Positions 1 to 64,000 of a stretch of DNA of 64,000 nucleotides are shown piece after piece. How positions within the stretch are numbered: the first letter of the stretch is position 1; each line of letters starts with the position of its first letter. The stretch comes from Gemmatimonadaceae bacterium (GTDB lineage Bacteria; Gemmatimonadota; Gemmatimonadetes; Gemmatimonadales; Gemmatimonadaceae), in the NCBI GenBank assembly GCA_046261975.1, contig JBHENQ010000107.1:11006-75005 (forward strand), written 5' to 3'. The position numbers and the translations under genes were made by a program. The notes below the pieces were generated by a model that saw only the letters and a list, made by a program, of their open reading frames with translations, did not search any database and had not been told where the DNA came from.

Positions 1-14
1 GCACTTGGATCGCG

Positions 15-1928
15 ATGGGCACTTCGCTAATCTGCCGGACCGTGCCCTCATCGCGCCCCAAGGCGCCAAAGGCACCCGAGACACCCACTGGTCCCGTTAT
101 CCAGGAATCAGAGGGACGCGCAGCTCCCAATCGAACGTACCAGGATCTGCTAGGCTCGCCGTCGGACGAAGCGCTATTCGACCATTACTTCAGCAGTCAG
201 TTATCGCTGATCGGGCTTGATGGGAGTACGAGGCCCGTCGGGGCACCAGCGATATTCAACGCCGTGCAGCCTTCCCCCGATGGCCGTTACGTGCTGGTGG
301 AAATCACGCACAGGCCATTCTCTTACCTCGTTCCCATGGGTCGATTCCCATCCCGCGTTGAGGTGTGGGACCTAGATGGCAAGCTCGTCAAGCTGCTTGC
401 GGACCGGCCGCTACACGAGGAAGTCTCCACGTCGTTCGATGCCGTGCCGACAGGAATCCGAGATGTCGAATGGCGCTCCGATGTCCCCGCCACTCTGGTA
501 TGGAAGGAAGCGCTCGACCGCGGAGATCCTAAAGTCCAAGTGTCCAAGCGAGATCGCATTGCCACGCTGTCGGCACCTTTCAACACTCAACCCAAAACTC
601 TACTTGATGCTGAGACGCGACTTGGAAACGTAATCTGGGCAAGGCCTGATCTCGCGCTCGTTAACGAATCATGGTGGAAGACCCGCCGGACTAAGACCTG
701 GGCACTGGATCCCTCGAGTCCCGCCGCCACGCCACGGCTCCTTTTCGACCGCTCCTCCGAAGACCGTTACAACGATCCAGGACGGTTTTTAACAACGGTT
801 GGTTCCCTGGGCACTCCCGTGCTGCTAACCACCAGAGACGGACGCTCGGCATACCTTGCCGGCGGCGGAGCCTCGCTCGAAGGCGACCGTCCATTTCTGG
901 ATCGCGTGGACCTTGCCACCGGCAGGACAGAGCGGCTCTGGCGATCGGAAGCGCCATACTACGAGGAGGTGGTTTCTGTCCTGGACGGGGCCGGCAGGCG
1001 CGCAATAACGAGACGTGAATCCGTCCGAGACGTCCCGAATTATTTCCTGAGGGCAATCGACACCAGGAAAACAGCACAGCTCACCAAGTTCCGGGATCCG
1101 GCTCCACAATTCGCCGGCATCACATCGGAGCTGATTCGGTACAAGCGCTCGGACGGGGTGGACCTTTCGGCGACTCTATACCTGCCAGCAGGCTACAACA
1201 AGTCAAAAGGGCCGCTTCCGTTTCTCTTCTGGGCGTATCCTCGCGAGTTCAAGACCGCGGCAGCCGCCGCCCAGGTTCAGGGTTCGCCTTACCGGTTCAC
1301 GCGTCCGACAGCCGCGTCGCATCTGTTCCTGCTGACGCAAGGCTACGGAATCCTGGACGGTCCGACGATGCCTATCGTCGGCGAGGGGGACGCAGAGCCG
1401 AACGATACTTACGTGAAGCAGCTCGTGTCGAGTGCCCAGGCAGCGGTGGACAAGGTGGTAGAGATGGGAGTCGCGGACCGAGACCGAATCGCGATCGGCG
1501 GACATTCGTACGGCGCATTCATGACGGCGAATCTCCTGGCCCATTCCCGGATCTTTCGCGCCGGAATAGCACGCAGCGGCGCTTACAATCGTACTCTCAC
1601 GCCTTTTGGATTTCAGGCTGAGGAGCGGCCCTTCTGGCAGGCACGGGAGATATACATGGAGATGTCGCCGTTCACCTATGCGGACAGTATCACGGCTCCC
1701 CTTCTCCTGATACACGGCGCAGCGGATGACAACTCGGGGACCTTCCCCCTCCAATCGGAGCGTTTGTATTCGGCGCTCAAGGGGAATGGCACAAAGGTGC
1801 GGCTCGTGTTGCTACCCGCGGAAGCACACGGCTATCGCGCCCGCGAGTCAGTGGGTCACACGCTGTGGGAGATGGTGACCTGGTTGGATACGTACGTCAA
1901 GAACGCGCCGAAGCAGCGAGTGGACTGA
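15..1928 (+). CDS. S9 family serine peptidase (prolyl oligopeptidase / acylaminoacyl-peptidase-like); start may lie upstream of window
   Basis: 637-aa ORF. C-terminal alpha/beta-hydrolase catalytic residues visible: GGHSYGAF (GxSxG), HGAADDN (Asp), AEAHGY (His). Long N-terminal region fits a beta-propeller. Frame is open back to base 3. Confidence 0.75.
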   Translation: MGTSLICRTVPSSRPKAPKAPETPTGPVIQESEGRAAPNRTYQDLLGSPSDEALFDHYFSSQLSLIGLDGSTRPVGAPAIFNAVQPSPDGRYVLVEITHRPFSYLVPMGRFPSRVEVWDLDGKLVKLLADRPLHEEVSTSFDAVPTGIRDVEWRSDVPATLVWKEALDRGDPKVQVSKRDRIATLSAPFNTQPKTLLDAETRLGNVIWARPDLALVNESWWKTRRTKTWALDPSSPAATPRLLFDRSSEDRYNDPGRFLTTVGSLGTPVLLTTRDGRSAYLAGGGASLEGDRPFLDRVDLATGRTERLWRSEAPYYEEVVSVLDGAGRRAITRRESVRDVPNYFLRAIDTRKTAQLTKFRDPAPQFAGITSELIRYKRSDGVDLSATLYLPAGYNKSKGPLPFLFWAYPREFKTAAAAAQVQGSPYRFTRPTAASHLFLLTQGYGILDGPTMPIVGEGDAEPNDTYVKQLVSSAQAAVDKVVEMGVADRDRIAIGGHSYGAFMTANLLAHSRIFRAGIARSGAYNRTLTPFGFQAEERPFWQAREIYMEMSPFTYADSITAPLLLIHGAADDNSGTFPLQSERLYSALKGNGTKVRLVLLPAEAHGYRARESVGHTLWEMVTWLDTYVKNAPKQRVD

Positions 1929-1957
1929 GTCGGGAGTCGGGAGTCGGGAATCGGGAG
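1929..1957. repeat. tandem heptamer array (GTCGGGA x3, ATCGGGA x1) directly after the stop codon of the S9 peptidase gene
   Basis: gtcgggagtcgggagtcgggaatcgggag read directly. Confidence 0.9.
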
Positions 1958-1982
1958 ATCCGAACATCCGGCCTCTCCACAA

Positions 1983-2017
1983 TTCCCTAATCCCTAATCC
2001 CTAATCCCTAATCCCTA
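1983..2017. repeat. tandem heptamer array (TCCCTAA/CCCTAAT x5; complement of TTAGGGA, telomere-like) abutting the stop of the DUF4142 gene
   Basis: ttccctaatccctaatccctaatccctaatccctag read directly. Confidence 0.9.
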
Positions 2018-2020
2018 GCT

Positions 2021-2623
2021 CTACATTCCGAACTTCTTCTCAATCGCCTCGGCAGCAGCGAGGTGAGCCTTGAGGGTCGGCAGAGTCGCCTCGATGGCGG
2101 CCTTCAGCTCCGCATTTAGCGTCTTCTCCCGGGCATCCTCGAGGTCGTCGATCAGGTCCTTGTGCATCGCGATCTCGTGCTCGATGTAGGCTTCGTCGAA
2201 CGACTCGCCCTTGTCCTTCTCGGCCAAGTCCTTCATCGCCTCGTTGTGATCCTCGACGATCCCATCATCGCCTGTGGCGGGCGCGGTGATGTTGAGCTTC
2301 GTGGCAAGCGCTTCGACCTGCTTCAGCGCCGCACCGTGCTCCTTCACCATGCGCCGCGCAAACGCCTTGACCTCGGCATCTGTAGCTTTCTTCACGGCCG
2401 CCTCGCCACCCTCTATGTCGGTCTTGTTAGCCGAGACGAGGTAGCCGACTACGTTGGCGTCGTTCCATTCCCGTGTAATAACGGATGGCGCCATGCCGGT
2501 GTCTGCCATCATGCCCGTATCCGTGGTTGCCACGTTGTCATCCTTTGGTGCGCAAGCCCCGATCATGACGACTGCTGCAGCGGCGAACACGGCGCGTGCG
2601 GCCGGTGAAATCTGTATTGCCAT
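2021..2623 (-). CDS. DUF4142 domain-containing lipoprotein
   Basis: Signal peptide with Cys lipobox-like site (MIGACAP). Asp/Glu/Lys-rich helical protein with His-containing motifs (KEHGAAL, EHEIAMHKD) typical of DUF4142. GGAGG 8 nt upstream of the ATG at 2621-2623. Confidence 0.6.
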   Translation of the reverse strand: MAIQISPAARAVFAAAAVVMIGACAPKDDNVATTDTGMMADTGMAPSVITREWNDANVVGYLVSANKTDIEGGEAAVKKATDAEVKAFARRMVKEHGAALKQVEALATKLNITAPATGDDGIVEDHNEAMKDLAEKDKGESFDEAYIEHEIAMHKDLIDDLEDAREKTLNAELKAAIEATLPTLKAHLAAAEAIEKKFGM

Positions 2624-2756
2624 TAGTGCCTCCATTTTGAGCTTAGACGTTCAGCCGGAACGACCTATCGAACCGGCACACTGCCCCGGTTTGCAAGAAC
2701 CGTACTCCACTGGGTGTTCCGTGGGATTGAGATTCAGGTTGCACCCCGAATCATGA

Positions 2757-3003
2757 CCAGTGATTGCGGTCACTGTCGCTGAGGCCCACCTTGGGGCAGT
2801 GGACTCGAACCACTACTTCCGAATGTGCAGCCAGTAGCGATTGAGTGACGACGGAGGGCGCTACATAACCCGTCTTAGCTCTATGACTGCCGAGGAATCG
2901 AACCTCGCTCCAAGCTCCGACGCCCTGGACATTCACGGGAGTCGAACCCGCCGCGTCGGCCTTCTAAGAGGAAACCTATTCGCAGTCACTACCCAGAGCT
3001 CTC
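2757..3003 (-). other. cluster of tRNA T-arm-like hairpins and tRNA-like fragments; no complete canonical tRNA could be folded
   Basis: Three GGTTCGAnTCC T-loop motifs on the minus strand with 5-bp closing stems: GCGGG-TTCGACT-CCCGT, CGAGG-TTCGATT-CCTCG, AGTGG-TTCGAGT-CCACT. A fourth weaker one lies at about 2660-2680. A 106-nt unit has acceptor-like ends TGACTGC...GCAGTCA enclosing a 7-bp stem CCGACGC/GCGTCGG. None has the 5-prime acceptor strand at canonical distance. Confidence 0.3.
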
Positions 3004-3110
3004 CGGCCTAAACTTGCCATGGACGAGGATGGCGAAGAGTGCATTGCGCTCGGGCCGTAACCAGAGCGGAGCCCGAATGGGGAATCCGAGCGGTTTCTTG
3101 CTTCTACACA

Positions 3111-3183
3111 CTGGGGCGGGTGGACTCGAACCACCAACTTCCGGATTAACAGTCCGGCGGTCTGCCAGTTGACCTACACCCCA
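3111..3183 (-). tRNA. tRNA-Asn (anticodon GTT)
   Basis: Minus-strand sequence TGGGGTGTAGGTCAACTGGCAGACCGCCGGACTGTTAATCCGGAAGTTGGTGGTTCGAGTCCACCCGCCCCAG folds as a cloverleaf. 7-bp acceptor stem with one G-U. Anticodon stem CCGGA/TCCGG with loop CTGTTAA. T-arm GGTGG-TTCGAGT-CCACC. CCA not encoded. Confidence 0.8.
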
Positions 3184-3318
3184 AGAACACGAATCCCGCA
3201 GCCTCCTCAGGGATTCACGCCCCAAAATCTATCACAACATAGCGGAGAATACAGACACGAAGCCGAAACAGTCTTGACACGGGGGTCACACACAACTGCG
3301 ACTCCGGACTCCCGACAG

Positions 3319-4939
3319 TCAGCGCGTGCTCTGGGATGACGTACGCGCGGGCGTCACGCACTTCGGCCACTCGGACGGCTGCGGAAACCCTCCGGGCGCG
3401 GCTTGCGCAGGCGCGCCGGGCGAGAATATGCGCCGATCCCGGGGCACGCGGTCCGGATCCTCCGACGCCAGATAGACCAGCATGGCTACCAATGTCGCGT
3501 TGTTCTTGAGATCATCCCAGACGATCTTGTCGAAGGTGTCACGATTGGTGTGCCACGTATACGTTCCATACTCCCACGAGTTGGAGCCCAGTCCGAACGC
3601 GGGCGCTCCGTGACACACAAACGAGGCGCTATCGCTCCCGCCACCGCTGGGCGCGCCCGGAAAGATCCAGGAGATATGGCGCGAGATTTCGAGTGGGAGA
3701 TGAACAGCCCACCGGGTGAAGTTGGCTCCCGCGCCGGTGAATCCTTGCATCGAGATGTTCGAGACGCGCCCCGTTCCGTTGTCCTGATTGAACAACGCAT
3801 GCAGCCCGCGGACTACTTCGGGGTGATCCGCGGCGAACGACCGGGAGCCATTGAGCCGCTGCTCCTCCCCACTCCAATGCCCCACGAGGATCGTGCGCTT
3901 GGGCCGGGGATATACCGCTTTCAGAACGCGCATTGCTTCCATCATTGTAATGGTGCCGGTGCCGTTATCAGTTGCACCCGACCCCCCATCCCATGAATCG
4001 AAATGCGCGGACAGCATCACGTACTCGTCCGGCTTTTCGATCCCCTTGATTTCGGCAATGGTGTTGAACGCCGGCACCTCGCCCAGAAACTCGCTCTCCG
4101 CGCGAACGCGGACGATGGGTCCCTGGATGTTCTCCGCCAGTCGAAAGAGTAGTCCATAGTCCTCGCAGCTCAGGTCCAGCGCCGGAGCACGTTCGTTTTT
4201 CGTGTCGAAGATTTTGTTGACACCCCATCCGTTCGACCAGCGCGATGCGATTATCCCCGCCGCACCAGCTTGTTCGAGGCGCTTGCCAAGCGTCCCTGTG
4301 CCTAGCTGTAACAACGCCCCGGTAGCCCGCAGGCGAGCTGCCCACTTCTGTTCCGCGGCTGTGCGGTCAGCCCGCATCTTTTGCAAGTGACTCGGTGGTA
4401 GCGAACGCATGCCAGTTTGTGTCGGGCCTGCACGTCGGCTGTGGAAAGGAGACGAGCACAAATTTTCCTCTCGCCTGACCGCGTCCCAGCCAGGACGTGA
4501 AGGCATTGCTGTCCGCCACCTCCGGCAAGATCACTACCGGCGCTGTTACGTCCTTGCCGCCGGTACCAGGACTCCAAGCGAGCATGGTCCCTTCGAGCGT
4601 GCGCACTCGCGGTCTAAGCAAGTCGATATGTGTGATCCCACGTCGCCAGCCGCGCCACGTGCCGTACTGCTCGTTACGCGCGGAGATTCCCCATTTGGCG
4701 TACATCGCCACTGCCCAGTCGTTCGCTGCGTTCTGTCCGGGCGATCCAGTGAGCCGCGGTCCCACGGAGTCAAGGAGCGCCTGCGCGAGAGAGTATGCAT
4801 GCGAACGCTCCATTCCTTCGGCCCAGATTCGCCGGATCACCGTGTCTGCAGTCGGGAAGTTCTGTGCGCGAACGGTCACAGGGGTCCACAGTATTATGAA
4901 GCTGGCTGTGCAGACGAGAGCACGAAAAAGGGAGGGCAT
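3319..4939 (-). pseudogene. M28 family (PA-domain) aminopeptidase, frameshifted: N-terminal piece 4367..4939, C-terminal catalytic piece 3319..4506
   Basis: 190-aa ORF (4367..4939) has a signal peptide, M28 N-terminal region and the start of a PA domain (GKFVLV). The overlapping 395-aa ORF (3319..4506) in another frame continues the PA domain (AGAAGII) and carries the M28 zinc site HFDSWDGGSGATDNGTG. Together about 540 aa, the usual size of an M28 peptidase. Frame change lies in about 4370-4440. Confidence 0.55.
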
Positions 4940-5146
4940 GGCGTGCGCGATAGGCGAGGTTAAGGGGAAGGTCTGACAGTGGTAATGTCCCTATCAGGCA
5001 TCAATCGCTAACAGGTGGAAGTTATTCTAGTAGCAGGTAATCCGAGTAATCCGTTACATCCGCTGTAGCCGGATGACCTATCGTCCTTGATGCCAGTCCG
5101 GCCGGTTCGTTGCCGCCGCCAGACTGATTGAGATTGTTTGGGCGAG

Positions 5147-6100
5147 CTATGCCCACAGGTCGGCCGGGTAGGTTCCAGCTTCTGTAAGGCGGCGCAGCAT
5201 GGCGGCCACCGCAACCTTGTCATCCCGGTGCGTGATGCCGGACCACTGACCTTCAGCCCGCAACACTTTCACCTTCGCTTCGCGTCGGCGCACCAATGAT
5301 TGCACGGCTGACGGCAAGAGAAATTCCGCGTTCGGATCTGCAGCGAACTTCCGGAGAAACTCGCCGAACTGGGCTGCGAGCTGCGAGAATATGGCCCTCG
5401 TAAACCCCCACATGTTCATCGAAACTGGAAGTTCGCCCGCGAGAGTGCGACCGTCGCCCGTGACGCAGCGATTTCCTATTCCCGACGTGAAATTATCACC
5501 AGCGTCAGCAGAGTAAGTGGGTCCAGTGATAATTTCTCTCGGGACTATACCCGGAACCTCTTCGATATCAGTAAGCCATTGCTGATCGTCCGCGTGTAGC
5601 ACGGCACGGTTGACCGCGCCGGAGTGGCTCAGGGTTTTCCCGAGCGGGAAGCCCACTACGGCGTAGGCCGGCGCAGCCTCCTCCAGACGAGTGTCGAAGA
5701 ACGCTGCTAACTGGCCAAAGGCCTCGTGGCCGTAGAAGTCATCCGCGTTTAGAGTTGCAAACGGACCGCCGACGAACTCTGAGGCGGCTAGGAGGGCATG
5801 GCCGGTGCCCCATTGCTTGGTTCTGCCGGGTGATAGCGATAAGCCGCCGGGAAGGTCATCCGTTTCCTGAAATGCGACCTCCACGCAGAACCGTGATCGC
5901 CAGCGCGCAATCACGTTTTTCTCGAAGGCGCTGGCCATCTCGCGCCGGATCACGAGAATCGCCTTCCCGAACCCGGCTCGACGCGCATCGTGGATGGAAT
6001 AATCCAGGATTGTTGCACCACTCGGTCCGACCGCCTCTAGCTGTTTGGGCCCGCCGAATCGCGTGCCCATGCCCGCCGCCAGGATAACGAGATCACGCAT
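5147..6100 (-). CDS. sugar-1-phosphate nucleotidyltransferase family protein
   Basis: N-terminal LAAGMGTRFGGPKQL matches the G-x-G-T-R-x4-P-K signature of NDP-sugar pyrophosphorylases. 317 aa. Confidence 0.65.
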   Translation of the reverse strand: MRDLVILAAGMGTRFGGPKQLEAVGPSGATILDYSIHDARRAGFGKAILVIRREMASAFEKNVIARWRSRFCVEVAFQETDDLPGGLSLSPGRTKQWGTGHALLAASEFVGGPFATLNADDFYGHEAFGQLAAFFDTRLEEAAPAYAVVGFPLGKTLSHSGAVNRAVLHADDQQWLTDIEEVPGIVPREIITGPTYSADAGDNFTSGIGNRCVTGDGRTLAGELPVSMNMWGFTRAIFSQLAAQFGEFLRKFAADPNAEFLLPSAVQSLVRRREAKVKVLRAEGQWSGITHRDDKVAVAAMLRRLTEAGTYPADLWA

Positions 6101-6620
6101 GCCCGCGCGGGAGATTTCCCACTGCTGGCTCTCCTAAACGCTCGCCCTGAAGCTTGGCGATGTAGCGCTGCGCTTCCGAAATGCGTTCGACCTCGATGGC
6201 CATGGTGTCGACGGCCTGCTCGATTCGTCCAATCTGGGCGGCGACTTCCGGCCCCAGAGCTGGGGTGACGCCCTTGCGATCCAGCCGCCGCGCGAATGCA
6301 CGGGCCAGAGGAAGGCCGATTACGATGACGGCCACCATGATGAAAAACGTGACACCGAGTATGAGAGCTTCTTCAGGGATGGGATCCGGTCGGGGCGGTC
6401 TGCGCGAGGGGACTATGACAACCCCTTCCCTGCCTTGGCCGCGCATCATCGCCTGCTCGCGGGCAAGGTCGGCGCGCTCGCGAGCGATTTCAGCGCGTTC
6501 TTGGGCAATATCGACTCGCTCCTGAATCTCGGCCCGCGTCGCCGCCGTTGGCGCGCCAGATCGGGACGGAGGGGATTGTTGCAGAAGTCTTGAAGGGCTC
6601 TCCATGTCAGCTCCAATCAT
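6093..6620 (-). CDS. hypothetical single-pass membrane protein (start uncertain)
   Basis: 175-aa ORF with one hydrophobic segment (LILGVTFFIMVAVIVIGLPLA) and a charged coiled-coil-like N-terminal part. No recognisable domain. Confidence 0.35.
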   Translation of the reverse strand: MIGADMESPSRLLQQSPPSRSGAPTAATRAEIQERVDIAQERAEIARERADLAREQAMMRGQGREGVVIVPSRRPPRPDPIPEEALILGVTFFIMVAVIVIGLPLARAFARRLDRKGVTPALGPEVAAQIGRIEQAVDTMAIEVERISEAQRYIAKLQGERLGEPAVGNLPRGHA

Positions 6621-6807
6621 GGCTCACACGGCGTACGTGCCGTGAGTCGAACATCACATAATGACCTACGCGGCGGTACATCGGAAGATTCGGTGGATGT
6701 CGAGGAACTACTTCGGCGCACCCCTGCACAGCAGTATCTTACTCCACCGGGGATCGCGCTCACATTCGAGCATCCAAGCCGTTCTAAAGATGACAACGAC
6801 GTAGGGT

Positions 6808-8481
6808 ATGCGCGGTATTCTCGAGATACCATCCGGTGCCAAATTGCTGAACAGGATTGCTACTGTCGTCGCGGTCTGCGTGGTGACGCTGGACGCGCAG
6901 GCTCAGACGGTCCCAATTGCGATCGTTCCCAGGCCCGTTAGCGTCACATCACGGATCGGCTCATTCAACGTCACGGCGTCGACTGGTATCCAGACGGACT
7001 CCGCAACCGGAATGCTCGGCCGCCAGCTCGCGGACTATCTCAGGCCGGCGACTCGGTTTCCCCTCCCCCTGTCCGTTCACACCGGCGACGCAACCAGATC
7101 GAACAGCATCGTTCTCCGACGTGACTCATCGCTCGTTCGGTTGGGCCCTGAAGGGTACAGACTGGAAGTCTCGCCCGAGCGAGTTGTCATTTCGGCTCCG
7201 GAGCAGGCGGGGCTGTTCTACGGCGTGCAGACTCTACGACAGCTGCTCCCTCCGGAGATATTTCGGGCCTCGCATGCCCCTGAAGTGAGCTGGACGGTTC
7301 CCGCTGTACTGATCGAGGACTATCCGCGATTCAAATGGCGAGGCGCTCACCTGGATGTCTCCCGTCACTTCATGACGAAGGAATTCGTGAGGAAGTACAT
7401 CGACCTGCTAGCGCTGCACAAGATGAATTCGTTCCACTGGCATCTCACGGATGATCAGGGATGGCGGCTACAGATCAGGAAATATCCGAAGCTCACTGAA
7501 GTAGGCGCGTGGCGTCGAGAGACACTCATTGGTCGCTATAACAGCGACCCCAGCAAACGAGTATTCGACGGAAAGCGCCACGGCGGATTCTACACGCAGG
7601 ACGAAGTTCGCGAGATTGTTGCGTACGCAAAGGCGCGATTCGTGAACGTCGTACCCGAAATCGAGATGCCTGGCCACTCCCAGGCTGCAATCGCTGCATA
7701 TCCCTTTCTCGGCAATACGGACAGGCAGCTCGAGGTACTGACTCTATGGGGCGTGAGCGATGACATTCTGAATCCTAGTGAACAGACCGTGGCTTTCATG
7801 CAGGACGTTCTCGCCGAGGTGATCGAGCTCTTTCCGAGCGAGTTTATTCACGTGGGCGGAGATGAAGCAATCAAGACTCAATGGAGAAGAAGCCCGCGCG
7901 TTCAGGAGCAGATCCGCCGGTTGGGTCTCAAGAACGAAGAGGAGCTGCAGAGCTGGTTTATCCGGCAGATGGATACCTTTCTTTCCGCCCGGGGACGCCG
8001 GCTGATTGGCTGGGATGAGATTCTCGAAGGCGGACTGGCGCCCAATGCGACGGTGATGTCCTGGCGAGGCACACGGGGCGGAATAGCAGCCGCACGCATG
8101 GGACATGACGTGGTCATGGCGCCCACCAGCCACACGTATTTCGACTATTATCAGGCGAGGCCAGCTCGAACGGAGCCGCTGGCGATAGGTGGATTCCTGC
8201 CGCTCGACACCGTCTATTCGTTCGAGCCGGTACCGTCGTCACTGAAGCCGGAATTCGCCAAGCATATCCTGGGAGCCCAGTCTCAGGTCTGGACCGAGTA
8301 CATAAAGACGCCGGCACACGTAGAATACATGTCTTTCCCGCGGCTTTCAGCGCTTGCCGAGGTTGTCTGGACGCCAAGAGCACGCAAAAACCTTGACGAT
8401 TTCAAGCGGAGGCTGACGCCGCATCTCCGGCGGCTGAAGTTCCTCAGCGTGGACTACAGGCCGCTGAAAGCACGAGAATAG
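6808..8481 (+). CDS. beta-N-acetylhexosaminidase, glycoside hydrolase family 20, secreted
   Basis: Signal peptide. GH20 catalytic-domain motifs HWHLTDDQGWR and HVGGDE (catalytic D-E). 557 aa. Confidence 0.85.
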   Translation: MRGILEIPSGAKLLNRIATVVAVCVVTLDAQAQTVPIAIVPRPVSVTSRIGSFNVTASTGIQTDSATGMLGRQLADYLRPATRFPLPLSVHTGDATRSNSIVLRRDSSLVRLGPEGYRLEVSPERVVISAPEQAGLFYGVQTLRQLLPPEIFRASHAPEVSWTVPAVLIEDYPRFKWRGAHLDVSRHFMTKEFVRKYIDLLALHKMNSFHWHLTDDQGWRLQIRKYPKLTEVGAWRRETLIGRYNSDPSKRVFDGKRHGGFYTQDEVREIVAYAKARFVNVVPEIEMPGHSQAAIAAYPFLGNTDRQLEVLTLWGVSDDILNPSEQTVAFMQDVLAEVIELFPSEFIHVGGDEAIKTQWRRSPRVQEQIRRLGLKNEEELQSWFIRQMDTFLSARGRRLIGWDEILEGGLAPNATVMSWRGTRGGIAAARMGHDVVMAPTSHTYFDYYQARPARTEPLAIGGFLPLDTVYSFEPVPSSLKPEFAKHILGAQSQVWTEYIKTPAHVEYMSFPRLSALAEVVWTPRARKNLDDFKRRLTPHLRRLKFLSVDYRPLKARE

Positions 8482-8482
8482 C

Positions 8483-9103
8483 TTACTTCACAGGCCGCGC
8501 TGACACCCGCTGCCTGTAGGGGTTAAGGAGGGCGCGCAGCCCACGACGCATCGCCCTCCATGCCAGCCGGAGCATCACGATAAGACAGATGAGTAGAACG
8601 AGCGCTGCACCGAGAGTGAGGTACGGGTGCTGCCAGATGAAGTACGAGAGCGTTGCCACAAGCGACAGCTCCGCAAGATTGAAGGCAGCGTTGGTTACGG
8701 GCTCGGGCGAAACGTCGACGGCGTAGCGCAAGCCAAGCTTGGTGGTGTGCGTCGCGAGGCCGAGCCCCCCTCCGAGCAAACCCGCGGCAATGATCAAGGA
8801 AGCGTCTCCGTGCCACGCAACCAGTACGGCAAGCATCGCCGCGGCGGGCGGGCGGATAGCACTGTGGATCGTGTCCCATAGCGACGCGATTCCTGGAATC
8901 AACGTTGCAAGAAATTCAATCACCGCAAGCGAGCCCGCGAGAGCGATGACCCACGGCTCGCTGATCGGTGCCAGAGCCTCCGGCAGTGCACCGATCCAAC
9001 CCAGACGCGCAGCCAAACCCGTGAGGGCTACCGTCGCATAGAGGTTAACGCCCGCCGCATACGCGAGGCCCAGCGACTGCACCAGCGTCGTCAGTATCTC
9101 CAC
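8483..9103 (-). CDS. DUF4126-like integral membrane protein
   Basis: 206 aa, multiple TM helices, Gly/Ala-rich. Pattern resembles the DUF4126 family. Convergent with the hexosaminidase gene with a 1-nt gap. Confidence 0.45.
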   Translation of the reverse strand: MEILTTLVQSLGLAYAAGVNLYATVALTGLAARLGWIGALPEALAPISEPWVIALAGSLAVIEFLATLIPGIASLWDTIHSAIRPPAAAMLAVLVAWHGDASLIIAAGLLGGGLGLATHTTKLGLRYAVDVSPEPVTNAAFNLAELSLVATLSYFIWQHPYLTLGAALVLLICLIVMLRLAWRAMRRGLRALLNPYRQRVSARPVK

Positions 9104-9141
9104 ACTATCGCCCAGTTACCTGGTAAGTCGTCGAGCGCGCC

Positions 9142-10782
9142 TTACGGTCTACGCTGCCTCACGGAATTGGCCGAGCGGGGCGCAGCAGCCAGGGCGTATA
9201 GAAGGTCGACGTAGAACTTCTCCATTTCCGCCAAACCCGCGACGCGCGAACCAGCCCTGGGCTCAACGAGCAGGTACTCATTCGGTGCGTGAGCGCCTTC
9301 ACCGGTTCCCAGCCCGGTCGGTAACATCGGGAGCCCGAGGCGTTCTGTGAAGACGTAGTAGGGAGCGCTGCCGGCAAGCCTGGGCGACACGCTCAGCCTG
9401 GAAGCGTACTTGTTGAGGACAGCGATTGCGGCCTGCACCAACGGCGCCGAAACCGAGGTCTGTGCCGGGGGATAACCGGAGAGCTTACGAATCTCGATGT
9501 CGTTGAACCCTTTCGCATCGAGATGAGCGCGGATGAGACGCAGCGCCTCATCGGGCGTTTGATTGGGCACCAACCGGGAATCCAGCTTTGCGGTGGCCCT
9601 GTGCGGTAGTATCGTCTTCACGCCTTGCCCGGTGTAGCCACCCCAGATGCCGTCGATGTTTAGCGTTGTCGTGAACAGGAACTGTAAGAGCGACTCTCTG
9701 CCCGTCACGCCGCCGGCCCAGCGTTCGACTGCGAGGTCGCGCATCGTGACGCGCTCCTGTTCCGTCCAGTCAGCCAGGTATCCGTTGACCAAACGCTGTT
9801 CCTCGTCGGTAAGCGGGCGAATGGCATCGTGATATCCTGGAACGAGGACTGTGTTTCCATCGGCCGACGTTAAGGTCGCGAGCGCCTGAGTGAGACGCCA
9901 CGCCGGTGCATCGACAATCGCCTTTAGCGAACCGTGGACCTCGGATCGCGTCGGTCCGCCATGAGAACCGCCTCGCGCTTCCAGCTCGAAGTATACGATT
10001 CCCTTTACTCCCAGACTGAGCGTTACCGCACCAGTAGCGCTCTGCGAAGGAATTGGGAAGAAAACGCCGTCCGCAGTTCGCAACCGCGCCTCGTAGCGGT
10101 CGATGATTTCAGGGAAGTGTGGTGAGCCTAGCTCTTCTTCTCCTTCCGCTACGACCATCAAATTGACGGGTAGCTTTCCGGTGGTAGCCCGGATCGCTTC
10201 GAGCGCGTTGAGGAACGCACGCTCCGGACCTTTCTGATTTACCGCACCGCGGGCCATCAGGACGCGGCCCAACTCGTGATCCACCACGGCTCCGTCGAAG
10301 GGTGGTACTTTCCAGTCCTTCGGCTCCACTGGCTGTACGTCGTACATCATGTATACCGCGAGTGTCTTCTCAGCACCGGCGTCGAAGAATCCCCAAACTC
10401 CGGGGTGTCCGGCAGTGGGCACCAGCTCAGTCTCTTGAAAGCCCAGTTTTCTAAGATCGTCGATCAACATACCTGCCATCTCGGCGATTCCGATGTTTTG
10501 AGCACTGATAGAAGGTTGTTTCACCCAGCGCTTGAGATGCTCGAGGTGCGCCGCCTGATTCCGGTCGATGTACTCGTAGGCAGCCGTATGAGACCCGGTG
10601 TACCGCGGAACGTCAGCTGCGCTGAAGCTTTCGGTGCTGGTGACTACAGCACGGGAGGTAGGGCCAACCGGAAGGGGATCGCTTCGAGGCGTCGCGCACC
10701 CAACGTTCACAGCCAGGGTGACGCCGATGACGATGAAAGAACGGAGATGCGTGCTGTGTGCGGACGCTTGCCTACGAAGCAT
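9142..10782 (-). CDS. M20 family metallopeptidase (dimerisation-domain type), secreted
   Basis: VNLMVVAEGEEELGS metal-binding/catalytic Glu-Glu motif, GAVNQKGP, HGG motifs of the M20/ArgE/DapE family. Signal peptide after the Met at 10780-10782 (MLRRQ...). The longer ORF to 10890 overlaps the upstream gene and is probably not used. Confidence 0.7.
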   Translation of the reverse strand: MLRRQASAHSTHLRSFIVIGVTLAVNVGCATPRSDPLPVGPTSRAVVTSTESFSAADVPRYTGSHTAAYEYIDRNQAAHLEHLKRWVKQPSISAQNIGIAEMAGMLIDDLRKLGFQETELVPTAGHPGVWGFFDAGAEKTLAVYMMYDVQPVEPKDWKVPPFDGAVVDHELGRVLMARGAVNQKGPERAFLNALEAIRATTGKLPVNLMVVAEGEEELGSPHFPEIIDRYEARLRTADGVFFPIPSQSATGAVTLSLGVKGIVYFELEARGGSHGGPTRSEVHGSLKAIVDAPAWRLTQALATLTSADGNTVLVPGYHDAIRPLTDEEQRLVNGYLADWTEQERVTMRDLAVERWAGGVTGRESLLQFLFTTTLNIDGIWGGYTGQGVKTILPHRATAKLDSRLVPNQTPDEALRLIRAHLDAKGFNDIEIRKLSGYPPAQTSVSAPLVQAAIAVLNKYASRLSVSPRLAGSAPYYVFTERLGLPMLPTGLGTGEGAHAPNEYLLVEPRAGSRVAGLAEMEKFYVDLLYALAAAPRSANSVRQRRP

Positions 10783-10919
10783 GGCTAGTCTCCAGACGCT
10801 TGTGGCGCCACTACGCGAGCTGGCCGATGCTTCCAGGAAATAGCAACGGTGTCGTCTTGTGGCTGATCGAATCGTGGCGCATACTGGCAATATTCACAAG
10901 GCTAGCGAGAGTCAAAAAA

Positions 10920-12650
10920 ATGATGCTCTACGGAAAGTTCGTACAGTTGGCTGCGTTGGCGTTGCTATATGTTGCGCAGACAAGGGTTGCTTCGGCTCAG
11001 AATGTCCCAATAGACGCAGCTCACCCGGCCTTTCGCTGCGATGGTCAGCCGGTATCCAGCATCTCGATCAAGCGCGAGCCGCCCACAGTGATTGGACGAT
11101 CAGCTCCGCAATGGAGCCGTCCGATTCTGAGTTTCCTGCTTCAGCATCGCACTACGAGGCCGGAGGCGATCCGCCCCTTTCTTCTTCTGAAGGACGGATC
11201 CACCTGCACGGATTTTCGACGCGCCGAGTCGGAGCGCTTGCTTCGGGCGCAGCCCTATCTGGCGGACGCTACCGTGCGAGCAGTACCCGCCGGTGGCGAC
11301 AGCGTTGCTCTGGAAATCGAAACGATTGACGAGATTCCGATAGTTGTCGGCTTGCGCGTTCGCAATAGCAAGCCTTCCTCAATCAAGTTCGGGAACGCAA
11401 ATCTCCTGGGTCGTGGCTTGTATGCAGCGGTAGAGTGGGAGGATGGGTTTGCGTTTCGCGACGGCCTTGGGGTGACTTTCGTCAACTACCACATGTTCGG
11501 CGGCCCCAACCAGCTCGCAATGCAGGCGGAGCGGCATCCGTTGGGGGAAGAGTACGGAGTTGCGCTCACCAGCCCATTCCAGACGGAATTTCAAAGAGTA
11601 GCGTGGCACGCGGGATACGCCAATCGCGATCGCTTCGTTGCGTTCTTGCGGTCCAATAATCCCACAATCTCCCTGATGTTGAGGCGGGAGCTCTCTGACA
11701 TCGGAGGCGTCTTTCGGCTGGGACGCGGCGGCGGACGCGTGTTTGCCGGCGGAATCATCGCGCACGAACGAATCGAGCCGGCGGACCGCGGTGTCGTCGT
11801 CACCGACACGGCTTTGCTGAGCGATCCCGATCAGACGCTGGCAGGCCGGTATCATTCGTCACGCATGACGCGAATCGCGGCGGTGCTGGGTATGCGGGCG
11901 CTGTCGTTCAGAACGGTACGGGGGTTCGACGCGCTCATTGGCCCGCAGGACGTGGGTCGCGGCTTTCAGGCAGCCGTCAGCGCGGGTCCGGTTTTTGGAA
12001 CCAACGATGGCGAGTACGTCGGCACGGATGTATACGCAGCAGCCGGCGGGCAGGCATCGTTCCTGGCGTTTCGCCTCCGTAGCGAAGGTCGTCTCGACCA
12101 GACAGCTGATCGCTGGGTCGATGTAGTTCATGCCGGGCATCTCGCATTCTATTCCAAGGCTTCACCCAAGCGAACCGTCATTGTGAGCAGCGCATTCACC
12201 GGAGCATGGCGGTCCCGGGTTCCGTTCCAACTAACGATCGGCGATCGTGAGGGTGGTGTGCGTGGCTATGATGGCTCGCGCGTGGCAGGCGCGCGACGCG
12301 CTGTGCTTGCCGTGGAACACCGGTGGGTGGTCCGGGAGGTTGGTCGCTATGCAGGATTCGGGGTGGCCGGCTTTGCCGATGCAGGTCGCATGTGGCGTGG
12401 GTCGGTCCCATTCGGAACCCATGGTACCCGTGCGAGCGCTGGTATTTCGCTTCTCGGAGCAGTTCCCACTCAGTCGAACCGTTTGCTCCGGGTCGATTTC
12501 GCCGTCCCGATAGCCCCAGACAAGGACGCGCCGTCATGGGATCTGCGCTTCACGGCATCGCGGCCATTACGCACGTTCTGGCGAGAGCCGGGGGACATAA
12601 CACAGGCACGAGCGGGCGTACCGGCAACGGGCATCTTCGCGTGGCCGTGA
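10920..12650 (+). CDS. Omp85/ShlB-FhaC-like outer-membrane beta-barrel protein (POTRA plus barrel), tentative
   Basis: Signal peptide after MMLYGKF. Alternating amphipathic beta-strand pattern with aromatic-rich C-terminus (...RFTASRPLRTFW). Central LGRGLYAAVEWEDGF resembles POTRA/barrel junctions of the Omp85 superfamily. Start chosen at ATG 10920 preceded by an A-rich region. Confidence 0.4.
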   Translation: MMLYGKFVQLAALALLYVAQTRVASAQNVPIDAAHPAFRCDGQPVSSISIKREPPTVIGRSAPQWSRPILSFLLQHRTTRPEAIRPFLLLKDGSTCTDFRRAESERLLRAQPYLADATVRAVPAGGDSVALEIETIDEIPIVVGLRVRNSKPSSIKFGNANLLGRGLYAAVEWEDGFAFRDGLGVTFVNYHMFGGPNQLAMQAERHPLGEEYGVALTSPFQTEFQRVAWHAGYANRDRFVAFLRSNNPTISLMLRRELSDIGGVFRLGRGGGRVFAGGIIAHERIEPADRGVVVTDTALLSDPDQTLAGRYHSSRMTRIAAVLGMRALSFRTVRGFDALIGPQDVGRGFQAAVSAGPVFGTNDGEYVGTDVYAAAGGQASFLAFRLRSEGRLDQTADRWVDVVHAGHLAFYSKASPKRTVIVSSAFTGAWRSRVPFQLTIGDREGGVRGYDGSRVAGARRAVLAVEHRWVVREVGRYAGFGVAGFADAGRMWRGSVPFGTHGTRASAGISLLGAVPTQSNRLLRVDFAVPIAPDKDAPSWDLRFTASRPLRTFWREPGDITQARAGVPATGIFAWP

Positions 12651-12716
12651 ATGATTCGTCCTTGCCATCAAGGTGCGACGCGATCATACTTTTCGACCCT
12701 ATCTGAAGAAACCTCA

Positions 12717-13259
12717 ATGATCAGGATGGCAATCGGCCTGAGCATCAGCTTTGCCCTGACGGCGGCGGCAACACGAGTTGACGCTCAACTCACTGGAATG
12801 GAACAGGAAACCACGCCCCGCATGGTTCGCGTTGGTTTTGGCGGCGGCGTGAGCGTTCCGGTCAGCGATGCGAAAGACGCGCTCAAAAACGGTATAAACG
12901 GTCAGGGGTACCTTCCGTTCCGGCTTCCTGGCGGCCTGCCGGCATTCCGGGTAAACGTCAGCTATCAGAAGTTCGATTTTAAGGAAGCCGTGCTCCTGCC
13001 TGGACAGACTGGTGACAGGCCATACATCACGGCTGGATTGGGCGCGTTCAATGTGAGGAATGCCATAGAGACAGCTTCAACCACTTCCAAAGTCTCGGAC
13101 ACCAAGTTCGGGATCGATGGTGGTGCCGGTTTCGCGCTCAAGTTGGGACGCATCGATGGCTTCATCGAAGCGCGAATCCAGAATGTATATACAGACGAAG
13201 GGATAATCGACACCAAAGGCGTTCAGTTCGTTCCTGTCACGTTTGGCCTGGTGTTTTGA
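12717..13259 (+). CDS. outer-membrane beta-barrel (OmpW/OmpA-like porin family) protein
   Basis: Signal peptide MIRMAIGLSISFALTAAA. 8-strand-sized (about 180 aa) alternating-hydrophobic pattern ending in ...VTFGLVF (C-terminal Phe). ATG at 12717. Confidence 0.55.
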   Translation: MIRMAIGLSISFALTAAATRVDAQLTGMEQETTPRMVRVGFGGGVSVPVSDAKDALKNGINGQGYLPFRLPGGLPAFRVNVSYQKFDFKEAVLLPGQTGDRPYITAGLGAFNVRNAIETASTTSKVSDTKFGIDGGAGFALKLGRIDGFIEARIQNVYTDEGIIDTKGVQFVPVTFGLVF

Positions 13260-13324
13260 ATCACGAATTGCTCCATCGCGCGTACAGAGGCGCATGTGGT
13301 CGAAGAGATGAAACACCCTGAGCT

Positions 13325-14182
13325 GTGATCGATCGTCGCGATTTTCTCAGGACACTTGGCGCGAGTGCGCTAGGTGCGGTGGGCGTGGCTGAGTCGGCGT
13401 GCGCGCCCCGAAGCGTTGCTTCCGGTACGAGCCGCATCGAGAGAATCGGCGTTCAGCTCTACACCCTGCGCAACGAGTTGGGCAAGGACTTCGACGGGAC
13501 CCTCGCGCGCGTGGCAGAGATCGGTTTCAAGGAAGTGGAGTTCGCCGGCTACTACGATCGCTCACCGGCGGACGTGCGCGCCACGCTCGATAAGCACGGG
13601 TTAACGGCACCCTCAGCTCATGTGGGAACCGCTGCGAACGTCGTCACCGGCTGGGCACAAACCATCGAGAACGCAAAGCTCATCGGTCACGAGTATCTGG
13701 GGGTCGCGTATCTCACGGTTGAAGAACGCAAGACGCTGGACGATTACCGGAAGCTGGCCGACATATTCAATCGCGCAGGCGAAACCGCCAGGAAGCTTGG
13801 CGTCCAGTTCGCGTATCACAATCACGATTTCGAGTTTGTCCCGATCGACGGCGCTGTGCCTTATGACATTCTGCTCGATCGCACGGATCCCGCGCTCGTG
13901 AAGATGGAGATGGACCTGTTCTGGATCACCAAGGCTGGCCACAAGCCACTCGAGTATTTTTCGCGGTACCCGGGCCGATTTCCTCTGGTGCACGTCAAGG
14001 ACATGGACGCCCGCGAGCGCATGGTGGACGTCGGCCGTGGCGCAATAGACTTCAAGGGAATTTTCGCTTTGAGAGAGCAGGCTGGCATCAGGCATTTCTT
14101 CGTCGAGCACGACGAGCCCAAGCCTGACGGCCTCGCTAGCGTGAAATCGAGCTACGATCATCTCTTGCAACTGAGATTCTAG
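13325..14182 (+). CDS. sugar phosphate isomerase/epimerase (xylose-isomerase-like TIM barrel), TAT-exported
   Basis: Twin-arginine signal (DRRDFLRTLGASALGAVG). Family pattern of AP-endonuclease-2/xylose-isomerase-like TIM barrels. 285 aa. Confidence 0.7.
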   Translation: MIDRRDFLRTLGASALGAVGVAESACAPRSVASGTSRIERIGVQLYTLRNELGKDFDGTLARVAEIGFKEVEFAGYYDRSPADVRATLDKHGLTAPSAHVGTAANVVTGWAQTIENAKLIGHEYLGVAYLTVEERKTLDDYRKLADIFNRAGETARKLGVQFAYHNHDFEFVPIDGAVPYDILLDRTDPALVKMEMDLFWITKAGHKPLEYFSRYPGRFPLVHVKDMDARERMVDVGRGAIDFKGIFALREQAGIRHFFVEHDEPKPDGLASVKSSYDHLLQLRF

Positions 14183-14183
14183 C

Positions 14184-15074
14184 ATGACGCCCCTCTCGCG
14201 GCGCGCTATGCTCGCGACTACCGCGACAGCGGTCGTCGCGGCAGGATCGCTTGCCTTGGACGTCGCTGCTCAGAAGCAGCCGCGCGCGAAAGGAGTGGCC
14301 AGACGAGCGGCTGGGCGGCTACGGCAATCAGCCTCCCGCTGGTGTTACGATGGCATTCCTCTTCGTGAACTATGCAAAGCAGGCGCCAGGATGGGACTCA
14401 AGGGTATCGACCTCCTCCAGCCCACCGACTGGGAAGTAGTCCGCGAGTACGGTCTTGTTTGTTCGATGGGTTATCCCACCGCGCGCCCCGATTTTCTCAC
14501 CAACGGATTCAACAATCGTGCGAGTCACCGGATGCTGCTGTCCGAGCTCGAGCTGGCCATCCCGCGGGCGGCCAAGCATTCCGTGCCTAACGTGATCGCC
14601 ATGTTCGGAAACCGACAGGGCCGCGCTGATGCACAGGGCATCTCTGCGTGCATCGAGGGGCTGAATCGCATCAAATCCCTTGCCGAGGAACACAGCGTCA
14701 CCGTGTGCGTGGAGCTGCTGAACAGCAAGGTCGACCACAAGGACTACCACGGCGACAGTACGGCATTCGGCGTTGAAGTCGTGAAAGGCGTGGCCTCACC
14801 GAGGGTCAAGCTGCTATAGGATATCTATCACATGCAGATCATGGAGGGCGACGTCATCCGAACCATTCGAGCTAACATTGGCCACATCGCCCACTTCCAT
14901 ACCGGAGGCGTGCCAGGACGTAACGAGCTAGACGCGACACAGGAGCTGAACTGGCGTGCCGTAGCCAAGGCAATCGCCGATACCGGCTTCGGCGGTTTCG
15001 TCGCTCACGAGTTCGTGCCAACACGCGACCCGCTCACTTCGCTTCGAGAGGCTGTCGCGATCTGCGAGGTGTGA
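14184..15074 (+). pseudogene. hydroxypyruvate-isomerase-like TIM-barrel protein interrupted by an in-frame TAG (ORF pieces 14184..14819 and 14832..15074)
   Basis: Single continuous frame. Translation reads ...PRVKLL*DIYHMQIMEGDV..., where the family-conserved motif is LLYDIYHMQ. The stop (TAG, 14817-14819) replaces the conserved Tyr codon by a 1-nt change. TAT-type signal at N-terminus (SRRAMLATTATAVVAAGS). Confidence 0.55.
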
Positions 15075-15087
15075 TCGCTTCCGTCAG

Positions 15088-16854
15088 TTATTTCTCGGCG
15101 AGGTACTCTTTCACTTCCGCCTCCAGCACCAGCAGTGGCACAGACCCGTTGCGCAGGATCGCGTCGTGGAACTTCCTCACGTCGAAGCGATCCCCAAGTG
15201 AGCGCTCCGCGAGGGCGCGGAGCTCTCTGATCTTGATCTCTCCAAGCTTGTAGGCCAGCGCCTGGGCCGGCCACGAGATGTAGCGGTCCGTCTCGGTTCT
15301 CACCTCGTGCAGCGACAGCGCCGTGTGCTCGGCCATGTAGCTCAGCACTCGATCGCGCGTCCAGCCCTTTGAGTGAATTCCCGTATCTACAACCAGCCTG
15401 CAAGCACGCCACATTTCGTAGGTCAGACGTCCAAAATCACTGTAAGGGTCCGTGTAAAACCCCGCCTCGAGCCCGAGCCGCTCCGAGTATAAGCCCCAGC
15501 CCTCGCCGAACGCCGAGATGTACGTGAAACGCCGAAAGTCAGGCAACCCATCCAGCTCGCGCGCGAGGGAGATCTGCAGATGATGTCCCGGAACAGCCTC
15601 GTGTAGCGTGAGCGCTTCCAGCGCGTAGAACGGGCGGCTCGGCAAATTGTAAGTGTTCACCCAGTACTTGGACGACTCCGTGCTCCCTGGGGGCGCATTT
15701 ACATAACGGCCTGCCGTGTACTTCGGCGCAAGGTGAGCTGGCACCGGATCCACCCCATAGGGAGCACGAGGAAGGCGGCTAAAGAGCGATGGCAACTTGC
15801 CATCCATCCGCTTGGCGATCCATGATGCTCTCTCTAGCAGTTGTTCTGCCGATGTCGGATAGAACCGTGCATCGGTGCGAAGCATCTGGATGAACTCGGC
15901 CAGCGTGCCCGCGAAGCCTGAACGGCGCATCGCGGTTTCCATCTCGGCTCGAATACGCGCAACCTCCGAGAGACCGACTGTGTGGATCGAGTCGGCTGAT
16001 AGATCGAGCGTCGTATACTTCCGAATCTGACGCCTGTAGTAAGCAGCGCCGCCCGGAAGATCGCTGGCAGCGATGGTCTGTCTTGCACCGGGGATGTACT
16101 CGCCGCTCATGAAAGCGAGGAATTCACGGTACGCGGGTATGACGCTGTCGCGGATCACCGTGCGCGCCGCAAGCCGAAGTCTTTCTTTCTCACCGGAAGG
16201 CATGGCTTCCGGCAATTGGGTGAGCGGCTTGAAAAACACACTTGAATCGAGCGCGGTCACGATGTGCGTGCCGATGGTTACATCGTACCCGTCGAGGACC
16301 ACCCTCGGCATCGTGAATCCGGTCTCGAGCCCTCGCCTCATGAGGGCGATGTGCTCGCGAAAGTACCGGGGAGTTTGCCCCAGCCGCGCGATGTATTTCT
16401 CTACTTCCGTTGCGGTTTGATGCGGAGTCCGCGCTGGAAGTTGCGCAAGCGAAATGTGAAACCCGTCGTCCGCTAGGATGGGAATGCGATCGACCTCGCC
16501 CTCGATGTCGTCCAGCCACGTTCTAAGACGGTCTTCGAGCATGGCGGCGTTGATCCTGTCGTGGCGTGCAAGTGACCGGCGGTCGATCGTCCCGAGTCGC
16601 TTGAGGTAGAACGCGAGCGAGTCCTGCCTACGTTTCTGGTCGGCCTGCGACATTCCAGGCAAACGGTCATCGTAACGGCGGTCACCGACGCTGGTGGCGA
16701 GAAGAGGATTCTCCCGCAACTCGAACTCCCACGCTGCGCCTATGATTGCGTGCAGCCGGGCGGATGCCGGCGTTGCTCGCGTACGCTGCGCGCCCGCCGG
16801 CGACGATACGAGGAGGAATGTGAGCAGCACGAGAAGAGTACGAGTCGAGAGCAT
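15088..16854 (-). CDS. DUF885 family secreted protein (predicted metallopeptidase-like)
   Basis: Signal peptide. Hallmark DUF885 motif LHEAVPGHHLQ. 588 aa. Confidence 0.75.
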   Translation of the reverse strand: MLSTRTLLVLLTFLLVSSPAGAQRTRATPASARLHAIIGAAWEFELRENPLLATSVGDRRYDDRLPGMSQADQKRRQDSLAFYLKRLGTIDRRSLARHDRINAAMLEDRLRTWLDDIEGEVDRIPILADDGFHISLAQLPARTPHQTATEVEKYIARLGQTPRYFREHIALMRRGLETGFTMPRVVLDGYDVTIGTHIVTALDSSVFFKPLTQLPEAMPSGEKERLRLAARTVIRDSVIPAYREFLAFMSGEYIPGARQTIAASDLPGGAAYYRRQIRKYTTLDLSADSIHTVGLSEVARIRAEMETAMRRSGFAGTLAEFIQMLRTDARFYPTSAEQLLERASWIAKRMDGKLPSLFSRLPRAPYGVDPVPAHLAPKYTAGRYVNAPPGSTESSKYWVNTYNLPSRPFYALEALTLHEAVPGHHLQISLARELDGLPDFRRFTYISAFGEGWGLYSERLGLEAGFYTDPYSDFGRLTYEMWRACRLVVDTGIHSKGWTRDRVLSYMAEHTALSLHEVRTETDRYISWPAQALAYKLGEIKIRELRALAERSLGDRFDVRKFHDAILRNGSVPLLVLEAEVKEYLAEK

Positions 16855-16924
16855 GGCAGGCAGATGAGTAGTATGGATCTTATTTTCAATCGGAAAAGTG
16901 ATGTTTCGGATTTAAGAGCTACTA

Positions 16925-16957
16925 CCCCACACCCCACACCCCACACCCGATCCCCCC
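16925..16957. repeat. tandem CCCCACA heptamers (x3-4) in the divergent promoter region between DUF885 and the GMC oxidoreductase
   Basis: ccccacaccccacaccccacacccgatcccccc read directly; complement is GTGGGGT x3. Confidence 0.8.
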
Positions 16958-17055
16958 AAACGTTGGCACGCACGGCCGAAAATCGCCATTCTGGAGTTGG
17001 CACCCCCCGCCCTCTGGTAGTAGCTTGGCGCCAACCAGATACAGGAAGACACCGG

Positions 17056-18750
17056 ATGCAGGAAACCTCCAGGTCAGACCTCTACGACGTCTGCATAGTT
17101 GGCTCCGGTGCAGGCGGCGGAATGGCGGCCTATACCCTCGCCCACGCCGGTGCCAGGGTGGTGATGCTCGAAGCTGGTCCGATGTGGGACAACAGGAAAG
17201 ACTCGGCCATGTTCAAGTGGCCCTACGAATCTCCGCGACGCGGTGCCGCTACACGCGAGAGGCCGTTCGGCGAATTCGATGCATGTCCGGGCGGATGGAA
17301 TCTTGAGGGGGAGCCTTATACGCGCGCCGCCGGCACGAAGTTTGACTGGTGGCGTGCACGTATGCTGGGAGGCCGCACGAACCATTGGGGCCGGATCTCT
17401 CTACGCTTCGGACCCGATGACTTTCGAGGCAAGAGCATGGATGGCCTGGGCGATGACTGGCCCATCGGTTACGACGACATCGCTCCGTACTACGACAAGA
17501 TCGACCGGCTCATTGGGATTTTCGGCAGCAACGAAGGTCTTCGCCAGCATCCCGACGGAATATTTCACAAGCCTCCACGGCCGCGGTGCTACGAGCTGTA
17601 CGTGAAACAAGCCGCAGACAAGCTGGGTGTCACCTGCATTCCGGCGCGACTCTCCATAATCACGAAGCCGCACAACGGCCGCGCGCCGTGTCATTACTGC
17701 GGCCAGTGTAACCGCGGCTGCATGACGACGTCGAATTTTTCGTCGCCCAACGTGCTCATCTTTCCCGCGCTCAGAACAGGCCGGCTCAAGCTCATTACCA
17801 ACGCCATGGCTCGTGAGGTGACGCTCGGTACGAATGGGCTCGCGAACGGCGTTTCTTACATTGACACGAAAACCGGCGCTGATCGCAGCATTCGGGCCTC
17901 CATCGTCGTGTTGGCTGCGAGTGCCTGTGAATCCGCTCGGCTACTGCTCAATTCCAGGTCATCACTGTTTCCCAATGGCCTCGCCAATTCGAGTGGCACC
18001 GTCGGCAAGTACCTCACCGACACTACAGGTACCGACGTCGCGGGATTCATACCTCGTCTCATGAATCACGTACCACACAACGAGGATGGCGTCGGTGGCG
18101 GGCACCTCTACATGCCCTGGTGGCTCAACAACAAGAAGCTCGATTTCCCTCGCGGCTATCATATCGAGATCTGGGGGGGACTCGGCGTGCCATCGTACGG
18201 ATTCATGGGTGGCATTCAGTCATACGCGGAGGGCGGCGGTTACGGACAGCAGCTCAAGAACGATTATCGGCGCTACTACGGGTCCACGATCGGCTTCTCG
18301 GGACGTGGAGAGATGATTCCGAACGCGCAGAGCTATTGCGAGCTCGACCCCGAAACAAAAGACAAATGGGGTATCCCGGTGCTGCGGTTCCACTGGAGAT
18401 GGACGGACCATGAGTACAGGCAGGTCAAGCACATGCAGGAGACTTTCCGCGATCTGGTGTTCGAGATGGGCGGCGAAGTGTTCTCTCCCATGCCGACTTC
18501 CGAGCAAGGCTATGGCATCGCCAACGGTGGAGCAATAATCCACGAGCTCGGCACCACGCGTATGGGGACCGATGCCGGCACTTCAGTGGTGAACGCCAAC
18601 TGCCAGGCGCACGACGTGAGAAATCTCTTCATCGCAGATGGCGGGCCGTTCGTCTCGCAGGCCGACAAGAATCCGACATGGACGATCCTGGCGTTATCCA
18701 TGCGCACAGCAGACTATATCAGCGACCAGCGAAAGAAAGGGGCCCTGTGA
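17056..18750 (+). CDS. GMC family FAD-dependent oxidoreductase
   Basis: Rossmann FAD motif DVCIVGSGAGGGMAAYTLAHAGARVVMLEAG and C-terminal GMC motifs. Start ATG 17056 with AGGAAG 8 nt upstream. The longer ORF from 16750 runs through the promoter and repeats. Confidence 0.8.
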   Translation: MQETSRSDLYDVCIVGSGAGGGMAAYTLAHAGARVVMLEAGPMWDNRKDSAMFKWPYESPRRGAATRERPFGEFDACPGGWNLEGEPYTRAAGTKFDWWRARMLGGRTNHWGRISLRFGPDDFRGKSMDGLGDDWPIGYDDIAPYYDKIDRLIGIFGSNEGLRQHPDGIFHKPPRPRCYELYVKQAADKLGVTCIPARLSIITKPHNGRAPCHYCGQCNRGCMTTSNFSSPNVLIFPALRTGRLKLITNAMAREVTLGTNGLANGVSYIDTKTGADRSIRASIVVLAASACESARLLLNSRSSLFPNGLANSSGTVGKYLTDTTGTDVAGFIPRLMNHVPHNEDGVGGGHLYMPWWLNNKKLDFPRGYHIEIWGGLGVPSYGFMGGIQSYAEGGGYGQQLKNDYRRYYGSTIGFSGRGEMIPNAQSYCELDPETKDKWGIPVLRFHWRWTDHEYRQVKHMQETFRDLVFEMGGEVFSPMPTSEQGYGIANGGAIIHELGTTRMGTDAGTSVVNANCQAHDVRNLFIADGGPFVSQADKNPTWTILALSMRTADYISDQRKKGAL

Positions 18751-19358
18751 CCGACATCGACCGAAGGCACGCCATCACGTTGCTGGCGGCGACGCCGGTG
18801 GCTGTTCTGACTTTGTCGCGTGCCGAGCTGGATCGTGCAGCCCAGCATGCACGCCGTGCGCTGGAACGACTAGCCTCGCGTGGCGAAGCCTATGCCCCCA
18901 AGTTTTTCACCGCTCATGAATGGCGGACCGTGCGAATGCTCTCGGACCTGGTGATTCCTCGCGATCGCCGCTCCGGGAGCGCTACGGACGCCGGTGTTCC
19001 CGAATTCATGGACTTCATAATGACCGAGTACCCGGCTAGCCAGAAGAATATGCGGGATGGGCTGGCGTGGCTCGATTCCGAGTGCCAGAGGCGGCATGCC
19101 AATACGTTCGTTGCATCCACGCTGAAGGAACGTACGTTGGTGCTGGACGACATCGCCTGGCCTCGGCGTGCTCGCCCCGAAATGAAGGACGGTGTCACAT
19201 TCTTCAACAGCTTCCGTGATCTCACCGCCAGCGGTTTCTGGTCGAGCCGCATGGGGGTGAAGGATCTCCAGTACATGGGCAATACTGCGATCGCGGAGTG
19301 GAAGGGCTGCCCACCGTCGGCACTGCGTAAACTGGGAGTCTCCTACAGAACGAAATGA
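18747..19358 (+). CDS. gluconate 2-dehydrogenase subunit 3-like protein (TAT-signal small subunit partner of GMC dehydrogenases)
   Basis: GTG start overlapping the GMC stop (GTGA). Twin-arginine motif DRRHAITLLAATPVAVL. Family typical of small subunits paired with GMC flavoproteins. Confidence 0.6.
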   Translation: MTDIDRRHAITLLAATPVAVLTLSRAELDRAAQHARRALERLASRGEAYAPKFFTAHEWRTVRMLSDLVIPRDRRSGSATDAGVPEFMDFIMTEYPASQKNMRDGLAWLDSECQRRHANTFVASTLKERTLVLDDIAWPRRARPEMKDGVTFFNSFRDLTASGFWSSRMGVKDLQYMGNTAIAEWKGCPPSALRKLGVSYRTK

Positions 19359-19359
19359 C

Positions 19360-20601
19360 ATGAAAAACAACCGGCTCGGAATAGGCTTCGTTGGTAGCGG
19401 GTTCAATGCACGGTTTCATATCCAGGGCTTCACCGCCATCAGAGACGCTGACGTACTCGGCGTGTGGAGCCCCAACCGGAAGCGCGCGGAAGACACAGCC
19501 GCTTTTGCCCGCAACCTAGACGTTGGCGAGGCCAAAGCATTCGGATCCATCGAGGAAATGGTGGCCGATCCGGGCATCGATGCCATATGGCTTTGCGGGC
19601 CGAATCAGGCGCGCGTTGAGAACATGGAGGCGATCGTCGACGCGGTCGAGCGCGGACGGGGATCGCTTGTGGGAATCGCGTGCGAGAAACCGCTTGCCCG
19701 TAACGTCGCCGAGGCAAAGAAGGTGGCGGCACTTCTCAAACGCTCCGGCCTGATCGGTGGATACATGGAGAATCAGCTCTTTGCTCCACAGGTGGAACTG
19801 GGCCGCGCTCTCATCTGGGCTCGTGGTGCCGCGACAACCGGCCGCCCCTATCTGGCGCGTGCAGCTGAAGAACACAGCGGGCCGCACATGCCGTGGTTCT
19901 GGAAAGGCTCACTCCAGGGTGGCGGCGTTCTGAACGACATGATGTGTCACTCGGTACTCGTGGTACGCCACCTGCTCACTCGCCCGGGGGAACCTTTGTC
20001 ATCGGTACGTCCCGTACGCATTACGGGTCACGTCGCCAGCCTCAAGTGGACGCGTCCGGATTACGTGAAGCGCCTCAGCAAGATGATGGGCAGCGACGTG
20101 GATTACTCGAAGCAACCATCTGAAGACTTCGCCAGCGTCATGATAGAGTTTGAAACCGACGATGGCCATACGGTGCTGGGTGAAGCGACCACATCCTGGA
20201 GTTTCGTCGGCGCGGGCCTTCGACTCTCGGCGGAACTGCTGGGCCCGGAATACTCGATGTCGTGGAATACACTCGACAGCGGGCTACGGCTCTTCTTTAG
20301 CCGTGAGGTGAAGGGAAAGGCGGGCGAAGACCTCGTGGAAAAGCAGAACGCGGAGATGGGCCTGATGCCGGTGGTTGCGAGCGAAGCGGCTTTCTACGGG
20401 TACGAAGCCGAAGACCGTCACTTCGCGCGCGTATTTCTGGGGAAGGAAGCGCCGTTGCTGACTTTCGACGATGGGGTGGAGATCGTGACGCTGCTAATGG
20501 CGGCATACATGAGCGCTGAGCAGGGTGTCACCTTGAACTTCCCGCCCAAAGGGGTCGACAAATTCATCCCTGCTGTGGCAAAGGGGAAATGGAAGCCGTG
20601 A
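19360..20601 (+). CDS. Gfo/Idh/MocA family NAD(P)-dependent oxidoreductase
   Basis: N-terminal Rossmann RLGIGFVGSGFNARFH and GCEKPLA (EKP motif) typical of the family. 413 aa. Confidence 0.8.
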   Translation: MKNNRLGIGFVGSGFNARFHIQGFTAIRDADVLGVWSPNRKRAEDTAAFARNLDVGEAKAFGSIEEMVADPGIDAIWLCGPNQARVENMEAIVDAVERGRGSLVGIACEKPLARNVAEAKKVAALLKRSGLIGGYMENQLFAPQVELGRALIWARGAATTGRPYLARAAEEHSGPHMPWFWKGSLQGGGVLNDMMCHSVLVVRHLLTRPGEPLSSVRPVRITGHVASLKWTRPDYVKRLSKMMGSDVDYSKQPSEDFASVMIEFETDDGHTVLGEATTSWSFVGAGLRLSAELLGPEYSMSWNTLDSGLRLFFSREVKGKAGEDLVEKQNAEMGLMPVVASEAAFYGYEAEDRHFARVFLGKEAPLLTFDDGVEIVTLLMAAYMSAEQGVTLNFPPKGVDKFIPAVAKGKWKP

Positions 20602-20605
20602 CAGC

Positions 20606-22201
20606 ATGACAACAACGTTCAGGAGATTCGGCCGCATGTCGCGCTCGTCGGCCGGCATCCTTGGCATCGCCATCGAAGCAGCCTTTTTTCTCGTGCCGGC
20701 GCCCCACCGGCTGCAGGGCCAGACGCTTGGAACAATCCGTTTCCCCACATCGGGCAACAGTGAGGCGCAACCGCACTTCATTCGCGGCGTTCTCTTTCTG
20801 CACAGCTTCGAGTATGACGCCGCCGCCCGCGCTTTTCGTGAAGCACAGAAAAGTGATCCGGATTTCGCCATGGCGTATTGGGGCGAAGCCATGACATACA
20901 ACCACCCCGTCTGGAACGAACAGGACCTCAAAGCCGCGCGAGAAGCGCTCGGTCGACTGGGCCCTGCCCCGATGGCCCGCAGCGCCAAGGCGCCTACACC
21001 ACGTGAGCGCGCCTATCTTCAAGCCGTGGAAGTTCTCTACGGTGATGGACCCAAGCCAAAGCGCGATACCCTGTACTCGGAAGCGATGGCTGAGTTAGCC
21101 AGACAATACCCCGATGATCACGACGCCCAGACATTCTACGCGCTATCGCTGATTGGACTCGGTCAGGGCACACGTCACATTCCCACATACGAGCGCGCAG
21201 GGGTCATAGCATCCGAAGTGCTCAAGCAAAATCGTGATCACCCGGGCGCCGCACACTACATCATCCATGCCTACGATGATCCACTTCACGCTGCGCTGGG
21301 CCTCGAGGCAGCGCGAGCCTACTCGAAGATTGCACCCGACGCAGCGCACGCACAGCACATGACCACGCACATCTTCGTGGCACTGGGAATGTGGGACGAT
21401 GTCGTCTCGCAAAATGAGATAGCCTCGGGCCACGATCATTCGGCCTGGCGCCCGGGGCATTACACATCCTGGTTGGGTTATGGATACCTGCAACAGGGCC
21501 GCTACAGCGATGCGCGCAAGCAGTTGGAGACCGTACGTTCCAACGTGGGCGCTGCTGCAGCGCGCCCCGCGCGCGCGTCTCTGATCAGCATGCGCGCGCA
21601 CTACATCGTAAACACTCAAAGGTGGGACGATCCCGTCCTGAAGTGGGAGGTCGACACCACCGGAATCCACGGCATGCAGCTCGTTGACGCGTTTGTAAGG
21701 GGTATGGCCGCGCTGAGCAAGGGCGATCGTTCCGCCGCCGAAGGGCATCTGGCTCGAATTGCAGGTGCAAGCCGGAAGGCTTCGCCCGAAGATGATGATT
21801 ATCCGGTAATCCTCGAGAAACAGCTGCGAGCTTTGGTTAGACTCGCCGAAGGCAGTCGTGACGAGGCCGTTGCGTTGCTGCGCGAAGCGACGAAGCTGGA
21901 AGATGCGATGCCGTTGGAGTTCGGCCCGCCGGCCATAGCCAAGCCAACGCATGAGCTGCTCGGCGAGACCCTGATGAAGCTTGGGCGTCCGGCCGAGGCA
22001 GCCCGCGAGTTCGAGCGCGCACTCGAACTGACGCCGAAACGCGCCATCGCGCTATTGGGACTTGCTCGCGCGGCGGTCGCAACCGGGGACCGAGCGACCG
22101 CGGCCCGGACCTACTCGGAGCTGCTAGGAATCTGGCATCGGGCTGACGCAGATCTTCCTGCGCTTTCGGAGGCAGTGCGGATGTCAGCGTCGTCCCGCTG
22201 A
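20606..22201 (+). CDS. tetratricopeptide-repeat protein (function unknown)
   Basis: 531 aa. Repeated Ala/Leu/Tyr-rich helical pairs (AMAYWGEAMTYNHP...; KLGRPAEAAREFERALELTP). Signal-anchor-like N-terminus. 4 nt downstream of the Gfo/Idh/MocA gene. Confidence 0.5.
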   Translation: MTTTFRRFGRMSRSSAGILGIAIEAAFFLVPAPHRLQGQTLGTIRFPTSGNSEAQPHFIRGVLFLHSFEYDAAARAFREAQKSDPDFAMAYWGEAMTYNHPVWNEQDLKAAREALGRLGPAPMARSAKAPTPRERAYLQAVEVLYGDGPKPKRDTLYSEAMAELARQYPDDHDAQTFYALSLIGLGQGTRHIPTYERAGVIASEVLKQNRDHPGAAHYIIHAYDDPLHAALGLEAARAYSKIAPDAAHAQHMTTHIFVALGMWDDVVSQNEIASGHDHSAWRPGHYTSWLGYGYLQQGRYSDARKQLETVRSNVGAAAARPARASLISMRAHYIVNTQRWDDPVLKWEVDTTGIHGMQLVDAFVRGMAALSKGDRSAAEGHLARIAGASRKASPEDDDYPVILEKQLRALVRLAEGSRDEAVALLREATKLEDAMPLEFGPPAIAKPTHELLGETLMKLGRPAEAAREFERALELTPKRAIALLGLARAAVATGDRATAARTYSELLGIWHRADADLPALSEAVRMSASSR

Positions 22202-22256
22202 GCGCCTATCACGTGAGTCACGTGATCGCTGACGAGCGTGCTGGGAGGAGAACCCA

Positions 22257-23369
22257 GTGAAAGCTCCGTCTATTTTTCTGCTGCTCGCGTGGTGTTTACT
22301 GGTCGAACCGGATAGCGCGGTAGCCCAGACGGACCGGAAAACACGTAACGTTGTGCTGATCGTCACCGATGGCCTGCGCTGGCAGGAAGTCTTCGGTGGC
22401 GCTGATTCCTCGCTGATGAACCGGGAACACGGCGGCGTTGTAGACACAACGGCATTGCGTGAAAGATTCTGGCGCCGTACCGCCGACGCGCGGCGTTCCA
22501 TTCTTCTTCCGTTTTTCTGGAACGTGATCGCGACAAAAGGACAGGTCTACGGCAATCCCGCAAAAGCGAGCATCGCACGAGTCTCGAATGGCCTGAAGTT
22601 CTCGTACCCGGGCTACAACGAGCTCCTGACTGGATTTGTCGACGCCCGCATAACCAGCAACGAATTCGGCCCCAATCCCAACGTCACCGTATTCGAGTGG
22701 CTGGGCCGCCGTCCTGGTTTCAGAGGCAAGGTTGCGGCCTTCGGAACCTGGGACGCGTTCCGCGACATCTTCAACGACAAGCGCAGCGGCATCTTCATGC
22801 GCGTGGCCTGGGAGCAACCCATCACAGGCCCGCTTACGGGCTCGCAGGCCATGCTGGACAAGCTCTACCGCACGACTACGAGGCTGTGGGATGACGTCGT
22901 GTACGACTCCTTCATGCACGAGGCCTTGATGGATCACGTGCGCCGACATCGTCCACGGGTGCTGTTCGTCGGTTACGGCGAGACGGATATCTGGTCTCAC
23001 GATGGACGCTACGACTTGCTGCTTGGCGCTGCTCACCAGGTTGACGACTTTGTTTCGGATCTCTGGAGTACGATGCAGCAGATGCCGGAGTACCGCGGAA
23101 AAACGACGTTCATCATCACCACCGATCATGGTCGCGGGGACGGCCTTGCGAAGTGGAGGAATCACGGTCGAGACGTGGAGGGCGCTGAAGACATCTGGAT
23201 CGCCGTACTCGGCCCAGATACTCCTGCTCTCGGTGAGGTTAGGAATGCGACGCCAGTGACTCAGGGTCAGATCGCCGCAACCCTGGCGGCGCTGCTGGGA
23301 GAGAACTACGGGATGCACGTTCGCGCAGCTGCTCAGCCGATCTCTACCGCCTTGAGCGCGAAACCCTGA
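22257..23369 (+). CDS. alkaline-phosphatase superfamily protein (type I phosphodiesterase/nucleotide pyrophosphatase-like), secreted
   Basis: Signal peptide. N-terminal metal-ligand motif VVLIVTDGLRWQE (compare xxDGxRWD of NPP/AP enzymes). C-terminal ITTDHGRGDG His-metal motif. Confidence 0.6.
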   Translation: MKAPSIFLLLAWCLLVEPDSAVAQTDRKTRNVVLIVTDGLRWQEVFGGADSSLMNREHGGVVDTTALRERFWRRTADARRSILLPFFWNVIATKGQVYGNPAKASIARVSNGLKFSYPGYNELLTGFVDARITSNEFGPNPNVTVFEWLGRRPGFRGKVAAFGTWDAFRDIFNDKRSGIFMRVAWEQPITGPLTGSQAMLDKLYRTTTRLWDDVVYDSFMHEALMDHVRRHRPRVLFVGYGETDIWSHDGRYDLLLGAAHQVDDFVSDLWSTMQQMPEYRGKTTFIITTDHGRGDGLAKWRNHGRDVEGAEDIWIAVLGPDTPALGEVRNATPVTQGQIAATLAALLGENYGMHVRAAAQPISTALSAKP

Positions 23370-23391
23370 ACAGCAGCCTTCGGCTCATACC

Positions 23392-24024
23392 GTGATGGTA
23401 CGTCTCTACGATGTTTCGCAAGGAATCAGAGACGGTGGGCTCGCGTACCCCGGCGATCCACCCATCCGGATAACAGAGCACGAGTCTATCGCGGCCGGCT
23501 CGTCCGCCAACGTTTCAGCACTCAGTTTCGGCTCACATACAGGCACACACGTCGACGCTCCTTTGCACTTTATCGATGGAGGTGCGCCCGTCGACGCGAT
23601 TCCACTCGGTCATCTAATCGGGCCCGCGATTCTGGTGAGGTTCGAGGACAGTCTACGCGTCATCCGCAAGAGAGATCTCGAGCACAAAGACCTTCGAGGG
23701 CACCCGCGCGTCCTCCTGGCGACGCGCAATTCCGCTTTGCTACGCCAGCGTGAATTTCAGACGGATTACACTTATCTGTCCCCGGATGGTGCGGAATATC
23801 TTGCCAGTATCGGTGTCGTGCTTGTGGGCATCGACTATCTCTCCGTCGAACAGTTTCACTCTGGACATCACCGAACTCACCTGACGCTCCTGGAGCGCGG
23901 CATAGTGATAGTGGAAGGGCTCGATCTGTCGCAGCCTATGCCCGGCGAGTATGAGCTGATGTGCCTGCCTCTGAAGCTAGTCGGGCGCGACGGCGCACCG
24001 GCGCGCGCGGTGTTGCGAGGGTAG
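23392..24024 (+). CDS. cyclase family protein (kynurenine formamidase-like)
   Basis: GSHTGTHVDAPLHF motif of the putative-cyclase family (PF04199-type). 210 aa. Confidence 0.75.
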   Translation: MMVRLYDVSQGIRDGGLAYPGDPPIRITEHESIAAGSSANVSALSFGSHTGTHVDAPLHFIDGGAPVDAIPLGHLIGPAILVRFEDSLRVIRKRDLEHKDLRGHPRVLLATRNSALLRQREFQTDYTYLSPDGAEYLASIGVVLVGIDYLSVEQFHSGHHRTHLTLLERGIVIVEGLDLSQPMPGEYELMCLPLKLVGRDGAPARAVLRG

Positions 24025-24027
24025 CGG

Positions 24028-24927
24028 ATGCGACTCGCAATGATCGGACTGGGCCGCATGGGTGGCAACATGACGGAACGGCTGCTCCGCGGCGCTCATG
24101 AGCTTGTGGTATACGACCGGGATCCTGACGCGGCCATTCGTCTCGAGACGCTCGGAGCCACTGCCGCGACCTCTCTGTCCGACGTGGCCTCGCGACTCGG
24201 CGCGCCGCGCATAGTCTGGATCATGGTCCCCGCTGGTGATCCCGTCGAGCATACCGTTTCGGAGTTGACCCGTGTGCTCGGAAAGGGCGACATCATCATA
24301 GACGGAGGCAACTCCAACTTCCGCGACACCATGAGGCGCAGCGCTGGACTGCTCGAACATGGCATCGATTTGGTGGATTGCGGTACGAGCGGTGGAATCT
24401 GGGGACTCGAGAACGGGTACTGCTTGATGGCCGGGGGAGCCGATGGAGCTATCGCGCGCTGCGAGCCGCTCTTCCGGACGCTGGCACCCGCTGACGGCTA
24501 TGCGCATGTCGGTCCGTCCGGCGCGGGACATTTTGTCAAGATGATTCACAACGGTATCGAATATGGACTCCTTCAGGCGTATGGCGAAGGTTATGAGATG
24601 CTCCGGTCGAACCCCCATTTCGACCTTGACCTACCACAGGTCTCCGCCCTCTGGAATCACGGAAGCGTAGTGCGGTCATGGCTCAACGAGCTTGCTGCAT
24701 CCTCCTTTGCGGAGAATGCCACACTCGACGGCATCAGCGGTTATGTGGAGGACTCCGGCGAGGGACGATGGACGGTGCAGGAAGCCATCGCCATGAACGT
24801 TCCGGCGCCAGTAATCACATTGTCACTCCTCATGAGATTCCGTTCTCGGCAGAACGATTCGTTCTCCGCCAAGGTGATCGCCGCTCTCAGGAACCAATTC
24901 GGCGGGCACGTCGTGAAGAAGGAATGA
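24028..24927 (+). CDS. gnd: 6-phosphogluconate dehydrogenase (decarboxylating), short YqeC/Gnd-like form
   Basis: N-terminal NAD(P) motif MIGLGRMGGNM, 6PGDH C-terminal region. 299 aa. Stop overlaps the zwf start (ATGA). Confidence 0.8.
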   Translation: MRLAMIGLGRMGGNMTERLLRGAHELVVYDRDPDAAIRLETLGATAATSLSDVASRLGAPRIVWIMVPAGDPVEHTVSELTRVLGKGDIIIDGGNSNFRDTMRRSAGLLEHGIDLVDCGTSGGIWGLENGYCLMAGGADGAIARCEPLFRTLAPADGYAHVGPSGAGHFVKMIHNGIEYGLLQAYGEGYEMLRSNPHFDLDLPQVSALWNHGSVVRSWLNELAASSFAENATLDGISGYVEDSGEGRWTVQEAIAMNVPAPVITLSLLMRFRSRQNDSFSAKVIAALRNQFGGHVVKKE

Positions 24928-26576
24928 AACAGGACGGCGTGCGCCATGCAGTGCGCGCCACCAGAGATGAGCCGCGGGCACAGGCGCGCCGTGCCGATCC
25001 GTGCACCCTTGTCATTCTGGGCGCGGGTGGAGACCTGATGCGACGCAAGCTCTTGCCAGCGCTCTATAGCCTTGCCGCCAATAATCTGCTTCCAGACGAC
25101 TTTACGCTGCTGGGAGCCGCGCGGGCGCCGCTGACCGACGAGGAGTTCCGGACTTCGCTACTGGATGCGCTCGGCGAGTCGGAGGAGATTACGGCGGTGG
25201 ATGACGCCGCATGGCGGAAACTCTCTCGCGTGGTGTTTTACGTATCGGGTGACCTCACTGAGGACGATACCTATGTCCGACTCTCGGCACGGCTGAGTGA
25301 AATAGAAAGACCGCTTCCGGCTTCGACGCCGATAAACGATGCGAACCGTATGATCTATCTCGCATTGCCACCGAGCGTCTTTCCCACGGTTGTTCGGAAG
25401 CTTTCTTCGAGTGGCGTCGCTCCGCGCGCCATGGGTCCCGACTCACATCCATGGACGCGCATCGTAGTCGAGAAGCCATTTGGGCGCGACCTCGCCAGTG
25501 CCAGGCTCCTGAACCGCGCATTGCTGGAGCTCTTCGACGAGTCGCAGATATTCCGGATCGATCACTACCTCGGCAAGGAAACGGTTCAGAACATTCTCGT
25601 TTTCAGATTCGCGAATTCAATTTTCGAGGCCCTCTGGAATCGCAACCACATTGCGCACGTTCAGATCACGGCTGCCGAGAAGATCGGAGTCGGCGCGCGC
25701 GCGCAGTTCTACGAGGAGGCTGGTGTATTTCGCGACATGTTTCAGAACCACTTGCTGCAGCTCCTTGCCCTTACCGCGATGGAGCCGCCGGCTCGAGCGG
25801 ATGCCGGATCCATACGAGATGAAAAGGTAAAAGTCCTGCGATCGCTCGTGGCACCCTCCCTTGCGGGGGATTCTGTTCAAGCCACCGCCGCCCAATACGC
25901 CGCGGGACGGATCGACGGCGCGGATGTGCCGGGTTACCGGCAGGAGTCGGGTGTCGCTTCAGGTTCATTGTCGCCGACATTTGCAGCAGCTCGGTTCCTC
26001 ATCGACAACGCCCGGTGGAAGGGTGTGCCGTTCTACTTGAGGTCCGGCAAACGGATGGCCCGTCGCGTCACCGAAATTGCCATCCAGTTTCGCGATCCGC
26101 ACATGGCAATGTTCGGCAGTTACATGCGCGGGCCCAGATCCCCCAACGTGCTCGTACTTCGAATACAGCCTGACGAGGGGATCGGTCTTTCGATAGAGCT
26201 GAAATGCCCCGGACCGGCACTCGCTCTCACTCCGGAAGTCGAGGTCGGGATAGTATCCATGGACTTCGATTACTCAGAGGTGTTCGGTAGTACTAGTTTT
26301 CTGGCGTACGAAACGTTGCTACTGGACGTGATGCTGGGCGACGCGACCTTGTTCACGCGCAGCGATGAAGTTGAGGTGGCGTGGGGAATCGTCGATCCAC
26401 TCATCAGGCATTGGGATCGCCACCTAGGTGCACGCATCCCACTCTACGAGGCAGGAAGCTGGGGGCCTCCCGAAGCTCACGAGCTGATCGCGCTCGATGG
26501 TTTTGTTTGGCGAGAAGATTTCCCAGGCCCGGGCACACACGCAGTGCTGCCGCGGCAACCGACCTCACGGCCTTGA
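24924..26576 (+). CDS. zwf: glucose-6-phosphate 1-dehydrogenase
   Basis: NADP site ILGAGGDL, active-site RIDHYLGKE. 550 aa from ATG 24924 preceded by GAAGGA. Confidence 0.9.
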   Translation: MKQDGVRHAVRATRDEPRAQARRADPCTLVILGAGGDLMRRKLLPALYSLAANNLLPDDFTLLGAARAPLTDEEFRTSLLDALGESEEITAVDDAAWRKLSRVVFYVSGDLTEDDTYVRLSARLSEIERPLPASTPINDANRMIYLALPPSVFPTVVRKLSSSGVAPRAMGPDSHPWTRIVVEKPFGRDLASARLLNRALLELFDESQIFRIDHYLGKETVQNILVFRFANSIFEALWNRNHIAHVQITAAEKIGVGARAQFYEEAGVFRDMFQNHLLQLLALTAMEPPARADAGSIRDEKVKVLRSLVAPSLAGDSVQATAAQYAAGRIDGADVPGYRQESGVASGSLSPTFAAARFLIDNARWKGVPFYLRSGKRMARRVTEIAIQFRDPHMAMFGSYMRGPRSPNVLVLRIQPDEGIGLSIELKCPGPALALTPEVEVGIVSMDFDYSEVFGSTSFLAYETLLLDVMLGDATLFTRSDEVEVAWGIVDPLIRHWDRHLGARIPLYEAGSWGPPEAHELIALDGFVWREDFPGPGTHAVLPRQPTSRP

Positions 26577-26589
26577 GCCTGCGCAACTC

Positions 26590-27513
26590 ATGTTGCTAGC
26601 TCGGAGCATGATCCTCCGCGCTTCGCGCAGCCGTTTCCTGGCTGAGCAGTTTCGACGGCGTGCATTCGCTCGCCGCGCGGTGCGCCGGTTCATGCCGGGC
26701 GAAGATGTTTCCGCGGCCCTCGAAGCCTCCGTCGAATTCACCAAGCTTGGTATCGGCACAGTGCTCACCAACCTTGGCGAGCGAGTCACAACCAGGGCCG
26801 AGGCTACAGGAGTCCGGGATCACTACCTTGGCGTCCTGAATGCAGTGCGGGAACGTGGCCTTCCGGCGCAGATCTCGGTCAAGCTCACGCACCTGGGCCT
26901 GAACGTCGACCAAACGCATTGCGCCGACCACGTGTTGGCGCTCGCCGAACACGCTTCGGTCGACGGGTCTACGGTGTGGCTCGACATGGAAGAATCGCAG
27001 TACACCGATGCTACCCTCACCATCTTTCGGCAGGTCCGGGAGAGACACTCCAACATCGGAGTATGCTTGCAGGCCTATCTCCGGCGCACGGCAGCCGATC
27101 TGGCCGCACTGATGCCGCTGGACCCAGCTATTCGCCTGGTGAAAGGCGCGTACAACGAGCCTCGTGAGATTGCCTTTAGCGAGAAACGAGATGTCGACGA
27201 GAACTTTTTCTCGATCGCGACGCAGCTACTCTCGCTCGCTGGTGATCGGCAGGTAGTACCGGTGTTCGGAACTCACGATATGGGCCTGATAGGCCGCATA
27301 CGCCACCACGCCGGCACTGCCGGGATACCCAGGAGCAATTACGAATTCCACATGCTCTATGGCATCCGTTCAAACGAACAGAGATCGCTCGCGTTGGACG
27401 GTTGCACAGTCAGCGTACTGATCAGTTACGGCACCGCATGGTTCCCCTGGTACATGCGCCGGCTGGCCGAGCGCCCGGCCAATGTTTGGTTCGTGGTCAG
27501 GAATTTGTTCTAG
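26590..27513 (+). CDS. proline dehydrogenase family protein
   Basis: Motifs IRLVKGAY and EFHMLYGI typical of PutA-type proline dehydrogenase domains. Start ATG 26590. 307 aa. Confidence 0.6.
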   Translation: MLLARSMILRASRSRFLAEQFRRRAFARRAVRRFMPGEDVSAALEASVEFTKLGIGTVLTNLGERVTTRAEATGVRDHYLGVLNAVRERGLPAQISVKLTHLGLNVDQTHCADHVLALAEHASVDGSTVWLDMEESQYTDATLTIFRQVRERHSNIGVCLQAYLRRTAADLAALMPLDPAIRLVKGAYNEPREIAFSEKRDVDENFFSIATQLLSLAGDRQVVPVFGTHDMGLIGRIRHHAGTAGIPRSNYEFHMLYGIRSNEQRSLALDGCTVSVLISYGTAWFPWYMRRLAERPANVWFVVRNLF

Positions 27514-27610
27514 GGAAATCGGGAATCGGGAATCGGGAATCGGGAATCGGGAATCGGGAATCGGATCCCGACTCCCGACTCCCGACTCCCGACTCCCGAC
27601 TCCCGACTCC
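27514..27610. repeat. inverted tandem heptamer arrays (GGGAATC)x6 - GGATCC - (CGACTCC)x6 between convergent genes
   Basis: Read directly. Left arm begins at the stop codon of the proline dehydrogenase gene and right arm ends at the stop of the TonB receptor gene. Arms complementary except one position per unit (A-C on plus strand, G-U on minus-strand RNA). Confidence 0.95.
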
Positions 27611-30280
27611 CTAGAAGGTATACTGCGTGCGCGCGATCACTAGTCTGCCGATCGTGGGTGCGCCCACGAACTCCCGGTGTCTCTCGTCAAATATGTTCTG
27701 GGCGTTCACGGCAAGCATCAACCCGCGGGCAAACGGGAGACGATACGCAACGTTAATGTCGGCCAGCGTGTACGACTCCACACGGCCTATGTAAACGCCG
27801 GAGTTCATCGGGAAATCGTCAACGTAGCGACCGCGTATCTCGCCCGATAACCCGCTCGTCTGGTTGCGGTATCGAAGGGCCAGCGAACCCTTGCTGCCAG
27901 GCGCATTGAGAGCAAGATCGGAGTTGCCGCCGATTTCGCTCCTGGGGAAGAAGTCCTTACTGACGAATGAGACAGTAGCGGCGACAGACACCACATCTGT
28001 CATGAGCGCCTCGACAGCCAGATCAGCACCCCATAGATCCAGATCGCCGAAGTTCCGATACGTGAGAAAGAGATCGGGGCTGTTGGTGAGAGGATTGTCT
28101 GGTGTCGCAGTTGCAAGCGGAACAGGTCCAACAGCCTGGGCCATCGCTGTGGCCTCGGCTGTAGCGCGCGCCTGCGCCTGCGCCGGCGGCATACCGGCCG
28201 CGATGTACGCCTGCGTGAGCCTGGTCGCCATGTAGGTGCCGAAAGATGTTGGGTCGACAAACACGCTCGGTGTCTCAACGATCAACGGGCCCACGAAATC
28301 AGTCTTCTTCTCGTAGTACACGTCGGCAGCGAGCAGTACGCGCTTCCCCAGCAATCCTTTGTAGCCACCCTCGATCGTGCTGCTGATCGTGGGCCGCAAT
28401 TGGTCGACGTCGACCACGTCCGCCACTGTTGCGCTTGTGAACGGCGGCCCAGTTCCGCTGGTGTTCAGCTTACGCAGCACCGTCTGAACCTGAGCCGGCG
28501 TTGGAGCAGGAATTTGCGAGATATTGATATTTCGGGCGGCAAGCAGACGTACGATCGGTACCCAGAGTCCCGTGATGTCGCTGGCAAGAAAAGCTGTCTG
28601 GTCGGCAGCGAAGGGTGAGCGCACACAGAGTCCGCCGGCGCAATCGCGGCGGAAACGCAGTCCGCCTTCTGGAACCCCTACCGTGCGAATGAAATAGGGC
28701 AGCTGCGCGTTGAGGCGCTGCACCTGAAGATCGAGGAACAGATTGTTGCTGGTTGGAGTGCTGAACGCGCGGTTGTACGTAAGCCTGAAGTTCTGGTCCT
28801 CTACCGGCTTGAAGACGAGCGCCGCGCGCGGCGAGAAAACAGGATCCTCCAGTCGGCTATGGTTATCCACCCGCGCGGCGGCTATGAAATTAAACTTCGG
28901 CGACAGCCTTGTCTCCGTGTGCACGTAGCCGCCAATCTCCGTGATCTTGTCGTCGTCCTCGTTCCGCCCGTTAATCGTGCCATCCGTCCGCGGATCGGTA
29001 TGTTGCACGTCCAGTCCGTAAATGAAATCGAACCGGTCGGCGAAGCCCATCCCGTGCTGAAGCTGTCCGACGTAGAGACGCGACTTGTCGACGATCCTCT
29101 GGCCGGTGCGGAGAAGGAAGGTTGAGTCGGTATTGCTCTGGTTCAGGAAGACCTGGCCAAAGAGACGCTTATGCCGAGCGCGGCCCTGATAGTACGTATA
29201 GTCCCAGTCCCTCGCCTGCGCGGCGCCGATTCCGGTAAGCTCGATCGCGTTGCCGGCAGATGCCCGGCCGACGCCAAATATCACGTCGGTGTTCGTCCCG
29301 GGACGCCAGTCTGCCCGTGCCTCGCCCGTCCAGCGCTCGACCTTGAAGTCACGCTTGTTCACACCGATGCCGGGAAGCGTATCCGGCTCCGCAGGGTCGT
29401 CAAACTCCCAGTCGTCACCCTGCATGTATTGGCCGGAAATCTTGTAACCAAAGGTCTCACCGACCACACCCGCATGCCGTCCCGAGCCAAGGAAGACAGA
29501 GCGCTCTCCGCCACCCACGCTCAGAGTAGTGCCCCTCGACGTGAACGGTGAACGCGAGATGATATGTAGAACACCGTTCGCACTGTTCGGGCCGTAAAGC
29601 GCGGCGCCCGGGCCAAGCACGATCTCGATCTTCTCAATGTCCTCATTCGTTACGGGAATCAGAAACGGCGTGTTGACGCGGAGCGACGGTACGGATGTGT
29701 ATCTGTTGTCCGTCATCGTCAGTAGCGCACCAGAGAAAACATTGCTGAATCCGCGCGCCACCGTGCTACTCTGCATGAGACCGGTCGTCGCGACATCCAC
29801 CCCGGGCTCACCACGAACGTGCTCCACCGGAGTGAGCACCGGACGATCCTCGATTCGTTCGGTTGGAACCACTGAAACCGACGCAGGCGCATCCAGCGCT
29901 TTTTCGGTGGTTCTCGACACTGTGACGACTTGTGGATTGAGCAGCGCGGCGGTGCTGGTCATGGTAGCCGAAGCGACCGTGACTTCGCTCGCGCTCACAC
30001 GAATACCTGGCAGACGCTGTTGCTGGTACCCGATTCGGGAAATCACAACTGTGTAAACGCCGGGCTCCAGATTGACGAGCCGATACTCTCCGTCATCTCC
30101 CGAAAGTGTGGCCGCCGCGACACCGCCGAGCGCTCCGAACGCCTCCACCCGAGCCGCTGGAACGCCCGCGCCAGTCTCGTCGGTTACCTTGCCGCTGATG
30201 ACGCCAGTCTGAGCGCTCGCAGCCGAGGCCGCGAAGATACCAAGCAGTGCGGTTAACAGAAGTCTGATCCGCATGATCAT
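27611..30280 (-). CDS. TonB-dependent outer-membrane receptor with N-terminal carboxypeptidase-regulatory-like domain
   Basis: Signal peptide (MIMRIRLLLTALLGIFAASAASAQ). CarboxypepD_reg-like GKVTDETGAGVPAARVEA. Plug and 22-strand barrel-sized body. C-terminal ...YTF. Start assigned to internal Met (ORF extends to 30325). Confidence 0.85.
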   Translation of the reverse strand: MIMRIRLLLTALLGIFAASAASAQTGVISGKVTDETGAGVPAARVEAFGALGGVAAATLSGDDGEYRLVNLEPGVYTVVISRIGYQQQRLPGIRVSASEVTVASATMTSTAALLNPQVVTVSRTTEKALDAPASVSVVPTERIEDRPVLTPVEHVRGEPGVDVATTGLMQSSTVARGFSNVFSGALLTMTDNRYTSVPSLRVNTPFLIPVTNEDIEKIEIVLGPGAALYGPNSANGVLHIISRSPFTSRGTTLSVGGGERSVFLGSGRHAGVVGETFGYKISGQYMQGDDWEFDDPAEPDTLPGIGVNKRDFKVERWTGEARADWRPGTNTDVIFGVGRASAGNAIELTGIGAAQARDWDYTYYQGRARHKRLFGQVFLNQSNTDSTFLLRTGQRIVDKSRLYVGQLQHGMGFADRFDFIYGLDVQHTDPRTDGTINGRNEDDDKITEIGGYVHTETRLSPKFNFIAAARVDNHSRLEDPVFSPRAALVFKPVEDQNFRLTYNRAFSTPTSNNLFLDLQVQRLNAQLPYFIRTVGVPEGGLRFRRDCAGGLCVRSPFAADQTAFLASDITGLWVPIVRLLAARNINISQIPAPTPAQVQTVLRKLNTSGTGPPFTSATVADVVDVDQLRPTISSTIEGGYKGLLGKRVLLAADVYYEKKTDFVGPLIVETPSVFVDPTSFGTYMATRLTQAYIAAGMPPAQAQARATAEATAMAQAVGPVPLATATPDNPLTNSPDLFLTYRNFGDLDLWGADLAVEALMTDVVSVAATVSFVSKDFFPRSEIGGNSDLALNAPGSKGSLALRYRNQTSGLSGEIRGRYVDDFPMNSGVYIGRVESYTLADINVAYRLPFARGLMLAVNAQNIFDERHREFVGAPTIGRLVIARTQYTF

Positions 30281-30374
30281 TACGCACCTCGTTGATGAAG
30301 GTCTGAAGCCTTTATTTGCGTTCACAGTTCGCTTTGCGACATACGTAATTGTACGTAGTCATGGTCGTGAAGAG

Positions 30375-30458
30375 CGGGTGTGGGGTGTCGGGTGTGGGGT
30401 GTCGGGTCTGAGATTTGGTCTGTTTCCTGTTAGCTGTTCCCTGTGAGCTGTTCGCTGG
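30375..30458. repeat. GGGTGTG/GGGTGTC heptamer array followed by CTGTTNC-type repeats upstream of the TonB receptor gene
   Basis: gggtgtggggtgtcgggtgtggggtgtcgggtc then ctgtttcctgttagctgttccctgtgagctgttcgctgg read directly. Confidence 0.8.
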
Positions 30459-30459
30459 T

Positions 30460-31818
30460 TCAAAGGCTCCATCCAGCACGATAGACTGGACGCAAATACT
30501 CGTCAGGTATTTGTGCGTTCGTGATCTGGCCCGTGGCGGGGTTGAGTTCGAGGGTTCGCCCAACGCGTACTGCCAAGTTACCCAACAGTATCATCTCGGT
30601 GAGCGGACCAGCGTGGTCCACGAAATTCGATCCCGCCTTTGCGCCTCCTTTACAGGCGTCCACCCATTCGGAATAGACACCTTTGGTGCGGGCGAACGTC
30701 TGCTTCGGCGGAGTCGCCTTGAGCTCCATGTTCTGCTTCTCGTCTGAAGTTCGTGGATTATCGCCGTAGGTGCCCGCTACCAGAGTACCCTTGTCGCCGA
30801 CCCACAGCTGGCCGCTATCCTCGAACGGCCAGAGAGACTCGATAGGCCAGTCCGCCGGCCGGGAGGGCGTGATGCTTCCGTCTCGCCAAACAAGTTTGAC
30901 TGGTGGTCGACTCCCACGTGCGGGAAACTCGAACTCGATTCGCGAGGCTCTCGGCGCAGTCTCCGGATTCAGTTGCGTGCTTTCCGGGATTATGCGCGAA
31001 GGGTAGCGAAGGTCGAGCACCCAGAATGCGGCATCCATTATGTGGCACGCCATGTCGCCGAGCGCACCCGTCCCGAAGTCCCACCAGCCGCGCCAGTTGA
31101 AAGGAGAATAACCCGGATGATAGGGTCGCGCCGCTGCAGGTCCGAGCCACAAATCCCAGTCGAGCGTGGGCGGTACGTGATGCATGTCGGTTGGCCGGTT
31201 GACTCCCTGAGGCCAGATTGGACGATTCGTCCAGAATTGCACTTCGCTAACCGTACCGATGACCCCAGCCTCCACCCATTCCCGGATCTGGCGTGTACCC
31301 TCGTTCGCGTGACCCTGGTTCCCCATCTGCGTCGCGCCTTTCGAGCGCTTGGCCTGGTCCACGAGCGCACGCACCTCGCTCACGGTCCGCGCGAGCGGTT
31401 TCTGACAGTAGACGTGCTTACCCATCTTGAGCGCCATCATCGCGGCCACGGCATGAGTGTGGTCCGGCGTCGAGACCGTTACCGCGTCTATGTTCTTTCC
31501 GTCTTTCTCGAGCAGCTCGCGAAAATCGCGAAAGCGTTTCGCGCGTGGGTACGTTCCAAAGGCGTTCTGCGCCATGCGCCAGTCCACGTCACAAAGGGCG
31601 TAGATGTTCTCGCCGGCAACGCCGGTTACATCGTTACGGCCCATGCCGCCGACTCCGATGCAAGCGATGTCAAGCGTGTCACTCGGCGCCCGATATCCGC
31701 GTCCCAGCACGTGTCGTGGAACGATCGTGAATGCGAGTCCAGCCATCGCGACTTCGCTCACAAAGCTCCTGCGCGACACAGGATCGGCCTTAACCCCTCC
31801 TCGGGCTCCAGCGTGCAC
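30460..31818 (-). CDS. Gfo/Idh/MocA family oxidoreductase, TAT-exported
   Basis: Twin-arginine signal (SRRSFVSEVAMAGLAF), Rossmann GVGGMG, family EKP-type motif (CQKPLA). 452 aa. Confidence 0.8.
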   Translation of the reverse strand: MHAGARGGVKADPVSRRSFVSEVAMAGLAFTIVPRHVLGRGYRAPSDTLDIACIGVGGMGRNDVTGVAGENIYALCDVDWRMAQNAFGTYPRAKRFRDFRELLEKDGKNIDAVTVSTPDHTHAVAAMMALKMGKHVYCQKPLARTVSEVRALVDQAKRSKGATQMGNQGHANEGTRQIREWVEAGVIGTVSEVQFWTNRPIWPQGVNRPTDMHHVPPTLDWDLWLGPAAARPYHPGYSPFNWRGWWDFGTGALGDMACHIMDAAFWVLDLRYPSRIIPESTQLNPETAPRASRIEFEFPARGSRPPVKLVWRDGSITPSRPADWPIESLWPFEDSGQLWVGDKGTLVAGTYGDNPRTSDEKQNMELKATPPKQTFARTKGVYSEWVDACKGGAKAGSNFVDHAGPLTEMILLGNLAVRVGRTLELNPATGQITNAQIPDEYLRPVYRAGWSL

Positions 31819-31829
31819 GCGATACTCCT

Positions 31830-33062
31830 CTATTTGGCTGCCGCGATGGCGGTTTCGCCTGCCGCCCTAGAGGGCTCGCGAGGGCGAAACAGCACAGCGA
31901 ACACTACTAGGATCACGGCCGCACCCGCAGCAGGGACCAGCCAGATCGCACGCCAGTCGTGTGTCACTACTCCGGTGATACCGGTCGCACTGTACGCTTC
32001 CACCACCGCACCTGACACGAGCGCCCCTATGAACAGCCCCACACCCTGCGTGACGAACGCTATGAAACCCTGCGCCGCAGCGCGAATCTTCACGGACGCC
32101 TGTTGATCCACGAATATCTGGCCGGTCACGAAGAAAAAGTCGTAGCAGATGCCATGAAGGAGGATACCCAGGTAGAGCATCCAGGCGAGCGGACCCGCGT
32201 CCCCGTAGGCGAAGAGCGTATATCGCATTGCCCATGCGAGCATTCCAATGAGCAATAGCTTCTTCACGCCAAGCCGAATCAGAAACCATGGCATGAGAAT
32301 CATGAAGCCGATCTCGGACATCTGCCCCAGCGTCATCTTCGTCGCAGGCTCCGCCATTCCAATTTCGTTCAAAAATGGGTTCGTAAAGGCGTAGTAGAAC
32401 TGGAGCGGTATACAGAGCAGGAAGGACCCTACCACGAAGGTGGCGAAAGACCTGTCCTTGAGAAGCGACAGCGCATCCAGCCCCAGGACATCGCGCACGG
32501 CGAGCGGCTTCCCGGCGGCGTGTGGCGGCGTGTGCGGAAGTAGAAGCGAGTAGGCGCCCAGCGCGAACGATGCTCCCGCCGCAATGCGCATTGGAATCGC
32601 TGAAGCTTCCAGGCCCAAGCGGCCAACGATCAAACCGGCGACGATCCACCCGATGGTTCCAAGCACACGGATACGCGGAAACTCACGCGCGGAATCCTGG
32701 ACATTGTCGAACGATATTGAGTTGGTGAGGGCCAGAGTCGGCATGTAGCAGAGGGCGTACGCGATGAGCACGGGGTAGAGCGCCCCGAACGACGTAAGCG
32801 TCGAGGCATAGTAGAGTAGCAAGCCTCCGATGACATGAAGGGCGGCAAGAATCTTCTCGGTGGAGAAGAATCGATCCGCGATCATACCTACGAAAAACGG
32901 CGAGATCATCGCCGCGATTGCCGTGCTGCCGAAGACGAGTCCAACCTGCGTCCCGTCGAACTTGAGCGTCGTCCCCAGGTAGGTGCCCAAGGTCACGAAC
33001 CAGGCGCCCCATATGAAATACTGGAGAAACATCATGACTGAGAGCTTCGTGCGGTTGCTCAT
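31830..33062 (-). CDS. MFS transporter of the nucleoside:H+ symporter (NHS) type
   Basis: 12-TM pattern. N-terminal [26 protein letters not shown] resembles NupG/XapB-type MFS permeases. Start at internal ATG 33060-33062. Confidence 0.65.
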
Positions 33063-33064
33063 CA

Positions 33065-33799
33065 CTAAAGCTCTCGAATCATGATGTTGCGATAGGCCAC
33101 CCAATCCCCGTGATCCTGCAGGGCTATGTGGCCCTTGGGCTCTCGGCCGTATCTCGGTGTCTCGCTGAACTTTGTCTTGCGGACACGATCCTCCCAGTCG
33201 GGGCTGCCGAGTTCGTATTCAACTACCTTTGTCCCGTTGAGCCAGTGCTCGACGTGGTTACCATCCACCACTAGGCGTGCCTCGTTCCATTCGCCCGCGG
33301 GCCGTACTACACCGCGGGGTGCAGGATAAATAGCATACGCGGCTCCAGCGGATGTCTCAGGTCGCTTACCGTCGGCATGTTTGGCGTCGTCCAGAACCTG
33401 CATCTCCGGGCCGCTCTTGTGGACGCCGTCTTCGGCCTCGGTTACGCGAAAGAAGATCCCGCTGTTGCCGCCTGGCGCAACCTTCCATTCGAGCTTGAGC
33501 TCGAAATCGTCGAACTGCTCGGTGGTAATGATGTCGCCCCCTTGCGCTACCCGTGTCAACGCGCCGTCGACGACCTTCCAGCCGGCGGGCAAGGAGTCCG
33601 ATCGGAAGCCTCGCCATTGGCGAGTCGTCTGGCCATCGAATAGCGGCCGCCATTCACTCATTCGATTTTCCCGCGTAACAACTCCAGAATCAGCAGAAGC
33701 AGAGCCCACTTGCTGCGTGCTGCTGCACGAAGCAGTCGCTATCGCGATTCCACTCGCGACGATAGACGCTGCGATCCGAATGCCCGGATGATGACCCAT
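33065..33799 (-). CDS. DUF1080 (3-keto-disaccharide hydrolase / laminin-G-like) lipoprotein
   Basis: C-terminal [21 protein letters not shown] is the characteristic DUF1080 ending. Lipoprotein-like signal (IAIATASC). Start at ATG 33797-33799. Confidence 0.7.
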
Positions 33800-34237
33800 A
33801 TATCGTCTCCGGCGATTAAGAGCTGGCGAGGTCATGGAACGGAGATGAATCCGCGCCGTGGTTGAGGCTCGGAGCAGGGGCCAACATACGAAAGCGGTCC
33901 TGCGATGGGAAGACAAGCGAAATCGCCGCTGCCTTGCAGGTGTCTCGGCGTACGCCGGATCAGATCGGTTGAGAGTACGTCAACAGAACCGACCCTATTT
34001 CATTGGGATTGTTGTGCGTGAGGGTTGCCCAGTCGGACGAAAAGGCGTCCGCATGTTCGCGATGCTCCTTGCAGCTCGTTGGCCCCATGAAGTTGCCCAC
34101 GAGGTGCACTACAATTGCTGACGGAACACCCGCAATTCAGAATCGGTCGGGTAACGAGCTCATGTCCATCGTGAGACGTTGGGCGGCTCGGATCGCCGCC
34201 CCTGACAAAGAAATCACTGGATTGCGCTATGGACCAC

Positions 34238-34267
34238 CTATCATATATACTAGTTGATCTTTATAAT
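34238..34267 (+). promoter_or_regulatory. sigma70-like promoter in an AT-rich island (CTATCA - 18 nt - TATAAT) upstream of the ATPase gene
   Basis: Perfect -10 TATAAT at 34262-34267. Surrounding 60 nt are AT-rich with a near-palindrome TATCATATATA...TATAATGATATA, in an otherwise about 65 percent GC window. Confidence 0.35.
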
Positions 34268-34301
34268 GATATAGTTTCGAAACAGCCTCACCCTGCCTAA
34301 A

Positions 34302-35810
34302 TTGCGCGGTTCTGACAAAGGTCTCATAGCCCGACACAGGGAACTGAGTGATCTCCGAGCCATGCATGCCAAATCGGGGTTTAACTTGGTACTTGTACAT
34401 GGTAAGAGACGCGTGGGGAAGACCAGGCTTCTTTCCCACGTCTGGCCGCACGACCAGGTGTTTTACTTCGCAGCCGCCGATGCGACCGGGACGATTAACC
34501 GTCGGGAGCTAATTCTCGCCGCCAATCGCCGTTTCGAGCTCGAGCTCGATCCTGCGGACTTCCACTCCTGGGAGGCAGTTTTTCGTGCTCTGCTCGAATT
34601 CGGCTCACCGGCACCCATCGCGATTGTTCTGGACGAATTCCATCACGTCGTTGCCGCCGACGCTGGCGTCACAGAGCAGCTCGAGGCCGCGCTGAGGGTA
34701 AGACGAACTAGGCGTTCTTCCGCTCTCGTCCTTTGCGGATCAGCCGATCAGACCATGTCGGGTCTCCAGGCCGCGGATTCGCCGCTACGCAGCCGCTTTG
34801 ATACCGTTCTCGAGCTACAACCTTTCGATTACCGTGACGCGGCAGAGTTCACGCCAACGGCGAGCTTGCGCGAGTGTGCATACATGTACGGCATCTTCGG
34901 CGGAATGCCGGGCTACCTCAGCGCCATCGATCCGGAACGACGTCTCGCGGATAACGTGGCCGCAGAAATGCTCGCGTCCGAAGGCAAGGTACGCGTTCAG
35001 ATCGAAACCGGGATCGACCAGGAGCGCGGGCTGCGGCATCAACATGAGTACAAGGCCATCCTCCGGGCTATCGGAGCCGGAAGCAGAATGGCCAGCGAGA
35101 TCGCAGAAAACGCGGGCACAGAGCCTGGCACTTCCACCAAGGTCATGCTTGAAAAACTTGCCCGACTGGGCTACGTCACGAGCGAACGAAGCTTCGGGGC
35201 GAAACACACCCATGCGTTTGAGTACCATCTGGCGGACCCGGCCCACAGGTTTCACTACGAGCTCGTTGAACCCTTCCGCTCCGAGCTCACGATCCATGAA
35301 CCCATCACGGTATGGCTGGATCGCATTGCAGCCCGTGTTCCGGCTTACATGAGACGGGTTTTCGAGTTGATGGTCCGGCAGGCCTACCAGCGCCACCACT
35401 TACGGCTGCGGCTTCCACCGGTAGTAGAATGGGGTCGATGGGTTGGCTCATCCGGCAGTCAGAGGGGTGGAAGCCGCGATCCTCAAAGGAGCTCCCATGA
35501 GATCGGCATCGTGGCCAGGCTCCAGGACGGTCGCATGCTCACGGGCGCCGCAGTGTGGGGGAAGTTGACACCGGAGGCTCATGCACGGCATCTGAGCTCC
35601 CTGCGCGCCCTCGCGACCACAGGCTACGAGTGGGCGCGCGAGGCGCTGGATACCAAAGCCCTGTTGCTCTACGCTGCCAGCGATTCAGTTCCGGCCGACT
35701 TCGGTGAAAGCACTGCTGCCGGCCGTACAATCATCGCCTGGACACTCGAAGACCTCTATCACGGACGCGAAGCGCGACTGCTCGCACGTCCCTACCAGGC
35801 GATGCCGTAG
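34302..35810 (+). CDS. AAA-type ATPase of the archaeal-ATPase (PF01637-like) plus DUF234 family
   Basis: TTG start. N-terminal ARHRELSDL then Walker A LVHGKRRVGKTRLL, Walker B IVLDEF. C-terminal winged-helix-like DUF234 region. Confidence 0.65.
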   Translation: MRGSDKGLIARHRELSDLRAMHAKSGFNLVLVHGKRRVGKTRLLSHVWPHDQVFYFAAADATGTINRRELILAANRRFELELDPADFHSWEAVFRALLEFGSPAPIAIVLDEFHHVVAADAGVTEQLEAALRVRRTRRSSALVLCGSADQTMSGLQAADSPLRSRFDTVLELQPFDYRDAAEFTPTASLRECAYMYGIFGGMPGYLSAIDPERRLADNVAAEMLASEGKVRVQIETGIDQERGLRHQHEYKAILRAIGAGSRMASEIAENAGTEPGTSTKVMLEKLARLGYVTSERSFGAKHTHAFEYHLADPAHRFHYELVEPFRSELTIHEPITVWLDRIAARVPAYMRRVFELMVRQAYQRHHLRLRLPPVVEWGRWVGSSGSQRGGSRDPQRSSHEIGIVARLQDGRMLTGAAVWGKLTPEAHARHLSSLRALATTGYEWAREALDTKALLLYAASDSVPADFGESTAAGRTIIAWTLEDLYHGREARLLARPYQAMP

Positions 35811-37687
35811 TCCTCGCCGTGGTGGCTCGATGCCCCCCACATGGTGCCGTGCTTCCTGTCGAACATTATCGCGTTGATAGGCCCCGATGTGCGCTCCTCG
35901 AACTCCAGTTCGTAGCCCATCTTCCGAAGCTCGACCCGGACCGAATCGGGTGTGGACGACGACAGCAACATGCGGCCCGGCCGAGCTTCGTGCGCACCGA
36001 AGGAGGATCGCATCTGGTAACTGTTGATGTTTGCGGCTTCGGCCGACTGTTGCGGAGTCATCCCAAACTCCACGATGTTGAGAAAGAACTGCAGGAGATT
36101 CTGATCCTGCGAGTCACCACCCTGCACCGCGAAGGACAGGAACGGTAGTCCGTCCTTGAGCGCGATTGTTGGCGTGAGCGTCACTCGGGGACGCTTCCCA
36201 GGTTCTATCACGTTGTATGGACCATCCTTCACGTCCGTGACGAAACTCTGGGCACGCTGGCTCAAACCGATGCCTGTGCGCCCGGCTATCACCGCGGGGA
36301 CCCAACCCCCACTCGGCGTTATCGATACCACCCACCCTTCCTTGTCGGCGGTTTCGATGGAAGTAGTACCAGCATAGAACTGCCTCTTGAAGTCGGAATC
36401 CGAGAGGGTCGCATCACTCTGCGGGATGGGCCGGTCTTGTTCGCCGCTCTTCTTGAGCGTGTCGGGTGCCGGGATCACTGTCCATCTTGCCAAGATGTCC
36501 TTGAAAGGGTTCGTGCCGCCTTGAAAGGCGTACGGATCGCCTGGCTTGATCTCGGGATTGTTGCGCGACCAGTCGATCTCCTTCCCGCGCGACTGGGCAT
36601 ACTCCTTGGACAACAGCCCTTTCACCGGCTCCTCAGGGGCAAAATAAGGATCGCCGTAATAAAAATCCCTGTCTGCGAAGGCGAGGTTCATCACCTGATA
36701 CAGCGCATGGATGTACTTTGGCGAATTGTACTTCATCTCCTTCACATCCATGCCCTCGATCATGTTGAGCGCCTGAAGCATTGCCGGCCCCTGCTGCCAC
36801 ATTGGGAGTTTGTATACCGTTATGCCCTTGTACGTGGTGCTGAGGGGTTCCTCGATTCGCACCTTCCATTCGCTCAGGTTCTGGACAGTGATGAGCCCTC
36901 CTTCTTCCTGGACGCCGCGCGCCAGTTCGCGCGCAATGTCACCCCTGTAGAAACGATCGTTGGCAGCATATATCGCCTCTTTCCGGCTCTTTCCCTTTCG
37001 CAGCGCCTGGCGCTCCGCGTCCACGAGCTTTCGAAGAGTCGCCGCCAGAATTTTCTGGACGAACATCTCGCCAGCGTACGCCGCTTCTCGCTCTTCGCCT
37101 TTATGCGGTAGATATACGAGTTGTGAGTATTTCCACTGCTTTATCAACTCCTTATTCCGTTCAATTGAGTTCGCTGCCTGCGCTTCTATGGGATAGCCAT
37201 CAGCCATCTGGATCGCGGGAGCGAGCACATCCTCGAGCGACATCGTGCCATACTCGGCGAGCATCGTCATGAGTCCGCCTGGCGTTCCGGGCGTTACAGC
37301 CGCGAGCGGACCATACTCCGGCGGATAACGATGTCCCTTGCTGCGGTAGAACTCGGCCGTCGCACCCGTCGGCGCCACACCGAGCGCGTTGATGCCGATC
37401 ACCTTCCTGAGCTTTGGATGATAGAGAAGCGCCTGGGTCTCGCCGCCCCAGGACAGGACGTCCCACATGGTCGCGACCGCTCCAAGCATTGCGCACGCAG
37501 CATCCACCGCATTCCCGCCTTTCTGAAACATCATGGCCCCGGCAGTGGCGCCTAACGGCTTACCAGTTATGGCGATCCAGTGTCTGGCGTGCAGGGGCGG
37601 CTTTGCTGTGCGCTGCGCGGAAAGTGGCAGCGCGCTGAGCGATACCATTGTCACCGCAAGCGCGCCACATAGCTGATGTGTGTGCAT
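35792..37687 (-). CDS. ggt: gamma-glutamyltransferase
   Basis: Signal peptide. GGT N-terminal pattern (GGNAVDAACAMLGAV) and autoprocessing Thr nucleophile region AGTTSIETADKEGWVVSITPS. Start at Met 37685-37687. The longer ORF to 37939 is a translation of the repeat arrays. Confidence 0.85.
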   Translation of the reverse strand: MHTHQLCGALAVTMVSLSALPLSAQRTAKPPLHARHWIAITGKPLGATAGAMMFQKGGNAVDAACAMLGAVATMWDVLSWGGETQALLYHPKLRKVIGINALGVAPTGATAEFYRSKGHRYPPEYGPLAAVTPGTPGGLMTMLAEYGTMSLEDVLAPAIQMADGYPIEAQAANSIERNKELIKQWKYSQLVYLPHKGEEREAAYAGEMFVQKILAATLRKLVDAERQALRKGKSRKEAIYAANDRFYRGDIARELARGVQEEGGLITVQNLSEWKVRIEEPLSTTYKGITVYKLPMWQQGPAMLQALNMIEGMDVKEMKYNSPKYIHALYQVMNLAFADRDFYYGDPYFAPEEPVKGLLSKEYAQSRGKEIDWSRNNPEIKPGDPYAFQGGTNPFKDILARWTVIPAPDTLKKSGEQDRPIPQSDATLSDSDFKRQFYAGTTSIETADKEGWVVSITPSGGWVPAVIAGRTGIGLSQRAQSFVTDVKDGPYNVIEPGKRPRVTLTPTIALKDGLPFLSFAVQGGDSQDQNLLQFFLNIVEFGMTPQQSAEAANINSYQMRSSFGAHEARPGRMLLSSSTPDSVRVELRKMGYELEFEERTSGPINAIMFDRKHGTMWGASSHHGEDYGIAW

Positions 37688-37890
37688 GGAGTCGGGAGTC
37701 GGGAGTCGGGAGTCGGGAGTCGGGAGTCGGGAGTCGGGAGTCGGGAGTCGGGAAGAGCTTTGAAAGGAATATAAGGAGAAAGAGAATAGGGAATAGGAAC
37801 CATCCCTATTCCCTATCCCTATCCCGACTCCCGACTCCCGACTCCCGACTCCCGACTCCCGACACCCGACACCCGACACCCGACACCCGA
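37688..37890. repeat. nested inverted heptamer arrays: (GAGTCGG)x9 ... (AATAGGG)x2 / (TCCCTAT)x3 ... (GACTCCC)x5 (GACACCC)x5
   Basis: Read directly. About 200-nt two-level palindrome between the lipoprotein gene stop (37899) and the ggt start (37687). Confidence 0.95.
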
Positions 37891-37898
37891 CACCCGAG

Positions 37899-38351
37899 CT
37901 ACTCGATCTTGAACTCCTCCGATTCGACCACTGACCCATTCAGAAGGACCTCGAGCTTGTATTTCCCTTTTGGCAGTCCGCCCGGCTTGCTGATGTGAAA
38001 TTCCGTCACGGACGGCCCGGTTGGGGATACTGTTTGGCTGGTCTCCTCGACAACTTGACCGTCTTCGAAGGTCCACCGGGCTTTTAGCTCGGCGTTGGAG
38101 GCCGAGCCTGTCGTGGCGACGGACGCATAGACTACATCGCCTGGATCAAAGTCGTCAGTCTTGTCGACGACGCGCTTATCAGCGTCGACACCTTTGCCGA
38201 GTTCTACCTCGGTGACGGCCAGATTGGCCACCGTCGCCACAGCTCCGGCGTCTCTCTCCTCAGTCTTATCCGTCTTGCCGCAAGCCGCTGCAGCAACAAG
38301 CAAGCACAGGGCGAGCGCGCTAGCGCGCCCAGTTAGCGTGTAGTGCGACAT
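37899..38351 (-). CDS. hypothetical lipoprotein
   Basis: Signal peptide with lipobox LVAAAAC. 150 aa, Thr/Val/Glu-rich beta-type sequence, no known motif. Stop codon abuts the repeat array. Confidence 0.5.
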   Translation of the reverse strand: MSHYTLTGRASALALCLLVAAAACGKTDKTEERDAGAVATVANLAVTEVELGKGVDADKRVVDKTDDFDPGDVVYASVATTGSASNAELKARWTFEDGQVVEETSQTVSPTGPSVTEFHISKPGGLPKGKYKLEVLLNGSVVESEEFKIE

Positions 38352-38378
38352 TCCATGTCCTCCATCGAGCGTGACAGG

Positions 38379-38693
38379 TTACGGTAGCGTGAGCGTCTGA
38401 CCCGGATATATGAGATCGGGGTCTTTGATGATATTCCTGTTCGCTTCATAGATCTTGTGCCACTGCTGCGCATCTCCATACTCGTGCTTGGCGATCTTCG
38501 ACAGGCTGTCGCCGGCCTTCACGGTGTACGTCCGCTTGGAGATGACATCCGCAAGCGGTCCCTGCCCAGCCGGTCCGGCTGTCGTATCTCGCGCGGGTGC
38601 GGTAGACGAGCTGCCGCCCTGCACGTTCGAGAAATCGGCTGGACGCTTGTTCTTGTCGTCATCAGTGCCGAAAATCTTGTCCAGAAGTCCCAT
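38379..38693 (-). CDS. LysM peptidoglycan-binding domain protein
   Basis: C-terminal LysM: YTVKAGDSLSKIAKHEYGD...IYPGQTLTLP. 104 aa. Confidence 0.75.
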   Translation of the reverse strand: MGLLDKIFGTDDDKNKRPADFSNVQGGSSSTAPARDTTAGPAGQGPLADVISKRTYTVKAGDSLSKIAKHEYGDAQQWHKIYEANRNIIKDPDLIYPGQTLTLP

Positions 38694-38791
38694 GATTCAC
38701 CTCGTATTACTGGTCGTGGCCGTCTGTGCTGCCAGTGTGGCCATACAACGCTGCTTCTAAGTGCATGATTCGTTCCTCTTTTGCCTGGCGC

Positions 38792-40099
38792 TCAGCGTGA
38801 CGTGCGTCTCCCGCCCCGAATCCCGCGGCCTTTCCCCTTTTCACGCCCACGCTGCTCCGTCTGAGCTGCGTGGCGTTCCGCTTTAACCTTGGAGCGGGCC
38901 CGGTCTTCGGCCTTTTTCGAGCGGATCGCCGCGATTCGCTCGGCGAGCGGGACTTCGAGACTCACCTCGGGCCGAGCGCGATAGTTGAAGTCCGGCACGA
39001 TCACCCGCGGTAGCCGCTTGCCAATTGCACGCTCGATCTGACGAAGGTCCGGCTCCTCCTCTGGCGACACGAAGGTGAACGCATCGCCGGTCAATTCTGC
39101 CCGTGCCGTGCGACCGACGCGATGGATGTAGTCGTCCGCAACCGCCGGCACGTCGAAGTTCACGACATGCCCGAGCGCCTCCACATCTATCCCCCGGGCT
39201 GCGATGTTCGTCGCGACAAGGACACGGTACTTTCCGCTCTTGAACCCCGCGAGTGCCTCGGTCCGCTGCGGCTGAGATCGGTTGCCGTGAATGCGTTCCG
39301 CATTCACTCCGTGGCGAACCAGAAATTTCGCTAGGCGATCAGCACGGTGTTTCGTCCGAGTAAAGACCAGGACGTCCTGCATCTCGCCTCGTTCGAGCAG
39401 AGCGACCAGAAGCGAGGACTTGAGCTCTTGCTCGACGGGGTACACGGCTTGGGTAATGCCAACCGCAGGCGCCGCCTGGCGTTGAAGATTGATCTTCGCG
39501 GGGTTACGGAGCATCTCGCTGGTAAGCGTCGCGATGGGGGCAGGCATGGTAGCACTGAATAGGAGCGTCTGTCGCCGCGCCGGAAGGTGGCGCAGGATAC
39601 GGCGGATATCGGGGAGGAAGCCCATGTCGAGCATGCGGTCGGCTTCGTCCAGCACGAGGTACTCGAGCTTGTCGAGCTTGGCATACGGTGCCCTGAAATG
39701 GTCGATCAAGCGACCAGGCGTGGCAATCAGAACGTCCGCCCCACTCCGGAAAGCATGTTCCTGAGGACCCATTCCCACGCCACCGTAGATTGCCGCTCCG
39801 GTAAGCGGAGTATGCACCGCCAGATCATTTAGGTCCTCAAGAATTTGGGCCGCGAGCTCCCGGGTGGGTGTGATGACGAGTGCGCGTGTTACGCCACGTG
39901 GACGGCCAATCAATAGGTGCAGGATAGGCAGAAGAAACGCCGCGGTCTTGCCACTTCCGGTCATAGCGCACGCGAGCACATCTCGTCCTGCAAGCGCAGG
40001 CGGAATTGCGTCGGTCTGAATCGGCGTCGGGCGGGCGAAGCCAAGCTCCTTTAGGCTCTTGAGCAGGTCCGCATGGAGTCCGAGAGTGCTGAAGGGCAC
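38792..40099 (-). CDS. DEAD-box ATP-dependent RNA helicase (RhlE-like) with basic C-terminal tail
   Basis: Q motif, Walker A AMTGSGKT, PTRELA, DEAD (VLDEAD), SAT, HRVGRTAR. Arg/Gly-rich C-terminus. 435 aa. Confidence 0.9.
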   Translation of the reverse strand: MPFSTLGLHADLLKSLKELGFARPTPIQTDAIPPALAGRDVLACAMTGSGKTAAFLLPILHLLIGRPRGVTRALVITPTRELAAQILEDLNDLAVHTPLTGAAIYGGVGMGPQEHAFRSGADVLIATPGRLIDHFRAPYAKLDKLEYLVLDEADRMLDMGFLPDIRRILRHLPARRQTLLFSATMPAPIATLTSEMLRNPAKINLQRQAAPAVGITQAVYPVEQELKSSLLVALLERGEMQDVLVFTRTKHRADRLAKFLVRHGVNAERIHGNRSQPQRTEALAGFKSGKYRVLVATNIAARGIDVEALGHVVNFDVPAVADDYIHRVGRTARAELTGDAFTFVSPEEEPDLRQIERAIGKRLPRVIVPDFNYRARPEVSLEVPLAERIAAIRSKKAEDRARSKVKAERHAAQTEQRGREKGKGRGIRGGRRTSR

Positions 40100-40190
40100 G
40101 GTATCCTTGATTCAGATGATTGCCAGGTTCGCGCAAGCGAGAGCGGGCGCAACAGACTAGATTTAGGAAGACCAGCTGGCCGGAGAAACT

Positions 40191-40490
40191 ATGATCGGAG
40201 CGTTCCAGTTCGAAGAGAACGGCAAAACGTACAGTTGCCGTGTCGAAGGGCCAAGAGGACCAAGAACCGGGTCTTGGTGGTGGTTCGACGTTTCTGGGGA
40301 TGGACACCGTTATGCGCCGTTCCAGGCCCTTACGAGTGATACTCAGGCCTCAGTTCGGTCGCGAATCGTGACCTACTATAGTAATCATATCACGCTGCGT
40401 ACGATGCCCGCCGTCGCGCGGCAGCACTGGGCGCAGCGGCGCAAGGATGCAGCCGCGGCTGCAGCTCCGAGCACCCCTCCGGCAACCTGA
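40191..40490 (+). CDS. hypothetical small protein (99 aa)
   Basis: ORF with GGAGAA 5 nt upstream of the ATG. Trp/Gly-rich N-terminal half (MIGAFQFEENGKTYSCRVEG...WWWFDVSGDGHRY). Ends 1 nt before the convergent ettA stop. No homology recognised. Confidence 0.4.
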   Translation: MIGAFQFEENGKTYSCRVEGPRGPRTGSWWWFDVSGDGHRYAPFQALTSDTQASVRSRIVTYYSNHITLRTMPAVARQHWAQRRKDAAAAAAPSTPPAT

Positions 40491-40491
40491 G

Positions 40492-42168
40492 TTAGCGCCG
40501 AATCAGCTTTTTGTACGCGATTCGGTGCGGTTCAGCCGCGCCGGCTCCTTTGCGCTTCACCAGGTCAACCTCGTATTCCTGGTAGTTTCCCTCGAACCAG
40601 ACCGCTTCGCTGTCGCCCTCGAACGCCAACATGTGCGTCGCGATGCGGTCGAGAAACCAACGGTCGTGCGTGATTAATACGGCGCAGCCTGCGAAATCCG
40701 CAAGCGCGTCCTCGAGAGCACGCAGGGTGTCGACGTCCAGATCGTTCGTGGGTTCATCGAGCAGAAGCAGGTTGCCGCCACTCTTGAGCACCTTGGCGAG
40801 ATGCAGCCTGTTGCGCTCCCCGCCTGACAGGTCCTTCACTTTCTTCTGCTGGTCAGCGCCTTTGAAGTTGAAGCTCGCGAGATAGGCGCGTGAGTTGATC
40901 GTTCTTTTCCCGACCTGAAGCTCTTCCTGACCACCAGTTACTTCCTGCCACACGCTGTGCGACGCGGCCAATTCGCGCGACTGGTCTACGTAGGCGATCT
41001 GCACGGTGTCGCCGATGGTAAGAGTTCCAGCATCGGGCTTCTCCGCTCCCGCGATCATGCGAAACAGCGTCGTCTTTCCGGCGCCATTCGGGCCAATCAC
41101 GCCCACGATTCCGCCGCGCGGCAGGGAGAAGGACAAACCATCGAAGAGAAGATTATCGCCGTAAGCTTTCCGCAGGGCCTTCGCGATCACCACATCGTTC
41201 CCAAGCCTCGCCGGCGGCGGAATCACGATTTCTTGTTGCAACACACGCTCGGCCTGCTCTTGCCCGGCCAGCTCCTCGAATCGCTGGATCCGGGCCCTGC
41301 TCTTGGCTTGCCTCGCTCGGGGTGCCATGCGAACCCAGTCGAGCTCACGCTCGAGCGTGCGTTGTCGCGCGGATTGCTGTTTCTCCTCCTGCGCGAGACG
41401 CGTGCGTTTCTGCTCGAGCCACGATGAGTAATTCCCCTCCCACGGAATGCCGTGGCCGCGATCAAGCTCCAGGATCCACTTAGCAACGTTGTCTAGGAAG
41501 TATCGGTCGTGGGTGACTGCCACCACCGTTCCCGGAAACTCAGCGAGATGCCGTTCGAGCCAGGCCACCGATTCAGCATCCAGATGATTGGTCGGCTCAT
41601 CGAGCAGTAGCAGATCCGGCTGCTCCAGCAGTACTCGGCACAGTGCGACGCGGCGCTTTTCGCCGCCGGAGAGACGGATGACGTCCGCGTCGGCTGGTGG
41701 GAGTCTGAGCGCGTCCATCGCGATCTCGATCTTGCGATCCAACTCCCATGCGCCCGCGGCTTCAATTCTTTCCTGGACGGCGGCTTGCTCGTCGAGCAAC
41801 TTGGCCATCGCCGCATCGTCCATGGGCTCGGCGAATCTCAAAGAGATCTCTTCGAACCGGGCGAGAAGTGCGCGAGTTCCCGACACTGCTACTTCCACGT
41901 TTTCCCGAACGTTCTTCCGCGGATCGAGCTGAGGCTCCTGTGCTAGGTAGGCTACTCGAGTTCCCTCGGCAGGCCAAGCCTCGCCCTGAAAATCGTGGTC
42001 CTCGCCTGCCATGATCCGAAGTAGCGACGACTTGCCCGCACCGTTCGCGCCGAGCACACCGATTTTCGCTCCTGGATAGAAAGAGAGCCATATACCGCGC
42101 AAAATCTCCCTGCTGGGAGGAACGACCTTGCGCAGGTCTTTCATTACGTAAATGAATTGCGGAGCCAC
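40492..42168 (-). CDS. ettA: energy-dependent translational throttle protein EttA (ABC-F ATPase)
   Basis: 558 aa. Near-colinear match to the EttA pattern: [41 protein letters not shown], two ABC cassettes with LSGGE signatures, arm and P-site tRNA-interacting linker. Confidence 0.9.
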
Positions 42169-42175
42169 TGAGAAC

Positions 42176-42311
42176 TAGGGATTAGGGATCAGGGATTGGG
42201 GATTAGGGAACGGAAACTTGGGCCCTGTGCGTCGGGCCGGCTATGGAGAGTCCGCAGTGGTATTCCCTAATCCCTAATCCCTAATCCCTAATCCCTAATT
42301 CCTAATCCCTA
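42176..42311. repeat. inverted telomere-like heptamer arrays: (GGGATTA)x5 - 50-nt spacer - (CCCTAAT)x7
   Basis: Read directly. Between the ettA start and the TolB-like gene stop. The last 4 codons (G-I-R-N-stop) of the TolB-like ORF lie inside the right arm. Confidence 0.95.
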
Positions 42312-43206
42312 GCACCGCCGGGCTGCGGTCGTTGCTGGCGCGATTCACCAGGATTCGAGCCTGCGTGCCGGCGCCGGAATAGAAGACTATGTCGCCGTTG
42401 TCGCCATAGGCTCTGTTCACCGCGAGGCAACCATGATCGTAGCACGCGGGCTCGCCAAGACCGGCCGCGCTCGATGCATAAGGCGCGACCTCCAGCGTCG
42501 CGATATTGACCATCCGGACCTCAGTGACACCGCCGCTTGCGACGAAGTAGACATTGCCTCCGTCAGCACTCCACTGTGGATCGAAGGCACCGCCACTCTC
42601 CGACGTCAACTGCTGGGCGCTGCCCCCAGTCGACGGCACAATGTACACCTGCGATGTTCCCGTTCTGGTAGAGGTAAAGGCAAGTTGGTCACCCGCAGGA
42701 CTCCAGGCCGGCGATCTCTCCGGGACGTACTCCGTAGCGCCAGTTGCAAGCGGCGATGGGTTGGTCCCATCGGCTCGCATAGTCCAGAGTCTCGGCGTGC
42801 CACCCCGGTTGCTGACGAACGCTATGGTGCCACCTCCCGGTCCCAGCACCGGATGCTCATCGAGTCCCACGGACTCGGTGAGGCGACGCGGAGCTACTCC
42901 CTCAAGATCCGAAACGTATATCTCCGGGTCTCCATCCCTGTAGGATGTGAAGACGAGCCGGTCGGCCGCGACGTGAGGGTCACGATCGGTCATGTCACTG
43001 AACGTTAGCCGGACTATCGAGTCGTTTCGGAAGCGGTAGAGCTGGTCGTTACCGCTCGAGTCGGAGACGAAGATGAAGGCTGGAGACGCAGCGGCCGGCA
43101 TATGGTCTGGTGAAGTTGCGTCGCTACATGCCCCCCCCACAGGCATCGAAATCGCAGCTAGCAAGATGCAGCGAAGCGCCGTGTTTTTCCGGGAAGGAGC
43201 GGGCAT
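42295..43206 (-). CDS. TolB-like PD40 beta-propeller lipoprotein
   Basis: Lipoprotein signal (LLAAISMPVGGAC). Repeated PD40 units (..SPAWSPDG.., ..FVSNRGG.., ..DGTNPS..). Start at Met 43204-43206. Confidence 0.7.
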   Translation of the reverse strand: MPAPSRKNTALRCILLAAISMPVGGACSDATSPDHMPAAASPAFIFVSDSSGNDQLYRFRNDSIVRLTFSDMTDRDPHVAADRLVFTSYRDGDPEIYVSDLEGVAPRRLTESVGLDEHPVLGPGGGTIAFVSNRGGTPRLWTMRADGTNPSPLATGATEYVPERSPAWSPAGDQLAFTSTRTGTSQVYIVPSTGGSAQQLTSESGGAFDPQWSADGGNVYFVASGGVTEVRMVNIATLEVAPYASSAAGLGEPACYDHGCLAVNRAYGDNGDIVFYSGAGTQARILVNRASNDRSPAVLGIRN

Positions 43207-43382
43207 GTAGAGCTCCGAGAGAATCCAGTGCAGGCCTGCGGTGGGGTGGGGGGCACTTGAGGCCAACCCCTTCCCTCATCTGCGACGGACGGCTCTCCCG
43301 AACTGTCACATTATGGTCGCCTCATGAGCAAATCTTCATCGGGCGTACTCGAGCATGACGCGCCGAGAGACTTCATGCCCTC

Positions 43383-45647
43383 CTAAACAGGGAACAACAT
43401 CTCGCGGTATTTCGGGAGCGGCCAGAAATCATCACCGACCATGACCTCCAAGGCGTCCGAAGCTGCACGTGCGTTGGCCATTCGATCGGCCCCTTCCGAG
43501 GTGAGAAACTGCGCCTGCCCCACCAGATCGTCGTGCATGAATTCCGAACGTTCGATCGCCTTCCCCAACGCCGTGCTGCCTTTGCTCAGTTGCTCGATCA
43601 GCTTCCCTACCTTGTTGGCTGCTTCAACCTGCGGGATGACCTTGATACCCGCAGTCTTGGACTGCGCGGCAGCCGACGCGAGGCTACCGTGATAGGCGAA
43701 TGCACCTGGAAGGACCATCGTGTCTATGATCTGCTGTAGCGTGTGCATCTCGATGAGCATGTCCTTCACGTACCGTTCAAGACGCACGTGATAGCGCGAC
43801 TCGAGCTCCTCCTTGCTCAGAATTCCAAGATTGATGAGTAGGGCTCGCGATTGTTTCGTGACCAGCTGGGCTAGTGCCTCCGGCGTGCGCCGAAAATTGG
43901 GCAATCCGCGTTTGTCCGCCTCAACGACCCATTCCTCGGAGTAGTTGTTCCCTTCGAACCTGACTGCTGAAGTTTGCTTGAAGGACTTCGCCACAACTTT
44001 CAGAACGGCGTCATCCACCGACTTCGTGCGCTTCATGGTCTCGCGGAGGTCTGACGTAACCTCACCGATTGCCTCTGCGACCGTTGCATTCAGAAGCGTG
44101 ATCGGTGCGGCTATGGACGCGGAACCCCCGACCGCGCGGTACTCGAACTTGTTCCCAGTGAAGGCAAAGGGCGACGTGCGGTTGCGATCGGTGTTGTCCT
44201 TCTCGATCTCCGGCAGCTTCGCGACTCCGAGCTTGATTAGTTGTTGCGCAGCACTGACACCGCTTTTCGAGCTCTTCCCAGCGGCAATGTCCTCGATCAG
44301 GCGGGTAAGCATGTCGCCCATGAACACGGAGATGATCGCGGGAGGCGCCTCGTTGGCTCCCAGGCGGTGCTCGTTCCCGGAAGTCGCGATTCCCGCTCGC
44401 AAGAGACCGGCATGCTTGTGGACGGCCTTGAGTACCGCCGCGAGGAAAATCAGGAAGCGGAGATTTTGATGGGGCGTCTTTCCAGGCTTGAGCAAGTTGT
44501 TACCATCGAGCTCCGAGTTATCGGCGATGATCGCCATGGACCAGTTGCAGTGCTTGCCCGAGCCATTGATGCCCGCAAAGGGCTTCTCATGCAGTAGGGC
44601 CTGCAGGCCGTGACGCAGCGCAATGCGCCGCAGCGTTGCCATGACGAGCTGGTTATGATCGACCGCCAGGTCGGTCTCCTCGAAGATCGGGGCCATCTCG
44701 AACTGGCAAGGCGCCACCTCGTTGTGTCGCGTCATGATGGGCACGCCAAGCTTGTAGAGCTCGAACTCCACTTCTGAAAGGCACGCCTGTATACGCTCCG
44801 GAATCCCCCCGAAGTAGTGATCCTCGAGTTGCTGGCCACGTGGCGGCGGAGCGCCGATCAGCGTGCGACCCCCCATAACCAGGTCCGGCCGCAAGGCGAA
44901 GTGTTTCCTGTCGATAAGGAAGTACTCCTGTTCCGGTCCCAACGTTGTGAAGACGCGCTGGACGCCCTTGTCTCCGAGCAGTTCAAGCAGCTCGATTGCC
45001 TTCTCGGAAAGGACGTCCGAGCTCCGGAGAAGCGGCGTCATCTCGTCGAGTGCTTCGCCGTTGTACCCAATGAAGACGGATGGGATGCACAGCGTTCGGA
45101 GCCCTTGGCCCTCGACGATGAACACCGGGCTGGCGGGGTTCCAGGCGGTATAGCCGCGCGCTTCCCACGTGGCGCGCAGACCGCCCGACGGAAAACTGGA
45201 CGCATCGGGCTCACTCTGGATGAGCTGAGCTGCGGTGAATGACTCTATAGCCTGCTGGTTATCGTCAAAAGACAGAAAGGCGTCGTGCTTCTCAGCGGTG
45301 AGTCCGGTCTGCGGCTGGAACCAGTGTGTGAAGTGCGTCACTCCACGAGAGATAGCCCAGTCCTTGATCGCTTGCGCTACCGTCGGCGCAATGTCCAGGT
45401 CAAGCTTCTTACCCTGGCGGATGCAGGCTAGCAGTCGGGCGTAAACATCCTTGGGTAACTTGTCTCGCATCTGGCGCGCGCCGAAGGTATTGATCCCGAA
45501 ATACTCGGACGTTCGGCGATGTCCCATACCGTTGGATGTGTTCGTTCCATTGGCGGAAGGCAAGTGCGAAAGACGCCCTGCTATATCCTGCAGTACCGCT
45601 TTTCGGGGGTTCAATGCTGACGTGGGCATTTGATGAGACGACTCCAT
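43383..45647 (-). CDS. glnN: glutamine synthetase type III
   Basis: About 750 aa. N-terminal SEYFGINTFG...THFTHWFQP and catalytic-domain motifs of GSIII (GlnN). Confidence 0.8.
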   Translation of the reverse strand: MESSHQMPTSALNPRKAVLQDIAGRLSHLPSANGTNTSNGMGHRRTSEYFGINTFGARQMRDKLPKDVYARLLACIRQGKKLDLDIAPTVAQAIKDWAISRGVTHFTHWFQPQTGLTAEKHDAFLSFDDNQQAIESFTAAQLIQSEPDASSFPSGGLRATWEARGYTAWNPASPVFIVEGQGLRTLCIPSVFIGYNGEALDEMTPLLRSSDVLSEKAIELLELLGDKGVQRVFTTLGPEQEYFLIDRKHFALRPDLVMGGRTLIGAPPPRGQQLEDHYFGGIPERIQACLSEVEFELYKLGVPIMTRHNEVAPCQFEMAPIFEETDLAVDHNQLVMATLRRIALRHGLQALLHEKPFAGINGSGKHCNWSMAIIADNSELDGNNLLKPGKTPHQNLRFLIFLAAVLKAVHKHAGLLRAGIATSGNEHRLGANEAPPAIISVFMGDMLTRLIEDIAAGKSSKSGVSAAQQLIKLGVAKLPEIEKDNTDRNRTSPFAFTGNKFEYRAVGGSASIAAPITLLNATVAEAIGEVTSDLRETMKRTKSVDDAVLKVVAKSFKQTSAVRFEGNNYSEEWVVEADKRGLPNFRRTPEALAQLVTKQSRALLINLGILSKEELESRYHVRLERYVKDMLIEMHTLQQIIDTMVLPGAFAYHGSLASAAAQSKTAGIKVIPQVEAANKVGKLIEQLSKGSTALGKAIERSEFMHDDLVGQAQFLTSEGADRMANARAASDALEVMVGDDFWPLPKYREMLFPV

Positions 45648-45880
45648 TCTTCGGGTTGGTTGTTCAGGCGGGTGGTATCAGAAATTTGCTCAAAATGCAT
45701 CAGAGAATCAAGTTTTAGCGATCAGAAGGACGAAAAGCTGCAAAATGCGCCTGCAATATTGCGCTGGATGCATTATTCATGCGACGGTATCCGGCTGAAA
45801 TTGAGCACTTCAGGCCGCTAGGCGCGGCCTCCACACCGCGCCGCAAGTCGATCGTTGCACTGGCTCCAGATCGGAGTGTC

Positions 45881-45921
45881 TACACCCTACACCCCACACC
45901 CCCCACCCCACACGCGACACC
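45881..45921. repeat. CCCCACA-type heptamer array (single arm, about x5) between glnA and glnN
   Basis: tacaccctacaccccacaccccccaccccacacgcgacacc read directly. Confidence 0.75.
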
Positions 45922-45928
45922 TGGCTTG

Positions 45929-47293
45929 TCAATACTTGGCCAGATAATTGTCTAACTCCCACTGTGAAACCTGCATGATGTAATCCTTCCATTCCTGTCG
46001 TTTCGCTTGCAGAAAGTGAGCGGTGATGTGCTCGCCCAGTGCTTGGGCTATTACCTCGTCCTTCTCGAGCTCGTCACAGGCCTCATTGAGATCCCCGGGT
46101 AAGTCGTCGATGCGAAGGCGGCGCTTCTCGCGATGGGACATTTCCCAGATGTTGGTGTTCACCGGCTCGCGCGCATCCGCTTTCGTCTCGATGCCGTCCA
46201 GCCCTGCCGCCAGCATGACTGCGAGGGCCAGATACGGGTTCGCTGCAGGATCTGGCATGCGGAGCTCGCATCGCGTGCCGAGCCCGCGCCTGTCCGGGAT
46301 GCGGATCATGGGTGACCGGTTGCGCATGGACCAGGCTACGTTTACGGGGGCTTCGAAACCAGGCACCAGTCTCTTGTAGGAATTCACGAGCGGATTCGTG
46401 ATGGCGCTGTATCCTCGCGCATGACGCAACAGGCCGCCGATGTAGTGAAGAGCCACGTCCGAAAGCTCCCACTGCGCATTCTCATCCCAAAATGCGTTCT
46501 TGTTTCCCCTGAATAACGACTGGTGGGTGTGCATTCCGCTCCCGTTCTGGCCAAAAATCGGCTTGGGCATGAACGAGGCAATGAGCCCGAACTGCTCGGC
46601 AACGTATTTTACAACGAACCGAAAGGTTGCGATGTTGTCGGCCGTGGTGAGTGCGTCGGTATAGCGGAAGTCGATTTCGTGCTGGCCGTGAGCGACTTCG
46701 TGATGAGCAGCTTCGACCTCGAAGTCCATCTTCTCCAGAACGTCCACGATGGCCCGCCGGGCGTTCTCGCCAAGGTCGACCGGGGCCAGGTCGAAATACC
46801 CTCCCACATCGTGTGTGACAGTGGAAGCCTCACCGTCCTCATCTCGCTTGAACATGAAGAATTCGGCTTCCATCCCGGCCTTCATCGTGTAGCCGAGCTT
46901 CGCTGCCCTTGCTATCTGCCGCTTGAGCACAGCTCGCGGATCCCCTGGGAAGGGAGTGCCATCAGGGGTGTTGATGTCGCAAATAATGCGCGCAACGCGA
47001 CTCTCACCCGAGGTCCACGGAAAAATCTGAAACGTGCCCAGGTCGGGTGACAGCAACATGTCCGACTCCTCTATTCGGACGAAACCTTCGATGGAAGACC
47101 CGTCGAACATGATGTCTCCCTCGAGCGCCTTCTCAAACTGCGAGGCGGGAACTTCCACGTTCTTGTTTACACCCAGTATGTCGGTGAACTGAAGTCTCAG
47201 AAAGCGCACGTTGTTCTCGGAGGCGAGATTAAGGATTTCCTTTTTGCTTCCGATGTTTAGACTTCGCGCTGCCACGCGGGCTTTGGACGGCAC
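45929..47293 (-). CDS. glnA: glutamine synthetase type I
   Basis: 454 aa. GSI beta-grasp N-domain (FTDILG, MFDGSSIEG) and catalytic motifs FMPKPIFGQNGSGMHTHQS, NSYKRLVPGFEAP. Confidence 0.9.
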   Translation of the reverse strand: MPSKARVAARSLNIGSKKEILNLASENNVRFLRLQFTDILGVNKNVEVPASQFEKALEGDIMFDGSSIEGFVRIEESDMLLSPDLGTFQIFPWTSGESRVARIICDINTPDGTPFPGDPRAVLKRQIARAAKLGYTMKAGMEAEFFMFKRDEDGEASTVTHDVGGYFDLAPVDLGENARRAIVDVLEKMDFEVEAAHHEVAHGQHEIDFRYTDALTTADNIATFRFVVKYVAEQFGLIASFMPKPIFGQNGSGMHTHQSLFRGNKNAFWDENAQWELSDVALHYIGGLLRHARGYSAITNPLVNSYKRLVPGFEAPVNVAWSMRNRSPMIRIPDRRGLGTRCELRMPDPAANPYLALAVMLAAGLDGIETKADAREPVNTNIWEMSHREKRRLRIDDLPGDLNEACDELEKDEVIAQALGEHITAHFLQAKRQEWKDYIMQVSQWELDNYLAKY

Positions 47294-47453
47294 GTAAGGG
47301 CTCCTTGCAGTCGAGTAGACGCCGTTTCCCGCACCTAATCTTCCGGAAGGACTCGAAAAGGGAAGTCGGCGTGCCGGCAGATTCCGGTTGCGCGGTTCTT
47401 GCTACAGGAAATCCCAGCCATTGCAGTCTCATCAGACCCGGAGGTCACGACCA

Positions 47454-47882
47454 ATGAAAGCAAAGGAAATAATGACTCCAAATCCGCGCTGCGTAACGCC
47501 AGATACGCGGCTTCAGAACGCGGCCCGGCTCATGAAGGAGGAAGACGTCGGTATTCTGCCCGTGGTGGACGAGATCGGATCGACGCGGCTGATTGGCGTA
47601 CTCACCGACCGCGACATCGCGCTTCGCTGTGTTGCCGAGGGTCATGATTCGTCCAAGTGTTCGGTCCGGGAAGTGATGACGACGGAGCTGCGCACCGCGC
47701 GCCCTGACCAGGAGGTAGATGAGGTTATGGATCTCATGGGGCGAGAACAGGTGCGCCGAATACCGATCGTCGACGAGAAAGGTGGTGTGGTTGGCATCAT
47801 CGCGCAGGCCGACATCATGTTGGAAGCCAATGACCGCAAGGCTGGAGAAACCGTAGAGGAAATCTCCATGGATAGGAGCTAG
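47454..47882 (+). CDS. CBS-domain pair protein
   Basis: Two CBS motifs (IMTPNPRCVTPDTRL...GILPVVDE; VMTTELRTARPDQEV...RRIPIVDE). GGAGGT upstream of ATG 47454. 142 aa. Confidence 0.75.
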   Translation: MKAKEIMTPNPRCVTPDTRLQNAARLMKEEDVGILPVVDEIGSTRLIGVLTDRDIALRCVAEGHDSSKCSVREVMTTELRTARPDQEVDEVMDLMGREQVRRIPIVDEKGGVVGIIAQADIMLEANDRKAGETVEEISMDRS

Positions 47883-47998
47883 TTACAGGTCACAGCTGAC
47901 AGGTAACAGCTGACAGGTAACACCTAACACTTGTTGTCACCTGTGACCTGTTCCCTGTCACCTGTGACCTGTCACCTGTTCCCTGTTACCTGTAACTA
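47883..47998. repeat. inverted repeat built from ACAGGTN / CAGCTGA heptamer-like units (left arm about 38 nt, right arm about 62 nt)
   Basis: ttacaggtcacagctgacaggtaacagctgacaggtaaca ... tgtcacctgtgacctgttccctgtcacctgtgacctgtcacctgttccctgttacctgtaa read directly. Between the CBS gene and the zinc-ribbon gene. Confidence 0.9.
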
Positions 47999-48010
47999 GT
48001 CCCTGTTAGT

Positions 48011-48841
48011 TTGCTGCTGGTGACGAGTTCCGTAAGCACGTTCTGCCCGTCCTGTTCGTCTCCTGCCAGCGGTCACTTCTGCTCATCGTGCGGGGCGCCA
48101 CTTCAGGGTGTCGCCTGCAGTGCCTGCCGGGCGCCCCTCACACCGGGTGCGAAATTTTGCCATCGCTGTGGGACCCCGGTTGGGGCAGGGGCGAGCACTA
48201 CCGTCACGGCGAGTTCGGGGTCAGGTCACCTTACTTCCGCTCTGCCGTGGACCATAGCCCTGATTGCCGTCGTTGCACTCATCGCACTCTTGGCGGGCCA
48301 GCGCTTCAATCGGCAGACCGCCAGGTCCCTCGATGCACCGCTCAATGCTCTGCCTCAAACAGGGCTTGATGATCGCGCGGGGGCAGCGGGCGGAGCCACC
48401 CGGGCACCTGACATCTCGCGGATGACGCCGCGGGAGAGGGCAGATCGCCTCTTCAATATCATCATGGAACTCGATCAGCGCGGTCGCATTGACAGCGTGC
48501 AGTTTTTCGCGCAGATGGCGATACCAGCACATCTGATGCTCCCCGCCCTCGACGCCGACGCGCGATACCATATCGGACGCATCGAGCAGGCGGCCAGAAT
48601 ACCACCGTTTGGCTCTGGTCAGGCAGACACGATTCTGCAGGCGAATCCCACGCACCTTCTGGGTCTGATTCTCGCGCTCCAAGCTGCCCGCTCCGCTGGC
48701 AACGAGCGTGTCGCCCATGATTTCACATCCCGTCTCCTGGCAAGCGTAGCCGAGGAGCGGCGCAGGAAACTTCCAGAGTATGAGGGTCACAAGGCCGATA
48801 TCGAGCGTGCCCTGAGCATCGCGGGAACAGAACCCAAGTGA
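48011..48841 (+). CDS. zinc-ribbon membrane protein (hypothetical)
   Basis: N-terminal double CxxC zinc-ribbon (CPSCSS...CSSCGA; CSACRA...CHRCGT), one TM helix, helical C-terminal domain. 276 aa (start uncertain). Confidence 0.5.
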   Translation: MLLVTSSVSTFCPSCSSPASGHFCSSCGAPLQGVACSACRAPLTPGAKFCHRCGTPVGAGASTTVTASSGSGHLTSALPWTIALIAVVALIALLAGQRFNRQTARSLDAPLNALPQTGLDDRAGAAGGATRAPDISRMTPRERADRLFNIIMELDQRGRIDSVQFFAQMAIPAHLMLPALDADARYHIGRIEQAARIPPFGSGQADTILQANPTHLLGLILALQAARSAGNERVAHDFTSRLLASVAEERRRKLPEYEGHKADIERALSIAGTEPK

Positions 48842-49674
48842 GCAGGACCATTCATGTGGCTCACAGTCCTGACTCGGATGACGCCTTCATGTTCTACGCA
48901 CTTGCGGAAGGCAAGATCGACACCGGGGACATTCGATACATCCACGAGCTTCAGGACATCGAATCGCTCAACCAGAGGGCGCTTCGCGGCGAACTCGATG
49001 TCACAGCCGTTTCCTTCCATGCCTACGCCTATCTGGCGGACCGCTACGCGCTGTTGCCGCACGGTGCGTCCTTCGGGGACCACTACGGACCGCGACTCGT
49101 TGCCCGCGAGCCTTTGTCCCGAGTGGACGTCCGCGGCAAACGCATCGCGATTCCGGGTCCGCTCACTTCAGCGTTTCTGGCACTGAAGCTCTACGAGCCT
49201 GCGTTCGAACCCGTACCTATTGCCTTTGATGCGATCGAGGAGGCCGTGGCGGACAATACAGTAGACCTTGGACTCCTGATCCACGAAGGGCAGTTGACTT
49301 TCGGCGATCGCGGGCTTCATCTCATCGCTGATTTGGGCGAATGGTGGTTTGACGAAACTGGACTTCCCCTCCCACTCGGTGGGAATGTGATTCGCAAGGA
49401 TCTCGGCGCCGAAACGATGCTGGATGTATCGCGACACCTCCGGTCCAGCATAGCGTTTGCTCTAGACCACCGACCCGCGGCGCTCGACCATGCAATGCAG
49501 TATGCTCGCGGTCTGGATCGCACGAAAGCCGATACTTTCGTCGGGATGTACGTCAATGATTGGACGCTGGACTACGGCGAGCGAGGCCGGCTCGCCGTGA
49601 AAACTCTGCTCGATCGCGGATTCGAGGCGGGTGTCATTCCCCACCAAGTAAAGCTCGAATTCGTTCAGGATTAG
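48838..49674 (+). CDS. menaquinone (futalosine-pathway) MqnD/MqnA-family protein, probably 1,4-dihydroxy-6-naphthoate synthase
   Basis: N-terminal HVAHSPDSDDAFMFYAL matches the conserved SPCPNDTFIF region of MqnD (VitK2_biosynth / periplasmic-binding-fold family). 278 aa. No other mqn genes in window. Confidence 0.6.
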   Translation: MSRTIHVAHSPDSDDAFMFYALAEGKIDTGDIRYIHELQDIESLNQRALRGELDVTAVSFHAYAYLADRYALLPHGASFGDHYGPRLVAREPLSRVDVRGKRIAIPGPLTSAFLALKLYEPAFEPVPIAFDAIEEAVADNTVDLGLLIHEGQLTFGDRGLHLIADLGEWWFDETGLPLPLGGNVIRKDLGAETMLDVSRHLRSSIAFALDHRPAALDHAMQYARGLDRTKADTFVGMYVNDWTLDYGERGRLAVKTLLDRGFEAGVIPHQVKLEFVQD

Positions 49675-49723
49675 AAATCCTTCACGATGGTGACACGCCT
49701 TCGCCGCGAATCGTCCGTCCAAC

Positions 49724-52426
49724 GTGAGCACTACACTACCATTGATCGTTTCCGAAAGCCTGGACTCATCTTGCGCTGAGCCTGATCCCCTACCCGACCC
49801 ACAGCAAGAGATGGCTGCCGGGTTGGCAATTATCGATCTCGAGCTCGCAGAAGAAGGCCTCGAGCCCGGAGAAGCGCTGGCATTTCTGACATCCCAGGCC
49901 CAGACGCTGCTCCGGGCCGAGGGTGCTTGCGTGGTTCTCCTGGAAGAAAGCGAATATGTGTTCAGGAACGGCGTCGGCACTTTCGCGCAAGCCACAGGTC
50001 CGTTACCCCGCGCTAGACAGCCTCTCGCGTCCCTGGCGTCGGTGAGCCGCCACGCAGTCATCAGCAATGATGCAAGGGCTGACCCCCATGTAGACGCACG
50101 AATGGTCGCTCGGTTTGGCGCGAGACAGGTGGTGCTGGCGCCCGTGGTGGTGGACCACGCCGTGGTCGGTGCACTCATTGTCGTCAATAGTCACCGCGGT
50201 TCGTTCTCGAGCGACGAAGGAAGGCTTCTGGAGAAGCTGGCCGAACGGGCCGCACTAGTAATGCGAAGCAGCGCACTCCTCGAACATGTCGAGCGAAGAG
50301 CCATCGAGGTAAGAGCATTGCACGCCGTTGCCGTCAGAAAGACCCGTGATGCCAGCGTTCTCGCAGCGGCAGCCCGAAGCCTGACGCTCAGCGTCACTCC
50401 CCAGGAGATGTACGCCGAGGCGAGCCGCATAGCGCAGGAATCGCTGGAAGCCGACGGAGTGGAGATATACATCGCCGCTCCCCATGCTCGTCAGGCTGCA
50501 CTGACGGACGGCATTGGGAGCCCCTCAGTGTCTCTCACGCTCTCTTCGTTCTGGGAAACAGCTGACAATCACGCTGTCTCGGGCGGGCATGTGCAGTTTC
50601 GTAGCGAACTCAGAGACTTCAGAGACGAGCCAGGCGTGGAAGCACTTCTGGCGACTGGCGCCGTTTCAGGTGCAACCCTCCCGCTTGTCATGGAAGGACG
50701 TCCGCAGGGTCTGATTCATCTGCGCTTTGGCAAGCGGCAGGAATTCGATGCCGACCAACGAGAACTTCTTCTGCACTTCAGCGCGCTGATTGCGTCCGCG
50801 TTGCGGAATGCGCTTCTTTTCGCAGAGCTGGAACGACGCGCCACTCGATTGCGCGCGGTTGCCCAGGTCCAGCGGGCTATCACTGAAGTGATGGCCCTGG
50901 ACGAAGTCTACAATGAGATATACAAGGCGGTCGCTTCGGTGGTGGACTCTCCTTGTCTCGTGGTGATGGGGTACGATGAGAAGGAAAATGCGTTCTCGCC
51001 CCTCTACGTTGTGAACGATGGCGTTCGGATCTCGCACGATACCCTCCCTCACATACCACTCGCGAGTGGCGCCACAAGCCAGGCGTTCAGGACAGGTGAG
51101 CCAAACATTTCGGCGCGAACGCGTCAGGGGTGGAGCGGCCAATCATATCACGTGGCCGGCGTGCACGACATTGCCGTCATTCTGAGCGCGCCCATCATTC
51201 ACGGCGAACGTGTATTGGGCGTCATTCAGGCACAGTCGTACCAGCAAGATGCGTATGATTGGGACGACATGGATCTGATCATGCTCATAGCCAGACAGGC
51301 GGGAACAGCCATCGTAAACGCCCGTCTTCGTGACGAGGAGCGCGCGAATCAAGCCCGCCAGCAGACGCTGGCAACTGCACTCGAGATCATGCAGCAACCG
51401 ATTTTCATACTCTCGGCAGAGGCGAAGATACGTTATGCGAATTCCGCGGCCATCCGTGAATACCAGTACTCCGCTGAGGAGCTGTTGGGCATGCACGCGT
51501 CGCTGCTACGGCCGCACGGTAAAGTTCTTGACGAGGAAGTTGCCGAGGTCCTGAGCGATCTTGAAACCGGAAAGTTCGAGGCGGAACGTGTCCATCAACG
51601 CAAAGACGGATCGGAATTCCCCGTACTTCTAACACTGAGTGATATCCGCGATTCGAAGGGCGACCGGGTTGGAATAGTCGCATCCACGCGCGATCTCGCC
51701 GGAGAGAAGCAAGCGGCGGAGTACATGCGGCATTCCGAGAGGCTGGCAGCGCTTGGCGAGCTCGTGGCGGGAGTTGCCCATGAGTTGAACAACCCGCTCA
51801 CTGGTATCGCCGCGCTTGCCCAGATTCTCCAGGAAGAAATAGTCGACGCAGGTCAGACCGAGTCGGTCCGCATGATCAAGCGCGAGGTCGACCGCGCAAT
51901 TGCCGTTGTGCGGGACCTTCTCGCCTTTGCTCACAAGACTGGACCAAGAAGCGTTTCGGTCAACATCAACGAGCTCGTCCAGCAGATCCTTCGCCTCAGG
52001 AGTTATGGCCTTCGCGGTGCGGGAATCACGGTCGAGCTCGATGCAACCACGGAGCGGTGCTTCGTGGTTGGAGACGATCGCCAACTCCAGCAGGTGTTGC
52101 TGAATATCGTGTTGAACGCGGAGCATGCGATGACGGCGTCCGAGGAGCGCGTCCTGAGAATACGCACCGCGTACGAGCGCAACCGTATAGTCATCGAGAT
52201 CTCGGACACCGGCGTCGGAATGTCCGCCAAGACGCAGAAGCGCATCTTTGAGCCGTTCTTCACCACTAAACCTGAAGGTCAAGGCACCGGCCTTGGTCTG
52301 AGCGTCAGTTACGGGATACTCCAGGCGCACGGAGGAACGATATCCGTGCAGAGCGCGCCCAATAGCGGTACGGCTTTTCGCATTTCCCTTCCGGCCATGG
52401 ATCCCGTAGCAACCAACCTGAGCTGA
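49724..52426 (+). CDS. multi-GAF / PAS sensor histidine kinase
   Basis: Several GAF-like blocks, a PAS region, HisKA (VAHELNNPL) and HATPase_c (GTGLGLSVSYGILQAHGG). GTG start at 49724 (start uncertain). 900 aa. Confidence 0.8.
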   Translation: MSTTLPLIVSESLDSSCAEPDPLPDPQQEMAAGLAIIDLELAEEGLEPGEALAFLTSQAQTLLRAEGACVVLLEESEYVFRNGVGTFAQATGPLPRARQPLASLASVSRHAVISNDARADPHVDARMVARFGARQVVLAPVVVDHAVVGALIVVNSHRGSFSSDEGRLLEKLAERAALVMRSSALLEHVERRAIEVRALHAVAVRKTRDASVLAAAARSLTLSVTPQEMYAEASRIAQESLEADGVEIYIAAPHARQAALTDGIGSPSVSLTLSSFWETADNHAVSGGHVQFRSELRDFRDEPGVEALLATGAVSGATLPLVMEGRPQGLIHLRFGKRQEFDADQRELLLHFSALIASALRNALLFAELERRATRLRAVAQVQRAITEVMALDEVYNEIYKAVASVVDSPCLVVMGYDEKENAFSPLYVVNDGVRISHDTLPHIPLASGATSQAFRTGEPNISARTRQGWSGQSYHVAGVHDIAVILSAPIIHGERVLGVIQAQSYQQDAYDWDDMDLIMLIARQAGTAIVNARLRDEERANQARQQTLATALEIMQQPIFILSAEAKIRYANSAAIREYQYSAEELLGMHASLLRPHGKVLDEEVAEVLSDLETGKFEAERVHQRKDGSEFPVLLTLSDIRDSKGDRVGIVASTRDLAGEKQAAEYMRHSERLAALGELVAGVAHELNNPLTGIAALAQILQEEIVDAGQTESVRMIKREVDRAIAVVRDLLAFAHKTGPRSVSVNINELVQQILRLRSYGLRGAGITVELDATTERCFVVGDDRQLQQVLLNIVLNAEHAMTASEERVLRIRTAYERNRIVIEISDTGVGMSAKTQKRIFEPFFTTKPEGQGTGLGLSVSYGILQAHGGTISVQSAPNSGTAFRISLPAMDPVATNLS

Positions 52427-52433
52427 GTCTGTC

Positions 52434-53546
52434 ATGACAGTAACGATGCCCGAATCCGCAGTACCACCTCCGTTCCGGCCCAAGAGCCCGGACTCTTCGC
52501 TCCGGCGCATCCTCGTTGTGGACGATGAGGACACCATTCGACACGCGCTTTCCAGGTACCTCCGGTTACGCCAGTACGAGGTGGACACGGCCGAGAGCGG
52601 AAAGGTGGCGATGGAACGGCTTGCGGAATCACGATACGCGGTGATGGTAAGCGATGTGCGCATGCCAGGAATGTCGGGTCTTGAAGTGCTGCGGTTCGCC
52701 CGCGAGCTCGACGAGGATATCGGAGTCGTGATGCTCAGCGCAGTCAACGATGCGCCGACCGCTACGGAGGCGCTCGCCGGTGGAGCCTTGGACTACCTCA
52801 CCAAACCGATCGACCTGGGCGACTTCCAGAAAGCCATCGAGGCGGCAATACGGAAGCGAGAGCTCCTCATGGCGCAGCGCCACGTGGAGCGCCAGATCCG
52901 CGATGAGGTAGCGCTTCGCACCGAAGAGCTCGAAAAGGAGAAGCTAGCACTTCGAAATCTTACCGTCGCGGTCGCCGAGGCTCTCGTCAATGCCATGGAG
53001 GCCAAGGACCTCTATCTGCTCGGCCATTCACATCGTGTGGCGGAGCTGGCAGCCTCCATGGCGAGCGCTCTCAAGCTCGATGAGGACACCATCGAGGCCG
53101 TCCGGCTAGCCGGCCGAATTCACGACATCGGAAAGATAGGAATCCGCGAGGCCGTGCTTCACAAACCCGGAAAGCTCGATACCCAGGAGTTCGAACACGT
53201 AAAGGAGCACGTTAGAATAGGAATGGATATCCTGGCTCCCCTCAAGCACATCGGTCAAACGTTACAGTTCGTCCAGGATCACCACGAGCATGTTGACGGC
53301 ACCGGCTATCCGCGCGGGCTCGCCGGGGACGCCATCTCAATCGGAGGCCAAATCCTTTGCGCCGCCGACGCATTTGACGCTCTGACCTCCAAACGGCCTT
53401 ACCGAGAACCGATGACCCCACTGGAGACGGTAGATTATCTCAAAGGGGTGGTCGGCACTCTCATCAGTTCACGGGTTTACAACGCTCTGCGCTCCGTCGT
53501 TACGCGTCGCAAAAGCCTGATCTTCCTGGAGAACACGGTCCCCTGA
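52434..53546 (+). CDS. two-component response regulator with HD-GYP phosphodiesterase output domain
   Basis: Receiver domain (ILVVDDEDTIRHAL..., conserved Asp in MVSDVRMPGMSG). HD-GYP (HSHRVAEL...HHEHVDGTGYPRG). 370 aa. 8 nt after the kinase stop. Confidence 0.85.
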   Translation: MTVTMPESAVPPPFRPKSPDSSLRRILVVDDEDTIRHALSRYLRLRQYEVDTAESGKVAMERLAESRYAVMVSDVRMPGMSGLEVLRFARELDEDIGVVMLSAVNDAPTATEALAGGALDYLTKPIDLGDFQKAIEAAIRKRELLMAQRHVERQIRDEVALRTEELEKEKLALRNLTVAVAEALVNAMEAKDLYLLGHSHRVAELAASMASALKLDEDTIEAVRLAGRIHDIGKIGIREAVLHKPGKLDTQEFEHVKEHVRIGMDILAPLKHIGQTLQFVQDHHEHVDGTGYPRGLAGDAISIGGQILCAADAFDALTSKRPYREPMTPLETVDYLKGVVGTLISSRVYNALRSVVTRRKSLIFLENTVP

Positions 53547-53656
53547 CAGCTTAAGGCGCGGATAGCCGTCGCTCGAGAGGGGACCTTTTACACACCGAGA
53601 CGTCGCCGGTCCTAGGCAGTCGGCGCCCTCCTCGGCGAGTCTTTTGGCTTGCTGGC

Positions 53657-53685
53657 TTGACGGAATGGGTAAGCGGTTGTATTGG
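53657..53685 (+). promoter_or_regulatory. sigma70-like promoter (TTGACG - 17 nt - TATTGG) upstream of the H1-like protein gene
   Basis: Hexamers read directly at 53657-53662 and 53680-53685. AGGAGG RBS precedes ATG 53774. Confidence 0.35.
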
Positions 53686-53773
53686 GGAGGGCGGACAGAA
53701 TGTCCGGCATGTTGCGTGCATCCGGCCATAGGAATCCGATCGACCACAGCCCGTTCGCGCACAACACAGGAGG

Positions 53774-54418
53774 ATGAAAATGCCGCGGGGTGACGAGTTT
53801 AACGACGACAATCCCTACGATCGGGATGAAGAGGAAGATCTGGGCTTCGGAGGCGGAGGCGCGTCCTACGACGACGAAGATGAGGAGGGCAGTACCAGCT
53901 GGACGATAGCGAAGAGTCCAGCCGAAGGGTTGTGGGACACGACCGACGATGACGATGATGATGAGGAGCTCGTCGGTACTGGCGAGGAGGATCCGGCATC
54001 CGCCGGCTCAGAGGATGACGATGACATGTCAGGCGGGCTGTTGAGCTCGACTCCCGCACGTCGCGGACGGCCTCGTGGATCGAAGACTGTCCAGCGCTTT
54101 GCAACGTCGAAAGGGGCTGCGCCTTCTTCTCCCGCCAACAGCGCTTCTCAGCTCCCCCTGGCAGCCGCCAGTAAGGCTGCACCGGCAACTTCGGCCCCCA
54201 AGACAGCATCCGCACCCAAGGTGAAGAAGAGCCCAAGCAAGAAGCCAAAGAAGAAGACTGCACCAGCGAAGAAAGCCACAGCGCTCAAGGCCAGACCGAA
54301 GAAGAACAAGAAGACCACCTCGGCTACGGGCCGCAAGGGCATCAGCAAGGCGGGCGCTAAAAGAAACGGGCGCGCTGGGTCCCGAACAAAAACGACCCCG
54401 AAGAAAGGCAAACGCTAG
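53774..54418 (+). CDS. low-complexity DNA-binding-type protein: acidic N-terminal half, AT-hook (RRGRPRGSK), histone-H1-like Lys/Ala/Pro-rich C-terminal tail
   Basis: 214 aa. Residues 1-110 are Asp/Glu-rich (DDDDDDEE runs). Then RGRP AT-hook core. Last 90 aa are KKxxAPAKKA repeats (PKVKKSPSKKPKKKTAPAKKATALKARPKKNKK). Strong RBS. Confidence 0.6.
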   Translation: MKMPRGDEFNDDNPYDRDEEEDLGFGGGGASYDDEDEEGSTSWTIAKSPAEGLWDTTDDDDDDEELVGTGEEDPASAGSEDDDDMSGGLLSSTPARRGRPRGSKTVQRFATSKGAAPSSPANSASQLPLAAASKAAPATSAPKTASAPKVKKSPSKKPKKKTAPAKKATALKARPKKNKKTTSATGRKGISKAGAKRNGRAGSRTKTTPKKGKR

Positions 54419-54540
54419 AAGAGCCGGAGGCCGGCGGTAGGCTCTTGGGAATCGGGAGTCGGAAACGCGAAGCGTTCCGATTCCCGGCTCTTGACCTCCC
54501 TTCCCACGCTCTCCGCTCCGAGTTAAGGTATTCACCGGAC

Positions 54541-55086
54541 ATGTCAGATTCTCCCGTCGCCCTGTTGCGCGCGCACGCCCGTCATGCACCCTGGAATGCT
54601 CGCGGACTCGCCGCGCATACCACGGCGCTAGTGGATGCGGCAGCTATGCGCCCGACGAACGCAGCGGCCCGGGCATCCCCGAGTGCACGTGCCGTACGAT
54701 TCTACGTCGCAAACGGACTGCTGCATCGTCCCGAGGGAACAGGAACCGCGGCGACTTACAACTACCGCCACTTGTTACAACTTCTCTTCATCAAGATCCG
54801 CCAGCGCGAGGGAGTAACGCTGGACCGCATTAAGACCGAGCTGATCGAACAAACTGGTGATGCACTGGAGCGCCGCGTCGCGGTATCGCTGGCACCGACG
54901 CTGGGTGCCGGAGCGGAAAACGTCACAGCACAGATTGACGGCTCCGAGGCCGTTTGGAGGCGCGTTCAGGTAGCGGAAGGCATCGAAGTCCACGTGCGAG
55001 ACGACACACCAGCGGCTCGGGAGCACGCTATGCTGGCGATCCGCGAAGCTGTGAGAGCCGCTCTTGGTCGCGAAGATATCAGATAA
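54541..55086 (+). CDS. MerR-family-like transcriptional regulator (tentative)
   Basis: RAVRFYVANGLL...YNYRHLLQLLFIKIRQREGVTLDRIK resembles the MerR HTH-plus-wing-plus-coiled-coil pattern (RYYExxGLL ... L..I...R..G.SL.EI). Start at ATG 54541. Confidence 0.45.
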   Translation: MSDSPVALLRAHARHAPWNARGLAAHTTALVDAAAMRPTNAAARASPSARAVRFYVANGLLHRPEGTGTAATYNYRHLLQLLFIKIRQREGVTLDRIKTELIEQTGDALERRVAVSLAPTLGAGAENVTAQIDGSEAVWRRVQVAEGIEVHVRDDTPAAREHAMLAIREAVRAALGREDIR

Positions 55087-55090
55087 AGCT

Positions 55091-55193
55091 AGGGATTAGG
55101 GATTAGGGATTAGGGATTAGGGAAAATGGCAGTGCCATTTGTAGTCCTCTAGTCCTAGTCCCTAATCCCTAATCCCTAATCCCTAATCCCTAG
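55091..55193. repeat. inverted telomere-like heptamer arrays (AGGGATT)x4 / (TCCCTAA)x5 flanking a central 8-1-8 palindrome AAATGGCA-G-TGCCATTT
   Basis: Read directly. Between convergent MerR-like (+) and cls (-) genes. Confidence 0.95.
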
Positions 55194-55195
55194 CG

Positions 55196-56494
55196 TCAAA
55201 GTATTCGGCTGAGCATCACTGCTCCCCTTTCGCGCAGCTTTTCTCTCAGAGGGCGTTTCAGGAAGGATTCGAGCTTCAGTTCTTCCGAGAAGCGCAGGTC
55301 CTCCAGAAACATTGCGTCCATCTGTTTCCCGATGGCGATGTCGTGCACCATTAGAACCGATTCGTCGTTGAAGACCATCGAGCGGTTGTCGAAATTCATC
55401 GTTCCAATGGACGACCAGATACCATCTACCACAATCGTCTTGGCGTGGACCATGGTAGGCTGGTATTCATAAACCTTCACACCGCCGCGCAGCAGTTCTT
55501 CGTAATTGGCCCTGCCTGCAAAACGAGTCATTGGGACATCGGTCTTGTCACTGGCGGATAGTATCCGGACGTCCGCACCCCTCTTGGCCGCCTCTACCAG
55601 CAATCTGCGAAAATCGTCGTCGGGAACGAAATACCCGCTAGTCACGTACAGGGTCTTGCGGGCCCCTGCTAGCGTCAGTGCCAGGTAGCGCTCAGCTGGG
55701 GTGCTACCTATTGTAGGCGCGGCATGCATGAGACCCGACAGGCGCGATGCATCGGTATGGTATTGCTCAGGATGGAAAAAACCTTCCCCGGCCAGAAGCT
55801 CACCCGTTGCCTCAGCCCAACCAGCGGCGAATGTGGCCTGAAGCTGGCTTACCGCCGGGCCGCTGAACCGCACGTTGGTCTCACGCCATTGGTCGTCGTG
55901 CCGTCCATCGCCGTACCACTTGTCAGCTATGCCAAATCCGCCGGTGTAGCCGACATGACCATCCACCGTGACCACGCGTATGTGTGACCGCGACTGCGCC
56001 TTGTGAAGCGAGTACCAGTGCACCGGCCGAAACCTGGCGACCTCAATGCCTGCCACTCGGAGACTGTCGAAGTATTCGCTCTCCATGTCGCTTGATCCCA
56101 CCGCATCGACGAGTACCAGTATCCGCACCTTTGCCTGGGCACGTTCGATCAGAATCTTTTTGAGCGCTTCAGCCATCTCGCCCGGCTCATAATAGTACAT
56201 CTGTAGCGTGATCGAGCGCTTGGCTGACTGAAGGTCTTCCCAGAGTTTGGGATAAGTACCGTCTCCGTTGCTCAGAACCTCGATCGAATTCCCCGCAACC
56301 ATCATGGTCCCGCTAAGCAGTTGTATCGTTTGGACGAAACGTGGATCCGACGCTGCATACGGTTCGTCCTTGGCGCCTATGCCGCGCAAGCTCGAGACCG
56401 GCGTGCCCCGAGTCACATATAGGATTCCGATGAAGGCAAGTCCGAGTACCAGCAGACCGAGAACGATCAGACCCACGATCTTGCTCACTTGCAA
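55196..56494 (-). CDS. cls: cardiolipin synthase (phospholipase D family)
   Basis: N-terminal TM helices. Two HKD motifs (HIRVVTVDGHVGYTGGFGI...; HAKTIVVDGIWSSIGTMNFDNRS). 432 aa. Confidence 0.85.
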   Translation of the reverse strand: MQVSKIVGLIVLGLLVLGLAFIGILYVTRGTPVSSLRGIGAKDEPYAASDPRFVQTIQLLSGTMMVAGNSIEVLSNGDGTYPKLWEDLQSAKRSITLQMYYYEPGEMAEALKKILIERAQAKVRILVLVDAVGSSDMESEYFDSLRVAGIEVARFRPVHWYSLHKAQSRSHIRVVTVDGHVGYTGGFGIADKWYGDGRHDDQWRETNVRFSGPAVSQLQATFAAGWAEATGELLAGEGFFHPEQYHTDASRLSGLMHAAPTIGSTPAERYLALTLAGARKTLYVTSGYFVPDDDFRRLLVEAAKRGADVRILSASDKTDVPMTRFAGRANYEELLRGGVKVYEYQPTMVHAKTIVVDGIWSSIGTMNFDNRSMVFNDESVLMVHDIAIGKQMDAMFLEDLRFSEELKLESFLKRPLREKLRERGAVMLSRIL

Positions 56495-56589
56495 TTCTCC
56501 CTTGCACTGGCGTTGCGGCGCCGTGCCCTCTTGCCTTACGGTAAGGACGTGGCCATCGTCCGCGCTAACCTAACGGTGAGTGCCGAGCT

Positions 56590-57297
56590 TTGCGATTTGA
56601 CGAGCGCGTTGTGATAGTAACGGGTGTGGGACGTAAAGGTCAGGTAGGGGATTTCGTCGCGCGCACGTTTGCTACTCTTGGCGCGTTCGTCGTCGCTGTC
56701 GATCACGACGGCTCGGAGGTAAATGCCCGGGTGGACGAGCTGCAAGCTGCCGGATTGAAGGGCCAAGCGTACGAGTGCGATCTGACCAGCGAAGCTGCCG
56801 TGTCTACCCTCGCCTCGGCAATCTTGAACAAGTTTGAACGAGTGGATGCCCTGATCAATCTGGCGGGCGGCTTCTCCATGGGCGGGCCCCTTGCGGACAG
56901 CGACTTCCAGCTGTGGCAGAGGCAATTCGCGATCAATCTCACCACCGCCTACCTTGCGACACGGGCGCTGCTCCCATTGCTGCGGCCGGCTCGCGGCAGC
57001 ATTGTCTATATGTCCTCCGCTGCCGCGCTGCCTGGCGCCAAAGTCGCAGAGATGTCCGCTTACGCGGCGGCGAAAGGCGGTGTGATCACCCTGATGCGGG
57101 CAGTCGCGGAAGAAGAGCGGGAGCGTGGTGTTCGAGCGAACGCCCTGGCGCCCTCGGCCATTCGCACTGCGGCCAACGTTGAAACGATGGGCGAGAGCCG
57201 GAGCTACGTGTCACGCGAAGAGGTCGCCGCAACTATCACGCTCCTATGCTCGGAAGAAGCGCGGCCGATCACGGGGCAAGTGATAGCTATGGGCTGA
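56590..57297 (+). CDS. SDR family short-chain dehydrogenase/reductase
   Basis: Gly-rich NAD(P) motif VVIVTGVGRKGQVG, catalytic YAAAKGG (YxxxK). 235 aa (alternative start codon). Confidence 0.8.
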   Translation: MRFDERVVIVTGVGRKGQVGDFVARTFATLGAFVVAVDHDGSEVNARVDELQAAGLKGQAYECDLTSEAAVSTLASAILNKFERVDALINLAGGFSMGGPLADSDFQLWQRQFAINLTTAYLATRALLPLLRPARGSIVYMSSAAALPGAKVAEMSAYAAAKGGVITLMRAVAEEERERGVRANALAPSAIRTAANVETMGESRSYVSREEVAATITLLCSEEARPITGQVIAMG

Positions 57298-57302
57298 CAT
57301 TT

Positions 57303-58154
57303 ATGACCACTACGGCGCGGCGCCGGACAGTCACGCGAACGATCCTCCTCGATCGGTCCCTGGAGGCCCTTCCAGTCTTCCGTCTGAGCGACTCGGCCGA
57401 CGAAGCCGCAATCAACTACTCGCCCGCGGGCGGTGGACGCTGGCGCGTCCTCCCCAGCCCCGGCGACAGACTTCCCGGCACTTTCGACCAGGACGTTTAC
57501 GTCGAGATCTGGCACAGATACCTGGACGCGGGCATGCCCTCCGACGGCACTGTCTCTTTCACTCTGCACGCATTTCTGCGCTCGATGGGCCGGCGTGTGG
57601 ACGGACGGACCTATGAGCAGCTTCGGTCCGCGCTCTCGCGGCTGGAACACACCACGCTCGAGTCCCAGGGTGCGTACCGGGACGCTGTCACCGGCACGGT
57701 CCTGGACGGACGTATGGCCCTTTTGGCAGCAGTGATCGTCGAGCGGCGTCGCGTTGCCGACCGGGACCAGTTCACGCTGTTCTCCACCCTCACCGCTTCC
57801 GAACCCGGCGAGGCTCGCGTCATTGTCTCCCCCGCGGCGCGATCAAACATCGCGGCAGGCCACGCGATAACGCTGTCAGCGCAACAATATCGAGCTCTCT
57901 CCTCTCCTGTCGCGCGCAGGCTGTATCGTCTACTCGAGGTCGCGCGTGAAGAAGGAAATCTATTGTGGCACGTTTCGCTGGAGCAACTTGCGGGACAATT
58001 GCCTCTCGCGCAGCATTACCCATCGCATCTGCAGCGCGTTCTCCAGCCCGCGCATGAGATGCTTCTGGCAACCGGACTTTTGCGCGAAGCGACGATGGGC
58101 CAACATATGCGGGACTGGTACGTCGATTACCTGCTGGCACCCAGAGTAGCGTAG
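57303..58154 (+). CDS. hypothetical protein (possible winged-helix / replication-initiator-like fold; unassigned)
   Basis: 283 aa from ATG 57303, 5 nt after the SDR stop. Arg-rich, predicted helical C-terminal half (ITLSAQQYRALSSPVARRLYRLLEVAREEGN). No motif I can assign. Confidence 0.5.
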   Translation: MTTTARRRTVTRTILLDRSLEALPVFRLSDSADEAAINYSPAGGGRWRVLPSPGDRLPGTFDQDVYVEIWHRYLDAGMPSDGTVSFTLHAFLRSMGRRVDGRTYEQLRSALSRLEHTTLESQGAYRDAVTGTVLDGRMALLAAVIVERRRVADRDQFTLFSTLTASEPGEARVIVSPAARSNIAAGHAITLSAQQYRALSSPVARRLYRLLEVAREEGNLLWHVSLEQLAGQLPLAQHYPSHLQRVLQPAHEMLLATGLLREATMGQHMRDWYVDYLLAPRVA

Positions 58155-58274
58155 AAAAATCAGTGCAGTGCGTGTAGTGTTCGGGTGCGCACCTGGCGGC
58201 GGTGGCGCTGGGCCACCAAGCCCGAACATTGCGTTACCCGTTTGCTGTTTCCTACACCACCAACGGAGCGTGAA

Positions 58275-58481
58275 ATGACGACAAAGCTCGACAAGATCCT
58301 CAAACGTGAGATCGATATCGATGGCGAGCCGTACACAGTGGCATTGTCGCCGCAGGGTGTGAAACTGACACAGAAGGGGTTTCGCAAGGGTCGCGAGATG
58401 AGCTGGCGTTCGTTGTGGGCTGGTGCTACTGAAGGGGGGAATGAGATGGGTGGCGGAAGTACGGAACCTAGTGCCTTCTGA
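58275..58481 (+). CDS. hypothetical small protein (68 aa)
   Basis: ATG 58275 with GGAGCG upstream. MTTKLDKILKREIDIDGEPYTVALSPQGVKLTQKGFRKGREMSWRSL..., basic with a Gly-rich tail. Confidence 0.4.
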   Translation: MTTKLDKILKREIDIDGEPYTVALSPQGVKLTQKGFRKGREMSWRSLWAGATEGGNEMGGGSTEPSAF

Positions 58482-58595
58482 ATCGTATTCTATACGGACA
58501 GGTCCTGTAACAACCTGCAGGTTTGTGCGTCACACACGTGGTTGATTGGCTGTGCACAGCATGCGTCCAAGCTGCGTAGTCCTTATTCCTAACCG

Positions 58596-60194
58596 GTGGC
58601 TCCTATGCGTCGCGTTCGCCCGAAAATCATAGCTCTCAGCCTGCTGTTTCCCCTCCTGATAGGCGGTTTCGTCGTTCAGGAGCGGGCTACACGCGATGGC
58701 GCTCGGCTCTTCGATCAAGTACTCTCGCTTGTCGGCGACCGTTTCGTGGACACCGTCGATGCGGCCGCACTCTATGAGAAGGCCGCCCGAGGACTCGTTC
58801 AGCAGCTGGGGGATCCCTATTCAGAGCTTCTTTCGCCCAAGCAACTCCAGCGCTTTTCGACCAGCTCGACAGGCCGTTACAGCGGGATCGGAATGCAGAT
58901 TGAGAACCAGGAAGGTAGCATCACCGTGGTGCGCGTCTTCCCAAACACCCCCGCGGAGAAGGCTGGCGTTGTCGAGGGCGACCGAATCGTGGGAGTGGAC
59001 ACCGCTTCCACTCGCGGCTGGACCACACAGCAGGTTTCAGACGCACTTCTGGGCGTGCCTGGCACCAAAGTAACGGTTCGGTTCGCGAGACCCGGCGTGG
59101 CGCAGGTGATCGAGCATCGCGTGCAGCGCGCCGAGATACATATACCCGCGGTTCCCTACGCTCTGATGTTGGACGATCAGATCGCGTACATCCCGCTCCA
59201 GACCTTCAACGAGACAGCGACACAGGAGCTTCAGGAAGCTATCCGGCGTTTAACGAACGCCGGAGCTCACGGAATTATTCTGGATCTCAGGAACAACCCT
59301 GGCGGAATTCTGGACCAGGGACTCGCCGTCGCCGATCTTTTTCTGAAGGAGGGTCAGCAGATCGCGCAGGTGCGTGCTCGCCAGGGCCAGAGCCAGTCTT
59401 TCCTGGCGCGGGGCCGTGTTCACATCGCGAGCAGGCCGCTGGTCGTCATGGTGGACAATAGCTCGGCCTCGGCGGCCGAGATTGTGGCCGGCGCTCTCCA
59501 GGATCACGATCGGGCGCTCGTAGTCGGCACTACATCATACGGTAAAGGACTGGTGCAGACTGTCTTTCCACTGGACGGGGGGTATGCCCTCAAGATGACT
59601 ACCGCCAAGTGGTTCACGCCTAGCGGAAGAACCATCCAGAAGGACCGGACGGCTGAAACACCGAGCGCGACCGCTGCAGACGAGCCTCCGGATTCCCTGG
59701 AAAGGGAGTCGGTGAAGAAGGATCGTCCGGTATTCAAGTCTGACGCCGGCCGCAACGTTTACGGGGGCGGCGGCATAACGCCTGACGTCATAGTGCCCGA
59801 AGACACGCTAAGCACCGCCGAGCAGGAGTTTGCCCGCGCGCTCGCTCCGAAGTCGGCGGTCGTCCGGTCGGTACTGTATAACTACGCTCTCGACCTCAAG
59901 TCCAAGGTGAGTCGCGGGTTCACACCTCAACCCGCGTGGCGCGAGGAGTTCTTTCAGAGACTCGATTCCTCCAAAGTGGCCATTAACCGGAAACAGTATG
60001 ATTCAGCGGCAACACTGGTGGATCGTTGGATCTCGACACAGGTGACGCGGTTCGCCTTCGGTGACTCGGCAGAGTTTCGCCGCAGCATTCCGCGCGACCC
60101 CCAGCTGCTTCGAGCGATCGAGCTGCTGAAGAAAGGACGTACACAGCAGGATCTCTTCACGCTCGCACAGGCAGCACAGAGGCAAACGAAGTAG
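58596..60194 (+). CDS. carboxyl-terminal processing (S41, tail-specific) peptidase with PDZ domain
   Basis: Signal anchor. PDZ (GIGMQIEN...ITVVRVFPNTPAEKAGVVEGDRIVGVD). S41 Ser/Lys dyad regions (LDLRNNPGG...; SASAAEIVAGALQ; TSYGKGLVQ). 532 aa. Confidence 0.85.
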   Translation: MAPMRRVRPKIIALSLLFPLLIGGFVVQERATRDGARLFDQVLSLVGDRFVDTVDAAALYEKAARGLVQQLGDPYSELLSPKQLQRFSTSSTGRYSGIGMQIENQEGSITVVRVFPNTPAEKAGVVEGDRIVGVDTASTRGWTTQQVSDALLGVPGTKVTVRFARPGVAQVIEHRVQRAEIHIPAVPYALMLDDQIAYIPLQTFNETATQELQEAIRRLTNAGAHGIILDLRNNPGGILDQGLAVADLFLKEGQQIAQVRARQGQSQSFLARGRVHIASRPLVVMVDNSSASAAEIVAGALQDHDRALVVGTTSYGKGLVQTVFPLDGGYALKMTTAKWFTPSGRTIQKDRTAETPSATAADEPPDSLERESVKKDRPVFKSDAGRNVYGGGGITPDVIVPEDTLSTAEQEFARALAPKSAVVRSVLYNYALDLKSKVSRGFTPQPAWREEFFQRLDSSKVAINRKQYDSAATLVDRWISTQVTRFAFGDSAEFRRSIPRDPQLLRAIELLKKGRTQQDLFTLAQAAQRQTK

Positions 60195-60203
60195 ATTTCT
60201 CGC

Positions 60204-61262
60204 ATGCGATTTACGAGATCTCTTGCAGCGGCCACTCTGGTGGCCGCTGTCGCATGCGTGGGCACAAGCTCCTCTTCTTCAGGCCCCGGCATGTCCGTGG
60301 TGCCTCAGGCCGGCGAGAGGCATCTGGCGAACATTCGGCAGATCACCTTCGGCGGCGAGAACGCGGAAGCCTACTTCAGCCCTGACGGAAAGAAGCTCAT
60401 CTTTCAGTCCACACGGGACGGACGCACCTGTGACCAGCAGTACGTCGTCGATATAGACGGTAGTCACTTGCGCCGCGTCTCCACCGGCGCGGGCAAGACA
60501 ACATGCGGCTTCTTTTTTCGCAGCGGCAACCGTATCCTCTTCTCGTCGTCGCACGAAGCCGACACTGCCTGCCCGCCACGCCCCGACTATTCCCGTGGCT
60601 ATGTCTGGCGTCTTGATCCGTTTGACATCTTCACCGCTGATGCCGACGGCGCCAATCTGCGCAGGCTGACGAAATACGGCAGGTACACGGCTGAGGCAAC
60701 TCTCTCACCCGATGGCAGTTTCATCGTCTTCACTTCACTGAAGGATGGAGACCTCGAGATCTACACCATGCGTTCCGACGGAAGCGGCGTGCGCAGGCTT
60801 ACCAACACACCCGGCTACGACGGCGGCGCTTTCTTTTCGCCGGATGGCAGGCAAATCGTTTACCGCGCATCGCATCCATCCGATTCGGCCGAGTTGGGCG
60901 ACTACCGCCGGCTGCTGAGTGAGCGGCTAGTCCGGCCCTCTAGGATGGAAATCTGGATCATGAATGCCGACGGCAGCGGGCAGCGGCAGGTGACCAGTCT
61001 GGGAGGCGCCAACTTCGCCCCTTACTTCACGCCTGATGGGAAACAGATAATCTTCGCCTCTAACCATACGAACGCGCGTTCGCGAAACTTTGATCTCTAT
61101 CTGATCAACAGGGACGGCAGTGGACTCGAACAGGTAACCACGAGCGCGGAGTTCGACAGCTTCCCAATGTTCAGTCCGGACGGGCGAAAGTTGGTGTGGG
61201 CTTCGAACCGAAACGCGGCTGCGCCAGGGGAAACGAACATCTTCATTGCCGACTGGAGATGA
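60204..61262 (+). CDS. PD40/TolB-like beta-propeller protein, secreted
   Basis: Signal peptide. Five or more PD40 repeats (YFSPDGKKLIFQS, TLSPDGSFIVFTS, FFSPDGRQIVYRA, YFTPDGKQIIFAS, MFSPDGRKLVWAS). 352 aa. Confidence 0.8.
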   Translation: MRFTRSLAAATLVAAVACVGTSSSSSGPGMSVVPQAGERHLANIRQITFGGENAEAYFSPDGKKLIFQSTRDGRTCDQQYVVDIDGSHLRRVSTGAGKTTCGFFFRSGNRILFSSSHEADTACPPRPDYSRGYVWRLDPFDIFTADADGANLRRLTKYGRYTAEATLSPDGSFIVFTSLKDGDLEIYTMRSDGSGVRRLTNTPGYDGGAFFSPDGRQIVYRASHPSDSAELGDYRRLLSERLVRPSRMEIWIMNADGSGQRQVTSLGGANFAPYFTPDGKQIIFASNHTNARSRNFDLYLINRDGSGLEQVTTSAEFDSFPMFSPDGRKLVWASNRNAAAPGETNIFIADWR

Positions 61263-61333
61263 CACTGGTGAGCAGCGCGTCAAGTCTGTAACATCAGGTG
61301 GCTTGCGGCGGTGGTAGTGAAGATCGCGAAGTA

Positions 61334-61405
61334 GGGGGTGTCGGGTGTGGGGTGTCGGGTGTGGTGTAAACCCCGACACCCTACACCCGACACCCCACAC
61401 CCGCC
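61334..61405. repeat. inverted heptamer arrays (GGGGTGT/CGGGTGT)x4 - TGTAAA - (CCCGACA/CCCCACA/CCCTACA)x5
   Basis: Read directly. Between the TolB-like gene and the SPFH gene on the same strand. Confidence 0.9.
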
Positions 61406-61444
61406 CTCTTATGCTCCGGATGATTCACGAAAGCTGAGGTACAC

Positions 61445-62542
61445 ATGATCGGACTGATCTTTTTGGGGGTCCTCGCGCTGCTGGGGATCATGGTCGTTGG
61501 AAAGTCGTTCAAGATCATCGGCCAGGCGGAGGTGATGATCATCGAACGACTGGGCCGTTTCAACCGCGTCGCACGCTCTGGCTTCAACATTCTGATACCG
61601 TTCATCGAGGCGCCACGCGGAATCGATGTCAGGTATTTCGAGGCCGATGTTAGTGGGGTAAAGCGCATCACGGCCGGCCATACATCCCGAATCGATCTGC
61701 GCGAGCAGGTGCTCAACTTCCCGAGCCAGCCTGTAATCACCAAGGACAATGTGACCATAGACATCGACGCTGTGCTCTACTATCGCGTCGCCGATCCGCA
61801 GAAGGCCACTTACGCGATCCAGAATCTTCCATACGCGCTTGAGACGCTCACCCGCACCACGCTCCGCAACATCGTCGGCGATATCGAGTTGGACCAGACT
61901 CTGGCCAGTCGCGACATGATCAACAAGAAGATGCGAGAGGTGATCGAAGAAGCATCTATCGGATGGGGTGTTGATGTCACGCGTGTCGAGCTTCAAGCCA
62001 TCGAGCCGCCACGTGACATTCAGCAGTCGATGGAGCTGCAGATGCGCGCCGAGCGCGAACGGCGCGCCGCGGTCACAAACGCAGAAGCTGGAAAGCGTGC
62101 GGCCATTCTCGAGGCGGAAGGCGTTCGCGAATCGCAGGTGCGCAGGGCGGAAGGTGAAAAGGACGCGGCCATCCTTCGCGCCCAAGGACTAGCTACCGCC
62201 CGTCTGGCGATGGCCGAAGCGGAGGCGCAGGCTATCGAACGCATCGCGGCCGCGTTGCCGCATGGTGAGGTCGCTACTTACCTACTCGGCCTTCGCTACC
62301 TGGAGGCACTACCGGCTGTCGCTCAGGGTAAGGGGACTACGATCTTTCTCCCTAGCGAGGCGACGGGCGTCATGGGAGCACTTGGTGGACTTAGAGCCAT
62401 GTTGCAGGCCGGTGGCGCCGCTCAGGGCCAGTCCGATCAGCCTACTCCACGTTCCAAAGCTGGCAACACGGAAGAAATTCCACGAACCCTCGCGGCGCTG
62501 ACCGGTCAGCCATGGGTACCACCGGAGAAGAAGGAGCGCTGA
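61445..62542 (+). CDS. SPFH / band-7 (stomatin-prohibitin-like) family membrane protein
   Basis: N-terminal TM helix. SPFH core (IIERLGRFNRVARSGFNILIPFIE...ITKDNVTIDIDAVLYYRV). Long Ala/Glu/Arg coiled-coil C-terminus. 365 aa. Confidence 0.8.
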   Translation: MIGLIFLGVLALLGIMVVGKSFKIIGQAEVMIIERLGRFNRVARSGFNILIPFIEAPRGIDVRYFEADVSGVKRITAGHTSRIDLREQVLNFPSQPVITKDNVTIDIDAVLYYRVADPQKATYAIQNLPYALETLTRTTLRNIVGDIELDQTLASRDMINKKMREVIEEASIGWGVDVTRVELQAIEPPRDIQQSMELQMRAERERRAAVTNAEAGKRAAILEAEGVRESQVRRAEGEKDAAILRAQGLATARLAMAEAEAQAIERIAAALPHGEVATYLLGLRYLEALPAVAQGKGTTIFLPSEATGVMGALGGLRAMLQAGGAAQGQSDQPTPRSKAGNTEEIPRTLAALTGQPWVPPEKKER

Positions 62543-62769
62543 GTTTGGAGCAGAAGATTACGCGTGAGCGCGCCGAACGGATAGCTCGTGGGCACGCTTG
62601 CGAACATTGCGGTGAGTACACCTATAAGAAGCTTACCGTCAAGCCTGCATCAGCCGAGCACGCCAAGGAGTTCGGCGAAGTGTGGCACGCCACGAGGATC
62701 TGTGGTGTCTGCGGAATGCATCAGGAAATGGGAATGGATGCGGAGGGAGACATCGTTTATTCGGGGTAG
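62512..62769 (+). CDS. small zinc-ribbon protein (hypothetical), overlapping the SPFH gene end by 31 nt
   Basis: 85 aa with CEHCGE...CGVCGM (two CxxC pairs). Different frame from the SPFH gene. Confidence 0.4.
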   Translation: MGTTGEEGALSLEQKITRERAERIARGHACEHCGEYTYKKLTVKPASAEHAKEFGEVWHATRICGVCGMHQEMGMDAEGDIVYSG

Positions 62770-62791
62770 GGGCAGTCGGGAATCTTGAATC

Positions 62792-63853
62792 GTGGAAATC
62801 GTGACGCTGGTTGGTGGAGGAGCGCCAGTGGAGCAAACCGAGGTTGCGCTGGCAGGTGTTGAGCGGCCGATGAAGCGTGCCGGCCTCATCGATTGCGCCG
62901 CATATTCGCACGGCCGCCGAGTAGCGGACGTGGAGATCGCTGACATAAGCGAGGCTCTCAAGAACGAAGACTGGTTCGTATGGGTGGGATTGTTCGAGCC
63001 GGATGAGGAACTGCTGCGCGAAGTTCAGAATGAGTTCGGCCTCCACGACCTGGCGGTGGAAGATGCCCACCTCGCGCACCAGCGGCCCAAAATCGAACAG
63101 TACGAGGATTCGCTGTTCCTAGTCTTGCGAACAGTCCAGATGAGTGGAAATCCGCGCCACATCGACTTCGGCGAGACACATCTTTTCGTGGGGCCACGCT
63201 ATGTGGTGTCTGTTCGCCACGGATCGCTGCGGTCGCACGTGGGATTGCGGGCCCGATGTGAAGCGTCCCCCAATCTGCTCGCCAAGGGACCAGGCTTCGT
63301 TCTGTACGCGTTGATGGATTTCGTTGTCGATCAGTACTTCCCAACTGTGGAGGCACTGGAGGAAGAGCTGGTCGCGCTGGAGGAGAGCATCTTCGGTGAA
63401 AAGTTCAGCCGCGAAACCACCGCCCAGATATACAACCTCAAGCGCGACCTTCTTGGGATCAAGCGCGCTGTCTCACCTCTGGTGGACGTCTGCAACCGGC
63501 TAATGAGATTCGATATCGAGCTCGTGCCGGACGACGCGCGACTCTACTTCCGGGACGTATACGATCATGTTGTGCGAGTCAACGAGATGGTCGACACCCT
63601 TCGTGAGCTCCTTACCACCGCGCTCGAAGCCAACCTGTCGCTGATATCGGTGTCACAGAACGAAGACACGAAGCGCCTTGCAGCATGGGCCGCGATCATC
63701 GCCGTACCGACAGCAATTGCCGGAATTTATGGCATGAACTTCACGTTCATGCCTGAGCTCGGTTGGCGATTCGGTTACGCCCTGGCCGTCGGAATAATGC
63801 TTTCCATGTGCACCGGGCTCTACGTAGGATTCAAGCGCTCGGGTTGGCTGTAG
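62792..63853 (+). CDS. corA: magnesium/cobalt transporter CorA
   Basis: C-terminal two TM helices with the diagnostic YGMNF...MPEL (GMN) motif. 353 aa. Confidence 0.9.
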   Translation: MEIVTLVGGGAPVEQTEVALAGVERPMKRAGLIDCAAYSHGRRVADVEIADISEALKNEDWFVWVGLFEPDEELLREVQNEFGLHDLAVEDAHLAHQRPKIEQYEDSLFLVLRTVQMSGNPRHIDFGETHLFVGPRYVVSVRHGSLRSHVGLRARCEASPNLLAKGPGFVLYALMDFVVDQYFPTVEALEEELVALEESIFGEKFSRETTAQIYNLKRDLLGIKRAVSPLVDVCNRLMRFDIELVPDDARLYFRDVYDHVVRVNEMVDTLRELLTTALEANLSLISVSQNEDTKRLAAWAAIIAVPTAIAGIYGMNFTFMPELGWRFGYALAVGIMLSMCTGLYVGFKRSGWL

Positions 63854-64000
63854 AAGCTAAGGGACTAGCAGGTTGCTGAAAAAGTAGCGATTGGGGATGG
63901 TGCAAAGGATGTTCGATGTTTATCATGGCGCATCCCAAGCCCAAGGTGATCGCGATGCGTGGTTCCGAGCGGCAGCAAGGCACGATGTTCAGCTACGTTT

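What the first reader, a model, noticed from the sequence alone, without database searches (positions are those of the whole stretch)
1929..61405. Recurring intergenic architecture: inverted arrays of tandem G3N4 heptamers facing their C3N4 complements (hairpin or paired G-quadruplex/i-motif)
At ten or more intergenic sites the same design recurs. The sites are 1929-2017, 16925-16957, 27514-27610, 30375-30407, 37688-37890, 42176-42311, 45881-45921, 54447-54487, 55091-55193 and 61334-61405. Each has 3-9 tandem copies of a 7-nt unit of the form N-T-N-G-G-G-N (GTCGGGA, ATCGGGA, TTAGGGA, ATAGGGA, GTCGGGT, GTGGGGT), then a short spacer, then tandem copies of the complementary C-rich unit. The unit sequence differs from site to site but the architecture does not. 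They therefore look like independently maintained structural elements rather than copies of one mobile element. Every G-rich arm satisfies the canonical quadruplex motif (four or more G3 tracts with 4-nt loops), and TTAGGG-type arrays are the classic G4 formers. Alternatively the two arms pair into 30-70-bp hairpins or cruciforms. They sit exactly at gene boundaries: stop codons abut the arrays at 1928/1929, 27513/27514, 27610/27611, 37890/37899, and within 42295-42311. Positions are convergent gene ends, same-strand gene junctions, or divergent promoter regions. Plausible roles are bidirectional transcription termination or insulation, G4-mediated regulation, or recombination/phase-variation hotspots. 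I do not recognise this as a described repeat family but cannot search.
Basis: seen in the sequence. Interest (0 to 1): 0.85.

Follow-up and report, generated by a model that had tools for sequence, protein, structure and literature searches.

The report
Heptamer microsatellite hairpins at gene ends
The window, from a Gemmatimonadaceae-like bacterium, has unusually many tandem 7-base G-rich repeats of the GGGANTN type after stop codons, often as mirror-image pairs predicted to fold into long hairpins; this repeat class was described in Xanthomonas and Nostoc in 2015 and its function is still unknown.

Summary
The arrays are real and far beyond chance. There are 16 period-7 arrays against 0.38 in shuffles, and 58 GGGWNTV dimers against 0.2. 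All dimers lie in the ten listed sites.

Only seven of the ten sites have both arms. Sites 16925, 30375 and 45881 are single arrays. The arms are not always complementary.

The 84 G-rich units give the consensus GGG(A/T)N-T-(not T). That is the GGGANTN heptamer repeat of Rehm et al. 2015 (PMC4692102), described in Xanthomonas and Nostoc. That paper already reports inverted pairs, overlap with stop codons, scarcity between divergent genes, and G4/i-motif formation in vitro. The class is therefore known. The host is new: its ABC-F protein is 80-81% identical to Gemmatimonadaceae MAGs.

Ten of the eleven sites follow a stop codon. All three convergent gaps longer than 13 nt are filled entirely by a pair. 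Paired sites are predicted to fold as hairpins of -29 to -168 kcal/mol, and G4 is predicted only for lone arms.

The same design occurs with units lacking G3, here and in other phyla. G4 therefore cannot be the common principle.

My best reading is slippage-driven microsatellites that persist at gene 3' ends as transcript-end hairpins. That function is inferred, not shown. Interest is low to moderate.

The parts
1927..2017 (.). Inverted pair: (GAGTCGG)x4.4 at 1927-1957, a 26-nt spacer, then (TCCCTAA)x4.9 at 1984-2017. It fills the whole 92-nt gap between convergent genes (S9 peptidase stop at 1928, DUF4142 stop at 2021). The arms mismatch at 2 of 7 positions.
   Evidence: TRF; sequence; gene map; fold -34.4/-39.8 kcal/mol, z -2.8/-2.5
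3299..3316 (-). Degenerate proto-array GTCGGGA GTCCGGA GTCG, 2 nt after the stop of the M28 peptidase gene (3319-4386, - strand). Not in the finding.
   Evidence: sequence downstream of the stop; Pfam
16924..16957 (-). Single array, G-rich on the - strand: (GGGGTGT)x3.6. It has no partner arm. It is the only site in a divergent gap (DUF885 gene start at 16854, GMC oxidoreductase start about 17056).
   Evidence: no hairpin (z +0.6/+1.5); G4 is the predicted MFE on the - strand
27514..27613 (.). Inverted pair: (AATCGGG)x6.9 and (TCCCGAC)x6.6 with a 6-nt loop. It fills the whole 97-nt gap between the proline dehydrogenase stop (27513) and the TonB-dependent receptor stop (27611). The palindrome extends into both TTCTAG gene ends.
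   Evidence: fold -71.0 on + (A.C mismatch every 7 nt) and -96.9 on - (G.U), z -8.8/-13.8
30375..30407 (+). Single G-rich array of alternating GGGTGTG/GGGTGTC (period 14, 100% match). It lies upstream of the TonB receptor start on the antisense strand and has no complementary arm.
   Evidence: z -1.5/+0.1
30420..30457 (+). Heptamer array without G3, (CTGTNNN)x5. It ends 2 nt before the stop of the GFO/IDH/MocA oxidoreductase gene (30460, - strand). Not in the finding.
   Evidence: TRF
37688..37897 (.). Largest element. It consists of (GGAGTCG)x9.4 at 37688-37753, a spacer, a nested inner pair of ATAGGGA-type units at 37783-37819, then (TCCCGAC)x6 + (ACCCGAC)x5 at 37822-37897. It occupies essentially all of the 211-nt gap between the stop at 37899 and the gamma-glutamyltranspeptidase start ATG at 37687, both on the - strand.
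   Evidence: fold -168.1 kcal/mol, z -16.3; start codon and signal peptide; inner hairpin plus T-rich tail
42174..42311 (.). Inverted pair: (TAGGGAT)x4.9 with point variants, a 51-nt spacer, then (TCCCTAA)x6.9. It fills the gap between the ABC-F start (42168, - strand) and the PD40 gene. The stop of the PD40 gene (42295) and its last 5 codons (LGIRN*) lie inside the array.
   Evidence: fold -76.6/-78.0, z -7.2/-8.7
45880..45921 (-). Single degenerate array, G-rich on the sense (- strand), 8 nt after the stop of glutamine synthetase (45929-47293). It has no partner arm.
   Evidence: no hairpin; G4 predicted on the - strand
47885..47996 (.). Inverted pair of heptamers without G3: (ACAGGTN/ACAGCTG)x6 and (TGTNACC/TGTTCCC)x8. 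It starts 3 nt after the stop of a CBS-domain gene (47882, + strand). Not in the finding.
   Evidence: TRF; inverted repeats I2/I3/I6; fold -50.7/-60.2, z -5.7/-7.3
54447..54487 (+). Short hairpin with GGGAATC GGGAGTC on the 5' arm and one GATTCCC on the 3' arm, 29 nt after a stop at 54418. Two G3 tracts only, so there is no G4 motif.
   Evidence: fold -29.4/-22.5, z -4.9/-3.2
55090..55193 (.). Inverted pair: (TAGGGAT)x4.9 and (CCTAATC)x5.6. The arms are 36 nt and 100% complementary, and the spacer holds its own small hairpin AAATGGCAGTGCCATTT. The pair fills the convergent gap between the MerR-family stop (55086) and the phospholipase-D-like stop (55196).
   Evidence: fold -70.6/-71.2, z -10.8/-11.4
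61334..61405 (.). Inverted pair of alternating GGGTGTC/GGGTGTG units (period 14). The alternation is mirrored in the C arm. It lies between the PD40 gene stop (61262) and the Band-7 gene start (61445), both on the + strand.
   Evidence: fold -60.5/-54.2, z -7.3/-5.6

Best explanation
These are heptanucleotide simple-sequence-repeat arrays of the GGGANTN class, in a Gemmatimonadaceae-like genome where they are unusually dense.

Identity (confidence about 0.9). Each arm is a microsatellite that grows, shrinks and homogenises internally in steps of 7 or 14 nt. This looks like replication slippage or unequal exchange. It explains why units are uniform within an arm but differ between arms and between sites.

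Function (inferred; about 0.4 as stated, 0.42 overall). The arrays persist almost only in the 3' flank of genes. When two arrays lie in convergent, G-rich-arm-first orientation, the transcript from either direction folds into a 25-70-bp GC-rich hairpin that begins at the stop codon.

I take that hairpin to be the working form. It would act as a U-tract-independent barrier at transcript 3' ends that stops or pauses RNA polymerase. It would insulate convergent and tandem transcription units from each other and protect the upstream mRNA from 3' exonucleases. This is how REP/BIME elements behave in enterobacteria (recalled knowledge, not checked here).

In tight same-strand junctions the fold also loops the insert out. 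The upstream stop and the downstream start then end up side by side at the base of the stem. That may be why such large inserts are tolerated.

G-quadruplex or i-motif folding is a possible alternative conformer only for lone arms, or transiently before the second arm is made.
For: Identity:
- The period-7 excess is 16 against 0.38, with periods 4 and 5 at chance.
- The position matrix of 84 units gives GGG, A/T, N, T (92%), not-T. This matches the Xanthomonas (GGGANTN)n consensus, where positions 1-4 and 6 are conserved.
- GGGWNTV dimers number 58 against 0.2 expected.

Slippage and independent arm dynamics:
- Arrays are perfect within an arm (100% match at 27517-27564 and 37688-37753) yet differ systematically between arms.
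- A block of five ACCCGAC variants has spread within one arm at 37857-37897 without a matching change opposite.
- Period-14 super-units are present.

Position:
- 10 of 11 sites follow a stop codon.
- All three convergent gaps longer than 13 nt are filled entirely by a pair. The other four convergent junctions have gaps of 1, 13, -19 and -48 nt.
- Pooled over 1.41 Mb, the median distance is 9 nt to the upstream stop and 51 nt to the downstream start (34 against 11, p = 8e-4).
- Divergent gaps hold 6 elements against 19 expected (p = 0.0015), and none of the six is a pair.

Structure:
- Hairpins range from -29 to -168 kcal/mol, with z from -3.2 to -16 at six of the seven paired G-rich sites and at 47885. 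Site 1927 is weaker (z about -2.5 to -2.8).
- The hairpin is the minimum-energy fold even with a G4 energy model.

Need for a non-canonical signal:
- Hairpin plus T-run terminators are below chance in two segments (6 vs 15.0 and 9 vs 15.3 in shuffles) and above it in the third (27 vs 14.8). The only ones at an array are two overlapping hits on the inner hairpin at 37783-37819.

Literature: in Xanthomonas, transcripts start or stop at such repeats more often than at control repeats.
Against: - No transcript data exist for this organism, so termination, insulation and stabilisation are all inferred from position and predicted folding.
- The arms diverge without compensation. At site 1927, 2 of 7 positions are unpaired. 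Pairing is therefore not tightly maintained.
- At same-strand junctions the sense-strand hairpin is no more stable than the antisense one (8 against 10, Wilcoxon p = 0.30). There is thus no G.U signature of RNA-level selection.
- Three of the ten listed sites have a single arm and cannot form the hairpin.
- Hairpin function alone does not explain the 7-nt period, nor why positions 1-4 and 6 are conserved across phyla.
- Close relatives (L001, L003, L008-L010) have no arrays in the region sampled. The arrays are therefore dispensable at the family level.
- My gene models are heuristic and the 84 comparison loci were picked by one gene, so they are not a random sample.
Confidence: 0.42

Rival explanations
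1. The arrays are a non-functional mutational by-product. Heptamer microsatellites arise and expand through a lineage-specific slippage bias. They are copied in inverted orientation by template switching. They survive only where they do no harm, namely 3' flanks and convergent gaps. The positional pattern then reflects purifying selection elsewhere, not a function.
For: - The distribution is patchy even within Gemmatimonadaceae, at 0.25 arrays per kb here against 0 in several relatives.
- The GGGWNTV type is almost confined to this genome.
- The arms drift apart without compensation.
- There is no sense-strand stability bias.
- Arrays encroach on ORF ends: LGIRN* is array-encoded.
- Arrays make up 14% of intergenic DNA.
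- In 2018 the literature still found 'no clear clue' to a function.
Against: - The arrays abut stop codons very tightly, with a median of 9 nt. They are not spread through the free 3' space.
- There is a strong orientation rule. 19 of 23 pairs are G-rich arm first, and all 19 pairs from lineages other than Acidobacteriota follow it.
- Core positions of the unit are conserved across three phyla.
- In Xanthomonas, 83% of repeats are kept in the same gene context between species and lie in unusually stable neighbourhoods.
Confidence: 0.27
2. The arms act separately as G-quadruplex (G-rich strand) and i-motif (C-rich strand) elements in DNA or RNA. They would modulate transcription, R-loop formation or translation near stop and start codons.
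For: - Fifteen arms have at least four G3 tracts with 4-nt loops, against 0.015 expected.
- Oligonucleotides with the same GGGAATC unit form K+-dependent G4s, and their complements form i-motifs, in vitro.
- Single-arm sites 16924 and 45880 are predicted to fold as G4 on the G-rich strand.
- The G-rich-arm-first orientation would let an RNA G4 form before the C arm is transcribed.
Against: - The same architecture, position and orientation occur with heptamers lacking G3, at 47885-47996 here and as CAGTTGA, TAGGCTG, GGTGGCT and TGATTCC elsewhere.
- In the paired elements the hairpin wins by 25-150 kcal/mol in a G4-aware model. Isolated arms reach only -8 to -23 kcal/mol where the model predicts a G4; the 37822-37897 arm folds as a -29.7 kcal/mol hairpin instead.
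- There is no consistent choice of strand relative to the genes at the three single-arm sites.
- Rehm et al. could not link the repeats to gene regulation.
Confidence: 0.15
3. The arrays are binding platforms for a protein that reads single-stranded or double-stranded nucleic acid in a 7-nt register. Candidates are an OB-fold or cold-shock-domain protein, S1, a CsrA-like GGA binder or a nucleoid protein. The repeat unit would be the footprint of one protomer.
For: - Positions 1-4 and 6 of the unit are conserved (GGGA.T.) while positions 5 and 7 vary freely, even where this breaks arm complementarity at site 1927.
- The same core recurs in Xanthomonas (GGGANTN) and fits Nostoc GGGGA(C/T)T when read as GGGAYTG.
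- Authors working on Beggiatoa and Nostoc heptamers independently proposed an unidentified binding partner.
Against: - No candidate protein was identified here.
- Many different heptamer families coexist, even within one locus. This would need many binders or a very relaxed one.
- The conserved GGG could equally reflect G4 formation or slippage propensity.
Confidence: 0.1
4. The pairs are miniature mobile elements (MITE- or REPIN-like) spread by a transposase or RAYT. Alternatively, they are assembly artefacts.
For: - They are inverted-repeat elements in intergenic DNA.
- Three pairs share CTAGGGA...TCCCTAG termini.
Against: - There are no target-site duplications, and spacers are unrelated (scores equal to shuffles).
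- Unit sequence and copy number differ at every site.
- No transposase, integrase or RAYT domain was found among the ~50 gene-model proteins scanned.
- The same kind of array occurs in dozens of independent assemblies, including one deposited as a single 3.3-Mb chromosome (L007) and several contigs of 0.5-3 Mb. This argues against an artefact.
Confidence: 0.04

Closest known systems
GGGAATC / (GGGANTN)n heptameric G-rich repeats of Xanthomonas campestris and X. axonopodis, and GGGGA(C/T)T of Nostoc PCC 7120 (Rehm et al. 2015, PLoS One, PMC4692102)
   Same: - The unit consensus is the same: GGG-A/T-N-T-N. GGGAATC and GGGAGTC are among the commonest units here.
- Copy number is variable (3.6-10.9 here, 2-26 there).
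- About 90% of the repeats are intergenic.
- They lie within 0-50 nt of, or overlap, the stop codon, with the G-rich strand on the coding strand.
- The C-rich strand lies just upstream of start codons.
- They are depleted between divergent genes.
- Convergent inverted pairs are frequent.
- Neighbouring genes are housekeeping or metabolic.
   Different: - The host phylum is Gemmatimonadota, not Gammaproteobacteria or Cyanobacteria.
- Density is higher: 15 arms in 64 kb, against about 186 in 5 Mb for X. campestris.
- Position 4 is T in 29% of units (the GGGTGTC/GGGTGTG subfamily).
- Several unit subfamilies coexist.
- Pairs fill whole intergenic gaps.
- In vitro G4 formation was not tested for these exact sequences.
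Intergenic tandem heptamer repeats of prokaryotes in general. These include cyanobacterial STRR sequences (Mazel et al. 1990, cited), TAACTGA repeats of Beggiatoaceae, Cyanobacteria and Bacteroidetes (MacGregor 2015, PMC4679880), and the SPADE survey (Mori et al. 2018, PMC6344855).
   Same: - The period is 7 nt.
- The location is intergenic.
- Unit sequences are lineage-specific.
- The taxonomic distribution is patchy.
- The function is unknown.
- The non-G3 arrays at 47885 and 30420 belong to this wider phenomenon.
   Different: - TAACTGA repeats lie mostly just upstream of start codons and are almost never inverted (169 direct sets against 1 indirect).
- STRR units differ in sequence, and I know them only from cyanobacteria (recalled, not checked here).
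REP / BIME / REPIN elements of enterobacteria and pseudomonads (from established knowledge, not tested here)
   Same: This is the closest analogue for how the pairs may work.
- They are abundant intergenic palindromes at 3' ends and operon junctions.
- They often occur as inverted doublets.
- They form RNA hairpins that stabilise upstream mRNA and can attenuate or terminate transcription without a U-tract.
   Different: - REP arms are unique 20-40-nt sequences of one genome-wide family and are mobilised by RAYT transposases.
- Here the arms are tandem 7-nt microsatellites of varying unit and length.
- No RAYT was seen, and spacers and flanks are unrelated.
Canonical intrinsic (Rho-independent) and bidirectional terminators
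   Same: A GC-rich stem-loop lies immediately after the stop codon. At convergent genes one symmetric element serves both directions.
   Different: - Stems are 25-70 bp instead of 5-14 bp.
- There is no U-tract on either side, except after the inner hairpin at 37783-37819.
- Stems are built from tandem repeats.

Membership tests
GGGANTN heptameric G-rich SSR arrays (Rehm et al. 2015) | Tandem head-to-tail heptamers, at least 2 units, with consensus GGGANTN (positions 1-4 and 6 conserved) | tested here: met
   The matrix of 84 units gives G/G/G, A 60 and T 24, N, T 77 of 84, and A/C/G never T. TRF finds period 7 with 81-100% match. Position 4 is T in 29% of units, a slight widening of the consensus.
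GGGANTN heptameric G-rich SSR arrays (Rehm et al. 2015) | Strong bias to non-coding DNA, close to or overlapping the stop codon of the 5' neighbouring ORF | tested here: met
   All 58 motif dimers lie in intergenic sites or at ORF ends. 10 of 11 sites follow a stop. The pooled median distance to the stop is 9 nt.
GGGANTN heptameric G-rich SSR arrays (Rehm et al. 2015) | Frequent convergent inverted pairs, one array on each strand | tested here: met
   7 of 10 G-rich sites are pairs, and all are G-rich arm first.
GGGANTN heptameric G-rich SSR arrays (Rehm et al. 2015) | Under-representation between divergent ORFs | tested here: met
   1 of 11 sites here is divergent. Pooled, 6 were observed against 19 expected, chi-square p = 0.0015.
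GGGANTN heptameric G-rich SSR arrays (Rehm et al. 2015) | Preference for four units (the minimum for a G4) | tested here: inconclusive
   Copy numbers run from 3.6 to 10.9 with a median of 4.9. With n = 15 and a detection floor of 3 units, no mode can be established.
GGGANTN heptameric G-rich SSR arrays (Rehm et al. 2015) | K+-dependent G4 formation by the G strand and i-motif formation by the C strand in vitro | not testable with these tools
   Only a prediction is available. Isolated arms fold as G4 at -8 to -23 kcal/mol in ViennaRNA's G4 model (one arm, 37822-37897, folds as a hairpin instead), and the hairpin wins in the full pairs.
Canonical intrinsic terminator | Short GC-rich hairpin followed directly by a U-rich tract | tested here: not met
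   The terminator scan places none at the arrays except on the inner hairpin at 37783-37819, which is followed by CTTTCTCCTT. Flanks of the pairs have no T-runs.
REP / REPIN | A genome-wide family of one conserved 20-40-nt palindromic sequence, associated with a RAYT gene | tested here: not met
   The arms are tandem heptamers whose unit and length differ from site to site. No Y1-transposase domain was found among the ~50 gene-model proteins scanned. The rest of the genome was not available.
MITE | Terminal inverted repeats flanked by target-site duplications, with a shared internal sequence between copies | tested here: not met
   There are no flanking direct repeats, and spacer alignments score no better than shuffles.
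Phase-variation (contingency) SSR | A repeat inside the 5' part of an ORF or between promoter elements of surface or adaptation genes, so that length changes switch expression | tested here: not met
   The arrays lie after stop codons of peptidases, glutamine synthetase, ABC-F, proline dehydrogenase and similar genes.

The most novel reading that the evidence does not exclude
GGGANTN arrays might be a sequence-specific cis-element shared by Gemmatimonadota, Xanthomonadales and Cyanobacteria. A dedicated factor would read them in a 7-nt register. In inverted, G-rich-arm-first pairs they would replace U-tract terminators as a bidirectional termination and insulation device. In operon junctions the hairpin would bring the stop and the next start codon together, allowing SD-independent re-initiation. 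This fits two junctions here: stop 37899 and start 37687, and stop 42295 and start 42168. Neither has a Shine-Dalgarno sequence. That would give the 'prime-number periodicity' of prokaryotic intergenic DNA a function.
Probability: 0.1. Interest if true: 0.7.

Novelty: new member of a known kind. Interest (0 to 1): 0.3.

Why it matters
Tandem heptamers are reported as the most abundant intergenic periodic repeat across prokaryotes, with no known function (Mori et al. 2018).

This window adds three things:
- It extends the specific GGGANTN class to a third, distant phylum.
- It is an unusually clean and dense example. Every convergent gap longer than 13 nt is one inverted pair, and two operon-type junctions consist entirely of array.
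- Together with the comparison loci, it shows that the inverted, stop-abutting architecture does not depend on G3 tracts. This moves attention from G-quadruplexes towards the hairpin and the 7-nt period itself.

It does not reveal a new kind of element. Its value is as a good test organism for the open question of function.

Tried and rejected
- Source contig by exact protein look-up: nothing on record.
- Strain-level relatives, to test copy-number polymorphism. The metagenome scan with the TonB receptor found only 42-43% identical proteins, so no length comparison was possible.
- RNA-level selection test. Sense and antisense hairpin energies were compared at 18 same-strand junctions, since G.U pairs only help one strand. 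The result was 8 against 10, p = 0.30.
- Canonical terminator scan. Counts are below chance in two segments and above it in one, and none sits at an array except the inner hairpin at 37783-37819.
- Mobile-element tests (target-site duplication, spacer similarity, transposase or RAYT domains): all negative.
- Rfam at gathering threshold: only tRNA-Asn.
- Literature searches for 'GGGAATC' and for heptameric repeats plus terminator returned nothing relevant. No paper links heptamer repeats to Gemmatimonadota. Mrazek et al. 2007 is not held.
- Telomere-like, CRISPR-like and phase-variation readings were rejected on anatomy. The arrays are internal, contiguous 7-nt units with no spacers, and they sit at 3' ends.

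Full report

Yes. Tandem Repeats Finder reports period-7 arrays at every listed coordinate, and the sequences read as the finder described.

I wrote my own detector requiring at least 3 units and at least 80% self-match. It finds 16 period-7 arrays against 0.38 in 50 dinucleotide-preserving shuffles. Periods 4 and 5 are at chance and periods 8-12 are absent. Runs of at least four G3 or C3 tracts with 4-nt loops occur 15 times against 0.015 expected.

The dimer GGGWNTVGGGWNTV occurs 58 times against 0.20 expected. Every hit lies in one of the ten listed sites, so the finder's list of G-rich sites is complete. The stop codons at 1928, 27513, 27611, 37899 and 42295 abut or lie inside arrays as claimed.

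Three parts of the description do not hold:
- Sites 16925-16957 and 45881-45921 are lone C-rich arrays. Site 30375-30407 is a lone G-rich array followed by an unrelated (CTGTNNN)5 array. None of the three folds better than shuffles.
- Site 54447-54487 has 2 + 1 units and only two G3 tracts. It is an ordinary short hairpin.
- The arms are not always complementary. GTCGGGA faces TTAGGGA at 1927-2017, giving 2 of 7 unpaired and z of only -2.5 to -2.8. GGGAATC faces GGGAGTC at 27514, giving A.C on one strand and G.U on the other, at -71 against -97 kcal/mol. The outer five units of the C arm at 37857-37897 have become ACCCGAC with no matching change opposite.

The finder also missed arrays of the same design that lack G3. 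These are 47885-47996, an inverted pair of ACAGGTN-type units with z of -5.7/-7.3, and 30420-30457. There is also a proto-array at 3299-3316.

**2. Where the window comes from and what surrounds the arrays.**

GC content is a flat 0.60. The ABC-F protein (40492-42168, - strand) is 80-81% identical to proteins of Gemmatimonadaceae MAGs, and identity falls away through other Gemmatimonadales. No closer relative was found.

The genes are ordinary chromosomal ones. They include peptidases, GH20, G6PD, proline dehydrogenase, a TonB-dependent receptor, gamma-glutamyltranspeptidase, a DEAD-box helicase, ABC-F, two glutamine synthetases, a histidine kinase and CorA. There is no transposase, integrase or RAYT.

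I made a codon-log-odds gene map, in which starts are approximate. In it, 10 of 11 array sites lie directly after a stop codon. Three sites are between convergent genes and seven are at same-strand junctions. One site (16924) is in a divergent gap, and that one is single-armed.

All three convergent gaps longer than 13 nt (92, 97 and 109 nt) consist entirely of one inverted pair. The other four convergent junctions have gaps of 1, 13, -19 and -48 nt.

At 37688-37897 the array occupies essentially all of the 211 nt between the stop at 37899 and the real start of the transpeptidase gene. That start is the ATG at 37687, which is followed by a signal peptide. The ABC-F start lies 5 nt from a C arm. 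Neither start has a Shine-Dalgarno sequence. The last five codons of the PD40 gene (LGIRN*) are array sequence. Array elements make up 1,027 nt, or 14% of intergenic DNA.

**3. What the units are.**

I aligned 84 G-rich units in register. They give G, G, G, then A (60) or T (24), then any base, then T (77 of 84), then A, C or G but never T. The commonest units are GGGAGTC (22), GGGATTA (19), GGGTGTC (11), GGGAATC (9) and GGGTGTG (9).

**4. Structure.**

As single strands, six of the seven paired G-rich sites and the pair at 47885 fold into long hairpins. Energies run from -29 to -168 kcal/mol and z from -3.2 to -16. Site 1927 is the seventh pair and is weaker (z about -2.5 to -2.8). These pairs are the longest inverted repeats in the window.

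With ViennaRNA's G-quadruplex model switched on, the hairpin remains the minimum-energy fold at all seven paired sites on both strands. Isolated G arms fold as G4 at only -8 to -23 kcal/mol; one arm, 37822-37897, is predicted to fold as a -29.7 kcal/mol hairpin instead. G4 is the predicted fold only at the single-arm sites 16924 and 45880, on their G-rich strand.

Canonical terminators (a hairpin followed by a T-run) are below chance in two of three 20-kb segments (6 against 15.0, 9 against 15.3) and above it in the third (27 against 14.8). The segment 60001-64000 was not scanned. The only hits that coincide with an array are two overlapping ones on the inner hairpin at 37783-37819, which is followed by CTTTCTCCTT on the sense strand.

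**5. Related sequences.**

The 84 loci fetched (1.35 Mb) were chosen by gene homology, not for repeats. In them, period-7 arrays occur patchily in other Gemmatimonadaceae, Gemmatimonadales, Acidobacteriota, Lysobacterales and a Wallbacteria MAG.

They again come as inverted pairs, but with quite different units, most of them without G3:
- CGGGAAG (L007)
- GGGAATC and GGTGGCT (L012)
- GTTCGNN (L002)
- GGGAGTC (L051)
- CCCAACT/GGGATTT and TGATTCC (L056, L058)
- CAGTTGA, TAGGCTG and GGCGGAC (L075, L076)

Several pairs flank the same ABC-F gene: upstream in the window, L002, L004, L012 and L019, and downstream in L007, L042, L075 and L076. The GGGWNTV type itself is nearly confined to the window's genome, with 58 hits in 64 kb against 5 hits in 1.35 Mb.

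Pooled over 1.41 Mb there are 81 elements. Of these, 45 are at same-strand junctions, 13 are convergent, 6 are divergent (all single-armed), 15 are inside genes and 2 lie at the edge of a locus. Divergent gaps are depleted, with 6 observed against 19 expected by intergenic length (p = 0.0015). At same-strand junctions the element lies a median of 9 nt from the upstream stop and 51 nt from the downstream start (34 against 11, p = 8e-4).

Of 23 inverted pairs, 19 have the G-rich arm first. By symmetry this holds on both strands. The four exceptions are all from Acidobacteriota.

**6. Comparison with the literature.**

Rehm et al. 2015 (PMC4692102) describe GGGAATC / heterogeneous (GGGANTN)n heptamer repeats in Xanthomonas campestris (186 sites) and X. 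axonopodis (183 sites). Their findings match what is seen here:
- Positions 1-4 and 6 are conserved.
- Arrays have 2-26 units.
- 89-93% of sites are intergenic.
- Arrays lie on average 28 nt from the 5' neighbouring ORF, often overlapping its stop codon.
- They are rare between divergent genes.
- In 70-75 cases they form convergent inverted pairs able to form stem-loops.
- Oligonucleotides form K+-dependent G4s and i-motifs in vitro.
- Transcripts start or stop at the G4-capable repeats more often than at control repeats.
- 83% of sites are conserved in position between the two species, with variable length.
- No function was found.

The Nostoc units GGGGA(C/T)T fit the same frame when read as GGGAYTG.

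Mori et al. 2018 (PMC6344855) found tandem heptamers to be the most abundant intergenic periodic repeat across 7,006 prokaryotic genomes, with 'no clear clue' to function. MacGregor 2015 (PMC4679880) and a 2022 preprint on Nostoc recF/recO (10.1101/2022.06.06.494920) propose an unidentified binding partner for other heptamers. I found no paper linking such repeats to Gemmatimonadota.

The finder's belief that this is an undescribed family is therefore wrong. The element passes every sequence-based membership criterion I could test (see the membership table).

**7. How it most likely works.**

What is shown:
- The elements are period-7 microsatellites.
- Units are uniform within an arm but differ between arms and sites.
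- They sit at stop codons and avoid divergent promoters.
- The pairs are predicted to fold as very stable hairpins.

What is inferred:
- Arms change length by slippage in steps of 7 or 14 nt. TRF sees period-14 super-units, and a variant block has spread within one arm.
- The paired form acts at transcript 3' ends as a U-tract-independent barrier, insulator or exonuclease block, in the way REP/BIME elements do. It would serve both directions at convergent genes.
- In tight operon-type junctions the fold loops the insert out and brings stop and start together. This would explain why inserts of 126-211 nt are tolerated there.

I put identity at about 0.9 and this functional reading at about 0.4.

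The main rival (about 0.27) is that the arrays are tolerated mutational debris. Evidence for it:
- The distribution among close relatives is patchy.
- The arms diverge without compensation.
- The sense strand shows no stability advantage over the antisense strand (8 against 10, p = 0.30).

Evidence against it:
- The arrays abut stop codons tightly.
- The G-rich-arm-first rule is strong.
- The GGGA.T. core is conserved across phyla.
- Positions are conserved between Xanthomonas species.

The G4/i-motif reading (about 0.15) remains possible for lone arms or as a transient co-transcriptional state. It cannot be the common principle, because the same architecture exists without G3 tracts. A protein reading a 7-nt register (about 0.1) would explain why positions 1-4 and 6 are kept even where pairing is lost, but no candidate was identified. 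A mobile element or an assembly artefact is unlikely (about 0.04 together).

**8. Caveats.**
- The gene models are heuristic.
- The comparison loci were all selected around one gene.
- My detector ignores arrays of fewer than 3 units.
- No transcript, strain-variation or biophysical data exist for this organism.

**9. Verdict.**

The feature is real and striking, and it belongs to a known kind: the GGGANTN subclass of the widespread intergenic heptamer repeats. Here it appears in a new phylum and at high density. The finder's architecture is right for seven of ten sites. The hairpin alternative is better supported than the G4 reading, and the claim of an undescribed family is not supported. 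Interest is 0.3.

Noticed in passing
window 47885-47996 and 30420-30457: Heptamer arrays without G3 tracts but with the same design and position. The first is an ACAGGTN/NACCTGT inverted pair starting 3 nt after a stop. The second is a (CTGTNNN)5 array ending 2 nt before a stop on the - strand. They show that the architecture does not depend on G-quadruplex potential.
   Followed up: yes
window 27510-27617, 42175-42312, 55088-55194: Three pairs begin with CTAGGGA and end with TCCCTAG, whatever the inner unit is. At 27510 the palindrome extends to TTCTAG/CTAGAA, so both convergent genes end in Phe-stop supplied by the element. With n = 3 the meaning is unclear. No target-site duplication was found.
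   Followed up: partly
window 37685-37901 and 42166-42297: At two same-strand junctions the array fills the whole space between a stop and the next start codon, with no Shine-Dalgarno sequence. In the folded RNA the stop and start would lie side by side at the base of the stem. This raises the possibility of re-initiation across the hairpin, or of a C-rich SD-less leader.
   Followed up: partly
window + loci L007, L012, L026, L051, L067, L075, L076 versus L056-L058: There is an orientation rule. In 19 of 23 inverted pairs the G-rich arm comes first, so on both strands. The four C-first pairs are all from Acidobacteriota MAGs.
   Followed up: partly
window 30375-30407, 61334-61405, 47935-47993: TRF reports period-14 or period-21 super-units, for example alternating GGGTGTC/GGGTGTG. 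At 61334-61405 the alternation is mirrored in the opposite arm. This suggests either inverted duplication of a whole array or selection for pairing.
   Followed up: no
window 3299-3316 (-) and about 3190-3230: A degenerate 2.5-unit GTCGGGA proto-array lies 2 nt after the stop of the M28 peptidase gene. Further downstream there is a GAATCCC...GGGATTC hairpin, near tRNA-Asn (3110-3184, - strand).
   Followed up: no
window 35792-37939 (-): GTCGGGA-type arrays have no stop codon in any frame on either strand, so longest-ORF calls run through them. This ORF is 84 codons too long and 'encodes' SGVGCRESG.../RLPTPDS repeats. Such arrays could inflate gene calls in automatic annotation.
   Followed up: yes
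window 57246-58154 (+): A 302-aa protein hits Pfam RPA, 'replication initiator protein A' (E = 4.6e-19), in a stretch that otherwise looks chromosomal. It overlaps the preceding short-chain dehydrogenase gene model by 52 nt.
   Followed up: no
loci L002 (upstream of 10001), L004, L019: Other Gemmatimonadaceae carry degenerate inverted heptamer arrays next to the same ABC-F gene but with different cores: GTTCGNN/NNCGAAC, GGGACNN and GATCNNG-type. A few positions per heptamer are fixed and the rest vary.
   Followed up: partly

Follow-up and report, generated by a model that had tools for sequence, protein, structure and literature searches.

T-arm-like hairpins beside tRNA-Asn in a Gemmatimonadaceae genome: a probable integration scar and a candidate tRNA-like RNA

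Why is a tRNA gene followed, on its own strand, by a row of T-arm-like hairpins that do not themselves fold into tRNAs? The question is raised by a 64-kb stretch of DNA from a contig of a metagenome-assembled Gemmatimonadaceae genome (hereafter the window), in which the motif GGTTCGANTCC occurs exactly four times, always on the minus strand and within 330 bp (3132-3122, 2948-2938, 2904-2894 and 2811-2801). The count expected by chance is 0.21, and four occurrences were reached in 0 of 100 shuffles. All features described below lie on the minus strand and their coordinates are given in that direction. The first motif belongs to an intact tRNA-Asn(GTT) at 3184-3110, called by ARAGORN and scored at 67.6 bits by the Rfam tRNA model, which bears out the good tRNA-Asn that the initial annotation had placed upstream of the cluster. 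The other three motifs lie, at the coordinates originally given for them, in hairpins with 5-bp closing stems: T-arm 1 (2951-2935; GCGGG/CCCGT, with one G-T pair), T-arm 2 (2907-2891; CGAGG/CCTCG) and T-arm 3 (2814-2798; AGTGG/CCACT). The T-loops of T-arms 1 and 2 match the consensus perfectly. A fourth, weaker T-arm had been proposed at about 2660-2680. This is a hairpin of the DUF4142 leader (GCCGG...CCGGC, 2677-2654), located downstream of an invariant 19-nt box and unrelated to the cluster; it persists, with a different and compensated interior, in two relatives that have no cluster (L084 and L083). The cluster is real. Our reading, which we hold to be as open to doubt as to belief, is that it consists of two distinct parts, an integration scar represented by T-arm 3 and a conserved tRNA-like block comprising T-arms 1 and 2.

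The gene order on the minus strand is a frameshifted M28 peptidase, tRNA-Asn, the hairpin cluster and DUF4142. The seven neighbouring proteins that were scanned for domains include the M28 peptidase, DUF4142, an S9 peptidase, a nucleotidyltransferase and a GH20 enzyme. Useful relatives were obtained solely through the DUF4142 protein. L082 (DUF4142 99% identical at the amino-acid level) is represented by a contig that begins inside the cluster, L081 (86% amino-acid identity) has the full locus, L084 (77% identity) has the 3' part of tRNA-Asn (54 nt) and DUF4142 with no insert, and L083 (73% identity) is without the cluster. The tRNA-Asn of the window is 100% identical to that of L081 and identical to that of L084 across the 54 nt present on the L084 contig. 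Synteny through the M28 peptidase was dropped as a route of comparison: the orf190-M28 pair is kept in 80 more distant GTDB Gemmatimonadota genomes, and tRNA-Asn and DUF4142 are absent downstream of it in all 80, while an FKBP gene lies downstream in the two closest M28 homologs (73-74% identity, protein search). In the comparison with relatives, recommended from the outset, the cluster is absent from L084 and L083 and, where it occurs, the block with T-arms 1 and 2 is kept whereas T-arm 3 is drifting.

That the hairpins are not canonical tRNAs, as first noted, agrees with the programs applied to them. No tRNA or tmRNA was called by ARAGORN for T-arms 1-3 in default, intron or tmRNA modes, and Rfam over 2757-3110 at E<=10 returned no tRNA, tmRNA, YrlA or other family apart from an overlap with tRNA-Sec. 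The covariance models did not, in other words, reveal ordinary tRNAs that had been mis-folded by hand. When T-arms 1 and 2 are judged by the requirement that a tRNA T-arm be followed by a 7-nt acceptor strand, T-arm 2 agrees with it (CGAGG-TTCGATT-CCTCG, then GCAGTCA, which pairs with TGACTGC), whereas T-arm 1 does not agree with it cleanly, having 3 extra nt before the closing stem and mismatches within that stem.

T-arm 3 lies within a degenerate duplicate of the tRNA-Asn 3' region at 2830-2790, which runs from the anticodon loop to the 3' end and is an attR-type relic identified by direct repeats. The repeat lies on the same strand, downstream of the tRNA, and extends over 24 nt at 83% identity in the window and over 36 nt at 94% identity in L081, where it begins at GACTGTT in the anticodon loop. 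No duplication of the 5' half of tRNA-Asn was detected upstream of the fragment (45 nt local alignment, with equal scores in 47-85% of shuffles). A full-length decayed tRNA-Asn, suggested for T-arm 3 by ARAGORN in L081 at the 80% threshold, was rejected, the similarity to the 5' half being not above that of shuffles. The fragment (2830-2790) is identical at 29/35 positions to L082 and at 30/33 to L081, which is about the neutral rate. Between the 3' end of tRNA-Asn and the repeated fragment lies an inserted segment (3109-2790), delimited by the direct repeats and by its absence from L084. Measured start to start, the insert is 321 bp long in the window, against 636 bp in L081; ~210-230 bp common to L081 and L082 are missing from the window. 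In L084 the 3' part of tRNA-Asn is followed by a terminator-like hairpin, with ~290 nt up to DUF4142, and neither a T-arm motif nor a tRNA-Asn fragment was found between the two genes. L084 is thus the putative unoccupied site, although the right flank of the fragment aligns no more than loosely with its empty-site flank. In L081, 20-nt CTATAGCA-type repeats resembling integrase arm sites are located close to both ends of the insert.

Elements with tyrosine integrases that target tRNA genes leave direct repeats of the 3' part of the gene at their junctions. Features of this kind make it very probable that T-arm 3 and tRNA-Asn together mark a past site-specific integration into tRNA-Asn. A same-strand 3' repeat without the 5' part, as in an att fragment, is found for T-arm 3 only, and an unoccupied site is found as well, but no integrase gene is present within the bracketed segment. 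Indeed, no integrase was detected in the insert, across the initial 8.5 kb of the window or among seven neighbouring ORF products scanned for integrase families, nor is there a conserved ORF in the insert, the ORF lists of the copies having no ORF in common. The fact that a segment of 321-636 bp contains no integrase points to a remnant rather than an intact element. Tandem duplication in place of integration was considered and is unlikely, because the sequence 3' of the fragment does not repeat the sequence 3' of the tRNA. To judge from the footprint, the intact tRNA-Asn would be the integration target and would form the attL-side junction. An element with its own copy of the 3' part of tRNA-Asn would have recombined in or near the anticodon loop, and the displaced 3' part of the original gene (2830-2790) would have come to lie at the right junction, where it is now decaying. 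Later deletions in the interior of the element would have left 321 bp in the window, against 636 bp in L081, and thereby an integrase-less remnant of the CIME (cis-mobilizable element) type. The initial suggestion that the hairpins are remnants of integrative elements therefore holds for T-arm 3, the tRNA-Asn 3' copy that bounds the insert, and does not extend to T-arms 1 and 2.

Neither T-arm 1 nor T-arm 2 is a copy of tRNA-Asn; both lie in a separate unit (2988-2884, 105 nt) that is conserved in L081 and L082. Originally described as a 106-nt unit at 2886-2991, it retains the acceptor-like ends then reported, but its length is 105 nt and its position is offset by 2-3 nt. Over 2991-2886, 100 of the 106 positions are identical to L081 (binomial p = 5e-7 at a background of 0.76), compared with 70-74% identity between the window and L081 at third codon positions of flanking genes and 69-80%, with many gaps, in the aligned spacers of the insert. 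Against L082 all positions available are identical (85/85), the third positions being 90% and the adjoining 59 nt 85% identical. A stretch of 37 nt upstream of T-arm 1 that has no T-loop (2988-2952) shows 1 change, and since the conservation thus covers T-loop-free sequence, gene conversion from real tRNA T-arms is excluded as its source. The block contains a 1-nt indel between copies and the ORFs differ in each copy, which rules out that it is coding. It also persists in the window despite a ~220-bp deletion alongside. Its sequence conservation leads us to conclude that the block probably has a function, whether at the level of RNA or as a site in the DNA, although it is known from three copies in one narrow Gemmatimonadaceae lineage, so that covariation support is negligible. 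Decayed tRNA genes, one of the origins first considered, are accordingly disfavoured for T-arms 1 and 2 by this constraint. A tRNA-like structured RNA, another of those origins, becomes the best reading for the two, T-arm 3 being a tRNA relic instead.

The ends of the block, TGACTGC (2988-2982) and GCAGTCA (2890-2884), pair perfectly, and GCAGTCA stands directly 3' of T-stem 2. They form the acceptor helix of a proposed cloverleaf, in which arm 1 (2976-2972 with 2962-2958; GGTTT/AGGCC) is followed by the helix of T-arm 1 in the anticodon-arm position (2951-2947 with 2939-2935), by arm 3 (2928-2924 with 2914-2910; CCAGG/CTTGG, in L081 CCAAG/CTTGG with a G-U to A-U change) and by the helix of T-arm 2 (2907-2903 with 2895-2891), which abuts the 3' strand of the acceptor. 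The cloverleaf has an energy of -32.7 kcal/mol in the window and -32.3 kcal/mol in L081, where the minimum-free-energy fold is close to it; these values are 6-7 kcal/mol above the minimum free energy. We infer that, apart from the G-U to A-U change and a difference at the terminal acceptor pair, the substitutions in L081 all fall in loops or junctions of the cloverleaf. The predicted cloverleaf fits these substitutions better than the inner helix CCGACGC/GCGTCGG of the initial annotation, which is present in the window (2959-2953, 2923-2917) and was rejected as it is broken in L081, where the 3' strand reads GCACCGG and introduces two central mismatches.

An alternative fold was obtained with the mitochondrial mode of ARAGORN, in which 2995-2925 and its L081 counterpart are drawn as a D-loop 'tRNA-Lys(ctt)'. 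It corresponds to a 72-nt D-armless module (2996-2925) that includes T-arm 1 and is closed by CTGGGTA (2996-2990) with TGTCCAG (2931-2925), with CUCUUAG as the anticodon-like loop. Relative to L081, two pairs of the closing stem are changed on both sides (C-G to T-A and G-T to T-A) and one is broken, a pattern for which we estimate a chance probability of p ~0.03. The fold is incompatible with arm 3 of the cloverleaf, and with two informative sequences both closures fit the data about equally. Neither is without blemish: the loop in the anticodon position of the cloverleaf, UUCGACU, has C rather than a purine at position 37, the stem beside CUCUUAG is interrupted by a C-A mismatch and includes two G-U pairs, and a D-arm with G18 G19 is absent in both folds. 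RNAalifold reported no pair with changes on both sides among the three closely related copies, and folding is not more stable than that of shuffled sequence (z from -0.25 to +0.84). The structural case for the block, as modelled, is weak; the argument for function is carried by conservation. A scan for terminator-like sites between tRNA-Asn and the block gave none, and promoter scans flagged no promoter of the block; as we read the alignment, the lone promoter candidate, TTGGCA-17-TATTAC in L081, appears to have disappeared from the window, where the alignment shows a 7-nt gap.

We lean slightly towards viewing the block as a small tRNA-mimicking RNA that belonged to the cargo of the former element. 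The block (2988-2884) would be the gene of this RNA, and T-arm 2 with the abutting 7-bp acceptor-type stem would form a 12-bp acceptor/T minihelix. Such a minihelix is recognised by tRNA-processing enzymes. The RNA would be unable to decode, because T-arm 1 fills the position of the anticodon arm. It may be expressed from the strand of the tRNA, possibly when transcription reads through tRNA-Asn, and RNase P and 3' processing enzymes may trim its ends. As a stable mimic of tRNA it might then bind, or titrate away, a factor that recognises tRNAs. That the locus combines both parts, a scar of integration into tRNA-Asn and one piece of cargo still under selection, is to us an evenly balanced proposition.

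Other explanations of the block have to be weighed against this small tRNA-mimicking RNA. All three hairpins may be functionless relics, either decayed tRNA genes or pieces of a rearranged phage or host tRNA array, with the similarity of T-arms 1 and 2 among the copies due to chance or to recent common ancestry. T-arm 3 is indeed decaying, the fold of the block is thermodynamically unremarkable, phage tRNA arrays are rich in partial T-arm elements (for example downstream of the tRNA-Asp of Myrna), and ARAGORN relaxed to thresholds of 60-80% sees pseudo-tRNAs, namely Lys(ctt) and, in the window, Gly(tcc). Such an origin is nevertheless unlikely, as relics would not be expected to remain 94-100% identical where synonymous sites and the flanks within the insert are at 70-90% (p ~5e-7 and ~1e-4), and the T-loop-free part (2988-2952) is likewise conserved, which leaves no room for gene conversion from tRNA T-arms. 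Constraint of this kind could also be exerted on DNA, the inverted repeats of T-arm type (5 bp, 7 bp, 5 bp) then serving a tyrosine recombinase that acts in trans, either as core-type sites for its binding and crossover or as accessory sites, and the insert being a non-autonomous CIME that can still be mobilised. The geometry of a T-arm is that of a recombinase core site, and tRNA-targeting integrases often cross over in such loops; Williams is said to have described in 2002 that many of them do so in T-loops or anticodon loops. Also in keeping with a DNA site are the att-like repeats that flank the insert, with the repeated 20-mers near both ends in L081, and the fact that neither a promoter nor a terminator delimits an RNA gene. 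However, the real junction repeat is the tRNA-Asn fragment and not T-arms 1 and 2, and it is drifting although it would be essential; the conservation spans ~105 contiguous nt including non-palindromic parts; a strand-specific T-loop consensus and an acceptor strand abutting T-stem 2 are needless in DNA; and the first 8.5 kb of the window have no integrase. A role as DNA site is for these reasons judged quite improbable.

The block could finally belong to a known tRNA-like class that the models have missed, such as a permuted or two-piece tmRNA, a Y RNA of the YrlA type, or an unusual tRNA (intron-containing, split, Sec-like or D-armless), which we regard as highly improbable. The D-armless Lys(ctt) cloverleaf, which the mitochondrial mode of ARAGORN draws at matching positions of the window and L081, speaks for a tRNA; set against it are the absence of a GG-bearing D-like arm, the C-A mismatch and two G-U pairs in the anticodon-like stem and the 3 extra nt after T-stem 1. 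The overlap with tRNA-Sec (RF01852), a class marked by 8/5 or 9/4 acceptor/T geometry and a long variable arm, reaches 17 bits against a cutoff of 47 bits (E=3) and involves several non-canonical pairs. A permuted or split tRNA or tmRNA, raised at the start as a candidate, finds no support from ARAGORN or Rfam: the tmRNA mode of ARAGORN at default settings and Rfam at E<=10 (RF00023 for tmRNA) were negative, as the first search by hand for tmRNA had been, and the 'permuted' tmRNAs of ~640-720 nt called at the 70% threshold in L081 and L082 are implausible. YrlA has T and D stem-loops separated by an acceptor-like hairpin, which follows the T-arm, and carries a GNCGAAN0-1G motif (PMC4201824). 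The motif TGCGAAT(A/G)G near the 5' end of the block resembles that of YrlA loosely and imperfectly. YrlA genes are, however, found within ~4 kb of rsr, which encodes Ro60 with its TROVE domain, on the same strand (PMC4201824), whereas no TROVE/Ro60 domain was detected among the seven neighbouring proteins scanned.

Searches beyond the lineage, in which the metagenome and viral scans used exact patterns, gave no homolog of the block in JGI metagenomes, IMG/VR or cultured phages. A two-T-arm pattern matched 39 loci in JGI metagenomes among the matches listed, none of them related to the block. Four block-specific patterns found nothing in IMG/VR, or phage Myrna only, and a pattern on the anticodon-like loop recovered only ordinary phage tRNAs followed by a T-arm. 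A spurious antisense ORF, used as a query against a database of 5.8 billion proteins, yielded no candidate. Mycobacterium phage Myrna was considered as a homolog on the basis of a blastn match (61 nt, 80%, E=2e-5) and rejected: with nhmmer it reaches 19.6 bits, and the best among 160 unrelated double-T-loop sites does as well (18.0 bits), so that the match is taken as chance similarity between two sites of one kind. Word searches of the literature for two-T-arm RNAs returned nothing relevant. A generic two-T-loop pattern, in turn, has matches in >120 viral contigs. A perfect 7/7 acceptor closure around two T-arms is present at 50 of 160 distinct viral and metagenome double-T-loop sites, as compared with 14 in shuffled controls, and of the other 49, only 10 receive a tRNA call from ARAGORN. 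None of the double-T-arm sites scanned reached the Rfam gathering score, and in a more permissive scan a few score as weak tRNA. The excess over shuffled controls, together with the few ARAGORN calls, indicates that units with one acceptor and two T-arms are common and recurrent in the DNA of mobile elements. It is conceivable, if rather doubtful, that the block represents an undescribed and widespread class of mobile-element RNAs, tRNA mimics whose single acceptor stem surrounds two consensus T-arms. Members of such a class would be carried beside tRNA genes by phages and integrative elements and processed by the tRNA enzymes of the host, and may engage a tRNA-binding factor, for instance as a decoy for a tRNA-targeting defence or a modification enzyme.

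The two parts of the locus differ in what they may teach. The tRNA-Asn fragment is routine, and its value lies in the caution it advises to annotators and in its use as a marker of past integration. The block is a candidate non-coding RNA in the poorly studied Gemmatimonadota, belonging to no described family and located inside the remains of a mobile element, where it was kept while its surroundings were deleted or drifted. If expressed, it would extend the short list of bacterial tRNA mimics (tmRNA and YrlA) and offer a handle on the many unannotated two-T-arm units of phage tRNA arrays; if not expressed, it would show that conservation alone can mislead when three closely related copies are compared.

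Set beside known systems, the scar is closest to the att-type tRNA 3' fragments and CIMEs. T-arm 3 likewise copies the 3' part of the adjacent tRNA and brackets DNA that is absent from a relative, but the segment is only 321-636 bp long, has neither an integrase nor any other gene, and holds two more T-arms, neither of which is copied from the target tRNA. Fragments of tRNA genes that originate from the integration of elements are a documented annotation problem (PMC9897764). With the double-T-arm units of phage tRNA arrays (IMG/VR, JGI, Myrna) the block shares two consensus T-loops 35-55 nt apart and, often, a 7-bp closure that abuts the second T-stem, in units of 80-125 nt; beyond the T-arms, however, these show no sequence relation to it, the best scores of 18-19.6 bits being at the level given by unrelated sites of this type, and the group is heterogeneous and could comprise more than one family. 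The tRNA-like domain of tmRNA resembles the block in having an acceptor stacked on a T-arm and the anticodon arm replaced, and differs in its G-U alanine identity pair, pseudoknots and tag reading frame, all of which the block is without. YrlA differs in having a D-arm where the block has its second T-arm, in being known to Rfam, which has no match to the block, and in its TROVE/Ro60 neighbour. Some YrlA RNAs are substrates of RNase P and the CCA-adding enzyme (PMC4201824). Both YrlA and the block are non-coding units of ~100 nt in which a consensus T-arm is combined with other tRNA-like stems, and neither can decode. Although it fits no described family, the block appears to behave most like a tRNA mimic.

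Downstream of the hairpin cluster, sequence comparison delimits a conserved box and hairpin in the DUF4142 leader (window 2708-2654, minus strand; ~4549-4605 in L081, a relative carrying the insert; ~268-320 in L084, a more distant relative without the cluster). The 19-nt box, GGAGTACG(G/C)TTCTTGCAAA (2708-2690), is invariant and contains a -12-like TTGCA; a GCCGG...CCGGC hairpin (2677-2654) comes next. The hairpin interior varies by lineage in a compensated manner, the window lineage having two T-T mismatches where L084 and L083, the latter likewise a distant relative, have C-G and G-C. The two elements are probably a promoter together with a 5'-UTR structure of regulatory function, and the weaker "fourth T-arm" of the initial annotation is to be reassigned to this leader hairpin. 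Within the insert, the portion missing from the window but present in the relatives L082 (277-316) and L081 (~4311-4352) carries an inverted repeat of 18 bp around a 4-nt loop (GAGCCCGGAAGCACTTAG / CTAAGAGCCTCCGGGCTC), with ~30 nt separating it from the tRNA-Asn fragment downstream, as well as tandem GACGCT(A/G)TTC repeats. These may be the remains of the att arm of the element or of a terminator. On the other side of the cluster, upstream of tRNA-Asn, an M28/M20-type peptidase gene (window 3319-4939, minus strand) is broken by a frameshift near 4380-4392, leaving ORFs at 4939-4367 and 4506-3319 that overlap. A single protein of 535-541 aa is encoded by relatives at the corresponding gene, and in tblastn the protein P0012 matches over residues 38-195 in one reading frame and over residues 191-541 in a second. 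The split either marks a pseudogene or results from an error in the MAG assembly.

Among the viral and metagenome loci with two T-loop motifs (L085-L259), units 80-125 nt long with a single acceptor-type closure of 7 bp around two consensus T-arms are commoner than expected by chance, being found at 50 of 160 sites versus 14 in shuffles. Examples are L098/L146/L170 (AGTCAGG...CCTGACT), L101, L093, L218 and L222. Few of these units receive a tRNA call from ARAGORN. A second common type consists of a lone T-arm within a few nt after a complete tRNA or tmRNA (L094, L114, L116, L117, L133, L138 and L201). A lone T-arm element is also found in Mycobacterium phage Myrna (CGTCGGAGTGTAGCGAGGTTCGATTCCTCGG; L260 626-660, NC_011273.1 94338-94372); it lies unannotated in the interval separating the annotated genes for tRNA-Asp and tRNA-Met and begins immediately after the discriminator base of tRNA-Asp.

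In a phage-like tRNA array in L230, an 80-nt stretch (107-186, minus strand) spans the full Rfam tmRNA model from position 1 to 374 and scores 49.3 bits, slightly over the gathering score of 47 bits; it would correspond to a tmRNA-like tRNA domain without the mRNA part. A recurrent phage RNA-like family, frequently located within tRNA arrays, comprises the IMG/VR loci L097, L105, L107, L187, L194, L203, L174, L102, L126, L139, L164, L173, L177, L200 and L086. Its members consist, in this order, of a T-arm, a small hairpin (CTCGCTGACCGAG or covarying variants of it, for example CACGCTGGCCGTG), G-TTGGTAAG, a second T-arm and a conserved tail (..TAGGTAG..CAAAGGCCCGCGTGGTCCCGGCGATACGGG). Rfam scans of 13 members all stayed below the gathering score, and for five of these no match appeared at E<=0.5. 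The order of T-arm, acceptor-like hairpin and GGTA loop in this family is reminiscent of that in YrlA-type Y RNAs.

Follow-up and report, generated by a model that had tools for sequence, protein, structure and literature searches.

Two linked loci for predicted 3-keto-glycoside cleavage in a Gemmatimonadaceae genome

The genome, from a soil-type member of the Gemmatimonadaceae, has an unexceptional version of a bacterial gene set, described only recently, that removes sugars from glycosides after oxidising the sugar at C3. We think it likely that two loci in the window (the whole 64-kb stretch of DNA that was analysed) are the halves of a single cluster, conserved in Gemmatimonadota, whose products cleave glycosides in the periplasm by a non-hydrolytic ("3-keto") route. 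This reading is supported by homology to crystallised and characterised enzymes, by NCBIfam, and by a gene neighbourhood that is conserved within and across phyla. The same evidence backs a sequence-only reading of this DNA, which had proposed a TAT-exported glycoside 3-oxidation/deglycosylation set encoded by two functionally linked loci. Biochemistry or genetics is available for the same combination of families (bioRxiv 10.1101/2024.03.25.586180, PMC10628242, PMC8121099, and PMC9007349).

Gene products of the two loci

The open reading frames, domain families, twin-arginine motifs, GTGA overlap, and in-frame stop of the sequence-only reading were all found where it had placed them. Pfam also confirmed its families for locus 2 (Gfo, NHS-type MFS, and DUF1080) and for the neighbouring TonB-dependent receptor. 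The analysis shows which families the proteins belong to, that catalytic and metal residues are conserved, that export signals are present, and that the genes are linked. Oxidation at C3 by the GMC protein, what Gfo1 and the permease do, and what the substrate is are inferred.

Table 1. Features of the two loci and the DNA between them (positions in the window)
Feature	Positions	Strand	Family or basis
TIM1 (xylose-isomerase-like barrel)	13325..14182	+	Pfam AP_endonuc_2, 60 bits; weak TAT_signal match
TIM2, interrupted	14184..15074	+	Pfam AP_endonuc_2 in two halves joining across the stop
In-frame TAG in TIM2	14817..14819	+	Replaces an invariant Tyr codon
GMC dehydrogenase catalytic subunit	17056..18750	+	Pfam GMC_oxred_N and GMC_oxred_C
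Small TAT "hitchhiker" subunit	18747..19358	+	Pfam Gluconate_2-dh3, 105 bits
Gfo1, Gfo/Idh/MocA oxidoreductase	19360..20601	+	Pfam GFO_IDH_MocA
Intervening block, outside the pathway	20602..30459	.	Pfam
TonB-dependent receptor	27611..30325	-	Pfam Plug, barrel, CarboxypepD_reg
Gfo2, Gfo/Idh/MocA	30460..31818	-	Pfam GFO_IDH_MocA; AL3 structures
NHS-type MFS permease	31830..33062	-	PF03825 Nuc_H_symport, 451 bits
DUF1080 protein	33065..33916	-	PF06439 3keto-disac_hyd, 187 bits

Twin-arginine motifs are present in TIM1 (DRRDFL), TIM2 (SRRAML), the small subunit (DRRHAI), and Gfo2 (SRRSFV). We scored relatives for an RR motif that has a hydrophobic stretch after it, with GMC and Gfo1 as controls. 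The motif was kept in TIM1 (33/34), TIM2 (17/18), the small subunit (72/78), and Gfo2 (13/16), and the controls had it in 6/79 (GMC) and 4/55 (Gfo1). TIM1, TIM2, the small subunit, and Gfo2 are predicted to be exported, and GMC and Gfo1 appear to have no RR signal of their own.

TIM1 is predicted to be a TAT-exported, metal-dependent 3-keto-beta-glycoside 1,2-lyase of the AL1/BT1/AtOGE type. A PDB search matched it to the AL1/BT1 structures 8tcd/8tcs/8tct (E 3e-33 to 1e-30) and to AtOGE (8bvk, E 5e-26). By alignment, TIM1 retains the metal and substrate ligands of AL1: H99, H165, and H167 correspond to His103, His178, and His180, and D197, W200, and H223 correspond to Asp211, Trp214, and His237. 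The catalytic Glu272 of AL1 is D263 in TIM1, and the resulting E-H-D motif is that of AtOGE.

Gfo2 would be a TAT-exported glycoside 3-dehydrogenase of the AL3/BT2158 type with tightly bound NAD. Its PDB matches are to crystallised AL3 (8tdf, 9.6e-106, and 8tdh, 1.1e-102), and all six active-site residues are kept (Q168, R199, W202, D255, H259, and Y351, identical to AL3 Gln161, Arg192, Trp195, Asp248, His252, and Tyr349). It also matched the NCBIfam "glycoside 3-dehydrogenase" model NF058561 (BT_2158_fam) with an E of 6e-151 and 503 bits, which is below the equivalog cutoff of 750.

The DUF1080 protein probably starts at 33835 or 33799. A signal peptide is present, and the cysteine in ...IATASC may be a lipoprotein site. 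Its PDB matches were 4jqt (2e-52) and 8tda/8tde (6e-33), and we take the latter, an entry of the Nasseri series, to be BT2/AL2. N151, E171-x-Q173, and Q267-x-H269 were invariant in 44 homologues and correspond by motif to the published BT2 residues Asn134, Glu164/Gln166, and Gln273/His275 (bioRxiv 10.1101/2024.03.25.586180). The sequence-only reading had called this family hydrolases, but recent work describes them as 3-keto-alpha-glucoside lyases and glucal hydratases (bioRxiv 10.1101/2024.03.25.586180). We predict 3-keto-alpha-glycoside lyase and 2-hydroxy-3-keto-glucal hydratase activity here. The permease ATG is 2 nt beyond the DUF1080 stop. The permease passes TIGR00889 (450.9 bits, cutoff 446.1), is 51% identical to a "nucleoside permease" within the Xanthomonas sacchari cluster, and is predicted to import the released sugar, a 3-keto-sugar, or a small glycoside.

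The GMC protein has no signal peptide of its own. It had been likened to CarA, but its full-length relatives are 3Fe-4S FAD dehydrogenases: the alpha subunit of Burkholderia cepacia glucose dehydrogenase (BcGDH; 7e-47) and the fructose dehydrogenase large subunit (1e-38). C212/C218/C222 align with the 3Fe-4S ligands of BcGDH, H110 with its FAD histidine (His105), and H496/N539 with its catalytic pair (His476/Asn519). The sugar-contacting Asn474/Asn475 of BcGDH are Ile/Ile here. GMC is 59% identical to a Hymenobacter protein, 47% to one in a Pseudoalteromonas cluster, and just ~33% to GlycDH-type genes, GlycDH being a characterised glycoside 3-dehydrogenase. Because of that last value we place it in a separate clade, here named type B, and for the same reason its C3 regiochemistry is only a prediction, namely, that it is a periplasmic glycoside (C3) dehydrogenase.

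The GTG start of the small subunit overlaps the GMC stop (GTGA, 18747-18750). The order GMC then small subunit had been regarded as reversed. However, it is normal for this GMC subfamily: 72/72 Gemmatimonadota relatives have it, as do Hymenobacter, Pseudoalteromonas, Ketogulonicigenium, Xanthomonas, and the GlycDH pair AEX01166/AEX01167 (PMC10628242).

Gfo1 begins 1 nt past the small subunit. Its Rossmann motif starts from residue 9, leaving no signal peptide, and a cytoplasmic location with a role in reducing imported 3-keto-sugar is suggested. It matched no specific NCBIfam family, including BT_2159_fam, and beyond the Rossmann domain it is unrelated to BT2159 and to the Agrobacterium-type cluster reductase. 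Homologues on Sinorhizobium pSymB (~51% identical) adjoin a sugar ABC importer and a LacI regulator.

TIM2 resembles a TAT-signal hydroxypyruvate isomerase or ketose 3-epimerase and is probably an optional accessory. Its PDB matches are 3ngf (1e-12) and D-psicose/tagatose 3-epimerases, and it is 40% identical to a TIM-barrel gene directly upstream of the X. sacchari GMC gene. The Pfam profile is covered from positions 37 to 155 before the in-frame TAG and from 158 to 243 after it. TAG is the ordinary stop of the TIM1 and DUF1080 genes, and the interrupted position is Tyr in 20/20 relatives (LLYDIYHMQIMEGD). TIM2 is therefore probably inactive here.

Conservation of the gene grouping

We compared the neighbourhood in 80 Gemmatimonadota relatives, counting only where the flank was long enough. 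A compact, convergent cluster of both loci was often seen. Of 61 relatives, 48 had Gfo1 no more than 10 kb from GMC, and in 39 it directly followed the small subunit. At least one locus-2 gene lay within 10 kb downstream in 27 of 44, with all three in 13. All five partner families were present in 9 of the 37 long-flank relatives. The relative L038 has a compact seven-gene cluster with unrelated genes on both flanks, and the equivalent set is also a single cluster in Pseudoalteromonas donghaensis and X. sacchari. Clusters of a corresponding kind are described in the literature for Agrobacterium (PMC10628242) and Caulobacter (PMC8121099 and PMC9007349). The gene grouping exceeds chance. However, soil bacteria carry many paralogues of these families, and part of the adjacency could therefore be incidental.

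The sequence-only reading had split the set over two loci. The halves do lie apart in the window, but the gap between Gfo1 and Gfo2 is down to ~9 to 180 nt in relatives L038, L036, L013, L059, L030, and L071. Because both halves are adjacent in relatives, the split in the window is best read as 9.9 kb of DNA inserted where the two convergent halves of a single ancestral cluster met. The intervening block encodes TPR, phosphodiesterase-like, cyclase, short 6PGDH, G6PD, and proline dehydrogenase-like proteins and the TonB-dependent receptor. This receptor gene is 134 nt downstream of the locus-2 operon. Its position beside the cluster is not conserved in relatives, and it may be an uptake component peculiar to this genome. 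No regulator gene was found within the cluster, and no c-type cytochrome gene was found anywhere in the 64-kb window. Both absences count against the cluster reading, as do the low identity of GMC to GlycDH-type genes, its Ile/Ile in place of the BcGDH sugar contacts, the Gfo2 score under the equivalog cutoff, and the distance of Gfo1 from BT2159 and the Agrobacterium-type reductase.

The main alternative, which we consider unlikely, is that there are two independent modules. Locus 2, perhaps with TIM1, would be a 3-keto-glycoside pathway, and GMC, the small subunit, and Gfo1 would be an unrelated respiratory sugar or polyol dehydrogenase (gluconate-2-, fructose-, or glucose-1-dehydrogenase-like). 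The best solved structures for GMC, which are glucose 1-dehydrogenase and fructose dehydrogenase, its low identity to GlycDH-type genes (33%), and a Hymenobacter GMC/small-subunit pair located in a PUL that has GH92 and SusC/D but no lyases all favour this. So do 9/37 long-flank relatives in which GMC and the small subunit have no partner gene nearby, a count that goes against the cluster reading. However, a DUF1080 or TIM1 homologue is at the locus in 25/37 of the same relatives, often directly adjoining GMC, and the Pseudoalteromonas GMC gene has a DUF1080 gene on one side and a TIM1-like gene on the other, all in one operon. GMC also scored higher against GlycDH-type genes (243 bits, blastp) than against BcGDH (163 bits, phmmer), although the programs differ, and there is no cytochrome c subunit like those of gluconate or fructose dehydrogenases.

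It is very unlikely that the set is a decaying remnant, split and with one gene broken, that no longer works as a pathway here. TIM2 has its TAG at an invariant Tyr, a DUF885 gene sits inside the cluster in addition to the 9.9-kb insertion, and the window lacks the small'-GMC' pair that some relatives have upstream of TIM1. However, the remaining open reading frames are intact and full length with their catalytic residues retained, and tight operon junctions are kept (a 4-nt overlap and 1- to 2-nt spacers). Many relatives have variable insertions at the same convergent junction. TIM2 is upstream of GMC in 16/62 relatives. Many intact clusters lack TIM2 and GMC', so both are dispensable.

Comparison with characterised systems

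The closest characterised systems cleave O- or S-glycosides: AL/BT2156-2159, the Agrobacterium GlycDH-AtOGE operon, and Caulobacter LacABC with DUF1080. AL1-AL4/BT2156-BT2159 form an "alternative broad-specificity" pathway in Alistipes sp. and Bacteroides thetaiotaomicron (Nasseri et al., bioRxiv 10.1101/2024.03.25.586180; Liu et al., PMC8121099). The window shares with it a TAT Gfo/Idh/MocA 3-dehydrogenase (E 1e-106, 6/6 active-site residues), a TIM-barrel 3-keto-beta-glucoside lyase with an identical metal site, a DUF1080 lyase/hydratase with a signal peptide, and, as predicted from the genes, a periplasmic logic of oxidation, elimination, hydration, and reduction. However, instead of a single operon the window has two or three transcription units, a SusR/DUF6377 regulator is absent, and the second, cytoplasmic Gfo is not BT2159-like. 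The window adds the FAD-containing GMC with its hitchhiker subunit, the NHS-type permease, and the extra, broken TIM barrel. The host belongs to an aerobic soil-type phylum, whereas AL/BT2156-2159 are from gut anaerobes.

The operon of Agrobacterium tumefaciens and Rhizobium sp. GIN611 is GlycDH-TAT protein-AtOGE-AtHYD-Gfo (Bitter et al. 2023, PMC10628242). It has in common with the window a GMC dehydrogenase followed by a small TAT-signal subunit, a ~280-residue TIM-barrel O-glycoside beta-eliminase, and a cytoplasmic Gfo oxidoreductase within the cluster. However, its hydratase is a ~350-residue AtHYD-type TIM barrel instead of DUF1080, its Gfo is not orthologous to Gfo1, and the window additionally has a periplasmic BT2158-type Gfo.

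The Caulobacter crescentus LacABC glucoside/lactose 3-dehydrogenase cluster has DUF1080 and BT2156-2159 homologues. Genetic evidence shows that its genes act together on lactose, salicin, and raffinose (PMC8121099; Price et al. 2022, PMC9007349; both citing Arellano et al. 2010). By description only, the window resembles it in combining a GMC-type periplasmic 3-dehydrogenase with DUF1080 and BT2156-2159-type genes. However, LacABC is described as cytochrome c dependent (PMC8121099), and the window has no c-type cytochrome gene.

BcGDH is a gamma-alpha-beta complex (PDB 6a2u, PMC6719666). Its catalytic subunit is homologous to GMC over the full length, and the placing of the three 3Fe-4S cysteines, the His that links FAD, and the catalytic His/Asn pair are shared, as is, by prediction, a TAT-signal hitchhiker subunit for export. 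However, the order in the window is alpha then gamma, there is no multihaem beta subunit, and the two Asn sugar contacts are replaced. In BcGDH the oxidised position is C1 of free glucose, but the gene context in the window suggests C3 of a glycoside.

The sequence-only reading had taken the C-glycoside deglycosylases CarA/CarBC and DgpA/DgpBC as its model. The proposed 3-keto chemistry is supported, but O-glycoside systems are the better match, and we give a true C-glycoside system slightly less credence than decay. Such a system would share the general chemistry (C3 oxidation and then metal-dependent TIM-barrel beta-elimination), Gfo2 weakly matches DgpA (6e-12), and GlycDH and AL3/BT3 are able to oxidise C-glycosides (PMC10628242; bioRxiv 10.1101/2024.03.25.586180). 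However, neither TIM barrel matched a C-glycoside deglycosylase structure at an E of ≤0.01 in the PDB search, and no CarC/DgpC-like partner gene is evident beside them. The similarity of GMC to CarA-type oxidases is confined to the C-terminal ~130 residues, the N-terminal two thirds being unlike CarA, and AL3 is a far better match for Gfo2 than DgpA is. Among characterised lyases the nearest are AL1/BT1 (bioRxiv 10.1101/2024.03.25.586180) and AtOGE (PMC10628242), and these are inactive on 3-keto-C-glycosides.

The least probable explanation is breakdown of inositol, a cyclitol, or an anhydrosugar by IolG/IolE-like or LgdA/LgdB-like enzymes. The top NCBIfam match of TIM1 is IolE, and Gfo1 and Gfo2 match IolG and levoglucosan dehydrogenase models, but the scores are far under the cutoffs (58 versus 290, 52 to 70 versus 355, and 41 to 64 versus 650), the matches to 3-keto-glycoside enzymes are much stronger, and iolB/C/D/J-type genes were not found in the cluster. 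The window enzymes are also predicted to be periplasmic, whereas Iol and Lgd enzymes work in the cytoplasm.

Proposed pathway

In the 3-keto-glycoside pathway that we favour, a glycoside with free 3-OH and 4-OH groups would first be oxidised at C3. One candidate for this step is TAT-exported Gfo2, with its NAD locked in and recycled via reduction of the 3-keto-sugar. The other is GMC, which the TAT small subunit would carry out of the cytoplasm and from which electrons would pass from FAD through the 3Fe-4S cluster to a respiratory acceptor. The 3-keto group would acidify H2, allowing TIM1 (beta-linked) or DUF1080 (alpha-linked) to eliminate the aglycone and yield a 2-hydroxy-3-keto-glucal. 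Hydration by the DUF1080 protein would then produce the 3-keto-sugar. Finally, Gfo2 might reduce this sugar in the periplasm, or the NHS-type permease might import it for reduction by Gfo1 in the cytoplasm.

Two loci and their counterparts in Gemmatimonadota

The sequence-only reading had proposed a set of glycoside 3-oxidation and cleavage enzymes divided between two loci. Our analysis supports this interpretation, with corrections, and the genes appear to be a Gemmatimonadota instance of published 3-keto-glycoside cleavage chemistry. All of the ORFs that had been named exist where they were placed, and Pfam bore out their families.

Features of the cluster and its surroundings (window coordinates)
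Feature	Position	Strand	Basis or remark
TIM1, xylose-isomerase-like TIM barrel (AP_endonuc_2)	13325-14182	+	Pfam
TIM2, TIM barrel (AP_endonuc_2), interrupted	14184-15074	+	Pfam
DUF885 gene between TIM2 and GMC	15088-16854	opposite strand	
GMC oxidoreductase	17056-18750	+	Pfam
Small subunit (Gluconate_2-dh3)	18747-19358	+	Pfam
Gfo1, Gfo/Idh/MocA oxidoreductase	19360-20601	+	Pfam
Block between the cluster halves	20602-30459		9.9 kb
TPR protein	20606-22201		
Phosphodiesterase/alkaline-phosphatase-like gene	22257-23369		weak PF01663 match
6-Phosphogluconate dehydrogenase-like and glucose-6-phosphate dehydrogenase genes	24028-26576		within the inserted block
TonB-dependent receptor	27611-30325	-	Pfam
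Gfo2, Gfo/Idh/MocA oxidoreductase	30460-31818	-	Pfam
Nuc_H_symport MFS permease (NHS-type)	31830-33062	-	Pfam; narrowly above NCBIfam TIGR00889 cutoff
DUF1080 protein	33065-33916	-	PF06439, 187 bits
Gamma-glutamyltranspeptidase ORF	35792-37939	-	
Heptamer array, GGAGTCG x9.4	37688-37753		near-perfect
Heptamer array, TCCCGAC x10.9	37822-37897		near-perfect
Type III glutamine synthetase	43383-45647	-	
Type I glutamine synthetase	45929-47293	-	pair spans 43383-47293
MqnA-like menaquinone gene, histidine kinase, response regulator	48838-53546		

The stop codon of the GMC gene overlaps the GTG start of the small-subunit gene (GTGA), and 2 nt separate the DUF1080 stop codon from the permease ATG. 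The cluster genes are spread over 20.6 kb in three transcription units, with no regulator among them. The compact version of the cluster in L038, a relative's locus, also lacks one. Scanning the two loci for promoters and terminators yielded hits about as often as in shuffled sequence, and no usable operon boundaries emerged. Searching the window against itself revealed no further paralogues of any cluster gene.

We scanned species-representative genomes with the GMC protein and obtained 80 loci, all from Gemmatimonadota metagenome-assembled genomes and with 73-81% identity (the best, L001, has an 81% identical GMC). All window proteins were then compared with these 80 relatives by tblastn, and counts were limited to relatives with enough flanking sequence. 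GMC followed by small subunit is the order in 72/72 relatives, and it recurs in four other genera and in the AEX01166/AEX01167 pair. Therefore, an order that had been described as reversed is the normal one for this GMC subfamily. Gfo1 lies within 10 kb of the GMC gene in 48/61 relatives, 39 of which have it directly after the small subunit, and TIM1 and TIM2 lie within 3 kb upstream in 26 and 16 of 62, respectively. At least one of the locus 2 genes (Gfo2, permease, and DUF1080) is within 10 kb downstream in 27/44 relatives, and all three are in 13/44, in the same order and convergent orientation as in the window. The gap between Gfo1 and Gfo2 falls to about 9-180 nt in six species. In L038, TIM1, GMC, small subunit, Gfo1, Gfo2, permease, and DUF1080 form a block of about 8 kb, with menaquinone-biosynthesis and two-component genes at one edge and efflux genes at the opposite edge. 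Because the two halves adjoin in relatives, we read the window loci as one ancestral cluster into which 9.9 kb was inserted at the convergent junction. Other species have shorter, variable insertions at this junction. The DUF885 gene is a further insertion, which the L050 locus also has, and the TonB-dependent receptor beside the cluster is specific to the window genome in comparison with the relatives' loci. The association is not universal, as the GMC and small-subunit genes stand alone in 9 of the 37 relatives with long flanks.

Related sets were also found in other genera. Pseudoalteromonas donghaensis has a single operon of Gfo, TIM barrel, MFS permease, DUF1080, GMC (47% identical), small subunit, and TIM barrel. 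Xanthomonas sacchari has a TIM barrel (40% identical to TIM2), GMC, small subunit, and DUF1080, facing a set of cytochrome c, TIM barrel, Gfo, NHS permease (51% identical to that of the window), and another TIM barrel. Ketogulonicigenium has TIM barrel, Gfo, GMC, small subunit, and TIM barrel.

The TPR protein gene begins 4 nt past Gfo1, with which it may be co-transcribed. In L072, Gfo1 is followed by a gene with 65% identity to it, and in L016 and L066 homologues with 28-29% identity come after the small subunit. The phosphodiesterase-like gene recurs by the cluster in L002, L024, L029, and L068 (53-60% identity). The short (299-aa) 6-phosphogluconate dehydrogenase-like gene overlaps the start of the glucose-6-phosphate dehydrogenase gene; the two suit sugar catabolism and are not kept beside the cluster in relatives. 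The MqnA-like gene, the histidine kinase gene (whose window copy encodes GAF and PAS domains), and the response regulator gene (HD-GYP-type domain) are about 15 kb past the nearer end of the cluster (33916) and about 35 kb from TIM1, whereas their counterparts directly flank the cluster in L038 (493-3672), which indicates rearrangement. Farther along, the two heptamer arrays are about 68 nt apart and mutually reverse-complementary, and a long hairpin could therefore arise from them. Their position is at, or upstream of, the 5' end of the ORF for gamma-glutamyltranspeptidase, whose apparent N terminus they inflate with SRLPTPD and GVG repeats. The type III and type I glutamine synthetase genes adjoin each other.

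Gfo2, TIM1, and the DUF1080 protein

In the pathway of Alistipes sp. (AL) and Bacteroides thetaiotaomicron (BT) described by Nasseri et al., AL3/BT3 oxidise C3, elimination is by AL1/BT1 (beta) and the DUF1080 proteins AL2/BT2 (alpha), and AL2/BT2 also hydrate. The bound NAD is probably recycled by reduction of 3-keto-glucose, and the purified enzymes are >100-fold faster with added 3-keto-glucoside (bioRxiv 10.1101/2024.03.25.586180). The window shares with this pathway a TAT-exported Gfo of the AL3/BT2158 glycoside 3-dehydrogenase type, a predicted TIM-barrel 3-keto-beta-glucoside 1,2-lyase of the AL1/BT1 type, and a secreted DUF1080 protein of the AL2/BT2157 lyase/hydratase family. However, it lacks a BT2159/AL4-type cytoplasmic Gfo, and its genes do not form a single operon with a dedicated regulator.

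A PDB search matched Gfo2 to 8tdf (E value of 9.6e-106) and 8tdh (about 1e-103). We take these entries to be the AL3 structures of Nasseri et al. on two grounds: they come from a shared 8tc*/8td* deposition series, and the six published AL3 active-site residues fall on chain 8tdf with the numbering shifted by 29 throughout. In the printed alignment, Gfo2 Q168, R199, W202, D255, H259, and Y351 are identical to AL3 Gln161, Arg192, Trp195, Asp248, His252, and Tyr349 (6/6), the substrate and cofactor residues of that enzyme (bioRxiv 10.1101/2024.03.25.586180). Gfo2 also matched the NCBIfam family BT_2158_fam, 'glycoside 3-dehydrogenase' (E value of 6e-151; 503 bits, under the equivalog cutoff of 750).

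TIM1 matched 8tcd, 8tcs, and 8tct with E values of 3e-33 to 1e-30 (8tcd, 3.4e-33). By the same reasoning we assigned these entries to AL1/BT1, and the published AL1 residues fall on chain 8tcd at a constant offset of 23. TIM1 also matched AtOGE, the Agrobacterium O-glycoside beta-eliminase (8bvk; 5e-26). Alignment indicated that the metal ligands H165, D197, and H223 are retained, as are the substrate contacts H99, H167, and W200. The position of the AL1 catalytic Glu272 is D263 in TIM1, giving the same E-H-D motif as in the active eliminase AtOGE. The sequence-only reading had left the metal site of the TIM barrels to be checked, and for TIM1 this residue-level alignment to crystal structures provides the answer.

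The DUF1080 protein matched many DUF1080 structures, including 8tda and 8tde at about 6e-33 (8tda, 5.7e-33), which are in the Nasseri deposition series and are presumably BT2/AL2. Its N151, E171-x-Q173, and Q267-x-H269 are invariant in 44 homologues and fit BT2 Asn134, Glu164, Gln166, Gln273, and His275 by motif and order only. It has a visible signal peptide and a possible lipoprotein cysteine.

TIM1, TIM2, the small subunit, and Gfo2 each show a twin-arginine motif. The motif and a following hydrophobic stretch are kept in most orthologues (TIM1, 33/34; TIM2, 17/18; small subunit, 72/78; Gfo2, 13/16), and as controls the motif was found in 6/79 GMC and 4/55 Gfo1 proteins. Gfo1 is predicted to be cytoplasmic. 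We regard the periplasmic location and the roles predicted for Gfo2, TIM1, and the DUF1080 protein as firmly supported.

C-glycoside deglycosylation had been suggested as an analogue, but it is not the closest one. A phmmer search of all PDB chains (E <= 0.01) gave no C-glycoside deglycosylase match for TIM1 or TIM2; the relevant entries in the literature are 7DNN, 7EXB, and 7EXZ. The window ORF list also has no unassigned ORF between or beside TIM1 and TIM2 that would be a candidate for a CarC/DgpC-type small beta subunit. AL1/BT1 and AtOGE are inactive on 3-keto-C-glycosides (bioRxiv 10.1101/2024.03.25.586180; PMC10628242). A CarA-type (pyranose-oxidase-like) glycoside 3-oxidase and a DgpA-type Gfo were rejected as assignments: the CarA-type oxidases 7dve and 7qf8 match only GMC residues ~430-558, the C-terminal ~130 (2e-12 and 1e-15), and Gfo2 matches DgpA at 6e-12 versus 1e-106 for AL3. 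Inositol catabolism, which had been named as a refuting outcome, fares poorly (TIM1 against IolE, 58 bits, cutoff 290; Gfo1 and Gfo2 against IolG, 52 and 70 bits, cutoff 355), and levoglucosan was rejected on NCBIfam scores.

The GMC flavoprotein and its small subunit

Two published systems pair a GMC flavoprotein with 3-keto-glycoside enzymes. Bitter et al. described an Agrobacterium operon of GlycDH, AtOGE, the hydratase AtHYD, and a Gfo reductase; a 'TAT-pathway signal protein' is co-expressed with GlycDH, itself a GMC flavoprotein (PMC10628242). Liu et al. and Price et al. described Caulobacter LacABC, a GMC-type 3-dehydrogenase that lies in a cluster with homologues of DUF1080 and BT2156-2159 and is co-fit with them (PMC8121099, PMC9007349). 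The window has the GlycDH/LacA-type layout, a signal-less GMC followed by an adjoining Gluconate_2-dh3 subunit with a twin-arginine signal. The GMC protein begins right at its FAD-binding Rossmann motif, without a signal peptide of its own, and therefore its export must be by hitchhiking. A LacC-type cytochrome c acceptor subunit is not encoded alongside. No credible c-type cytochrome gene was found in the 64 kb; there are three CxxCH matches, all in non-coding frames, and ORF 13016-13318 with its CxxCH was rejected as an out-of-frame artefact. A CxxCH cytochrome gene is also absent from the compact L038 cluster.

Full-length matches of the GMC protein were to the Burkholderia FAD-glucose dehydrogenase alpha subunit (7e-47) and fructose dehydrogenase, with which it shares the 3Fe-4S cysteine loop and the covalent-FAD histidine. 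Its C212, C218, and C222 align column for column with the 3Fe-4S ligands Cys212, Cys218, and Cys222 of the Burkholderia cepacia enzyme (BcGDH), and H110 aligns with the FAD-linking His105 (residue assignments from PMC6719666). H496 and N539 align with the catalytic pair, and the BcGDH sugar contacts Asn474/475 are replaced by Ile/Ile.

GlycDH-type orthologues were found with the first 155 aa of GlycDH, translated by eye from an error-bearing OCR supplement (PMC10628242). The Ketogulonicigenium and Xanthomonas GMC genes are 82% and 77% identical to this N-terminal fragment, and the window GMC is 33% and 32% identical to them, respectively. By sequence comparison, the window GMC is homologous to the GlycDH type but belongs to a separate clade, which is common to Hymenobacter (59%) and Pseudoalteromonas (47%). 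We found no direct biochemistry for GMC proteins of this Hymenobacter/Pseudoalteromonas type. Only from its context, we predict that the GMC protein oxidises glycosides at C3.

The closest annotated homologues of the GMC and small subunit (59% and 38% identity) are on a Hymenobacter volaticus plasmid (L081, 1-19698). Their locus is of the polysaccharide-utilisation type and also encodes a glycoside hydrolase of family GH92, LacI regulators, and two SusC/SusD pairs; lyase genes are not nearby. Many relatives (L005, L018, L027 [e.g., 5934-8247], L031, L045, L061, L069, L070, L074, and others) have, upstream of TIM1-TIM2, another pair of small-subunit and GMC genes, which is missing from the window. 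This GMC paralogue is about 50% identical to GlycDH-type genes, and its own small subunit is encoded before it. Therefore, gene order is paralogue specific, and both orders can occur in one cluster. Plasmid 1 of Gemmatirosa kalamazoonensis (L085, 8262-12518) has a tandem pair of GlycDH-type GMC genes, with 65% and 68% identity to the GMC of Ketogulonicigenium, and then one small-subunit gene.

TIM2, Gfo1, the permease, and implications

TIM2 resembles hydroxypyruvate isomerase and ketose 3-epimerases in PDB searches. It is interrupted by an in-frame TAG at 14817-14819, a position occupied by Tyr in 20/20 relatives. Profile positions 158-243 fall after the TAG, and the C-terminal part of a TIM2-type barrel holds most of the metal ligands. 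TAG serves as a normal stop elsewhere in this genome. These features suggest that TIM2 is probably dead, although the TAG might still be a sequencing error. As a side possibility, periplasmic, ketose-3-epimerase-like barrels of the TIM2 type might act on 3-keto-sugars beside the carbonyl, by epimerisation or isomerisation, turning 3-keto-galactose into 3-keto-glucose, for instance. What becomes of 3-keto-galactose was left open in PMC9007349.

Gfo1 has no specific NCBIfam family. It did not match NF058563 (BT_2159_fam) at E <= 1e-3, which places it in another Gfo subfamily than BT2159/AL4. Its rhizobial homologues (Sinorhizobium pSymB; about 51% identity) adjoin a sugar ABC importer and a LacI regulator. 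A ThuB-type disaccharide 3-dehydrogenase was considered and is unsupported, as there is no ThuA gene beside the Sinorhizobium pSymB homologue. Context only leads us to infer that Gfo1 is a 3-keto-sugar reductase, and the cargo of the permease is likewise read from context only.

We also considered a role for the GMC and its hitchhiking partner as the starter or re-oxidant of an otherwise redox-neutral 3-keto pathway, which we regard as unlikely. The pair retains the 3Fe-4S cysteines but has no cytochrome c gene in its vicinity, and in Gemmatimonadota it is fixed beside the cytoplasmic Gfo1 and physically joined to the AL3/BT2158-type operon. As a starter, the pair would irreversibly make the first 3-keto-glycoside and pass the electrons to respiration, and this 3-keto-glycoside would keep the tightly bound NADH of the periplasmic Gfo oxidised. 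That would explain why added 3-keto-glucoside speeds up the purified AL/BT enzymes so strongly and would bear on the low in vitro rates that Nasseri et al. noted. If true, it would also define an uncharacterised GMC clade common to Bacteroidota and Pseudoalteromonas.

These findings do not overturn current understanding. They add Gemmatimonadota, a poorly cultured but abundant soil phylum, to the range of the recently described oxidative, non-Koshland way of cleaving glycosides. For annotation, genes labelled 'sugar phosphate isomerase', 'nucleoside permease', 'gluconate 2-dehydrogenase subunit 3', and 'DUF1080' can be read here as one pathway. Gemmatimonadota habitually carry genes for a respiratory, FAD-type C3 dehydrogenase next to those for a redox-neutral, NAD-locked one, along with genes for the two lyase families and a dedicated permease. 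Therefore, this phylum is suited to studying how these routes of oxidation work together and by what means the periplasmic Gfo is re-oxidised.
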